A stretch of 64,000 nt of DNA from Eledone cirrhosa (lineage: Eukaryota): assembly GCA_964016885.1 (NCBI GenBank), contig OZ024742.1, forward strand, positions 376,278,001 through 376,342,000. The letters run 5' to 3'. Made by a program: the position numbers and the translations under genes. A model generated the notes under the pieces. It searched no databases and was not told the origin of the DNA. It worked only from the letters and a program-made list of their open reading frames with translations. Position 1 is the stretch's first letter; every line of letters begins with the position of its first letter. Positions 1 through 64,000 of this stretch are shown piece after piece.

Positions 1-3000
1 TCCTTCTCACCCTACAATAATATACTTGTAACCCCTAATTCTGTACCTACTTCACCTACAATAATATACCTGTAACCCCTAATTTTGTACCTTCTTACCC
101 TACAATAATATACCTGTAACCCCTAATTCTGTTCCTTCTCACCTTACAATAATATACCAGTAACCCCTAATTCTATACCTTCTCCCACTACAATAATATA
201 CCTGTAACCCCTAATTCTGTTCCTTCTCATCCTACAATAATATACTTGTAACCCCTAATTCTGTACCTACTTCCCCTACAATAATATACCTGTAACCCCT
301 GATTTTGTACCTTCTCACCCTACAATAATATACCTGTAACCCCTAATTCTGTTCCTTCTTACCCTACAATAATATACCTGTAACCCCTAACTCTGTACCT
401 TCTCCCGCTACAATAATATACCTGTAACCCTTAATTCTGTACCTTCTCCCACTACAATAATATACCTGTAATCCCTAATGCTGTTCCTTCTCACCCTACA
501 ATAATATACTTGTAACCCCTAATTCTGTTCCTTCTTACCCTACAATAATCTACCTGTAATCCCTAATTCTGTTCCTTCTTACCCAACAATAATATACCTG
601 TAACCCCTAATTCTGTTCCTTCTCACCCTATAATAATATACCTGTAACCCCTAATTCTGATCGTTCTCACCATACAATAATATACCTGTAACCCCTAATT
701 CTGTTCCTTCTTACCCTACAATAATATACCTGTAATCCCTATTTCTGTTCCTTCTTACCCTACAATAATATGCTTGTAACCCCTAATTCTGTACCCTCTT
801 ACCATACTAATAATATATCTGTAACCCTTAATTCTGTTCCTTACCCTACAATAATATACCTGTAACCCCTAATTCTGTTCCTTCCCACCTTACAGTAATA
901 TACATGAAACCCCTAATTCTGTTCCTTCTCACCTTACAATAATATACCTGTAACCCCTAATTCTGTACCTTCTTATCCTACTATAATATACCTGTAACAC
1001 TAAGTCTGTACCTTCTCCCGCTACAATAATATACCTGTAACCCCTAATTCTATACCTTCTCCCACTACAATAATATACCTGTAACCCCTAATTCTGTTCC
1101 TTCTCACCCTACAATAATATACTTGTAACCCCTAATTCTGTACCTACTTCCCCTACAATAATATACCTGTAACCCCTAATTTTGTACCTTCTTACCCTAC
1201 AATAATATACCTGTAACCCCTAATTCTGTACCTTCTCACCCTACAATAATATACCTGTAACCCCTAATTCTGTTCCTTCTTACCCTACAATAATATACCT
1301 GTAACCCCTAACTCTGTACCTTCTCCCGCTACAATAATATACCTGTAACCCCTAATTCTGTACCTTCTCCCACTACAATAATATACTTGTAACCCCTAAT
1401 TCTGTACCTACTTCCCCTACAATAACATACCGGTAACCCCTAATTCTGTACCCTCTCACCTTACAGTAATATACCTGTAACCCCTAATTCTGTGCCTTCT
1501 CACCTTACAATAATATACCTAAAACCCCTAATTCTGTTCCTTCTCACCTTACAATAATATACCAGTAACCCCTAATTCTATACCTTCTCCCACTACAATA
1601 ATATACCTGTAACCCCTAATTCTGTTCCTTCTCACCCTACAATAATATACTTGTAACCCCTACTTCTGTACCTACTTCCCCTACAATAATATACCTGTAA
1701 CCCCTAATTTTGTACCTTCTCACCCTACAATAATATACCTGTAACCCCTAATTCTGTTCCTTCTTACCCTACAATAATATACCTGTAACCCCTAACTCTG
1801 TACCTTCTCCCGCTACAATAATATACCTGTAACCCTTAATTCTGTACCTTCTCCCACTACAATAATATACCTGTAACCCCTAATTCTGTTCGTTCTCACC
1901 TTACAATAATATACCTGTAACCCCTAATTCTGTACCTTCTTATCCTACTATAATATACCTGTAACCCGTAAGTCTGTACCTTCTCCCGCTACAAAAATAT
2001 ACCTGTAACCCCTAATTCTGTACCTTCTTACCCTACAATAATATACCTGTAACCCCTAATTCTGTTCCTTCTCACCCTACAATAATATACCTGTAACCCC
2101 TAATTCTGTACCTTCTTGCTCTACAATAATATACCTGTAACCCCTAATTCTGTTCCTTCTCACCCTACAATAATATACCTGTAACCCCTAATTCTGTTCC
2201 TTCTTACTCTACAATAATATACCTGTAACCCCTAATTCTGTTCCTTCTCACCCTACAATAATATACCTGTAACCCCTAAATCTGTACCTTACTCTACAAT
2301 AATATACCTGTAACCCCTAATTCTGTACCTTCTCACCCTACAATAATATACCTGTAACCCCTAATTCTGTACCTTACTCTACAATAATATACCCGTAAGC
2401 CCTAATTCTGTACCTTCTCACCCTACAATAATATACCTGTAACCCCTAATTCTGTACCTTCTCACCCTAAAATAATATACCTGTAACCCCTAATTCTGTA
2501 CCTTCTCACCCTACATTAATATACCTGTAACCCCTAATTCTGTACCCTCTTACCCTACAATAATATACCTGTAACCCCTAATTCTGTAACTTCTTACTCT
2601 ACAATAATATACCTGTAACCCCTAATTCTGTTCCTTCTCACCCTACAATAATATACCTGTAACCCCTAATTCTGTTCCTTCTTACTCTACAATAATATAC
2701 CTGTAACCCCTAATACTGTTCCTTCTCACCCTACAATAATATACCTGTAACCCCTAATTCTGTACCTTCTGACCCTACAATAATATACCTGTAACCCATA
2801 ATTCTGTACCTTACTCTACAATAATATACCTGTAACCCCTAATTCTGTACCTTCTCACCCTACAATAATATACCTGTAACCCCTAATTCTGTTCCTTCTC
2901 ACCCTACAATAATATACCTGTAACCTCTAATTCTGTACCTTCTCACCCTACAAAAATATACCTGTAACCCCTAATTCTGTACCTTCTCACCCTACAATAA

Positions 3001-6000
3001 TATACCTGTAACCCCTAATTCTGTTCCTTCTCACCCTACAATAATATACCTGTAACCCCTAATTCTGTACCTTCTCACCCTACAATAATATACCTGTAAC
3101 CCCTAATTCTGTTCCTTCTCATCCTACAATAATATAGCTGTACCCCCTAATTCTGTCACTTCTTACTCTACAATAATATACTTGTAACCCCTAATTCTGT
3201 ACCCTCTCACCCTACAATAATATACCTGTAACCCCTAATTCTGTACCTTCTCACCCTACAATAATATACCTGTAACCCCTAATTCTGTACCTTCTCATCC
3301 TACATTAATATACCTGTAACCCCTAATTCTGTACCTTATTACCCTACAATAATATACCTGTAACCCCTAATTCTGTACCTTCTCACCCTACAATAATATA
3401 CCTGTAACCCCTAATTCTGTTCCTTCTCACCCTACAATAATATACCTGTAACCCCTAATTCTATTCCCTCTTACCCTACAATATATACCTGTAACCCCTA
3501 ATTCTGTACCTTCTTACCCTACAATAATATACCTGTAACCCCTAATTCTGTTCCTTCTCACCCTACAATAATATACCTGTAACCCCTAATTCTGTACCTT
3601 CTCACCCTACAATAATATACCTGTAACCCCTAATTCTGTACCTTCTCATCCTACATTAATATACCTGTAACCCCTAATTCTGTACCTTATTACCCTACAA
3701 TAATATACCTGTAACCCCTAATTCTGTTCCTTCTCACCCTACAATAATATACCTGTAACCCCTAATTCTGTACCTTCTCACCCTACAATAATATACCTGT
3801 AACCCCTAATTCTGTTCCTTCTCACCCTACAATAATATACCTGTACCCCTAATTCTGTTCCTTCTTACCCTACAATATATACCTGTAACCCCTAATTCTG
3901 TACCTTCTTACCCTACAATAATATACCTGTAACCCCTAATTCTGTTCCTTCTCACCCTACAATAATATACCTGTAACCCCTAATTCTGTTCCTTCTTACC
4001 CTACAATAATATACCTGTAACCCCTAACTCTGTTCCTTCTCCCGCTACAATAATATACCTGTAACCCTTAATTCTGTACCTTCTCTCACTACAATAATAT
4101 ACCTGTAATCCCTAATGCTGTTCCTTCTCACCCTACAATAATATACTTGTAACCCCTAATTCTGTTCCTTCTTACCCTACAATAATCTACCTGTAATCCC
4201 TAATTCTGTTCCTTCTTACCCAACAATAATATACCTGTAACCCCTAATTCTGTTCCTTCTCACCCTATAATAATATACCTGTAACCCCTAATTCTGATCG
4301 TTCTCACCTTACAATAATATACCTGTAACCCCTAATTCTGTTCCTTCTTACCCTACAATAATATACCTGTAATCCCTAATTCTGTAGCTTCACACCCTAC
4401 AATAATATACCTGTAACCCCTAATTCTGTTCCTTCTTACACTACAATAATATACCTGTAATCCCTATTTCTGTTCCTTCTTACCCTACGATAATATACCT
4501 GTAACCCCTAATTCTGTTCCTTCTCACCTTACAATAATATACCTGAAACCCCTAATTCTGTTCCTTCTCACCTTACAATAATATACCTGTAACCCCTAAT
4601 TCTGTACCTTCTTATCCTACTATAATATACCTGTAACCCCTAATTCTGTACCTTCTTATCCTACTATAATATACCTGTAACCCCTAACTCTGTACCTTCT
4701 CCCGCTACAATAATATACCTGTAACCCTTAATTCTCTACCTTCTCCCACTACAATAATATACCTGTAACCCCTAATTCTGTTCCTTCTCACCCTACAATA
4801 ATATACTTGTAACCCCTAATTCTGTTCCTTCTTACCCTACAATAATCTACCTGTAATCCCTAATTCTGTTCCTTCTTACCCAACAATAATATACATGTAA
4901 CCCCTAATTCTGTACCTTCTCACCTTACAATAATATACCTGTAACCCCTAATTCTGTTCCTTCTTACCTTACAATAATATACCTGTAACCCCTAATTCTG
5001 TTCCTTCTTACCCTACAATAATATACCTGTAACCCCTAATTCTGTACCTGCTCACCCTACAATAATATACCTGTAACCCCTAATTCTGTTCCTTCTCACC
5101 TTACAATAATATACCTGTAACCCCTAATTCTGTTCCCTCTCACCTTACAATAATATACCTGTAAACCCTATTTCTGTACCTGCTGACCGTACAATAATAT
5201 ACCTGTAACCCCTAATTCTGTTCCTTCGTACCCTACGATAATATACCTGTAACCCCTAATTCTGTAGCTTCACACCCTACAATAATATACCTGTAACCCC
5301 TAATTCTGTTCCTTCTTACACTACAATAATATACCTGTAATCCTTAATTCTATTCCTTCTTACCCTACAATAATATACTTGTAACCCCTAATTCTGTACC
5401 CTCTTACCATACAGTAATATACCTGTAACCCCTAATTCTGTACCTTCTCACCCTACAATAATATACCTGTAACCCCTAATTCTGTACCTTCTCACCCTAA
5501 AATAATATACCTGTAACCCCTAATTCTGTACCTTCTCACCCTACATTAATATACCTGTAACCCCTAATTCTGTACCTTCTTACCCTACAATAATATACCT
5601 GTAACCCCTAATTCTGTAACTTCTTACTCTACAATAATATACCTGTAACCCCTAATTCTGTTCCTTCTCACCCTACAATAATATACCTGTAACCCCTAAT
5701 TCTGTTCCTTCTTACTCTACAATAATATACCTGTAACCCCTAATACTGTTCCTTCTCACCCTACAATAATATACCTGTAACCCCTAATTCTGTACCTTCT
5801 GACCCTACAATAATATACCTGTAACCCCTAATTCTGTACCTTACTCTACAATAATATACCTGTAACCCCTAATTCTGTACCTTCTCACCCTACAATAATA
5901 TACCTGTAACCCCTAATTCTGTTCCTTCTCACCCTACAATAATATACCTGTAACCTCTAATTCTGTACCTTCTCACCCTACAATAATATACCTGTAACCC

Positions 6001-9000
6001 CTAATTCTGTACCTTCTCACCCTACAATAATATACCTGTAATCCCTAATTCTGTTCCTTCTTACCCAACAATAATATACCTGTAACCCCTAATTCTGTTC
6101 CTTCTCACCCTATAATAATATACCTATAACCCCTAATTCTGATCGTTCTCACCTTACAATAATATACCTGTAACCCCTAATTCTGTTCCTTCTTACCCTA
6201 CAATAATATACCTGTAATCCCTAATTCTGTAGCTTCACACCCTACAATAATATACCTGTAACCCCTAATTCTGTTCCTTCTTACACTACAATAATATACC
6301 TGTAATCCCTATTTCTGTTCCTTCTCACCTTACAATAATATACCTGAAACCCCTAATTCTGTTCCTTCTCACCTTACAATAATATACCTGTAACCCCTAA
6401 TTCTGTACCTTCTTATCCTACTATAATATACCTGTAACCCCTAATTCTGTACCTTCTTATCCTACTATAATATACCTGTAACCCCTAACTCTGTACCTTC
6501 TCCCGCTACAATAATATACCTGTAACCCTTAATTCTCTACCTTCTCCCACTACAATAATATACCTGTAACCCCTAATTCTGTTCCTTCTCACCCTACAAT
6601 AATATACTTGTAACCCCTAATTCTGTTCCTTCTTACCCTACAATAATCTACCTGTAATCCCTAATTCTGTTCCTTCTCACCCTACAATAATATACTTGTA
6701 ACCCCTAATTCTGTTCCTTCTTACCCTACAATAATCTACCTGTAATCCCTAATTCTGTTCCTTCTTACTCAACAATAATATACATGTAACCCCTAATTCT
6801 GTACCTTCTCACCTTACAATAATATACCTGTAACCCCTAATTCTGTTCCTTCTTACCTTACAATAATATACCTGTAACCCCTAATTCTGTTCCTTCTTAC
6901 CCTACAATAATATACCTGTAACCCCTAATTCTGTACCTGCTCACCCTACAATAATATACCTGTAACCCCTAATTCTGTTCCTTCTCACCTTACAATAATA
7001 TACCTGTAACCCCTAATTCTGTTCCCTCTCACCTTACAATAATATACCTGTAAACCCTATTTCTGTACCTGCTGACCGTACAATAATATACCTGTAACCC
7101 CTAATTCTGTTCCTTCGTACCCTACGATAATATACCTGTAACCCCTAATTCTGTAGCTTCACACCCTACAATAATATACCTGTAACCCCTAATTCTGTTC
7201 CTTCTTACACTACAATAATATACCTGTAATCCTTAATTCTATTCCTTCTTACCCTACAATAATATACTTGTAACCCCTAATTCTGTACCTTACTCTACAA
7301 TAATATACCTGTAACCCCTAATTCTGTACCTTCTCACCCTACAATAATATACCTGTAACCCCTAATTCTGTTCCTTCTCACCCTACAATAATATACCTGT
7401 AACTCCTAATTCTGTAACTTCTTACTCTACAATAATATACCTGTAACCCCTAATTCTGTTCCTTCTCACCCTACAATAATATACCTGTAACCCCTAATTC
7501 TGTTCCTTCTTACTCTACAATAATATACATGTAACCCCTAATACTGTTCCTTCTCACCCTACAATAATATACCTGTAACCCCTAATTCTGTACCTTCTGA
7601 CCCTACAATAATATACCTGTAACCCCTAATTCTGTACCTTACTCTACAATAATATACCTGTAACCCCTAATTCTGTACCTTCTCACCCTACAATAATATA
7701 CCTGTAACCCCTAATTCTGTTCCTTCTCACCCTACAATAATATACCTGTAACCTCTAATTCTGTACCTTCTCACCCTACAATAATATACCTGTAACCCCT
7801 AATTCTGTACCTTCTCACCCTACAATAATATACCTGTAACCCCTAATTCTGTTCCTTCTCACCCTACAATAATATACCTGTAACCCCTAATTCTGTACCT
7901 TCGCACCCTACAAAAATATACCTGTAACCCCTAATTCTGTTCCTTCTCACCTTACAATAATATACCTGTAACCCCTAATTCTGTTCCTTCTTACCCTACA
8001 ATAATATACCTGTAACCCCTAATTCTGTACCTGCTCACCCTACAATAATATACCTGTAACCCCTAATTCTGTTCCTTCTCACCTTACAATAATATACCTG
8101 TAACCCCTAATTCTGTTCCCTGTCACCTTACAATAATATACCTGTAAACCCTATTTCTGTACCTGCTGACCGTACAATAATATACCTGTAAACCCTAATT
8201 CTGTTCCTTCGTACCCTACGATAATATACCTGTAACCCCTAATTCTGTAGCTTCACACCCTACAATAATATACCTGTAACCCCTAATTCTGTTCCTTCTT
8301 ACACTACAATAATATACCTGTAATCCCTAATTCTATTCCTTCTTACCCTACAATAATATACTTGTAACCCCTAATTCTGTACCCTCTTACCATACAGTAA
8401 TATACCTGTAACCCCTAATTCTGTACCTTCTCACCCTACAATAATATACCTGTAACCCCTAATTCTGTACCTTCTCACCCTAAAATAATATACCTGTAAC
8501 CCCTAATTCTGTACCTTCTCACCCTACATTAATATACCTGTAACCCCTAATTCTGTACCTTCTTACCCTACAATAATATACCTGTAACCCCTAATTCTGT
8601 AACTTCTTACTCTACAATAATATACCTGTAACCCCTAATTCTGTTCCTTCTCACCCTACAATAATATACCTGTAACCCCTAATTCTGTTCCTTCTTACTC
8701 TACAATAATATACCTGTAACCCCTAATACTGTTCCTTCTCACCCTACAATAATATACCTGTAACCCCTAATTCTGTACCTTCTGACCCTACAATAATATA
8801 CCTGTAACCCCTAATTCTGTACCTTACTCTACAATAATATACCTGTAACCCCTAATTCTGTACCTTCTCACCCTACAATAATATACCTGTAACCCCTAAT
8901 TCTGTTCCTTCTCACCCTACAATAATATACCTGTAACCTCTAATTCTGTACCTTCTCACCCTACAATAATATACCTGTAACCCCTAATTCTGTACCTTCT

Positions 9001-12000
9001 CACCCTACAATAATATACCTGTAACCCCTAATTCTGTTCCTTCTCACCCTACAATAATATACCTGTAACCCCTAATTCTGTACCTTCTCACCCTACAATA
9101 ATATACCTGTAACCCCTAATTCTGTTCCTTCTCACCCTACAATAATATACCTGTACCCCCTAATTCTGTCACTTCTTACTCTACAATAATATACCTGTAA
9201 CCCCTAATTCTGTACCCTCTCACCCTACAATAATATACCTGTAACCCCTAATTCTGTACCTTCTCACCCTACAATAATATACCTGTAACCCCTAATTCTG
9301 TACCTTCTCACCCTACAATAATATACCTGTAACCCCTAATTCTGTACCTTCTCATCTTACATTAATATACCTGTAACCCCTAATTCTGTACCTTATTACC
9401 CTACAATAATATACCTGTAACCCCTAATTCTGTACCTTCTCACCCTACAATAATATACCTGTAACCCCTAATTCTGTTCCTTCTCACCCTACAATAATAT
9501 ACCTGTAACCCCTAATTCTGTTCCTTCTTACCCTACAATATATACCTGTAACCCCTAATTCTGTACCTTCTTACCCTACAATAATATACCTGTAACCCCT
9601 AACTCTGTACCTTCTCCCGCTACAATAATATACCTGTAACCCTTAATTCTGTACCTTCTCCCACTACAATAATATACCTGTAATCCCTAATGCTGTTCCT
9701 TCTCACCCTACAATAATATACTTGTAACCCCTAATTCTGTTCCTTCTTACCCTACAATAATCTACCTGTAATCCCTAATTCTGTTCCTTCTTACCCAACA
9801 ATAATATACCTGTAACCCCTAATTCTGTTCCTTCTCACCCTATAATAATATACCTGTAACCCCTAATTCTGATCGTTCTCACCTTACAATAATATACCTG
9901 TAACCCCTAATTCTGTTCCTTCTTACCCTACAATAATATACCTGTAATCCCTAATTCTGTAGCTTCACACCCTACAATAATATACCTGTAACCCCTAATT
10001 CTGTTCCTTCTTACACTACAATAATATACCTGTAATCCCTATTTCTGTTCCTTCTTACCCTACGATAATATACCTGTAACCCCTAATTCTGTTCCTTCTC
10101 ACCTTAAAATAATATACCTGAAACCCCTAATTCTGTTCCTTCTCACCTTACAATAATATACCTGTAACCCCTAATTCTGTACCTTCTTATCCTACTATAA
10201 TATACCTGTAACCCCTAATTCTGTACCTTCTTATCCTACTATAATATACCTGTAACCCCTAACTCTGTACCTTCTCCCGCTACAATAATATACCTGTAAC
10301 CCTTAATTCTCTACCTTCTCCCACTACAATAATATACCTGTAACCCCTAATTCTGTTCCTTCTCACCCTACAATAATATACTTGTAACCCCTAATTCTGT
10401 TCCTTCTTACCCTACAATAATCTACCTGTAATCCCTAATTCTGTTCCTTCTTACCCAACAATAATATACATGTAACCCCTAATTCTGTACCTTCTCACCT
10501 TACAATAATATACCTGTAACCCCTAATTCTGTTCCTTCTTACCTTACAATAATATACCTGTAACCCCTAATTCTGTTCCTTCTTACCCTACAATAATATA
10601 CCTGTAACCCCTAATTCTGTACCTGCTCACCCTACAATAATATACCTGTAACCCCTAATTCTGTTCCTTCTCACCTTACAATAATATACCTGTAACCCCT
10701 AATTCTGTTCCCTCTCACCTTACAATAATATACCTGTAAACCCTAATTCTGTACCTGCTGACAGTACAATAATATACCTGTAACCCCTAATTCTGTTCCT
10801 TCGTACCCTACGATAATATACCTGTAACCCCTAATTCTGTAGCTTCACACCCTACAATAATATACCTGTAACCCCTAATTCTGTTCCTTCTTACACTACA
10901 ATAATATACCTGTAATCCCTAATTCTATTCCTTCTTACCCTACAATAATATACTTGTAACCCCTAATTCTGTACCCTCTTACCATACAGTAATATACCTG
11001 TAACCCCTAATTCTGTTCCTTCTCACCTTACAATAATATACCTGTAACCCCTAATTCTGTACCTTCTTATCCTACTATAATATACCTATAACCCCTAACT
11101 CTGTACCTTCTCCCGCTACAATAATATACCCGTAACCCCTAATTCTATACCTTCTCCCACTACAATAATATACCTGTAACCCCTAATTCTGTTCCTTCTC
11201 ACCCTACAATAATATACTTGTAACCCCTAATTCTGTACCTACTTCCCCTACAATAATATACCTGTAACCCCTAATTTTGTACCTTTTCACCCTACAATAA
11301 TATACCTGTAACCTCTTATTCTGTTCCTTCTTACCCTACAATAATATACCTGTAACCCCTAATTCTGTACCTTCTCAACCTACAATAATCTACCTGTAAC
11401 CCCTAATTCTGTACCTTCTCACCCTACAATAATATACCTGTAACCCCTAATTCTGTTCCTTCTTACCCTACAATAATATACCTGTAACCCCTAACTCTGT
11501 ACCTTCTCCCGCTACAATAATATACCTGTAACCCCTAATTCTGTACCTTCTCCCACTACAATAATATACCTGTAACCCCTAATTCTGTACCCTCTTACCC
11601 TACAATAATATACCTGTAACCCCTAATTCTGTTCCCTCTCACCTTACAATAATATACCTGTAAACCCTAATTCTGTACCTGCTGACCGTACAATAATATA
11701 CCTGTAACCCCTAATTCTGTTCCTTCGTACCCTACGATAATATACCTGTAACCCCTAATTCTGTCGCTTCACACCCTACAATAATATACCTGTAACCCCT
11801 AATTCTGTTCCTTCTTACACTACAATAATATACCTGTAATCCCTAATTCTATTCCTTCTTACCCTACAATAATATACTTGTAACCCCTAATTCTGTACCC
11901 TCTTACCATACAGTAATATACCTGTAACCCCTAATTCTGTTCCTTCTCACCTTACAATAATATACCTGTAACCCCTAATTCTGTACCTTCTTATCCTACT

Positions 12001-15000
12001 ATAATATACCTGTAACCCCTAACTCTGTACCTTCTCCCGCTACAATAATATACCCGTAACCCCTAATTCTATACCTTCTCCCACTACAATAATATACCTG
12101 TAACCCCTAATTCTGTTCCTTCTCACCCTACAATAATATACTTGTAACCCCTAATTCTGTACCTACTTCCCCTACAATAATATACCTGTAACCCCTAATT
12201 TTGTACCTTCTCACCCTACAATAATATACCTGTAACCTCTTATTCTGTTCCTTCTTACCCTACAATAATATACCTGTAACCCCTAATTCTGTACCTTCTC
12301 AACCTACAATAATATACCTGTAACCCCTAATTCTGTACCTTCTCACCCTACAATAATATACCTGTAACCCCTAATTCTGTTCCTTTTACCCTACAATAAT
12401 ATATCTGTAACCCCTAACTCTACCTTCTCCCGCTACAATAATATACCTGTAACCCCTAATTCTGTACCTTCTCCCACTACAATAATATACCTGTAACCCC
12501 TAATTCTGTACCCTCTTACCCTACAATAATATACCTGTAACCCCTAATTCTGTTCCTTCTAACCCTACAATAATATACTTGTAACCCCTAATACTGTACC
12601 TACTTCCCCTACAATAACATACCGGTAACCCCTAATTCTGTACCCTCTTACCCTACAATAATATACCTGTAACCCCTAATTCTGTTCCTTCTCACCTTAC
12701 AGTAATATACCTGTAACCCCTAATTCTGTTCCTTCTCACCTTACAATAATATACCTAAAACCCCTAATTCTGTTCCTTCTCACCTTACAATAATATACCA
12801 GTAACCCCTAATTCTATACCTTCTCACCCTACAATAATATACCTGTAACCCCTAATTCTGTTCCTTCTTACCCTACAATAATATACCTGTAACCCCTAAA
12901 TCTGTACCTTCTCCCGCTACAATAATATACCTGTAACCCTTAATTCTGTACCTTCTCCCACTACAATAATATACCTGTAACCCCTAATGCTGTTCCTTCT
13001 CACCCTACAATAATATACTTGTAACCCCTAATTCTGTTCCTTCTTACCCTACAATAATCTACCTGTAAACCCTAATTCTGTTCCTTCTTACCCAACAATA
13101 ATATACCTGTAACCCCTAATTATGTTCCTTCTCACCCTACAATAATATACCTGTAACCCCTAATTCTGTTCCTTCTTACCCTACAATAATATACCTGTAA
13201 TCCCTAATTCTGTAGCTTCACACCCTACAATAATATACCTGTAACCCCTAATTCTGTTCCTTCTTACACTACAATAATATACCTGTAATCCCTATTTCTG
13301 TTCCTTCTTACCCTACAATAATATGCTTGTAACCCCTAATTCTGTACCCTCTTACCATACAATAATATATCTGTAACCCCTAATTCTGTTCCTTACCCTA
13401 CAATAATATACCTGTAACCCCTAATTCTGTTCCTTCCCACCTTACAGTAATATACATGAAACCCCTAATTCTGTTCCTTCTCACATTACAATAATATACC
13501 TGTAACCCCCAATTCTGTACCTTCTTATCCTACTATAATATACCTGTAACCCCTAAGTCTGTACCTTCTCCCGCTACAATAATATACCTGTAACCCCTAA
13601 TTCTATACCTTCTCCCACTACAATAATATACCTGTAACCCCTAATTCTGTTCCTTCTCACCCTACAATAATATACTTGTAACCCCTAATTCTGTACCTAC
13701 TTCACCTACAATAATATACCTGTAACCCCTAATTTTGTACCTTCTCATCCTACAATAATATACTTGTAACCCCTAATTCTGTACCTACTTCCCCTACAAT
13801 AATATACCTGTAACCCCTGATTTTGTACCTTCTCACCCTACAATAATATACCTGTAACCCCTAATTCTGTTCCTTCTTACCCTACAATAATATACCTGTA
13901 ACCCCTAACTCTGTACCTTCTCCCGCTACAATAATATACCTGTAACCCTTAATTCTGTACCTTCTCCCACTACAATAATATACCTGTAATCCCTAATGCT
14001 GTTCCTTCTCACCCTACAATAATATACTTGTAACCCCTAATTCTGTTCCTTCTTACCCTACAATAATCTACCTGTAATCCCTAATTCTGTTCCTTCTTAC
14101 CCAACAATAATATACCTGTAACCCCTAATTCTGTTCCTTCTCACCCTATAATAATATACCTGTAACCCCTAATTCTGATCGTTCTCACCTTACAATAATA
14201 TACCTGTAACCCCTAATTCTGTTCCTTCTTACCCTACAATAATATACCTGTAATCCCTAATTCTGTAGCTTCACACCCTACAATAATATACCTGTAACCC
14301 CTAATTCTGTTCCTTCTTACACTACAATAATATACCTGTAATCCCTATTTCTGTTCCTTCTTACCCTACAATAATATGCTTGTAACCCCTAATTCTGTAC
14401 CCTCTTACCATACAATAATATATCTGTAACCCTTAATTCTGTTCCTTACCCTACAATAATATACCTGTAACCCCTAATTCTGTTCCTTCCCACCTTACAG
14501 TAATATACATGAAACCCCTAATTCTGTTCCTTCTCACCTTACAATAATATACCTGTAACCCCTAATTCTGTACCTTCTTATCCTACTATAATATACCTGT
14601 AACCCCTAAGTCTGTACCTTCTCCCGCTACAATAATATACCTGTAACCCCTAATTCTGTACCTACTTCACCTACAATAATATACCTATATCCCCTAATTT
14701 TGTACCTTCTTACCCTACAATAATATACCTGTAACCCCTAATTCTGTTCCTTCTCACCCTACAATAATATACTTGTAACCCCTAATTCTGTACCTACTTC
14801 ACCTACAATAATATACCTATATCCCCTAATTTTGTACCTTCTTACCCTACAATAATATACCTGTAACCCCTAATTCTGTACCTTCTCACCCTACAATAAT
14901 ATACCTGCAACCCCTAATTCTGTTCCTTCTTACCCTACAATAATATACCTGTAACCCCTAACTCTGTACCTTCTCCCGCTACAATAATATACCTGTAACC

Positions 15001-18000
15001 CCTAATTCTGTACCTTCTCCCACTACAATAATATACTTGTAACCCCTAATTCTGTACCTACTTCCCCTACAATAACATACCGGTAACCCCTAATCCTGTA
15101 CCCTCTCACCTTACAGTAATATACCTGTAACCCCTAATTCTGTGCCTTCTCACCTTACAATAATATACCTAAAACCCCTAATTCTGTTCCTTCTCACCTT
15201 ACAATAATATACCAGTACCCCTAATTCTATACCTTCTCCCACTACAATAATATACCTGTAACCCCTAATTCTGTTCCTTCTCACCCTACAATAATATACT
15301 TGTAACCCGTACTTCTGTACCTACTTCCCCTACAATAATATACCTGTAACCCCTAATTTTGTACCTTCTCACCCTACAATAATATACCTGTAACCCCTAA
15401 TTCTGTTCCTTCTTACCCTACAATGATATACCTGTAACCCCTAACTCTGTACCTTCTCCCGCTACAATAATATACCTGTAACCCTTAATTCTGTACCTTC
15501 TCCCACTACAATAATATACCTGTAACCCCTAATTCTGTTCGTTCTCACCTTACAATAATATACCTGTAACCCCTAATTCTGTACCTTCTTATCCTACTAT
15601 AATATACCTGGAACCCCTAAGTCTGTACCTTCTCCCGCTACAAAAATATACCTGTAACCCCTAATTCTGTACCTTCTTACCCTACAATAATATACCTGTA
15701 ACCCCTAATTCTGTTCCTTCTCACCCTACAATAATATACCTGTAACCCCTAATTCTGTACCTTCTTGCTCTACAATAATATACCTGTAACCCCTAATTCT
15801 GTTCCTTCTCACCCTACAATAATATACCTGTAACCCCTAATTCTGTTCCTTCTTACTCTACAATAATATACCTGTAACCCCTAATTCTGTTCCTTCTCAC
15901 CCTACAATAATATACCTGTAACCCCTAATTCTGTACCTTCTCACCCTACAATAATATACCTGTAACCCCTAATTCTGTACCTTACTCTACAATAATATAC
16001 CCGTAAGCCCTAATTCTGTACCTTCTCACCCTACCATAATATACCTGTAACCCCTAATTCTGTACCTTCTCACCCTAAAATAATATACCTGTTACCCCTA
16101 ATTCTGTACCTTCTCACCCTACATTAATATACCTGTAACCCCTAATTCTGTACCTTCTTACCCTACAATAATATACCTGTAACCCCTAATTCTGTAACTT
16201 CTTACTCTACAATAATATACCTGTAACCCCTAATTCTGTTCCTTCTCACCCTACAATAATATACCTGTAACCCCTAATTCTGTTCCTTCTTACTCTACAA
16301 TAATATACCTGTAACCCCTAATACTGTTCCTTCTCACCCTACAATAATATACCTGTAACCCCTAATTCTGTACCTTCTCACCCTACAATAATATACCTGT
16401 AACCCCTAATTCTGTACCTTCTCACCCTACAATAATATACCTGTAACCTCTAATTCTGTACCTTCTCACCTTACAATAATATACCTGTAACCCCTAATTC
16501 TGTACCTTCTCACCCTACAATAATATACCTGTAACCCCTAATTCTGTACCTTCTCACCCTACAATAATATACCTGTAACCCCTAATTCTGTTCCTTCTCA
16601 CCCTACAATAATATACCTGTAACCCCTAATTCTGTACCTTCTCACCCTACAATAATATACCTGTAACCCCTAATTCTGTTCCTTCTCACCCTACAATAAT
16701 ATACCTGTACCCCCTAATTCTGTCACTTCTTACTCTACAATAATATACCTGTAACCCCTAATTCTGTACCCTCTCACCATACAATAATATACCTGTAACC
16801 CCTAATTTTGGACCTTCTTACTCTACAATAATATACCTGTAACCCCTAATTCTGTACCTTCTCACCCTACAATAATATACCTGTAACCCCTAATTCTGTT
16901 CCTTCTTACCCTACAATAATATACCTGTAACCCCTAACTCTGTACCTTCTCCCGCTACAATAATATACCTGTAACCCCTAATTCTGTACCTTCTCCCACT
17001 ACAATAATATACTTGTAACCCCTAATTCTGTACCTACTTCCCCTACAATAACATACCGGTAACCCCTAATTCTGTACCCTCTCACCTTACAGTAATATAC
17101 CTGTAACCCCTAATTCTGTGCCTTCTCACCTTACAATAATATACCTAAAACCCCTAATTCTGTTCCTTCTCACCTTACAATAATATACCAGTAACCCCTA
17201 ATTCTATACCTTCTCCCACTACAATAATATACCTGTAACCCCTAATTCTGTTCCTTCTCACTCTACAATAATATACTTGTAACCCCTACTTCTGTACCTA
17301 CTTCATCTACAATGATATACCTGTAACCCCTAATTTTGTACCTTCTCACCCTACAATAATATACCTGTAACCCCTAATTCTGTTCCTTCTTATCCTACAA
17401 TAATATACCTGTAACCCCTAACTCTGTACCTTCTCCCGCTACAATAATATACCTGTAACCCTTAATTCTGTACATTCTCCCACTACAATAATATACCTGT
17501 AACCCCTAATTCTGTTCGTTCTCACCTTACAATAATATACCTGTAACCCCTAATTCGGTACCTTCTTATCCTACTATAATATACCTGTAACCCCTAAGTC
17601 TGTACCTTCTCCCGCTACAAAAATATACCTGTAACCCCTAATTCTGTACCTTCTTACCCTACAATAATATACCTGTAACCCCTAATTCTGTTCCTTCTCA
17701 CCCTACAATAATATACCTGTAACCCCTAATTCTGTACCTCCTTGCTCTACAATAATATACCTGTAACCCCTAATTCTGTTCCTTCTCACCCTACAATAAT
17801 ATACCTGTAACCCCTAATTCTGTTCCTTCTTACTCTACAATAATATACCTGTAACCCCTAATTCTGTTCCTTCTCACCCTACAATAATATACCTGTAACC
17901 CCTAATTCTGTACCTTACTCTACAATAATATACCTGTAACCCCTAATTCTGTACCTTCTCACCCTACAATAATATACCTGTAACCCCTAATTCTGTACCT

Positions 18001-21000
18001 TACTCTACAATAATATACCCGTAAGCCCTAATTCTGTACCTTCTCACCCTACCATAATATACCTGTAACCCCTAATTCTGTACCTTCTCACCCTAAAATA
18101 ATATACCTGTAACCCCTAATTCTGTACCTTCTCACCCTACATTAATATACCTGTAACCCCTAATTCTGTACCTTCTTACCCTACAATAATATACCTGTAA
18201 CCCCTAATTCTGTAACTTCTTACTCTACAATAATATACCTGTAACCCCTAATTCTGTTCCTTCTCACCCTACAATAATATACCTGTAACCCCTAATTCTG
18301 TTCCTTCTTACTCTACAATAATATACCTGTAACCCCTAATACTGTTCCTTCTCACCCTACAATAATATACCTGTAACCCCTAATTCTGTACCTTCTCACC
18401 CTACAATAATATACCTGTAACCCCTAATTCTGTACCTTACTCTACAATAATATACCTGTAACCCCTAATTCTGTACCTTCTCACCCTACAATAATATACC
18501 TGTAACCCCTAATTCTGTTCCTTCTCACCCTACAATAATATACCTGTAACCTCTAATTCTGTACCTTCTCACCCTACAATAATATACCTGTAACCCCTAA
18601 TTCTCTACCTTCTCACCCTACAATAATATACCTGTAACCCCTAATTCTGTACCTTCTCACCCTACAATAATATACCTGTAACCCCTAATTCTGTTCCTTC
18701 TCACCCTACAATAATATACCTGTAACCCCTAATTCTGTACCTTCTCACCCTACAATAATATACCTGTAACCCCTAATTCTGTTCCTTCTCACCCTACAAT
18801 AATATACCTGTACCCCCTAATTCTGTCACTTCTTACTCTACAATAATATACCTGTAACCCCTAATTCTGTACCCTCTCACCATACAATAATATACCTGTA
18901 ACCCCTAATTCTGTACCTTCTCACCCTACAATAATATACCTGTAACCCCTAATTCTGTACCTTCTCATCCTACATTAATATACCTGTAACCCCTAATTCT
19001 GTACCTTATTACCCTACAATAATATACCTGTAACCCCTAATTCTGTACCTTCTCACCCTACAATAATATACCTGTAACCCCTAATTCTGTTCCTTCTCAC
19101 CCTACAATAATATACCTGTAACCCCTTATTCTGTTCCTTCTTACCCTACAATATATACCTGTAACCCCTAATTCTGTACCTTCTTACCCTACAATAATAT
19201 ACCTGTAACGCCTAATTCTGTTCCTTCTCACCCTACAATAATATACCTGTAACCCCTAATTCTGTACCTTCTTACTCTACAATAATATACCTGTAACCCC
19301 TAATTCTGTTCCTTCTCACCCTACAATAATATACCTGTAACCCCTAATTCTGTTCCTTCTTACTCTACAATAATATACCTGTAACCCCTAATTCTGTTCC
19401 TTCTTACCCTACAATAATATACCTGTAACCCCTAATTCTCTACCTTCTTACCCTACAATAATATACCTGTAACCCGTAATTCCGTTCCTTCTCACCCTAC
19501 AATAATATACCTGTAACCCCTAATTCTGTACCTTCTTACCCTACAATAATATACCTGTAACCCCTAATTCTGTTCCTTCTCACCCTACAATAATATACCT
19601 GTAACCCCTAATTCTGTACCTTCTTGCTCTACAATAATATACCTGTAACCCCTAATTCTGTTCCTTCTCACCCTACAATAATATACCTGTAACCCCTAAT
19701 TCTGTAGCTTACTCTACAATAATATACCTGTAATCCCTAATTCTGTACCTTCTCACCCTACAATAATATACCTGTAACCCCTAATTCTGTAGCTTACTCT
19801 ACAATAATATACCTGTAAGCCCTAATTCTGTACCTTCTTATCCTACTATAATATACCTGTAACCCCTAAGTCTGTACCTTCTCCCGCTACAATAATATAC
19901 CTGTAACCCCTAATTCTATACCTTCTCCCACTACAATAATATACCTGTAACCCCTAATTCTGTTCCTTCTCACCCTACAATAATATACTTGTAACCCCTA
20001 ATTCTGTACCTACTTCACCTACAATAATATACCTGTAACCCCTAATTTTGTACCTTCTCATCCTACAATAATATACTTGTAACCCCTAATTCTGTACCTA
20101 CTTCCCCTACAATAATATACCTGTAACCCCTGATTTTGTACCTTCTCACCCTACAATAATATACCTGTAACCCCTAATTCTGTTCCTTCTTACCCTACAA
20201 TAATATACCTGTAACCCCTAACTCTGTACCTTCTCCCGCTACAATAATATACCTGTAACCCTTAATTCTGTACCTTCTCCCACTACAATAATATACCTGT
20301 AATCCCTAATGCTGTTCCTTCTCACCCTACAATAATATACTTGTAACCCCTAATTCTGTTCCTTCTTACCCTACAATAATCTACCTGTAACCCCTAATTC
20401 TGATCGTTCTCACCTTACAATAATATACCTGTAACCCCTAATTCTGTTCCTTCTTACCCTACAATAATATACCTGTAATCCCTAATTCTGTAGCTTCACA
20501 CCCTACAATAATATACCTGTAACCCCTAATTCTGTTCCTTCTTACACTACAATAATATACCTGTAATCCCTATTTCTGTTCCTTCTTACCCTACAATAAT
20601 ATCCTTGTAACCCCTAATTCTGTACCCTCTTACCATACAATAATATATCTGTAACCCTTAATTCTGTTCCTTACCCTACAATAATATACCTGTAACCCCT
20701 AATTCTGTTCCTTCCCACCTTACAGTAATATACATGAAACCCCTAATTCTGTTCCTTCTCACCTTACAATAATATACCTGTAACCCCTAATTCTGTACCT
20801 TCTTATCCTACTATAATATACCTGTAACCCCTAAGTCTGTACCTTCTCCCGCTACAATAATATACCTGTAACCCCTAATTCTATAACTTCCCCACTACAA
20901 TAATATACCTGTAACCCCTAATTCTGTTCCTTCTCACCCTACAATAATATACTTGTAACCCCTAATTCTGTACCTACTTCCCCTACAATAATATACCTAT

Positions 21001-24000
21001 ATCCCCTAATTTTGTACCTTCTTACCCTACAATAATATACCTGTAACCCCTAATTCTGTACCTTCTCACCCTACAATAATATACCTGCAACCCCTATTTC
21101 TGTTCCTTCTTACCCTACAATAATATACCTGTAACCCCTAACTCTGTACCTTCTCCCGCTACAATAATATACCTGTAACCCCTAATTCTGTACCTTCTCC
21201 CACTACAATAATATACTTGTAACCCCTAATTCTGTACCTACTTCCCCTACAATAACATACCGGTAACCCCTAATCCTGTACCCTCTCACCTTACAGTAAT
21301 ATACCTGTAACCCCTAATTCTGTGCCTTCTCACCTTACAATAATATACCTAAAACCCCTAATTCTGTTCCTTCTCACCTTACAATAATATACCAGTAACC
21401 CCTAATTCTATACCTTCTCCCACTACAATAATATACCTGTAACCCCTAATTCTGTTCCTTCTCACCCTACAATAATATACTTGTAACCCCTACTTCTGTA
21501 CCTACTTCCCCTACAATTATATACCTGTAACCCCTAATTTTGTACCTTCTCACCCTACAATAATATACCTGTAACCCCTAATTCTGTTCCTTCTTACCCT
21601 ACAATAATATACCTGTAACCCCTAACTCTGTACCTTCTCCCGCTACAATAATATACCTGTAACCCTTAATTCTGTACCTTCTCCCACTACAATAATATAC
21701 CTGTAACCCCTAATTCTGTTCGTTCTCACCTTACAATAATATACCTGTAACCCCTAATTCTGTACCTTCTTATCCTACTATAATATACCTGTAACCCCTA
21801 AGTCTGTACCTTCTCCCGCTACAAAAATATACCTGTAACCCCTAATTCTGTACCTTCTTACCCTACAATAATATACCTGTAACCCCTAATTCTGTTCCTT
21901 CTCACCCTACAATAATATACCTGTAACCCCTAATTCTGTACCTTCTTGCTCTACAATAATATACCTGTAACCCCTAATTCTGTTCCTTCTCACCCTACAA
22001 TAATATACCTGTAACCCCTAATTCTGTTCCTTCTTACTCTACAATAATATACCTGTAACCCCTAATTCTGTTCCTTCTCACCCTACAATAATATACCTGT
22101 AACCCCTAATTCTGTACCTTACTCTACAATAATATACCTGTAACCCCTAATTCTGTACCTTCTCACCCTACAATAATATACCTGTAACCCCTAATTCTGT
22201 ACCTTACTCTACAATAATATACCCGTAAGCCCTAATTCTGTACCTTCTCACCCTACAATAATATACCTGTAACCCCTAATTCTGTACCTTCTCACCCTAA
22301 AATAATATACCTGTAACCCCTAATTCTGTACCTTCTCACCCTACATTAATATACCTGTAACCCCTAATTCTGTACCTTCTTACCCTACAATAATATACCT
22401 GTAACCCCTAATTCTGTAACTTCTTACTCTACAATAATATACCTGTAACCCCTAATTCTGTTCCTTCTCACCCTACAATAATATACCTGTAACCCCTAAT
22501 TCTGTTCCTTCTTACTCTACAATAATATACCTGTAACCCCTAATACTGTTCCTTCTCACCCTACAATAATATACCTGTAACCCCTAATTCTGTACCTTAT
22601 CCTACTATAATATACCTGTAACCCCTAAGTCTGTACCTTCTCCCGCTACAATAATATACCTGTAACCCCTAATTCTATAACTTCTCCCACTACAATAATA
22701 TACCTGTAACCCCTAATTCTGTTCCTTCTCACCCTACAATAATATACTTGTAACCCCTAATTCTGTACCTACTTCCCCTACAATAATATACCTGTAACCC
22801 CTAATTTTGTACCTTCTTACCCTACAATAATATACCTGTAACCCCTAATTCTGTACCTTCTCACCCTACAATAATATACCTGTAACCCCTAATTCTGTTC
22901 CTTCTTACCCTACAATAATATACCTGTAACCCCTAACTCTGTACCTTCTCCCGCTACAATAATATACCTGTAACCCCTAATTCTGTACCTTCTCCCACTA
23001 CAATAATATACTTGTAACCCCTAATTCTGTAACTACTTCCCCTACAATAACATACCGGTAACCCCTAATTCTGTACCCTCTCACTTTACAGTAATATACC
23101 TGTAACCCCTAATTCTGTGCCTTCTCACCTTACAATAATATACCTAAAACCCCTAATTCTGTTCCTTCTCACCTTACAATAATATACCAGTAACCCCTAA
23201 TTCTATACCTTCTCCCACTACAATAATATACCTGTAACCCCTAATTCTGTTCCTTCTCACCCTACAATAATATACTTGTAACCCCTACTTCTGTACCTAC
23301 TTCATCTACAATGATATACCTGTAACCCCTAATTTTGTACCTTCTCACCCTACAATAATATACCTGTAACCCCTAATTCTGTTCCTTCTTATCCTACAAT
23401 AATATACCTGTAACCCCTAACTCTGTACCTTCTCCCGCTACAATAATATACCTGTAACCCTTAATTCTGTACATTCTCCCACTACAATAATATACCTGTA
23501 ACCCCTAATTCTGTTCGTTCTCACCCTACAATAATATACCTGTAACCCCTAATTCTGTACCTTATCCTACTATAATATACCTGTAACCCCTAAGTCTGTA
23601 CCTTCTCCCGCTACAATAATATACCTGTAACCCCTAATTCTATAACTTCTCCCACTACAATAATATACCTGTAACTCTAATTCTGTTCCTTCTCACCCTA
23701 CAATATATACTTGTAACCCCTAATTCTGTACCTACTTCCCCTACAATAATATACCTGTAACCCCTAATTTTGTACCTTCTTACCCTACAATAATATACCT
23801 GTAACCCCTAATTCTGTACCTTCTCACCCTACAATAATATACCTGTAACCCCTAATTCTGTTCCTTCTTACCCTACAATAATATACCTGTAACCCCTAAC
23901 TCTGTACCTTCTCCCGCTACGATAATATACCTGTAACCCCTAATTCTGTACCTTCTCCCACTACAATAATATACTTGTAACCCCTAATTCTGTAACTACT

Positions 24001-27000
24001 TCCCCTACAATAACATACCGGTAACCCCTAATTCTGTACCCTCTCACCTTACAGTAATATACCTGTAACCCCTAATTCTGTGCCTTCTCACCTTACAATA
24101 ATATACCTAAAACCCCTAATTCTGTTCCTTCTCACCTTACAATAATATACCAGTAACCCCTAATTCTATACCTTCTCCCACTACAATAATATACCTGTAA
24201 CCCCTAATTCTGTTCCTTCTCACCCTACAATAATATACTTGTAACCCCTACTTCTGTACCTACTTCATCTACAATGATATACCTGTAACCCCTAATTTTG
24301 TACCTTCTCACCCTACAATAATATACCTGTAACCCCTAATTCTGTTCCTTCTTATCCTACAATAATATACCTGTAACCCCTAACTCTGTACCTTCTCCCG
24401 CTACAATAATATACCTGTAACCCTTAATTCTGTACATTCTCCCACTACAATAATATACCTGTAACCCCTAATTCTGTTCGTTCTCACCTTACAATAATAT
24501 ACCTGTAACCCCTAAGTCTGTACCTTCTCCCGCTACAATAATATACCTGTAACCCCTAATTCTATAACTTCTCCCACTACAATAATATACCTGTAACCCC
24601 TAATTCTGTTCCATCTCACCCTACAATAATATACTTGTAACCCCTAATTCTGTACCTACTTCCCCTACAATAATATACCTGTAACCCCTAATTTTGTACC
24701 TTCTTACCCTACAATAATATACCTGTAACCCCTAATTCTGTACCTTACTCTACAATAATATACCTGTAACCCCTAATTCTGTACCTTCTCACCCTACAAT
24801 AATATACCTGTAACCCCTAATTCTGTTCCTTCTCACCCTACAATAATATACCTGTAACCTCTAATTCTGTACCTTCTCACCCTACAATAATATACCTGTA
24901 ACCCCTAATTCTGTACCTTCTCACCCTACAATAATATACCTGTAACCCCTAATTCTGTACCTTCTCACCCTACAATAATATACCTGTAACCCCTAATTCT
25001 GTTCCTTCTCACCCTACAATAATATACCTGTAACCCCTAATTCTGTACCTTCTCACCCTACGATAATATACCTGTAACCCCTAATTCTGTTCCTTCTCAC
25101 CCTACAATAATATACCTGTACCCCCTAATTCTGTCACTTCTTACTCTACAATAATATACCTGTAACCCCTAATTCTGTACCCTCTCACCATACAATAATA
25201 TACCTGTAACCCCTAATTCTGTACCTTCTCACCCTACAATAATATACCTGTAACCCCTAATTCTGTACCTTCTCATCCTACATTAATATACCTGTAACCC
25301 CTAATTCTGTACCTTATTACCCTACAATAATATACCTGTAACCCCTAATTCTGTACCTTCTCACCCTACAATAATATACCTGTAACCCCTAATTCTGTTC
25401 CTTCTCACCCTACAATAATATACCTGTAACCCCTAATTCTGTTCCTTCTTACCCTACAATATATACCTGTAACCCCTAATTCTGTACCTTCTTACCCTAC
25501 AATAATATACCTGTAACCCCTAATTCTGTTCCTTCTCACCCTACAATAATATACCTGTAACCCCTAATTCTGTACCTTCTTACTCTACAATAATATACCT
25601 GTAACCCCTAATTCTGTTCCTTCTCACCCTACAATAATATACCTGTAACCCCTAATTCTGTTCCTTCTTACTCTACAATAATATACCTGTAACCCCTAAT
25701 TCTGTTCCTTCTTACCCTACAATAATATACCTGTAACCCCTAATTCTCTACCTTCTTACCCTACAATAATATACCTGTAACCCGTAATTCCGTTCCTTCT
25801 CACCCTACAATAATATACCTGTAACCCCTAATTCTGTACCTTCTTACCCTACAATAATATACCTGTAACCCCTAATTCTGTTCCTTCTCACCCTACAATA
25901 ATATACCTGTAACCCCTAATTCTGTACCTTCTTGGTCTACAATAATATACCTGTAACCCCTAATTCTGTTCCTTCTCACCCTACAATAATATACCTGTAA
26001 CCCCTAATTCTGTTCCTTCTTACTCTACAATAATATACCTGTAACCCCTAATTCTGTTCCTTCTCACCCTACAATAATATACCTGTAACCCCTAATTCTG
26101 TAGCTTACTCTACAATAATATACCTGTAACCTCTAATTCTGTACCTTCTCACCCTACAATAATATACCTGTAACCCCTAATTCTGTACCTTCTCACCCTA
26201 CAATAATATACCTGTAACCCCTAATTCTGTACCTTCTCACCCTACAATAATATACCTGTAACCCCTAATTCTGTTCCTTCTCACCCTACAATAATATACC
26301 TGTAACCCCTAATTCTGTACCTTCTCACCCTACAATAATATACCTGTAACCCCTAATTCTGTTCCTTCTCACCCTACAATAATATACCTGTACCCCCTAA
26401 TTCTGTCACTTCTTACTCTACAATAATATACCTGTAACCCCTAATTCTGTACCCTCTCACCATACAATAATATACCTGTAACCCCTAATTCTATACCTTC
26501 TCACCCTACAATAATATACCTGTAACCCCTAATTCTGTACCTTCTCATCCTACATTAATATACCTGTAACCCCTAATTCTGTACCTTATTACCCTACAAT
26601 AATATACCTGTAACCCCTAATTCTGTACCTTCTCACCCTACAATAATATACCTGTAACCCCTAATTCTGTTCCTTCTCACCCTACAATAATATACCTGTA
26701 ACCCCTAATTCTGTTCCTTCTTACCCTACAATATATACCTGTAAACCCTAATTCTGTACCTTCTTACCCTACAATAATATACCTGTAACCCCTAATTCTG
26801 TTCCTTCTCACCCTACAATAATATACCTGTAACCCCTAATTCTGTACCTTCTTACTCTACAATAATATACCTGTAACCCCTAATTCTGTTCCTTCTCACC
26901 CTACAATAATATACCTGTAACCCCTAATTCTGTTCCTTCTTACTCTACAATAATATACCTGTAACCCCTAATTCTGTTCCTTCTTACCCTACAATAATAT

Positions 27001-30000
27001 ACCTGTAACCCCTAATTCTCTACCTTCTTACCCTACAATAATATACCTGTAACCCGTAATTCCGTTCCTTCTCACCCTACAATAATATACCTGTAACCCC
27101 TAATTCTGTACCTTCTTACCCTACAATAATATACCTGTAACACCTAATTCTGTTCCTTCTCACCCTACAATAATATACCTGTAACCCCTAATTCTGTAAC
27201 TTCTTACTCTACAATAATATACCTGTAACCCCTAATTCTGTTCCTTCTCACCCTACAATAATATACCTGTAACCCCTAATTCTGTACCTTCTCCCACTAC
27301 AATAATATACTTGTAACCCCTAATTCTGTAACTACTTCCCCTACAATAACATACCTGTAACCCCTAATTCTGTACCTTACTCTACAATAATATACCTGTA
27401 ACCCCTAATTCTGTACCTTATCCTACTATAATATACCTGTAACCCCTAAGTCTGTACCTTCTCCCGCTACAATAATATACCTGTAACCCCTAATTCTATA
27501 ACTTCTCCCACTACAATAATATACCTGTAACCCCTAATTCTGTTCCTTCTTACCCTACAATAATATACCTGTAACCCCTAATTTTGTACCTTCTTACCCT
27601 ACAATAATATACCTGTAACCCCTAATTCTGTACCTTCTCACCCTACAATAATATACCTGTAACCCCTAATTCTGTTCCTTCTTACCCTACAATAATATAC
27701 CTGTAACCCCTAACTCTGTACCTTCTCCCGCTACAATAATATACCTGTAACCCCTAATTCTGTACCTTCTCCCACTACAATAATATACTTGTAACCCCTA
27801 ATTCTGTAACTACTTCCCCTACAATAACATACCGGTAACCCCTAATTCTGTACCCTCTCACCTTACAGTAATATACCTGTAACCCCTAATTCTGTGCCTT
27901 CTCACCTTACAATAATATACCTAAAACCCCTAATTCTGTTCCTTCTCACCTTACAATAATATACCAGTAACCCCTAATTCTATACCTTCTCCCACTACAA
28001 TAATATACCTGTAACCCCTAATTCTGTTCCTTCTCACCCTACAATAATATACTTGTAACCCCTACTTCTGTACCTACTTCATCTACAATGATATACCTGT
28101 AACCCCTAATTTTGTACCTTCTCACCCTACAATAATATACCTGTAACCCCTAATTCTGTTCCTTCTTATCCTACAATAATATACCTGTAACCCCTAACTC
28201 TGTACCTTCTCCCGCTACAATAATATACCTGTAACCCTTAATTCTGTACATTCTCCCACTACAATAATATACCTGTAACCCCTAATTCTGTTCGTTCTCA
28301 CCTTACAATAATATACCTGTAACCCCTAATTCTGTACCTTCTTATCCTACTATAATATACCTGTAACCCCTAAGTCTGTACCTTCTCCCGCTACAAAAAT
28401 ATACCTGTAACCCCTAATTCTGTACCTTCTTACCCTACAATAATATACCTGTAACCCCTAATTCTGTTCCTTCTCACCCTACAATAATATACCTGTAACC
28501 CCTAATTCTGTACCTTCTTGCTCTACAATAATATACCTGTAACCCCTAATTCTGTTCCTTCTCACCCTACAATAATATACCTGTAACCCCTAATTCTGTT
28601 CCTTCTTACTCTACAATAATATACCTGTAACCCCTAATTCTGTTCCTTCTCACCCTACAATAATATACCTGTAACCCCTAATTCTGTACCTTACTCTACA
28701 ATAATATACCTGTAACCCCTAATTCTGTACCTTCTCACCCTACAATAATATACCTGTAACCCCTAATTCTGTACCTTACTCTACAATAATATACCCGTAA
28801 GCCCTAATTCTGTACCTTCTCACCCTACCATAATATACCTGTAACCCCTAATTCTGTACCTTCTCACCCTAAAATAATATACCTGTAACCCCTAATTCTG
28901 TACCTTCTCACCCTACATTAATATACCTGTAACCCCTAATTCTGTACCTTCTTACCCTACAATAATATACCTGTAACCCCTAATTCTGTAACTTCTTACT
29001 CTACAATAATATACCTGTAACCCCTAATTCTGTTCCTTCTCACCCTACAATAATATACCTGTAACCCCTAATTCTGTTCCTTCTTACTCTACAATAATAT
29101 ACCTGTAACCCCTAATACTGTTCCTTCTCACCCTACAATAATATACCTGTAACCCCTAATTCTGTACCTTCTCACCCTACAATAATATACCTGTAACCCC
29201 TAATTCTGTACCTTACTCTACAATAATATACCTGTAACCCCTAATTCTGTACCTTCTCACCCTACAATAATATACCTGTAACCCCTAATTCTGTTCCTTC
29301 TCACCCTACAATAATATACCTGTAACCTCTAATTCTGTACCTTCTCACCTTACAATAATATACCTGTAACCCCTAATTCTGTACCTTCTCACCCTACAAT
29401 AATATACCTGTAACCCCTAATTCTGTACCTTCTCACCCTACAATAATATACCTGTAACCCCTAATTCTGTTCCTTCTCACCCTACAATAATATACCTGTA
29501 ACCCCTAATTCTGTACCTTCTCACCCTACAATAATATACCTGTAACCCCTAATTCTGTTCCTTCTCACCCTACAATAATATACCTGTACCCCCTAATTCT
29601 GTCACTTCTTACTCTACAATAATATACCTGTAACCCCTAATTCTGTACCCTCTCACCATACAATAATATACCTGTAACCCCTAATTTTGTACCTTCTTAC
29701 CCTACAATAATATACCTGTAACCCCTAATTCTGTACCTTCTCACCCTACAATAATATACCTGTAACCCCTAATTCTGTTCCTTCTTACCCTACAATAATA
29801 TACCTGTAACCCCTAACTCTGTACCTTCTCCCGCTACAATAATATACCTGTAACCCCTAATTCTGTACCTTCTCCCACTACAATAATATACTTGTAACCC
29901 TTAATTCTGTACCTACTTCCCCTACAATAACATACCGGTAACCCCTAATTCTGTACCCTCTCACCTTACAGTAATATACCTGTAACCCCTAATTCTGTGC

Positions 30001-33000
30001 CTTCTCACCTTACAATAATATACCTAAAACCCCTAATTCTGTTCCTTCTCACCTTACAATAATATACCAGTAACCCCTAATTCTATACCTTCTCCCACTA
30101 CAATAATATACCTGTAACCCCTAATTCTGTTCCTTCTCACCCTACAATAATATACTTGTAACCCCTACTTCTGTACCTACTTCATCTACAATGATATACC
30201 TGTAACCCCTAATTTTGTACCTTCTCACCCTACAATAATATACCTGTAACCCCTAATTCTGTTCCTTCTTATCCTACAATAATATACCTGTAACCCCTAA
30301 CTCTGTACCTTCTCCCGCTACAATAATATACCTGTAACCCTTAATTCTGTACATTCTCCCACTACAATAATATACCTGTAACCCCTAATTCTGTTCGTTC
30401 TCACCTTACAATAATATACCTGTAACCCCTAATTCTGTACCTTCTTATCCTACTATAATATACCTGTAACCCCTAAGTCTGTACCTTCTCCCACTACAAA
30501 AATATACCTGTAACCCCTAATTCTGTACCTTCTTACCCTACAATAATATACCTGTAACCCCTAATTCTGTTCCTTCTCACCCTACATAATATACCTGTAA
30601 CCCCTAATTCTGTACCTCCTTGCTCTACAATAATATACCTGTAACCCCTAATTCTGTTCCTTCTCACCCTACAATAATATACCTGTAACCCCTAATTCTG
30701 TTCCTTCTTACTCTACAATAATATACCTGTAACCCCTAATTCTGTTCCTTCTCACCCTACAATAATATACCTGTAACCCCTAATTCTGTACCTTACTCTA
30801 CAATAATATACCTGTAACCCCTGATTCTGTACCTTCTCACCCTACAATAATATACCTGTAACCCCTAATTCTGTACCTTACTCTACAATAATATACCCGT
30901 AAGCCCTAATTCTGTACCTTCTCACCCTAAAATAATATACCTGTAACCCCTAATTCTGTACCTTCTCACCCTACATTAATATACCTGTAACCCCTAATTC
31001 TGTACCTTCTTACCCTACAATAATATACCTGTAACCCCTAATTCTGTAACTTCTTACTCTACAATAATATACCTGTAACCCCTAATTCTGTTCCTTCTCA
31101 CCCTACAATAATATACCTGTAACCCCTAATTCTGTTCCTTCTTACTCTACAATAATATACCTGTAACCCCTAATACTGTTCCTTCTCACCCTACAATAAT
31201 ATACCTGTAACCCCTAATTCTGTACCTTCTCACCCTACAATAATATACCTGTAACCCCTAATTCTGTACCTTACTCTACAATAATATACCTGTAACCCCT
31301 AATTCTGTACCTTCTCACCCTACAATAATATACCTGTAACCCCTAATTCTGTTCCTTCTCACCCTACAATAATATACCTGTAACCTCTAATTCTGTACCT
31401 TCTCACCCTACAATAATATACCTGTAACCCCTAATTCTGTACCTTCTCACCCTACAATAATATACCTGTAACCCCTAATTCTGTACCTTCTCACCCTACA
31501 ATAATATACCTGTAACCCCTAATTCTGTTCCTTCTCACCCTACAATAATATACCTGTAACCCCTAATTCTGTACCTTCTCACCCTACAATAATATACCTG
31601 TAACCCCTAATTCTGTTCCTTCTCACCCTACAATAATATACCTGTACCCCCTAATTCTGTCACTTCTTACTCTACAATAATATACCTGTAACCCCTAATT
31701 CTGTACCCTCTCACCAGACAATAATATACCTGTAACCCCTAATTCTGTACCTTCTCACCCTACAATAATATACCTGTAACCCCTAATTCTGTACCTTCTT
31801 ACTCTACAATAATATACCTGTAACCCCTAATTCTGTTCCTTCTCACCCTACAATAATATACCTGTAACCCCTAATTCTGTAACTTCTTACTCTACAATAA
31901 TATACCTGTAACCCCTAATTCTGTTCCTTCTCACCCTACAATAATATACCTGTAACCCCTAATTCTGTACCTTCTCCCACTACAATAATATACTTGTAAC
32001 CCCTAATTCTGTAACTACTTCCCCTACAATAACATACCTGTAACCCCTAATTCTGTACCTTACTCTACAATAATATACCTGTAACCCCTAATTCTGTACC
32101 TTATCCTACTATAATATACCTGTAACCCCTAAGTCTGTACCTTCTCCCGCTACAATAATATACCTGTAACCCCTAATTCTATAACTTCTCCCACTACAAT
32201 AATATACCTGTAACCCCTAATTCTGTTCCTTCTCACCCTACAATAATATACTTGTAACCCCTAATTCTGTACCTACTTCCCCTACAATAATATACCTGTA
32301 ACCCCTAATTTTGTACCTTCTTACCCTACAATAATATACCTGTAACCCCTAATTCTGTACCTTCTCACCCTACAATAATATACCTGTAACCCCTAATTCT
32401 GTTCCTTCTTACCCTACAATAATATACCTGTAACCCCTAACTCTGTACCTTCTCCCGCTACAATAATATACCTGTAACCCCTAATTCTGTACCTTCTCCC
32501 ACTACAATAATATACTTGTAACCCCTAATTCTGTAACTACTTCCCCTACAATAACATACCGGTAACCCCTAATTCTGTACCCTCTCACCTTACAGTAATA
32601 TACCTGTAACCCCTAATTCTGTGCCTTCTCACCTTACAATAATATACCTAAAACCCCTAATTCTGTTCCTTCTCACCTTACAATAATATACCAGTAACCC
32701 CTAATTCTATACCTTCTCCCACTACAATAATATACCTGTAACCCCTAATTCTGTTCCTTCTCACCCTACAATAATATACTTGTAACCCCTACTTCTGTAC
32801 CTACTTCATCTACAATGATATACCTGTAACCCCTAATTTTGTACCTTCTCACCCTACAATAATATACCTGTAACCCCTAATTCTGTTCCTTCTTATCCTA
32901 CAATAATATACCTGTAACCCCTAACTCTGTACCTTCTCCCGCTACAATAATATACCTGTAACCCTTAATTCTGTACATTCTCCCACTACAATAATATACC

Positions 33001-36000
33001 TGTAACCCCTAATTCTGTTCGTTCTCACCTTACAATAATATACCTGTAACCCCTAATTCTGTACCTTCTTATCCTACTATAATATACCTGTAACCCCTAA
33101 GTCTGTACCTTCTCCCGCTACAAAAATATACCTGTAACCCCTAATTCTGTACCTTCTTACCCTACAATAATATACCTGTAACCCCTAATTCTGTTCCTTC
33201 TCACCCTACAATAATATACCTGTAACCCCTAATTCTGTACCTTCTTGCTCTACAATAATATACCTGTAACCCCTAATTCTGTTCCTTCTCACCCTACAAT
33301 AATATACCTGTAACCCCTAATTCTGTTCCTTCTTACTCTACAATAATATACCTGTAACCCCTAATTCTGTTCCTTCTCACCCTACAATAATATACCTGTA
33401 ACCCCTAATTCTGTACCTTACTCTACAATAATATACCTGTAACCCCTAATTCTGTACCTTCTCACCCTACAATAATATACCTGTAACCCCTAATTCTGTA
33501 CCTTACTCTACAATAATATACCCGTAAGCCCTAATTCTGTACCTTTTCACCCTACCATAATATACCTGTAACCCCTAATTCTGTACCTTCTCACCCTAAA
33601 ATAATATACCTGTAACCCCTAATTCTGTACCTTCTCACCCTACATTAATATACCTGTAACCCCTAATTCTGTACCTTCTTACCCTACAATAATATACCTG
33701 TAACCCCTAATTCTGTAACTTCTTACTCTACAATAATATACCTGTAACCCCTAATTCTGTTCCTTCTCACCCTACAATAATATACCTGTAACCCCTAATT
33801 CTGTTCCTTCTTACTCTACAATAATATACCTGTAACCCCTAATACTGTTCCTTCTCACCCTACAATAATATACCTGTAACCCCTAATTCTGTACCTTCTC
33901 ACCCTACAATAATATACCTGTAACCCCTAATTCTGTACCTTACTCTACAATAATATACCTGTAACCCCTAATTCTGTACCTTCTCACCCTACAATAATAT
34001 ACCTGTAACCCCTAATTCTGTTCCTTCTCACCCTACAATAATATACCTGTAACCTCTAATTCTGTACCTTCTCACCTTACAATAATATACCTGTAACCCC
34101 TAATTCTGTACCTTCTCACCCTACAATAATATACCTGTAACCCCTAATTCTGTACCTTCTCACCCTACAATAATATACCTGTAACCCCTAATTCTGTTCC
34201 TTCTCACCCTACAATAATATACCTGTAACCCCTAATTCTGTACCTTCTCACCCTACAATAATATACCTGTAACCCCTAATTCTGTTCCTTCTCACCCTAC
34301 AATAATATACCTGTACCCCCTAATTCTGTCACTTCTTACTCTACAATAATATACCTGTAACCCCTAATTCTGTACCCTCTCACCATACAATAATATACCT
34401 GTAACCCCTAATTTTGTACCTTCTTACCCTACAATAATATACCTGTAACCCCTAATTCTGTACCTTCTCACCCTACAATAATATACCTGTAACCCCTAAT
34501 TCTGTTCCTTCTTACCCTACAATAATATACCTGTAACCCCTAACTCTGTACCTTCTCCCGCTACAATAATATACCTGTAACCCCTAATTCTGTACCTTCT
34601 CCCACTACAATAATATACTTGTAACCCTTAATTCTGTACCTACTTCCCCTACAATAACATACCGGTAACCCCTAATTCTGTACCCTCTCACCTTACAGTA
34701 ATATACCTGTAACCCCTAATTCTGTGCCTTCTCACCTTACAATAATATACCTAAAACCCCTAATTCTGTTCCTTCTCACCTTACAATAATATACCAGTAA
34801 CCCCTAATTCTATACCTTCTCCCACTACAATAATATACCTGTAACCCCTAATTCTGTTCCTTCTCACCCTACAATAATATACTTGTAACCCCTACTTCTG
34901 TACCTACTTCATCTACAATGATATACCTGTAACCCCTAATTTTGTACCTTCTCACCCTACAATAATATACCTGTAACCCCTAATTCTGTTCCTTCTTATC
35001 CTACAATAATATACCTGTAACCCCTAACTCTGTACCTTCTCCCGCTACAATAATATACCTGTAACCCTTAATTCTGTACATTCTCCCACTACAATAATAT
35101 ACCTGTAACCCCTAATTCTGTTCGTTCTCACCTTACAATAATATACCTGTAACCCCTAATTCTGTACCTTCTTATCCTACTATAATATACCTGTAACCCC
35201 TAAGTCTGTACCTTCTCCCACTACAAAAATATACCTGTAACCCCTAATTCTGTACCTTCTTACCCTACAATAATATACCTGTAACCCCTAATTCTGTTCC
35301 TTCTCACCCTACATAATATACCTGTAACCCCTAATTCTGTACCTCCTTGCTCTACAATAATATACCTGTAACCCCTAATTCTGTTCCTTCTCACCCTACA
35401 ATAATATACCTGTAACCCCTAATTCTGTTCCTTCTTACTCTACAATAATATACCTGTAACCCCTAATTCTGTTCCTTCTCACCCTACAATAATATACCTG
35501 TAACCCCTAATTCTGTACCTTACTCTACAATAATATACCTGTAACCCCTGATTCTGTACCTTCTCACCCTACAATAATATACCTGTAACCCCTAATTCTG
35601 TACCTTACTCTACAATAATATACCCGTAAGCCCTAATTCTGTACCTTCTCACCCTAAAATAATATACCTGTAACCCCTAATTCTGTACCTTCTCACCCTA
35701 CATTAATATACCTGTAACCCCTAATTCTGTACCTTCTTACCCTACAATAATATACCTGTAACCCCTAATTCTGTAACTTCTTACTCTACAATAATATACC
35801 TGTAACCCCTAATTCTGTTCCTTCTCACCCTACAATAATATACCTGTAACCCCTAATTCTGTTCCTTCTTACTCTACAATAATATACCTGTAACCCCTAA
35901 TACTGTTCCTTCTCACCCTACAATAATATACCTGTAACCCCTAATTCTGTACCTTCTCACCCTACAATAATATACCTGTAACCCCTAATTCTGTACCTTA

Positions 36001-39000
36001 CTCTACAATAATATACCTGTAACCCCTAATTCTGTACCTTCTCACCCTACAATAATATACCTGTAACCCCTAATTCTGTTCCTTCTCACCCTACAATAAT
36101 ATACCTGTAACCTCTAATTCTGTACCTTCTCACCCTACAATAATATACCTGTAACCCCTAATTCTGTACCTTCTCACCCTACAATAATATACCTGTAACC
36201 CCTAATTCTGTACCTTCTCACCCTACAATAATATACCTGTAACCCCTAATTCTGTTCCTTCTCACCCTACAATAATATACCTGTAACCCCTAATTCTGTA
36301 CCTTCTCACCCTACAATAATATACCTGTAACCCCTAATTCTGTTCCTTCTCACCCTACAATAATATACCTGTACCCCCTAATTCTGTCACTTCTTACTCT
36401 ACAATAATATACCTGTAACCCCTAATTCTGTACCCTCTCACCAGACAATAATATACCTGTAACCCCTAATTCTGTACCTTCTCACCCTACAATAATATAC
36501 CTGTAACCCCTAATTCTGTACCTTCTTACTCTACAATAATATACCTGTAACCCCTAATTCTGTTCCTTCTCACCCTACAATAATATACCTGTAACCCCTA
36601 ATTCTGTAACTTCTTACTCTACAATAATATACCTGTAACCCCTAATTCTGTTCCTTCTCACCCTACAATAATATACCTGTAACCCCTATTTCTGTACCTT
36701 CTCCCACTACAATAATATACTTGTAACCCCTAATTCTGTAACTACTTCCCCTACAATAACATACCTGTAACCCCTAATTCTGTACCTTACTCTACAATAA
36801 TATACCTGTAACCCCTAATTCTGTACCTTATCCTACTATAATATACCTGTAACCCCTAAGTCTGTACCTTCTCCCGCTACAATAATATACCTGTAACCCC
36901 TAATTCTATAACTTCTCCCACTACAATAATATACCTGTAACCCCTAATTCTGTTCCTTCTCACCCTACAATAATATACTTGTAACCCCTAATTCTGTACC
37001 TACTTCCCCTACAATAATATACCTGTAACCCCTAATTTTGTACCTTCTTACCCTACAATAATATACCTGTAACCCCTAATTCTGTACCTTCTCACCCTAC
37101 AATAATATACCTGTAACCCCTAATTCTGTTCCTTCTTACCCTACAATAATATACCTGTAACCCCTAACTCTGTACCTTCTCCCGCTACAATAATATACCT
37201 GTAACCCCTAATTCTGTACCTTCTCCCACTACAATAATATACTTGTAACCCCTAATTCTGTAACTACTTCCCCTACAATAACATACCGGTAACCCCTAAT
37301 TCTGTACCCTCTCACCTTACAGTAATATACCTGTAACCCCTAATTCTGTGCCTTCTCACCTTACAATAATATACCTAAAACCCCTAATTCTGTTCCTTCT
37401 CACCTTACAATAATATACCAGTAACCCCTAATTCTATACCTTCTACCACTACAATAATATACCTGTAACCCCTAATTCTGTTCCTTCTCACCCTACAATA
37501 ATATACTTGTAACCCCTACTTCTGTACCTACTTCATCTACAATGATATACCTGTAACCCCTAATTTTGTACCTTCTCACCCTACAATAATATACCTGTAA
37601 CCCCTAATTCTGTTCCTTCTTATCCTACAATAATATACCTGTAACCCCTAACTCTGTACCTTCTCCCGCTACAATAATATACCTGTAACCCTTAATTCTG
37701 TACATTCTCCCACTACAATAATATACCTGTAACCCCTAATTCTGTTCGTTCTCACCTTACAATAATATACCTGTAACCCCTAATTCTGTACCTTCTTATC
37801 CTACTATAATATACCTGTAACCCCTAAGTCTGTACCTTCTCCCGCTACAAAAATATACCTGTAACCCCTAATTCTGTACCTTCTTACCCTACAATAATAT
37901 ACCTGTAACCCCTAATTCTGTTCCTTCTCACCCTACAATAATATACCTGTAACCCCTAATTCTGTACCTTCTTGCTCTACAATAATATACCTGTAACCCC
38001 TAATTCTGTTCCTTCTCACCCTACAATAATATACCTGTAACCCCTAATTCTGTTCCTTCTTACTCTACAATAATATACCTGTAACCCCTAATTCTGTTCC
38101 TTCTCACCCTACAATAATATACCTGTAACCCCTAATTCTGTACCTTACTCTACAATAATATACCTGTAACCCCTAATTCTGTACCTTCTCACCCTACAAT
38201 AATATACCTGTAACCCCTAATTCTGTACCTTACTCTACAATAATATACCCGTAAGCCCTAATTCTGTACCTTCTCACCCTACCATAATATACCTGTAACC
38301 CCTAATTCTGTACCTTCTCACCCTAAAATAATATACCTGTAACCCCTAATTCTGTACCTTCTCACCCTACATTAATATACCTGTAACCCCTAATTCTGTA
38401 CCTTCTTACCCTACAATAATATACCTGTAACCCCTAATTCTGTAACTTCTTACTCTACAATAATATACCTGTAACCCCTAATTCTGTTCCTTCTCACCCT
38501 ACAATAATATACCTGTAACCCCTAATACTGTTCCTTCTTACTCTACAATAATATACCTGTAACCCCTAATACTGTTCCTTCTCACCCTACAATAATATAC
38601 CTGTAACCCCTAATTCTGTACCTTCTCACCCTACAATAATATACCTGTAACCCCTAATTCTGTACCTTACTCTACAATAATATACCTGTAACCCCTAATT
38701 CTGTACCTTCTCACCCTACAATAATATACCTGTAACCCCTAATTCTGTTCCTTCTCACCCTACAATAATATACCTGTAACCTCTAATTCTGTACCTTCTC
38801 ACCTTACAATAATATACCTGTAACCCCTAATTCTGTACCTTCTCACCCTACAATAATATACCTGTAACCCCTAATTCTGTACCTTCTCACCCTACAATAA
38901 TATACCTGTAACCCCTAATTCTGTTCCTTCTCACCCTACAATAATATACCTGTAACCCCTAATTCTGTACCTTCTCACCCTACAATAATATACCTGTAAC

Positions 39001-42000
39001 CCCTAATTCTGTTCCTTCTCACCCTACAATAATATACCTGTACCCCCTAATTCTGTCACTTCTTACTCTACAATAATATACCTGTAACCCCTAATTCTGT
39101 ACCCTCTCACCATACAATAATATACCTGTAACCCCTAATTTTGTACCTTCTTACCCTACAATAATATACCTGTAACCCCTAATTCTGTACCTTCTCACCC
39201 TACAATAATATACCTGTAACCCCTAATTCTGTTCCTTCTTACCCTACAATAATATACCTGTAACCCCTAACTCTGTACCTCCTCCCGCTACAATAATATA
39301 CCTGTAACCCCTAATTCTGTACCTTCTCCCACTACAATAATATACTTGTAACCCCTAATTCTGTATCTACTTCCCCTACAATAACATACCGGTAACCCCT
39401 AATTCTGTACCCTCTCACCTTACAGTAATATACCTGTAACCCCTAATTCTGTGCCTTCTCACCTTACAATAATATACCTAAAACCCCTAATTCTGTTCCT
39501 TCTCACCTTACAATAATATACCAGTAACCCCTAATTCTATACCTTCTCCCACTACAATAATATACCTGTAACCCCTAATTCTGTTCCTTCTCACCCTACA
39601 ATAATATACTTGTAACCCCTACTTCTGTACCTACTTCATCTACAATGATATACCTGTAACCCCTAATTTTGTACCTTCTCACCCTACAATAATATACCTG
39701 TAACCCCTAATTCTGTTCCTTCTTATCTTACAATAATATACCTGTAACCCCTAACTCTGTACCTTCTCCCGCTACAATAATATACCTGTAACCCTTAATT
39801 CTGTACATTCTCCCACTACAATAATATACCTGTAACCCCTAATTCTGTTCGTTCTCACCTTACAATAATATACCTGTAACCCCTAATTCTGTACCTTCTT
39901 ATCCTACTATAATATACCTGTAACCCCTAAGTCTGTACCTTCTCCCGCTACAAAAATATACCTGTAACCCCTAATTCTGTACCTTCTTACCCTACAATAA
40001 TATACCTGTAACCCCTAATTCTGTTCCTTCTCACCCTACATAATATACCTGTAACCCCTAATTCTGTACCTCCTTGCTCTACAATAATATACCTGTAACC
40101 CCTAATTCTGTTCCTTCTCACCCTACAATAATATACCTGTAACCCCTAATTCTGTTCCTTCTTACTCTACAATAATATACCTGTAACCCCTAATTCTGTT
40201 CCTTCTCACCCTACAATAATATACCTGTAACCCCTAATTCTGTACCTTACTCTACAATAATATACCTGTAACCCCTGATTCTGTACCTTCTCACCCTACA
40301 ATAATATACCTGTAACCCCTAATTCTGTACCTTACTCTACAATAATATACCCGTAAGCCCTAATTCTGTACCTTCTCACCCTAAAATAATATACCTGTAA
40401 CCCCTAATTCTGTACCTTCTCACCCTACATTAATATACCTGTAACCCCTAATTCTGTACCTTCTTACCCTACAATAATATACCTGTAACCCCTAATTCTG
40501 TAACTTCTTACTCTACAATAATATACCTGTAACCCCTAATTCTGTTCCTTCTCACCCTACAATAATATACCTGTAACCCCTAATTCTGTTCCTTCTTACT
40601 CTACAATAATATACCTGTAACCCCTAATACTGTTCCTTCTCACCCTACAATAATATACCTGTAACCCCTAATTCTGTACCTTCTCACCCTACAATAATAT
40701 ACCTGTAACCCCTAATTCTGTACCTTACTCTACAATAATATACCTGTAACCCCTAATTCTGTACCTTCTCACCCTACAATAATATACCTGTAACCCCTAA
40801 TTCTGTTCCTTCTCACCCTACAATAATATACCTGTAACCTCTAATTCTGTACCTTCTCACCCTACAATAATATACCTGTAACCCCTAATTCTGTACCTTC
40901 TCACCCTACAATAATATACCTGTAACCCCTAATTCTGTTCCTTCTCACCCTACAATAATATACCTGTAACCCCTAATTCTGTTCCTTCTTACTCTACAAT
41001 AATATACCTGTAACCCCTAATTCTGTTCCTTCTCACCCTACAATAATATACCTGTAACCCCTAATTCTGTACCTTACTCTACAATAATATACCTGTAACC
41101 CCTGATTCTGTACCTTCTCACCCTACAATAATATACCTGTAACCCCTAATTCTGTACCTTACTCTACAATAATATACCCGTAAGCCCTAATTCTGTACCT
41201 TCTCACCCTAAAATAATATACCTGTAACCCCTAATTCTGTACCTTCTCACCCTACATTAATATACCTGTAACCCCTAATTCTGTACCTTCTTACCCTACA
41301 ATAATATACCTGTAACCCCTAATTCTGTAACTTCTTACTCTACAATAATATACCTGTAACCCCTAATTCTGTTCCTTCTCACCCTACAATAATATACCTG
41401 TAACCCCTAATTCTGTTCCTTCTTACTCTACAATAATATACCTGTAACCCCTAATACTGTTCCTTCTCACCCTACAATAATATACCTGTAACCCCTAATT
41501 CTGTACCTTCTCACCCTACAATAATATACCTGTAACCCCTAATTCTGTACCTTACTCTACAATAATATACCTGTAACCCCTAATTCTGTACCTTCTCACC
41601 CTACAATAATATACCTGTAACCCCTAATTCTGTTCCTTCTCACCCTACAATAATATACCTGTAACCTCTAATTCTGTACCTTCTCACCCTACAATAATAT
41701 ACCTGTAACCCCTAATTCTGTACCTTCTCACCCTACAATAATATACCTGTAACCCCTAATTCTGTACCTTCTCACCCTACAATAATATACCTGTAACCCC
41801 TAATTCTGTTCCTTCTCACCCTACAATAATATACCTGTAACCCCTAATTCTGTACCTTCTCACCCTACAATAATATACCTGTAACCCCTAATTCTGTTCC
41901 TTCTCACCCTACAATAATATACCTGTACCCCCTAATTCTGTCACTTCTTACTCTACAATAATATACCTGTAACCCCTAATTCTGTACCCTCTCACCAGAC

Positions 42001-45000
42001 AATAATATACCTGTAACCCCTAATTCTGTACCTTCTCACCCTACAATAATATACCTGTAACCCCTAATTCTGTACCTTCTTACTCTACAATAATATACCT
42101 GTAACCCCTAATTCTGTTCCTTCTCACCCTACAATAATATACCTGTAACCCCTAATTCTGTAACTTCTTACTCTACAATAATATACCTGTAACCCCTAAT
42201 TCTGTTCCTTCTCACCCTACAATAATATACCTGTAACCCCTATTTCTGTACCTTCTCCCACTACAATAATATACTTGTAACCCCTAATTCTGTAACTACT
42301 TCCCCTACAATAACATACCTGTAACCCCTAATTCTGTACCTTACTCTACAATAATATACCTGTAACCCCTAATTCTGTACCTTATCCTACTATAATATAC
42401 CTGTAACCCCTAAGTCTGTACCTTCTCCCGCTACAATAATATACCTGTAACCCCTAATTCTATAACTTCTCCCACTACAATAATATACCTGTAACCCCTA
42501 ATTCTGTTCCTTCTCACCCTACAATAATATACTTGTAACCCCTAATTCTGTACCTACTTCCCCTACAATAATATACCTGTAACCCCTAATTTTGTACCTT
42601 CTTACCCTACAATAATATACCTGTAACCCCTAATTCTGTACCTTCTCACCCTACAATAATATACCTGTAACCCCTAATTCTGTTCCTTCTTACCCTACAA
42701 TAATATACCTGTAACCCCTAACTCTGTACCTTCTCCCGCTACAATAATATACCTGTAACCCCTAATTCTGTACCTTCTCCCACTACAATAATATACTTGT
42801 AACCCCTAATTCTGTAACTACTTCCCCTACAATAACATACCGGTAACCCCTAATTCTGTACCCTCTCACCTTACAGTAATATACCTGTAACCCCTAATTC
42901 TGTGCCTTCTCACCTTACAATAATATACCTAAAACCCCTAATTCTGTTCCTTCTCACCTTACAATAATATACCAGTAACCCCTAATTCTATACCTTCTAC
43001 CACTACAATAATATACCTGTAACCCCTAATTCTGTTCCTTCTCACCCTACAATAATATACTTGTAACCCCTACTTCTGTACCTACTTCATCTACAATGAT
43101 ATACCTGTAACCCCTAATTTTGTACCTTCTCACCCTACAATAATATACCTGTAACCCCTAATTCTGTTCCTTCTTATCCTACAATAATATACCTGTAACC
43201 CCTAACTCTGTACCTTCTCCCGCTACAATAATATACCTGTAACCCTTAATTCTGTACATTCTCCCACTACAATAATATACCTGTAACCCCTAATTCTGTT
43301 CGTTCTCACCTTACAATAATATACCTGTAACCCCTAATTCTGTACCTTCTTATCCTACTATAATATACCTGTAACCCCTAAGTCTGTACCTTCTCCCGCT
43401 ACAAAAATATACCTGTAACCCCTAATTCTGTACCTTCTTACCCTACAATAATATACCTGTAACCCCTAATTCTGTTCCTTCTCACCCTACAATAATATAC
43501 CTGTAACCCCTAATTCTGTACCTTCTTGCTCTACAATAATATACCTGTAACCCCTAATTCTGTTCCTTCTCACCCTACAATAATATACCTGTAACCCCTA
43601 ATTCTGTTCCTTCTTACTCTACAATAATATACCTGTAACCCCTAATTCTGTTCCTTCTCACCCTACAATAATATACCTGTAACCCCTAATTCTGTACCTT
43701 ACTCTACAATAATATACCTGTAACCCCTAATTCTGTACCTTCTCACCCTACAATAATATACCTGTAACCCCTAATTCTGTACCTTACTCTACAATAATAT
43801 ACCCGTAAGCCCTAATTCTGTACCTTCTCACCCTACCATAATATACCTGTAACCCCTAATTCTGTACCTTCTCACCCTAAAATAATATACCTGTAACCCC
43901 TAATTCTGTACCTTCTCACCCTACATTAATATACCTGTAACCCCTAATTCTGTACCTTCTTACCCTACAATAATATACCTGTAACCCCTAATTCTGTAAC
44001 TTCTTACTCTACAATAATATACCTGTAACCCCTAATTCTGTTCCTTCTCACCCTACAATAATATACCTGTAACCCCTAATACTGTTCCTTCTTACTCTAC
44101 AATAATATACCTGTAACCCCTAATACTGTTCCTTCTCACCCTACAATAATATACCTGTAACCCCTAATTCTGTACCTTCTCACCCTACAATAATATACCT
44201 GTAACCCCTAATTCTGTACCTTACTCTACAATAATATACCTGTAACCCCTAATTCTGTACCTTCTCACCCTACAATAATATACCTGTAACCCCTAATTCT
44301 GTTCCTTCTCACCCTACAATAATATACCTGTAACCTCTAATTCTGTACCTTCTCACCTTACAATAATATACCTGTAACCCCTAATTCTGTACCTTCTCAC
44401 CCTACAATAATATACCTGTAACCCCTAATTCTGTACCTTCTCACCCTACAATAATATACCTGTAACCCCTAATTCTGTTCCTTCTCACCCTACAATAATA
44501 TACCTGTAACCCCTAATTCTGTACCTTCTCACCCTACAATAATATACCTGTAACCCCTAATTCTGTTCCTTCTCACCCTACAATAATATACCTGTACCCC
44601 CTAATTCTGTCACTTCTTACTCTACAATAATATACCTGTAACCCCTAATTCTGTACCCTCTCACCATACAATAATATACCTGTAACCCCTAATTTTGTAC
44701 CTTCTTACCCTACAATAATATACCTGTAACCCCTAATTCTGTACCTTCTCACCCTACAATAATATACCTGTAACCCCTAATTCTGTTCCTTCTTACCCTA
44801 CAATAATATACCTGTAACCCCTAACTCTGTACCTCCTCCCGCTACAATAATATACCTGTAACCCCTAATTCTGTACCTTCTCCCACTACAATAATATACT
44901 TGTAACCCCTAATTCTGTATCTACTTCCCCTACAATAACATACCGGTAACCCCTAATTCTGTACCCTCTCACCTTACAGTAATATACCTGTAACCCCTAA

Positions 45001-48000
45001 TTCTGTGCCTTCTCACCTTACAATAATATACCTAAAACCCCTAATTCTGTTCCTTCTCACCTTACAATAATATACCAGTAACCCCTAATTCTATACCTTC
45101 TCCCACTACAATAATATACCTGTAACCCCTAATTCTGTTCCTTCTCACCCTACAATAATATACTTGTAACCCCTACTTCTGTACCTACTTCATCTACAAT
45201 GATATACCTGTAACCCCTAATTTTGTACCTTCTCACCCTACAATAATATACCTGTAACCCCTAATTCTGTTCCTTCTTATCTTACAATAATATACCTGTA
45301 ACCCCTAACTCTGTACCTTCTCCCGCTACAATAATATACCTGTAACCCTTAATTCTGTACATTCTCCCACTACAATAATATACCTGTAACCCCTAATTCT
45401 GTTCGTTCTCACCTTACAATAATATACCTGTAACCCCTAATTCTGTACCTTCTTATCCTACTATAATATACCTGTAACCCCTAAGTCTGTACCTTCTCCC
45501 GCTACAAAAATATACCTGTAACCCCTAATTCTGTACCTTCTTACCCTACAATAATATACCTGTAACCCCTAATTCTGTTCCTTCTCACCCTACATAATAT
45601 ACCTGTAACCCCTAATTCTGTACCTCCTTGCTCTACAATAATATACCTGTAACCCCTAATTCTGTTCCTTCTCACCCTACAATAATATACCTGTAACCCC
45701 TAATTCTGTTCCTTCTTACTCTACAATAATATACCTGTAACCCCTAATTCTGTTCCTTCTCACCCTACAATAATATACCTGTAACCCCTAATTCTGTACC
45801 TTACTCTACAATAATATACCTGTAACCCCTGATTCTGTACCTTCTCACCCTACAATAATATACCTGTAACCCCTAATTCTGTACCTTACTCTACAATAAT
45901 ATACCCGTAAGCCCTAATTCTGTACCTTCTCACCCTAAAATAATATACCTGTAACCCCTAATTCTGTACCTTCTCACCCTACATTAATATACCTGTAACC
46001 CCTAATTCTGTACCTTCTTACCCTACAATAATATACCTGTAACCCCTAATTCTGTAACTTCTTACTCTACAATAATATACCTGTAACCCCTAATTCTGTT
46101 CCTTCTCACCCTACAATAATATACCTGTAACCCCTAATTCTGTTCCTTCTTACTCTACAATAATATACCTGTAACCCCTAATACTGTTCCTTCTCACCCT
46201 ACAATAATATACCTGTAACCCCTAATTCTGTACCTTCTCACCCTACAATAATATACCTGTAACCCCTAATTCTGTACCTTACTCTACAATAATATACCTG
46301 TAACCCCTAATTCTGTACCTTCTCACCCTACAATAATATACCTGTAACCCCTAATTCTGTTCCTTCTCACCCTACAATAATATACCTGTAACCTCTAATT
46401 CTGTACCTTCTCACCCTACAATAATATACCTGTAACCCCTAATTCTGTACCTTCTCACCCTACAATAATATACCTGTAACCCCTAATTCTGTACCTTCTC
46501 ACCCTACAATAATATACCTGTAACCCCTAATTCTGTTCCTTCTCACCCTACAATAATATACCTGTAACCCCTAATTCTGTACCTTCTCACCCTACAATAA
46601 TATACCTGTAACCCCTAATTCTGTTCCTTCTCACCCTACAATAATATACCTGTACCCCCTAATTCTGTCACTTCTTACTCTACAATAATATACCTGTAAC
46701 CCCTAATTCTGTACCCTCTCACCATACAATAATATACCTGTAACCCCTAATTCTGTACCTTCTCACCCTACAATAATATACCTGTAACCCCTAATTCTGT
46801 ACCTTCTCATCCTACATTAATATACCTGTAACCCCTAATTCTGTACCTTATTACCCTACAATAATATACCTGTAACCCCTAATTCTGTACCTTCTCACCC
46901 TACAATAATATACCTGTAACCCCTAATTCTGTTCCTTCTCACCCTACAATAATATACCTGTAACCCCTAATTCTGTTCCTTCTTACCCTACAATATATAC
47001 CTGTAACCCCTAATTCTGTACCTTCTTACCCTACAATAATATACCTGTAACCCCTAATTCTGTTCCTTCTCACCCTACAATAATATACCTGTAACCCCTA
47101 ATTCTGTACCTTCTTACTCTACAATAATATACCTGTAACCCCTAATTCTGTTCCTTCTCACCCTACAATAATATACCTGTAACCCCTAATTCTGTTCCTT
47201 CTTACTCTACAATAATATACCTGTAACCCCTAATTCTGTTCCTTCTTACCCTACAATAATATACCTGTAACCCCTAATTCTCTACCTTCTTACCCTACAA
47301 TAATATACCTGTAACCCGTAATTCCGTTCCTTCTCACCCTACAATAATATACCTGTAACCCCTAATTCTGTACCTTCTTACCCTCCAATAATATACCTGT
47401 AACCCCTAATTCTGTTCCTTCTCACCCTACAATAATATACCTGTAACCCCTAATTCTGTACCTTCTTGCTCTACAATAATATACCTGTAACCCCTAATTC
47501 TGTTCCTTCTCACCCTACAATAATATACCTGTAACCCCTAATTCTGTTCCTTCTTACTCTACAATAATATACCTGTAACCCCTAATTCTGTTCCTTCTCA
47601 CCCTACAATAATATACCTGTAACCCCTAATTCTGTAGCTTACTCTACAATAATATACCTGTAACCCCTAATTCTGTACCTTCTCACCCTACAATAATATA
47701 CCTGTAACCCCTAATTCTGTACCTTACTCTACAATAATATACCTGTAAGCCCTAATTCTGTACCTTCTCACCCTACAATAATATACCTGTAACCCCTAAT
47801 TCTGTACCTTCTCACCCTAAAATAATATACCTGTAACCCCTAATTCTGTACCTTCTCACCCTACATTAATATACCTGTAACCCCTAATTCTGTACCTTCT
47901 TACCCTACAATAATATACCTGTAACCCCTAATTCTGTCCCTTCTCACCCTACAATAATATACCTGTAACCCCTAATTCTGTTCCTTCTCACCCTACAATA

Positions 48001-51000
48001 ATATACCTGTAACCCCTAATTCTGTTCCTTCTTACTCTACAATAATATACCTGTAACCCCTAATACTGTTCCTTCTCACCCTACAATAATATACCTGTAA
48101 CCCCTAATTCTGTACCTTCTCACCCTACAATAATATACCTGTAACCCCTAATTCTGTACCTTACTCTACAATAATATACCTGTAACCCCTAATTCTGTTC
48201 CTTCTCACCCTACAATAATATACCTGTAACCCCTAATTCTGTTCCTTCTTACTCTACAAGAATATACCTGTAACCCCTAATTCTGTTCTTTCTTACCCTA
48301 CAATAATATACCTGTAACCCCTAATTCTCTACCTTCTTACCCTACAATAATATACCTGTAACCCGTAATTCCGTTCCTTCTCACCCTATAATAATATACC
48401 TGTAACCCCTAATTCTGTACCTTCTTACCCTACAATAATATACCTGTAACCCCTAATTCTGTTCCTTCTCACCCTACAATAATATACCTGTAACCCCTAA
48501 TTCTGTACCTTCTTGCTCTACAATAATATACCTGTAACCCCTAATTCTGTTCCTTCTCACCCTACAATAATATACCTGTAACCCCTAATTCTGTTCCTTC
48601 TTACTCTACAATAATATACCTGTAACCCCTAATTCTGTTCCTTCTCACCCTACAATAATATACCTGTAACCCCTAATTCTGTTCCTTCTTACCCTACAAT
48701 ATATACCTGTAACCCCTAATTCTGTACCTTCTTACCCTACAATAATATACCTGTAACCCCTAATTCTGTTCCTTCTCACCCTACAATAATATACCTGTAA
48801 CCCCTAATTCTGTACCTTCTTACTCTACAATAATATACCTGTAACCCCTAATTCTGTTCCTTCTCACCCTACAATAATATACCTGTAACCCCTAATTCTG
48901 TTCCTTCTTACTCTACAATAATATACCTGTAACCCCTAATTCTGTTCCTTCTTACCCTACAATAATATACCTGTAACCCCTAATTCTCTACCTTCTTACC
49001 CTGCAATAATATACCTGTAACCCGTAATTCCGTTCCTTCTCACCCTACAATAATATACCTGTAACCCCTAATTCTGTACCTTCTTACCCTACAATAATAT
49101 ACCTGTAACCCCTAATTCTGTTCCTTCTCACCCTACAATAATATACCTGTAACCCCTAATTCTGTACCTTCTTGCTCTACAATAATATACCTGTAACCCC
49201 TAATTCTGTTCCTTCTCACCCTACAATAATATACCTGTAACCCCTAATTCTGTTCCTTCTTACTCTACAATAATATACCTGTAACCCCTAATTCTGTTCC
49301 TTCTCACCCTACAATAATATACCTGTAACCCCTAATTCTGTACCTTACTCTACAATAATATACCTGTAAGCCCTAATTCTGTACCTTCTCACCCTACAAT
49401 AATATACCTGTAACCCCTAATTCTGTACCTTCTCACCCTAAAATAATATACCTGTAACCCCTAATTCTGTACCTTCTCACCCTACATTAATATACCTGTA
49501 ACCCCTAATTCTGTACCTTCTTACCCTACAATAATATACCTGTAACCCCTAATTCTGTTCCTTCTCACCCTACAATAATATACCTGTAACCCCTAATTCT
49601 GTTCCTTCTTACTCTACAATAATATACCTGTAACCCCTAATACTGTTCCTTCTCACCCTACAATAATATACCTGTAACCCCTAATTCTGTACCTTCTCAC
49701 CCTACAATAATATACCTCTAACCCCTAATTCTGTACCTTACTCTACAATAATATACCTGTAACCCCTAATTCTGTACCTTCTTACCCTACAATAATATAC
49801 CTGTAACCCCTAATTCTGTACCTTCTCACCCTACATTAATATACCTGTAACCCCTAATTCTGTACCTTCTTACCCTACAATAATATACCTGTAACCCCTA
49901 ATTCTGTCCCTGCTCACCCTACAATAATATACCTGTAACCCCTAATTCTGTTCCTTCTCACCCTACAATAATATACCTGTAACCCCTAATTCTGTTCCTT
50001 CTTACTCTACAATAATATACCTGTAACCCCTAATACTATTCCTTCTCACCCTACAATAATATACCTGTAACCCCTAATTCTGTACCTTCTCACCCTACAA
50101 TAATATACCTGTAACCCCTAATTCTGTACCTTACTCTACAATAATATACCTGTAACCCCTAATTCTGTACCTTCTTACCCTACAATAATATACCTGTAAC
50201 CCCTAATTCTGTTCCTTCTCACCCTACAATAATATACCTGTAACCCCTAATTCTGTACCTTCTTGCTCTACAATAATATACCTGTAACCCCTAATTCTGT
50301 TCCTTCTCACCCTACAATAATATACCTGTAACCCCTAATTCTGTTCCTTCTTACTCTACAATAATATACCTGTAACCCCTAATTCTGTTCCTTCTCACCC
50401 TACAATAATATACCTGTAACCCCTAATTCTGTAGCTTACTCTACAATAATATACCTGTAACCCCTAATTATGTACCTTCTCACCCTACAATAATATACCT
50501 GTAACCCCTAATTCTGTACCTTACTCTACAATAATATACCTGTAAGCCCTAATTCTGTACCTTCTCACCCTACAATAATATACCTGTAACCCCTAATTCT
50601 GTTCCTTCTCACCCTACAATAATATACCTGTAACCCCTAATTCTGTACCTTCTCACCCTACAATAATATACCTGTACCCCCTAATTCTGTCACTTCTTAC
50701 TCTACAATAATATACCTGTAACCCCTAATTCTGTACCCTCTCACCCTACAATAATATACCTGTAACCCCTAATTCTGTACCTTCTCACCCTACAATAATA
50801 TACCTGTAACCCCTAATTCTGTACCTTCTCACCCTACAATAATATACCTGTAACCCCTAATTCTGTACCTTCTCATCCTACATTAATATACCTGTAACCC
50901 CTAATTCTGTACCTTATTACCCTACAATAATATACCTGTAACCCCTAATTCTGTACCTTCTCACCCTACAATAATATACCTGTAACCCCTAATTCTGTTC

Positions 51001-54000
51001 CTTCTTACCCTACAATATATACCTGTAACCCCTAATTCTGTACCTTCTTACCCTACAATAATATACCTGTAACCCCTAATTCTGTACCTTCTTACTCTAC
51101 AATAATATAGCTGTAACCCCTAATTCTGTTCCTTCTCACCCTACAATAATATACCTGTAACCCCTAATTCTGTTCCTTCTTACTCTACAATAATATACCT
51201 GTAACCCCTAATTCTGTTCCTTCTCACTCTACAATAATATACCTGTAACCCCTAATTCTGTTCCTTCTCACTCTACAATAATATACCTGTAACCCCTAAT
51301 TCTGTTCCTTCTCACCCTACAATAATATACCTGTAACCTCTAATTCTGTTCCTTCTCACCCTACAATAAAATACCTGTAACCCCTAATTCTGTACCTTAC
51401 TCTACAATAATATACCTGTAACCCCTAATTCTGTACCTTCTCACCCTACAATAATATACCTGTAACCCCTAATTCTGTACCTTCTCACCCTACAATAATA
51501 TACCTGTAACCCCTAATTCTGTTCCTTCTTACCCTACAATATATACCTGTAACCCCTAATTCTGTACCTTCTTACCCTACAATAATATACCTGTAACCCC
51601 TAATTCTGTTCCTTCTCACCCTACAATAATATACCTGTAACCCCTAATTCTGTACCTTCTTACTCTACAATAATATAGCTGTAACCCCTAATTCTGTTCC
51701 TTCTCACCCTACAATAATATACCTGTAACCCCTAATTCTGTTCCTTCTTACTCTACAATAATATACCTGTAACCCCTAATTCTGTTCCTTCTCACTCTAC
51801 AATAATATACCTGTAACCCCTAATTCTGTTCCTTCTTACTCTACAATAATATACCTGTAACCCCTAATTCTGTTCCTTCTCACCCTACAATAATATACCT
51901 GTAACCCCTAATTCTGTTCCTTCTCACCCTACAATAAAATACCTGTAACCCCTAATTCTGTACCTTACTCTACAATAATATACCTGTAACCCCTAATTCT
52001 GTACCTTCTCACCCTACAATAATATACCTGTAACCCCTAATTCTGTACCTTCTCACCCTACAATAATATACCTGTAACCACTAATTCTGTTCCTTCTCAT
52101 CCTACAATAATATACCTGTAACCCCTAATTCTGTACCTTCTCACCCTACAATAATATACCTGTAACCCCTAATTCTGTTCCTTCTCACCCTACAATAATA
52201 TACCTGTAACCCCTAATTCTGTACCTTCTCACCCTACAATAATATACCTGTAACCCCTAATTCTGTAACTTCTTACTCTACAATAATATACCTGTAACCC
52301 CTAATTCTGTACCCTCTCACCCTACAATAATATACTTGTAACCCCTAATTCTGTACCTTCTCACCCTACAATAATATACCTGTAACCCCTAATTCTGTAC
52401 CTTCTAACCCTAAAATAATATATCTGTAACCTCTAATTCTGTACCTTCTCACCCTACATTAATATACCTGTAACCCCTAATTCTGTACCTTCTTACCCTA
52501 CAATAATATACCTATAACCCCTAATTCTGTACCTTCTCACCCTACAATAATATACCTGTAACCCCTAATTCTGTTCCTTCTCACCCTACAATAATATACC
52601 TGTAACCCCTAATTCTGTTCCTTCTCACCCTACAATAATATACCTGTAACCCCTAATACTGTTCCTTCTCACCCTACAATAATATACCTGTAACCCCTAA
52701 TTCTGTACCTTCTCACCCTACAATAATATACCTGTAACCCCTAATTCTGTACCTTACTCTACAATAATATACCTGTAACCCCTAATTCTGTACCTTACTC
52801 TACAATAATATACCTGTAACCCCTAATTCTGTACCTTCTCACCCTAAAATAATATACCTGTAACCCCTAATTCTGTTCCTTCTCACCCTGCAATAATATA
52901 CCTGTAACCTCTAATTCTGTACCTTCTCACCCTACAATAATATACCTGTAACCCCTAATTCTGTACCTTCTCACCCTACAATAATATACCTGTAACCCCT
53001 AATTCTGTTCCTTCTCACCCTACAATTATATACCTGTAACCCCTAATTCTGTACCTTCTCACCCTACAATAATATACCTGTAACCCCTAATTCTGTAACT
53101 TCTTACTCTACAATAATATACCTGTAACCCCTAATTCTGTACCCTCTCACCCTACAATAATATACCTGTAACCCCTAATTCTGTTCCTTCTTACCCTACA
53201 ATAATATACCTGTAACCCCTAATTCTGTACCTTCTTACCCTACAATAATATACCTGTAACCCCTAATGTGTTCCTTCTTACCCTACAATAATATACCTGT
53301 AACCCCTAATTCTCTACCTTCTTACCCTACAATAATATACCTGTAACCCGTAATTCCGTTCCTTCTCACCCTACAAAAATATACCTGTAACCCCTAATTC
53401 TGTACCTTCTTACCCTACAATAATATACCTGTAACCCCTAATTCTGTTCCTTCTCACCCTACAATAATATACCTGTAACCCCTAATTCTGTACCTTCTTG
53501 CTCTACAATAATATACCTGTAACCCCTAATTCTGTTCCTTCTCACCCTACAATAATATACCTGTAACCCCTAATTCTGTTCCTTCTTACTCTACAATAAT
53601 ATACCTGTAACCCCTAATTCTGTTCCTTCTCACCCTACAATAATATACCTGTAACCCCTAATTCTGTACCTTACTCTACAATAATATACCTGTAACCCCT
53701 AATTCTGTACCTTCTCACCCTACAATAATATACCTGTAACCCCTAATTCTGTACCTTACTCTACAATAATATACCCGTAACCCCTAATTCTGTACCTTCT
53801 CACCCTAAAATAATATACCTGTAACCCCTAATTCTGTACCTTCTCACCCTACATTAATATACCTGTAACCCCTAATTCTGTACCTTCTTACCCTACAATA
53901 ATATACCTGTAACCCCTAATTCTGTAACTTCTTACTCTACAATAATATACCTGTAACCCCTAATTCTGTTCCTTCTCACCCTACAATAATATACCTGTAA

Positions 54001-57000
54001 CCCCTAATTCTGTTCCTTCTTACTCTACAATAATATACCTGTAACACCTAATACTGTTCCTTCTCACCCTACAATAATATACCTGTAACCCCTAATTCTG
54101 TACCTTCTCACCCTACAATAATATACCTGTAACCCCTAATTCTGTACCTTACTCTACAATAATATACCTGTAACCCCTAATTCTGTACCTTCTCACCCTA
54201 CAATAATATACCTGTAACCCCTAATTCTGTTCCTTCTCACCCTACAATAATATACCTGTAACCTCTAATTCTATACCTTCTCACCCTACAATAATATACC
54301 TGTAACCCCTAATTCTGTTCCTTCTCACCCTACAATAATATACCTGTAACCCCTAATTCTGTACCTTCTCACCCTACAATAATATACCTGTAACCCCTAA
54401 TTCTGTTCCTTCTCACCCTACAATAATATACCTGTACCCCCTAATTCTGTCACTTCTTACTCTACAATAATATACCTGTAACCCCTAATTCTGTACCCTC
54501 TCACCCTACAATAATATACCTGTAACCCCTAATTCTGTACCTTCTCACCCTACAATAATATACCTGTAACCCCTAATTCTGTACCTTCTCACCCTACAAT
54601 AATATACCTGTAACCCCTAATTCTGTACCTTCTCATCCTACATTAATATACCTGTAACCCCTAATTCTGTACCTTATTACCCTACAATAATATACCTGTA
54701 ACCCCTAATTCTGTACCTTCTCACCCTACAATAATATACCTGTAACCCCTAATTCTGTTCCTTCTCACCCTACAATAATATACCTGTAACCCCTAATTCT
54801 GTACCTTCTTACCCTACAATAATATACCTGTAACCCCTAATTCTGTTCCTTCTCACCCTACAATAATATACCTGTAACCCCTAATTCTGTACCTTCTTAC
54901 TCTACAATAATATACCTGTAACCCCTAATTCTGTTCCTTCTCACCCTACAATAATATACCTGTAACCCCTAATTCTGTTCCTTCTTACTCTACAATAATA
55001 TACCTGTAACCCCTAATTCTGTTCCTTCTTACCCTACAATAATATAACTGTAACCCCTAATTCTCTACCTTCTTACCCTACAATAATATACCTGTAACCC
55101 GTAATTCCGTTCCTTCTCACCCTACAATAATATACCTGTAACCCCTAATTCTGTACCTTCTTACCCTACAATAATATACCTGTAACCCCTAATTCTGTTC
55201 CTTCTCACCCTACAATAATATACCTGTAACCCCTAATTCTGTACCTTCTTGCTCTACAATAATATACCTGTAACCCCTAATTCTGTTCCTTCTCACCCTA
55301 CAATAATATACCTGTAACCCCTAATTCTGTTCCTTCTTACTCTACAATAATATACCTGTAACCCCTAATTCTGTTCCTTCTCACCCTACAATAATATACC
55401 TGTAACCCCTAATTCTGTACCTTACTCTACAATAATATACCTGTAACCCCTAATTCTGTACCTTCTCACCCTACAATAATATACCTGTAACCCCTAATTC
55501 TGTACCTTACTCTACAATAATATACCTGTAAGCCCTAATTCTGTACCTTCTCACCCTACAATAATATACCTGTAACCCCTAATTCTGTACCTTCTCACCC
55601 TAAAATAATATACCTGTAACCCCTAATTCTGTACCTTCTCACCCTACATTAATATACCTGTAACCCCCAATTCTGTACCTTCTTACCCTACAATAATATA
55701 CCTGTAACCCCTAATTCTGTACCTTCTCACCCTACAATAATATACCTGTAACCCCTAATTCTGTTCCTTCTCACCCTACAATAATATACCTGTAACCCCT
55801 AATTCTGTTCCTTCTTACTCTACAATAACATACCTGTAACCCCTAATACTGTTCCTTCTCACCCTACAATAATATACCTGTAACCCCTAATTCTGTACCT
55901 TACTCTACAATAATATACCTGTAACCCCTAATTCTGTACCTTCTCACCCTACAATAATATACCTGTAACCCCTAATTCGGTTCCTTCTCACCCTACAATA
56001 ATATACCTGTAACCTCTAATTCTGTACCTTCTCACCCTACAATAATATACCTGTAACCCCTAATTCTGTACCTTCTCACCCTACAATAATATACCTGTAA
56101 CCCCTAATTCTGTTCCTTCTCACCCTACAATAATATACCTGTAACCCCTAATTCTGTACCATCTCACCCTACAATAATATACCTGTAACCCCTAATTCTG
56201 TTCCTTCTCACCCTACAATAATATACCTGTAACCCCTAATTCTGTACCTTCTCACCCTACAATAATATACCTGTAACCCCTAATTCTGTACCCTCTCACC
56301 CTACAATAATATACCTGTAACCCCTAATTCTGTACCATCTCACCCTACAATAATATACCTGTAACTCCTAATTCTGTTCCTTCTCACCCTACAATAATAT
56401 ACCTGTACCCCCTAATTCTGTCACTTCTTACTCTACAATAATATACCTGTAACCCCTAATTCTGTACCCTCTCACCCTACAATAATATACCTGTAACCCC
56501 TAATTCTGTACCTTCTCACCCTACAATAATATACCTGTAACCCCTAATTCTGTACCTTCTCACCCTAAAATAATATACCTGTAACCCCTAATTCTGTTCC
56601 TTCTCACCCTACAATAATATACCTGTAACCCCTAATTCTGTTCCTTCTTACCCTACAATATATACCTGTAACCCCTAATTCTGTACCTTCTTACCCTACA
56701 ATAATATACCTGTAACCCTTAATTCTGTTCCTTCTCACCCTACAATAATATACCTGTAACCCCTAATTCTGTACCTTCTTACTCTACAATAATATACCTG
56801 TAACCCCTAATTCTGTTCCTTCTCACCCTACAATAATATACCTGTAACCCCTAATTCTGTTCCTTCTTACTCTACAATAATATACCTGTAACCCCTAATT
56901 CTGTTCCTTCTCACCCTACAATAATATACCTGTAACCCCTAATTCTGTTCCTTCTCACCCTACAATAATATACCTGTAACCCCTAATTCTGTACCTTCTC

Positions 57001-57995
57001 ACCCTACAATAATATACCTGTAACCCCTAATTCTGTTCCTTCTTACTCTACAATAATATACCTGTAACCCCTAATTCTGTTCCTTCTCACCCTACAATAA
57101 TATACCTGTAACCCCTAATTCTGTTCCTTCTCACCCTACAATAATATACCTGTAACCCCTAATTCTGTTTCTTCTCACCCTACAATAATATACCTGTAAC
57201 CCCTAATTCTGTACCTTCTCAACCTACATTAATATACCTGTAACCCCTAATTCTGTTCCTTCTCACCCTACAATAATATACCTGTAACCCCTAATTCTGT
57301 ACCTTCTCACCCTACAATAATATACCTGTAACCCCTAATTCTGTTCCTTCTCACCCTACAATAATATACCTGTAACCCCTAATTCTGTACCTTCTCACCC
57401 TACATTAATATACCTGTAACCCCTAATTCTGTTCCTTCTCACCCTACAATAATATACCTGTAACCCCTAATTCTGTACCTTCTCACCCTACAATAATATA
57501 CCTGTAACCCCTAATTCTGTACCTTCTCACCCTACAATAATATACCTGTAACCCCTAATTCTGTACCTTCTCACCCTACAATAATATACCTGTAACCCCT
57601 AATTCTGTTCCTTCTCACCCTACAATAATATACCTGTAACCCCTAATTCTGTACCTTCTCACCCTACATTAATATACCTGTAACCCCTAATTCTGTTCCT
57701 TCTCACCCTACAATAATATACCTGTAACCCCTAATTCTGTACCTTCTCACCCTACATTAATATACCTGTAACCCCTAATTCTGTTCCTTCTCACCCTACA
57801 ATAATATACCTGTAACCCCTAATTCTGTACCTTCTCACCCTACAATAATATACCTGTAACCCCTAATTCTGTTCCTTCTCACCCTACAATAATATACCTG
57901 TAACCCCTAATTCTGTTCCTTCTCACCCTACAATAATATACCTGTAACCCCTAATTCTGTACCTTCTCACCCTACAATAATATAGCTGTAACCCC
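1..57995. repeat. Tandem satellite array, 44-bp monomer, ~1,320 copies, left end outside window
   Basis: Consensus CCTGTAACCCCTAATTCTGT(A/T)CCTTCT(C/T)ACCCTACAATAATATA repeats head-to-tail in one orientation. Recurrent 41-bp (GTACCTTACTCT) and 43-bp (CAATATATACC) deletion variants. The last partial unit is TATAGCTGTAACCCC at 57981-57995. Copy number is length/44. Confidence 0.99.
27150..46800. repeat. Higher-order repeat in the 44-bp satellite: ~4 copies of a 4,727-bp unit (2,103 + 2,624 bp subunits), one copy with an extra 827 bp
   Basis: Marker ACCGGT at 27831, 29934, 32558, 34661, 37285, 39388, 42839, 44942. Alternate spacings are 4727 four times, then 5554 twice. Marker CCAGAC at 31714, 36441, 41995 gives 4727 and 5554. 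Outer boundaries approximate. Confidence 0.9.
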
Positions 57996-58013
57996 CTTTT
58001 CTCTCTATTACAG

Positions 58014-58133
58014 TTCAAACAGCAGCTTGCGTTCCAAGCTGTCATTGACCCGTCCCATGTGAAGAATCGACACGTTCTCAATGACACATATGGTATACAA
58101 CTGCCCCTTATTTCAGAGAAAAGACATTCCAGA
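58014..58133 (+). CDS. Internal coding exon A (120 nt, phase 0/0) of an unidentified gene: FKQQLAFQAVIDPSHVKNRHVLNDTYGIQLPLISEKRHSR
   Basis: Preceded by CCCCCTTTTCTCTCTATTACAG (pyrimidine tract + CAG at 58011-58013) and followed by GTAAGT at 58134. Length is 40 codons. Only frame 0 is open; the other two + frames hit TGA. Sequence is unique and GC-richer than the downstream flank. Confidence 0.8.
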
Positions 58134-58443
58134 GTAAGTGACCGTTCAGTTTTTATACATTAATATCATGGATTAAACGAGGAGTGGGTAGTGGTGGTTG
58201 GAAAATCAGTAATTTTTCTAAGTTGTCTCCCTTGATATTTTAAAAAACTAGAATTATTCGTTTAGTTTACATATTGAGACCCCAACACATCCTATTTATT
58301 CTATAACATATGGGATTTCTAGTAATGTACTTTTTGTTGTCATATATAATCTTTTTAATGTATAAAGAAAATTAATTGTTACAGGAATGCGACCACTTAA
58401 AATAAAACCTTGCCAGAGACAGACTAGCAAAATTAGATAATAA

Positions 58444-58534
58444 GGAGGGTGGGGTGTAATAAGAACGTGGGTGGGGCAGAGCTGGGAAAAAAATCTGAAA
58501 AATTAATAATTGGAGGGCGGGGGGGGGGGGGGGG
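58444..58534 (+). other. G-rich tract with several G runs and a G16 homopolymer (G-quadruplex-prone)
   Basis: GGAGGGTGGGG...GTGGGTGGGGCAGAGCTGGG, then GGAGGGC followed by 16 G at 58519-58534. Confidence 0.55.
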
Positions 58535-58572
58535 TGATTTTCAGAGAATATTTCATTAAGATGAAAAAAAAT

Positions 58573-58610
58573 AGAAAAGAGAAATACTTATATAAGTACT
58601 TCTCTTTTCT
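58573..58610. repeat. 38-bp near-perfect palindrome
   Basis: AGAAAAGAGAAATACTTAT|ATAAGTACTTCTCTTTTCT. 18 of 19 pairs are complementary about the centre 58591/58592; the one mismatch is A58584/C58599. Confidence 0.85.
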
Positions 58611-58864
58611 TATTAAATTTTGCTAATCTGTCTCCAACAAAGTTTTATTTTAAGTGGTAGCATTTCTGCAAAGGAGCAGAAGATAGCCAAATACTGGGAC
58701 TTATTATTGTGTACAGTGCTCAGGTGCACTACAACTCATCAAAGGTGCATGTATAGTACATAGAATAATATACAAATGTCAGGAAAGTGAACAGTGTATG
58801 AGTCATGATATACATGTGTGTATGGAGGGGAATATTAGGTGTAGTGTTGGCGAATCTCAGGAAG

Positions 58865-59417
58865 CATGGAGGTTTTAAAGGATGCAGTGTCTCGACAGCT
58901 AACAACTGATGCAGGCAGTTTGTTCCATGGAGGTTTTAAAGGATGCAGTGTCTCGACAGCTAACAACTGATGCAGGCAGTTTGTTCCATGGAGGTTTTAA
59001 AGGATGCAGTGTCTCGACAGCTAACAACTGATGCAGGTAGTTTGTTCCATGGAGGTTTTAAAGGATGCAGTGTCTCGACAGCTAACAACTGATGCAGGTA
59101 GTTTGTTCCATGGAGGTTTTAAAGGATGCAGTGTCTCGACAGCTAACAACTGATGCAGGCAGTTTGTTCCATGGAGGTTTTAAAGGATGCAGTGTCTCGA
59201 CAGCTAACAACTGATGCAGGCAGTTTGTTCCATGGAGGTTTTAAAGGATGCAGTGTCTCGACAGCTAACAACTGATGCAGGCAGTTTGTTCCATGGAGGT
59301 TTTAAAGGATGCAGTGTCTCGACAGCTAACAACTGATGCAGGCAGTTTGTTCCATGGAGGTTTCAAAGGATGCAGTGTCTCGACAGCTAACAACTGATGC
59401 AGGCAGTTTGTTCCATG
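58865..59417. repeat. 61-bp minisatellite, 9 copies, inside the LINE ORF2 3' end
   Basis: Unit CATGGAGGTTTTAAAGGATGCAGTGTCTCGACAGCTAACAACTGATGCAGGCAGTTTGTTC starts at 58865, 58926, ... 59353, with a final CATG at 59414-59417. Copies 3 and 4 carry GGTAG; copy 9 carries TTTCAAAG. Confidence 0.97.
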
Positions 59418-59456
59418 CTTCAGCAACTCTGAGCGTGAAAAGAATGTTTCCGAAAG

Positions 59457-59768
59457 TCATGGGAGCTGTGCTGTTTTGTAGGCATGCCCTTGTGTGTTAA
59501 ACACATGGAATTCAAAAAGGTTCTCAGGGTTGTTGTTGGCAAGATTGTTAATAATTTTGTGGGTGTTTACCAAGTCAGTTGCCAGACGTCGGAGCTTCAA
59601 CGTATCCATGTCCAGAGAAGCAAGGTGTTCAGAGTATGGTAGATGTCTGATGGAGGGTATGCGCTTGGTTGCACGTCTCTGAACAGTTTCCAGGTGGTCA
59701 ATGTTCTGAGCAAGATAAGGGTTCCAGACTGGTGATGCAAATTCTAAGTGTGGCTGCACCATAGCCAT
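59457..59768 (-). pseudogene. Remnant of LINE ORF2 C-terminal region (supplied 103-aa ORF)
   Basis: CR1-like motifs PHLEFASPVWNP and LETVQRRATK. The premature stop results from a frameshift after GHAYK. No RT catalytic core or endonuclease domain is present. Confidence 0.85.
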
Positions 59769-60023
59769 GTACAGACTTGATCAACCATTTCTTTTTTGTG
59801 CTAGTTGCTGGCAACACCTCTTGTGCCCTCAATCTCTGCACTGACATTTTTGTCTGCAAAATTGGGGAAGGGGTCCATCTTACTCAAGGAAAGAGCCCCA
59901 TGAGGTGGAGTGGCTGATGCAGTGGGTAACCCTGGCTATTCTCTGTGACAGCTGTGCCCCACAAACATGATGGTGAAAGCACTAAGATATATTGCCAAGA
60001 CAGGGGTGTATAGTCTGCTGCTT

Positions 60024-60203
60024 TAATAATAATAATGAAATATTGTGTACAGTGCTCAGGTGCACTACAACTCATCAAAAAGTGTATGTATAGTACATAG
60101 GGTAATGCACAAACGTCAGGAAAATGAATACTGCATGAGTCATGATATACACATGTGTGCATGTGTATGGAAGGGGTACATCAGGTGTAGTTTTGGCAAA
60201 TTT
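60024..60203 (-). mobile_element. Second short 3'-end fragment of the same LINE family, with (ATT)n tail
   Basis: TATTGTGTACAGTGCTCAGGTGCACTACAACTCATCAAA at 60041 matches 58705 onward, and similarity continues with substitutions through AGGTGTAGT(G/T)TTGGC. The minus strand ends ...ATTTCATTATTATTATTA, a microsatellite tail typical of CR1/L2 elements. Confidence 0.85.
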
Positions 60204-60353
60204 TCTTCTCCTCTCCACTTTATTTTCATTATTATTTTATTGCAAACATATATAATGTAATAGAAATATGTTGAATAATCCTGCATATTTCTATTTAAGC
60301 TGAAGGTTTCATTCTTTAAAAAGTAATCCCAATTGCACTTTCTATTTGTTAAG

Positions 60354-60446
60354 ACGTCATCTGCTGGTTTAAGCCATAAAGTAGTTGTAGGCAGTACCAT
60401 TGAACCTCTTGCCAGTCTTCCCAAACAGAACCGTGTTGATCCATCG
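60354..60446 (+). CDS. Internal coding exon B (93 nt, phase 0/0): TSSAGLSHKVVVGSTIEPLASLPKQNRVDPS
   Basis: Acceptor CACTTTCTATTTGTTAAG ends at 60353; donor TCG|GTAAGT at 60447. It has 31 open codons and is phase-compatible with exon A. The acceptor is weaker than that of exon A. Confidence 0.65.
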
Positions 60447-60559
60447 GTAAGTGAGCAGCTATAATTTCTATACTCACAAATGATAGTTTCTTTTTAACAT
60501 AGACACAATGTCACCAATTTGGGAGATAGGGGAAAGTTGTTTTTAATGGCCCTAATACT

Positions 60560-60720
60560 TTAACCCTTTAGCATTTAAACCAGCTGTATCCGGCCAGAAT
60601 ATCGCACCTCTTTTTGCTCAAACTGGCTGTAACTGGCCACTCATACTGATGTTAAGGTATTGTTCTCAAAATAAGTAATATTAAAATCTCATAGATTCAA
60701 TATTATGTGTAATATTATGT
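60560..60720 (+). mobile_element. Left end of a putative non-autonomous DNA transposon (MITE) with a piggyBac-like TTAA|CCCT terminus
   Basis: TTAA at 60560-60563 is followed by CCCTTTAGCATTTAAACCAGCTGTATCCGGCC. A TTAA target plus a CCC-starting TIR is the piggyBac signature. It resembles an abundant octopus interspersed repeat as I recall it (unverified). The right end is not in the window. Confidence 0.55.
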
Positions 60721-63700
60721 GAGATAAAGCCTTTATAGTGAAAATACAATAGTATAGAGTAATGTAAATGTTATGTGAGATAAAGCCTTTACAGTGAAAA
60801 TACAATAGTATAGAGTAATGTAAATGATATGTGAGATAAAGCCTTTACAGTGAAAATACAATAGTATAGAGTAATGTAAATGTTATGTGAGATAAAGCCT
60901 TTACAGTGAAAATACAATAGTATAGAGTAATGTAAATGTTATGTGTGATATTATGTGTGATAAAGCCTTTACAGTGAAAATACAATAGTATAGAGTAATG
61001 TAAATGTTATGTGAGATAAAGCCTTTACAGTGAAAATACAATAGTATAGAGTAATGTAAATGCTATGTGAGATAAAGCCTTTACAGTGAAAATACAATAG
61101 TATAGAGTAATGTAAATATTATGTGAGATAAAGCCTTTACAGTAAAAATACAATAGTATAGAGTAATGTAAATGTCATGTGAGATAAAGCCTTTACAGTG
61201 AAAATACAATAGTATAGAGTAATGTAAATGTTATGTGAGATAAAGCCTTTACAGTGAAAATACAATAGTATAGAGTAATGTAAAAGCTATGTAAGATAAA
61301 GCCTTTACAGTGAAGATACAATAGTATAGAGTAATGTAAATGTTATGTGTAATATTATGTGAGATAAAGCCTTTACAGTGAAAATACAATAGTATAGAGT
61401 AATGTATATGTTATGTGAGATAAAGCCTTTACAGTGAAAGTACAATAGTATAGAGTAATGTAAATGTTATGTGAGATAAAGCCTTTACAGTGAAAATACA
61501 ATAGTATAGAGTAATGTAAATGTTATGTGAGATAAAGCCTTTACAGTGAAAATACAATAGTATAGAGTAATGTAAATGTTATGTGAGATAAAGCCTTTAC
61601 AGTAAAAAATACAATAGTATAGAGTAATGTAAATGTTATGTGAGATAAAGCCTTTACAGTGAAAATACAATAGTATAGAGTAATGTAAATGTTATGTGTA
61701 ATATTATGTGGGATAAAGCGTTTACAGTGAAGATACAATAGTATAGAGTAATGTAAATGTTATGTGTAATATTATGTGAGATAAAGCCTTTACAGTGAAA
61801 ATACAATAGTATAGAGTAATGTAAATGTTATGTGAGATAAAGCCTTTACAGTAAAAATACAATAGTATAGAGTAATGTAAATGTTATGTGAGATAAAGCC
61901 TTTACAGTGAAAATACAATAATATAGAGTAATGTAAATGTTATGTGTAATATTATGTGAGATAAAGCCTTTACAGTGAAAGTACAATAGTATAGAGTAAT
62001 GTAAATGTTATGTGAGATAAAGCCTTTACAGTGAAAATACAATAGTATAGAGTACTGTAAATGTTATGTGAGATAAAGCCTTTACAGTGAAAATACAATA
62101 GTATATAGAAAAGTTAATGTTATGTGTAATATTGTGTGAGATAAAGCCTTTACAGTGAAAGTACAATAGTATAGAGTAATGTAAATGTTATGTGAGATAA
62201 AGCATTTACAGTGAAAATACACTAGTATAGAGTAATGTAAATGCTATGTGAGATAAAGCCTTTACAGTGAAAATACAGTAGTATAGAGTAATGTAAATGT
62301 TATGTGAGATAAAGCCTTTACAGTGAAAATACAATAGTATAGAGTAATGTAAATGTTATGTGAGATAAAGCCTTCACAGTGAAAATACAATAGTATAGAG
62401 TAATGTAAATGTTATGTGAGATAAAGCCTTTACAGTGAAAATGCAATAGTATAGAGTAACGTAAATGTTAGGTGAGATAAAGCCTTTACAGTGAAAATAC
62501 AATAGTATAGAGTAATGTAAATGTTATATGAGATAAAGCCTTTACAGTGAAAATACAATAGTATAGAGTAATGTAAATGTTATGTGAGATAAAGCCTTTA
62601 CAGTGAAAATACAATAGTATAGAGTAATGTAAATGTTATGTGTAATATTATGTGAGATAAAGCCTTTTCAGTGAAAATACAATAGTATAGAGTAATGTAA
62701 ATGTTATGTGTAATATTATGTGAGGTAAAGCCTTTACAGTGAAAATACAATAGTATAGAGTAATGTAAATGTTATGTGAGATAAAGCCTTTACAGTGAAA
62801 ATACAATAGTATAGAGTAATGTAAATGTTATGTGAGATAAAGCCTTTACAGTGAAAATACAATAGTATAGAGTAACGTAAATGTTAGGTGAGATAAAGCC
62901 TTTACAGTGAAAATACAATAGTATAGAGTAATGTAAATGTTATGTGAGATAAAGCCTTTACAGTGAAAATACAATAGTATAGAGTAATCTAAATGTTATG
63001 TGAGATAAAGCCTTTACAGTGAAAATACAATAGTATAGAGTAACGTAAATGTTAGGTGAGATAAATCCTTTACAGTGAAAATACGATAGTATAGAGTAAT
63101 GTAAATGTTATGTGAGATAAAGCCTTTACAGTGAAAATACAATAGTATAGAGTAATGTAAATGTTATGTGAGATAAAGCCTTCACTGTGAAAATACAATA
63201 GTATAGAGTAATGTAAATGCTATGTGAGATAAAGCCTTTACAGTGAAAATACAATCGTATAGAATAATGTAAATGTTATGTGAGATAAAGCCTTTACAGT
63301 GAAAATACAATAGTATAGAGTAATGTAAATGCTATGTGAGATAAAGCCTTTACAGTGAAAATACAGTAGTATAGAGTAATGTATATGTTTGGTGAGATAA
63401 AGCCTTTACAGTGAAAATACAATAGTATAGAGTAATGTAAATGTTATGTGAGATAAAGCCTTTACAGTGAAAATACAATAGTATAGAGTAATGTAAGTGT
63501 TATGTGAGATAAAGCCTTTACAGTGAAAATACAATAGTATAGAGTAATGTAAATGTTATGTGAGATAAAGCCTTTACATTGAAGATACAATGGTATAGAG
63601 TAATGTAAATCTTAAGTGAGATAAAGCCTTTACAGTGAAAATACAATAGTATAGAGTAATGTAAATGTTATGTGAGATAAAGCCTTTACAGTGAAAATAC

Positions 63701-64000
63701 AATAGTATAGAGTAATGTAAATGTTATGTGAGATAAAGCCTTTACAGTGAAAATACAATAGTATAGAGTAATGTAAATGTTATGTGAGATAAAGCCTTTA
63801 CAGTGAAAATACAATAGTATAGAGTAATGTAAATGTTATGTGAGATAAAGCCTTTAGAGTGAAAATACAATAGTATAGAGTAATGTAAATGTTATGTGAG
63901 ATAAAGCCTTTACAGTGAAAATACAATAGTATAGAGTAATGTAAATGCTATGTAATATTATGTGAGATAAAGCCTTTACAGTGAAAATATAATAGTATAG
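60699..64000. repeat. Tandem satellite, 56-bp monomer with interspersed 68-bp variants, ~57-58 copies, right end outside window
   Basis: Consensus GAGATAAAGCCTTTACAGTGAAAATACAATAGTATAGAGTAATGTAAATGTTATGT, first full units at 60721 and 60777. Long variants insert GTAATATTATGT. Confidence 0.98.

What the first reader, a model, noticed from the sequence alone, without database searches (positions are those of the whole stretch)
1..64000. Small coding exons embedded between satellite arrays: a gene with a >=58-kb pure-satellite intron
Seen: two phase-0 exons with canonical AG and GTAAGT sites join in frame, and the supplied ORF track misses both. Exon A has an acceptor and no start codon, and its acceptor lies 18 nt from the end of the array. 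Inference: the array is an intron transcribed by Pol II, and the intron after exon B is also satellite-filled. Established analogy: satellite-filled giant introns of the Drosophila Y-loop fertility genes kl-3 and kl-5. I cannot name the protein.
Basis: partly seen in the sequence, partly recalled or inferred. Interest (0 to 1): 0.75.

Follow-up and report, generated by a model that had tools for sequence, protein, structure and literature searches.

The report
Octopod IQCH gene with stuttering introns
The two small exons belong to an intact 23-exon gene for the sperm protein IQCH in an octopus-type animal, stretched to 714,000 bases by tandem repeats that grew in place; this is likely tolerated runaway repeat growth in a repeat-rich region rather than a sperm-specific control device.

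Summary
Confirmed and named. The two exons are exons 5 and 6 of a single-locus, intact IQCH gene: 23 coding exons, 1,079 aa, 69.5% identical to Octopus bimaculoides IQCH, all introns GT-AG, spanning 714 kb. The intron before exon 5 is 91.6 kb, of which 79.5 kb is one uninterrupted 44-mer array, so it is not wholly pure. The intron after exon 6 is 286 kb (97% arrays). The arrays are local: all 414 exact genome hits of a 44-mer probe lie here; the 105-kb 56-mer grew inside one 229-bp MITE; exon 7's acceptor is copied 38 times and only the last copy keeps the frame. IQCH is a male-fertility gene in mammals, which suits the Y-loop analogy, but my controls point to a regional effect. Flanking DNA is as array-rich as the gene (12/20 vs 15/21 samples), a myosin-IX-like gene is built the same way, and dynein loci are compact in the domain tested. 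Closest known: avian 'sequence stuttering'; here larger, AT-rich and partly transposon-seeded. No RNA data were available, so transcription and splicing are inferred. The scan noted the same architecture earlier in other genes of this genome (unreviewed notes).

The parts
1..58013 (+). distal 58 kb of IQCH intron 4 (91,574 nt; it begins after exon 4, 33.6 kb left of the window; exons 1-3, the ATG and an X-box-like motif lie 63-122 kb left of the window)
1..57995 (+). 44-bp tandem array in intron 4 (continues 21.5 kb left of the window; 79.5 kb, about 1,814 units, no gap, no unique island); private to this locus
   Evidence: 414 of 414 genome hits of a 36-nt probe lie in this array
57985..58013 (+). 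3' end of intron 4: last satellite unit with the predicted branch A at 57991 (23 nt before the exon), an 18-nt non-satellite stretch with the pyrimidine tract, and CAG
   Evidence: sequence; branch point inferred from position only
58014..58133 (+). IQCH coding exon 5 (exon A), 40 codons, phase 0-0
58134..60353 (+). intron 5 (2,220 nt) with dispersed repeats and a 61-bp x 9 minisatellite at 58865-59417
60354..60446 (+). IQCH coding exon 6 (exon B), 31 codons, phase 0-0
60447..64000 (+). start of intron 6 (286,164 nt, to 346610 in extended numbering; holds 56-, 80- and 24-bp arrays and 38 copies of the exon 7 acceptor; exons 7-23 follow, ending at 592508)
60560..60710 (.). left end of a TTAA-bounded MITE with 17-bp terminal inverted repeats; its right end lies at 166179 in extended numbering (105,620 bp in all; dispersed copies about 229 bp)
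60711..64000 (+). 56-bp tandem array inside the MITE (continues to 166167; 105 kb)
   Evidence: 547 of 549 genome hits of a 41-nt junction probe lie here

Best explanation
The two exons are exons 5 and 6 of an intact IQCH gene whose introns hold separate, locally grown tandem arrays, and the gene is likely transcribed as one 714-kb unit with the arrays spliced out, the arrays being a likely tolerated by-product of runaway local repeat growth. Shown: gene identity, open frame, canonical splice sites, array sizes, local seeds, and equal array density inside and outside the gene. Inferred mechanism: a short 24-80 bp stretch (a MITE end, a dispersed repeat, an intron end or an exon edge) is duplicated, then grows by copying multi-kilobase blocks, probably through unequal exchange or repair. 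Selection would remove only expansions that break an exon, so exons persist as islands. Splicing is predicted to rely on exon definition: exon 5 would use a branch point in the last satellite unit, and exon 7 would have to use the last of its duplicated acceptors.
For: Identity. Model: 23 exons, 3,240 nt, no internal stop, 749 of 1,077 aligned residues identical, 22 of 22 introns GT-AG, 71% of intron bases in arrays of 2 kb or more. Privacy: 414/414 and 547/549 probe hits local. Seeds: the 56-mer lies between the inverted ends of a MITE with 14 distinct short copies seen, 13 of them 198-231 bp (18 rows, 4 duplicates from overlapping loci); the 80-mer has unamplified relatives 0.9 and 1.6 kb upstream; four 47-49-mers share a dispersed-repeat seed. 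Block growth: exact repeats of 0.5-4.5 kb at lags of mostly 1-5.5 kb, one at 38.6 kb. Regional, not gene-specific: 8-kb samples over 50% array are 15/21 in the gene, 12/20 in C3 370-378.8 Mb, 1/20 in interior C3. A myosin with an N-terminal RA domain spreads three collinear head exons over 314.5 kb, 12/20 samples array-filled. Dynein DHC_N2 gaps have median 1.2 kb, maximum 27 kb, 0 of 68 over 50 kb. The 44-mer is not purged of acceptors: 44 of 1,787 units carry a TACAG variant.
Against: No RNA evidence either way. Neutrality is inferred from controls, not measured. IQCH is testis-specific in mouse (PMC10112910, abstract) and has an X-box-like motif here, as a Y-loop-like gene might. 'Chromosome end' does not generalise: on 19 large contigs, 6/19 samples at 1.5 Mb and 6/19 at one third of the length were array-rich (p=1.0; only 2 of the latter 6 have units of 20 nt or more). 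Samples within one array are not independent. No TACAG variant lies in the last 13 kb before exon 5, which could reflect selection. Orthologous intron lengths could not be fetched. Array lengths rest on one assembly.
Confidence: 0.75

Rival explanations
1. Y-loop-like programme: the arrays were retained or co-opted because IQCH is a spermatocyte gene, and 714 kb of repeats delay or gate its expression and may form a lampbrush-like loop.
For: IQCH is testis-specific and needed for male fertility in mouse and human (PMC10112910, PMC11259432, abstracts). X-box-like palindrome 96 nt before the ATG, the only match in 233 loci (post hoc). IQCH is 662 bp per codon against a myosin median of 57.
Against: Flanking DNA is equally array-rich. 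A myosin-IX-like gene reaches 763 bp per profile position. Dynein heavy-chain loci, the family of kl-3 and kl-5 (recalled), are compact in the one domain tested. Units are mostly 24-80 bp and introns under 0.3 Mb, unlike Y-loop genes.
Confidence: 0.12
2. The gene is intact on paper but impaired or silenced: heterochromatic arrays, 44 cryptic acceptors in intron 4 and two out-of-frame upstream acceptors at exon 7 block useful expression.
For: The original exon 7 acceptor (345721 in extended numbering) and the second copy give +890 and +866 nt, out of frame with stops. A 19-aa segment of O. bimaculoides IQCH has no matching exon in intron 7.
Against: No stop or frameshift in 1,079 codons, all 44 splice sites canonical, 36 of 36 residues identical in the exon 20 match, all 19 protein matches at this one locus.
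Confidence: 0.06
3. Array sizes are partly assembly artefacts (over-expanded repeats), so the true introns are much shorter.
For: Exact internal duplications up to 4.5 kb, one at a 38.6-kb lag in the 24-mer array. No long read was seen.
Against: No N gap in 864 kb. Units are about 10% divergent with position-specific variants. Short-read contigs match variants inside the exon 7 array and bridge its last acceptor (one sample, possibly the assembly's own source).
Confidence: 0.07

Closest known systems
Avian 'sequence stuttering' of introns and exon edges on dot chromosomes (Hron et al. 2026, PMC12954441; sections 7 and 9 read whole, plus passages)
   Same: Locally born tandem clusters of tens-of-bases units, different in each intron, exons left intact, intergenic DNA affected too, and an exon edge with its splice acceptor copied into the neighbouring intron (exon 7, 38 copies; chicken 1-44 copies).
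   Different: Invertebrate; arrays up to 115 kb against exon-stutter spans of 0.1-23.6 kb (median 1.75 kb); the largest arrays are AT-rich (GC 27-37%) whereas the avian case is tied to GC-rich DNA; some seeds are interspersed repeats, which avian dot euchromatin lacks; sits on a 379-Mb contig; length polymorphism untested.
Intron gigantism of Drosophila Y-loop fertility genes kl-3, kl-5 (PMC6508621 abstract; PMC11207136 passages)
   Same: A male-fertility gene with tiny exons in repeat-filled giant introns; coding DNA is 0.45% of the span.
   Different: Largest introns 0.05-0.29 Mb, not megabases; 71% arrays, not over 99% simple satellite; private 24-80 bp units; not gene-specific here; no evidence of a loop, of dedicated RNA-binding proteins or of sex linkage.
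Tandem-repeat-containing MITEs such as DTC84 of the clam Donax trunculus (PMC3879986, abstract)
   Same: A non-autonomous element with short inverted ends acts as a cassette for an internal tandem repeat.
   Different: DTC84 holds up to five core repeats; this copy holds about 1,820 units (105.6 kb) between intact 17-bp ends, inside an intron. The TTAA ends suggest a piggyBac type (recalled, not tested).
IQCH (IQ motif-containing protein H), Pfam PF24923; O. bimaculoides XP_052828096.1
   Same: Collinear over the whole protein, 69.5% identical, ATP-grasp domain and IQ-like motif present.
   Different: Lacks a 19-aa segment of the O. bimaculoides isoforms; gene span of the orthologue unknown here.

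Membership tests
IQCH | IQCH-like ATP-grasp domain (PF24923) | tested here: met
   5 matches in the genome, all in this gene, best E 2.1e-30
IQCH | Full-length collinear orthology and intact frame | tested here: met
   23 exons, 1,079 aa, no stop, 69.5% identity; exons 5, 6, 7 give 72, 69 and 97 BLASTP rows against 100 IQCH homologues
IQCH | IQ calmodulin-binding motif | tested here: inconclusive
   Exon 12 aligns to the IQ-like segment of the homologues; no Pfam IQ scan of this exon and no binding test
IQCH | Testis-specific expression | not testable with these tools
   No RNA holder listed
Drosophila Y-loop intron gigantism | Megabase introns | tested here: not met
   Largest intron 286 kb
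Drosophila Y-loop intron gigantism | Simple satellite making up over 99% of the locus | tested here: not met
   71% in arrays of 2 kb or more, units mostly 24-80 bp
Drosophila Y-loop intron gigantism | Restricted to a few fertility genes | tested here: not met
   Flanks and a myosin-IX-like gene match it; dynein loci compact in one domain
Drosophila Y-loop intron gigantism | Transcription through the repeats in spermatocytes with dedicated RNA-binding proteins | not testable with these tools
   No RNA data
Avian sequence stuttering | Repeat clusters of local origin confined between intact exons | tested here: met
   Two probes private to their arrays; exons intact; other arrays not probed genome-wide
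Avian sequence stuttering | Exon edge with splice site copied into the adjacent intron | tested here: met
   Exon 7 acceptor, 38 copies, read directly. The BLAST screen is marginal: 34.2 bits (23 hits) against 32.2 in shuffled introns, below the paper's 42.1 cut-off, since only 17 exon nt are copied; exon 17 also had 2 hits of 34.2 bits in its intron, not followed up
Avian sequence stuttering | Extensive intron length variation between individuals | not testable with these tools
   Only one sample's short-read contigs were available
Avian sequence stuttering | GC-rich dot-chromosome setting devoid of interspersed repeats | tested here: not met
   Array GC 27-54%, the four largest 27-37%; MITEs and retroelements present; contig of 379 Mb
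MITE-borne tandem repeat | Terminal inverted repeats enclosing the array, with short dispersed copies | tested here: met
   17-bp perfect inverted ends at 60560 and 166179; 14 distinct short copies in the fetched DNA

The most novel reading that the evidence does not exclude
In this octopod the splice signals themselves are amplified into satellites (about 1,800 branch-point-like units before exon 5, 38 acceptor copies at exon 7), and the sperm gene IQCH has co-opted them: transcript length acts as a spermatocyte timer and the choice between the original out-of-frame acceptor and the last in-frame copy acts as a decay switch.
Probability: 0.1. Interest if true: 0.8.

Novelty: new variant of a known kind. 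Interest (0 to 1): 0.5.

Why it matters
It extends intron 'stuttering', described in print for birds and in passing gerbils (PMC12954441), to a mollusc at a much larger scale and in AT-rich DNA, which argues against GC content or quadruplexes as the necessary cause. The locus catches three seed types with their borders intact: a MITE interior, an exon edge and (inferred) an intron end. It also offers a natural test of the open question about gigantic introns, function or tolerated by-product: a fertility gene and a non-fertility gene of the same build in one genome. Practically, such genes are likely to be fragmented or missed in short-read cephalopod assemblies.

Tried and rejected
RNA: no RNA holder listed; the three runs behave as DNA of one sample and show no splice joint among the rows listed, which is no evidence on expression. 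Naming the exons: ESM Atlas, Pfam and word-indexed searches found nothing usable for exons A, B or 7; the full HMMER search did. The IQCH guess and the Pfam accessions used as queries came first from recall and were then confirmed by tool output. My first exon scorer was too strict and missed both exons; relaxed. Splice motifs as proof: rejected, P=0.28. 'Array purged of AG': rejected; the commonest A-to-G change creates TACAG (44 units), though three other AG-creating A-to-G changes are rare (1, 0, 0). Hidden exons in the islands between the intron 6 arrays: none found. Missing 19-aa exon in intron 7: no credible match. Neighbour genes: 150 of 443 candidate frames scanned, only retroelement domains and one weak stray hit; an AAGAB-family search rang nowhere and is uninformative; the kinase search gave no locus near this contig end. 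'All chromosome ends are array-rich': not supported. In the myosin comparison 2 single-match loci were dropped, and only first and last matches of 19 loci were used; 86 of 341 candidate frames were scanned for intermediate myosin exons. Dynein loci were not sorted into axonemal and cytoplasmic. No structure was predicted.
Full report
Observation. The window is G000:C3:376278001-376342000, about 2.6 Mb from the end of a 378.9-Mb contig. Coordinates below extend the window's numbering (genome position minus 376,278,000). A 44-bp array fills 2-57995 and a 56-bp array 60711-64000. Between them lie two stop-free phase 0-0 exons, 58014-58133 and 60354-60446, each with AG and GTAAGT. The motifs alone are weak evidence: two GTAAGT occur in 28% of 500 shuffles of the island.

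Identity. Exon A gave one hit among 1.84 billion proteins (E 1.2e-10, 79%): O. bimaculoides IQ domain-containing protein H, XP_052828096.1, with the IQCH ATP-grasp domain. That protein has 19 matches in the genome, all on the plus strand of this locus and in order (the tool used a stricter first look, so weak paralogues could be missed). The Pfam domain has 5 matches, all here. With 864 kb of gap-free DNA including the window and the longer isoform P0002, I built a model of 23 coding exons from -121584 to 592508: 3,240 nt, 1,079 aa, no internal stop, 749 of 1,077 aligned residues identical, 22 of 22 introns GT-AG (boundaries of exons 1-11 set by hand, the rest by alignment score). The animal is an octopod by this homology; I did not seek the species. 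In mouse, Iqch is testis-specific and its mutation causes male infertility (PMC10112910, abstract); a loss-of-function variant is reported in an infertile human family (PMC11259432, abstract). A palindrome matching the strict X-box consensus of PMC2375033 (passages) lies 96 nt before the ATG and is the only match in 233 loci. It was noticed post hoc, and that paper warns that an X-box alone is not predictive.

Introns. Intron 4 is 91,574 nt (90% arrays; the 44-mer spans -21511..57995). Intron 6 is 286,164 nt (97%), holding a 56-mer (60711-166167, 105 kb), an 80-mer (168986-224463, 55 kb) and a 24-mer (225693-341009, 115 kb). Introns 9, 13, 18 and 20 hold further arrays of 49, 53, 18 and 7 kb. 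In all, 71% of 710,853 intron bases lie in arrays of 2 kb or more. For scale, the median O. vulgaris intron is 2,467 bp (PMC10700109, one passage).

Origin of the arrays. All 414 genome hits of a 36-nt 44-mer probe, and 547 of 549 hits of a 41-nt 56-mer junction probe, are in these arrays. The 56-mer lies between 17-bp perfect inverted ends at 60560 and 166179; 14 distinct short copies of the same element were seen, 13 of them 198-231 bp. So one MITE grew to 105,620 bp from within. The 80-mer has unamplified relatives just upstream, four 47-49-mers share a common dispersed seed, and the 44-, 50- and large 24-mers had no hit elsewhere in the DNA searched. At exon 7 a 24-bp unit spanning the acceptor is repeated 38 times (345713-346627); three copies keep AG, and the first two add 890 and 866 nt, out of frame with stops, so only the last gives IQCH. 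Short-read contigs match variants in that array and bridge the last acceptor (one sample, perhaps the assembly's source). The 44-mer ends 18 nt before exon 5, so the branch point (usual distance recalled as about 18-40 nt) is predicted in the last unit. The array is not purged of acceptors: 44 of 1,787 parsed units carry TACAG, although none lies in the last 13 kb. Exact internal repeats of 0.5-4.5 kb at mostly multi-kilobase lags point to growth by block copying.

Is it special to a sperm gene? Counting 8-kb samples with over half their bases in arrays of 2 kb or more (unit 10 nt or more): IQCH 15/21, C3 370-378.8 Mb 12/20, interior C3 1/20; gene versus flank p=0.52, flank versus interior p=0.0004 (samples in one array are not independent). 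Near the other end of C3, a myosin with an N-terminal RA domain (class IX architecture, recalled) has three collinear head exons over 314.5 kb, 12/20 samples array-filled, 763 bp per profile position against a median of 57 for 19 myosin loci and 662 per codon for IQCH. In 19 dynein heavy-chain loci, 68 gaps in the DHC_N2 domain have median 1,156 bp and maximum 27 kb (one domain only, loci unclassified). Against my first reading, array-rich samples were as common at one third of 19 large contigs (6/19) as at 1.5 Mb from their starts (6/19), although only 2 of the former have units of 20 nt or more. So the effect is patchy and regional rather than simply terminal. Overall 25 of 78 samples outside the two genes were array-rich, mostly with unrelated units.

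Mechanism. Shown: identity, intact frame, array sizes, local seeds, regional density. Inferred: transcription of the whole 714 kb as one unit and removal of the arrays by splicing (as reported for the Drosophila genes, PMC11207136, passages); growth by unequal exchange or repair; neutrality. I put 0.75 on tolerated local stuttering, 0.12 on a Y-loop-like programme, 0.06 on an impaired gene and 0.07 on inflated assembly.

Known and new. The closest description is avian sequence stuttering (PMC12954441; abstract, sections 7 and 9, passages; supplements not read), to which earlier scan notes pointed me. It works like that process but fails its GC-rich, transposon-free setting, and polymorphism is untested, so I do not file it as a strict member. 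It fails three defining features of Y-loop gigantism (PMC6508621, abstract). Searches listed no paper on array-filled introns in cephalopods; only the listed rows were seen and the library lacks most subscription journals. Unreviewed scan notes report the same build for SRA1, LHPP, unc79, APLF, an ABCB pump and REXO5 in this genome; I did not test those genes. No note covers this locus. Verdict: real gene, new variant of a known kind, interest 0.5.

Noticed in passing
G000:C3:886075-1200575, minus strand (L195, L201:5279-5590, L214:5159-6013): Myosin gene with an N-terminal RA domain whose head exons are spread over at least 314 kb with 22-, 42-, 48-, 29-, 41- and 40-bp arrays between them.
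   Followed up: partly
window 58865-59417 and 498514-499859 (extended coordinates): The same 61-bp unit is expanded twice in this gene, 9 copies in intron 5 and 22 copies on the opposite strand in intron 16 (compared by eye from TRF consensus units).
   Followed up: no
extended coordinates -99999, 434210, 516157, 594323; L141, L227, L136: A family of 47-49-bp arrays that share one dispersed-repeat seed but were amplified separately, each with its own variant.
   Followed up: partly
extended coordinates 225693-341009: The 24-bp array holds a block duplication at a 38.6-kb lag with 4.5 kb of exact identity: very recent growth or an assembly duplication.
   Followed up: no
L103:8320-8332: Palindromic X-box-like motif 96 nt upstream of the IQCH start codon.
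   Followed up: partly
intron 7, extended coordinates 346792-361595: A 19-aa segment present in both O. bimaculoides isoforms has no matching exon here; exons 7 and 8 join in frame without it.
   Followed up: partly
G000:C19:6705821-6710174 (+) and 6806589-6811056 (-): Two dynein heavy-chain loci about 100 kb apart in opposite orientation with near-identical exon spacing: likely an inverted duplication.
   Followed up: no
L162/L157 (G000:C19 near 13.649 Mb) and L232: Other copies of the same MITE show short internal tandem expansions of the same end segment, possibly early stages of the 105-kb array.
   Followed up: no
L102:5628-9652; extended coordinates -47491..-46103 and -82733..-80484 (minus strand): An LTR-type retroelement (RT, RNase H, integrase domains) about 9-13 kb upstream of the ATG, and two long transposon-like frames (463 and 750 aa; type recalled, not tested) inside introns 3 and 2.
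   Followed up: no
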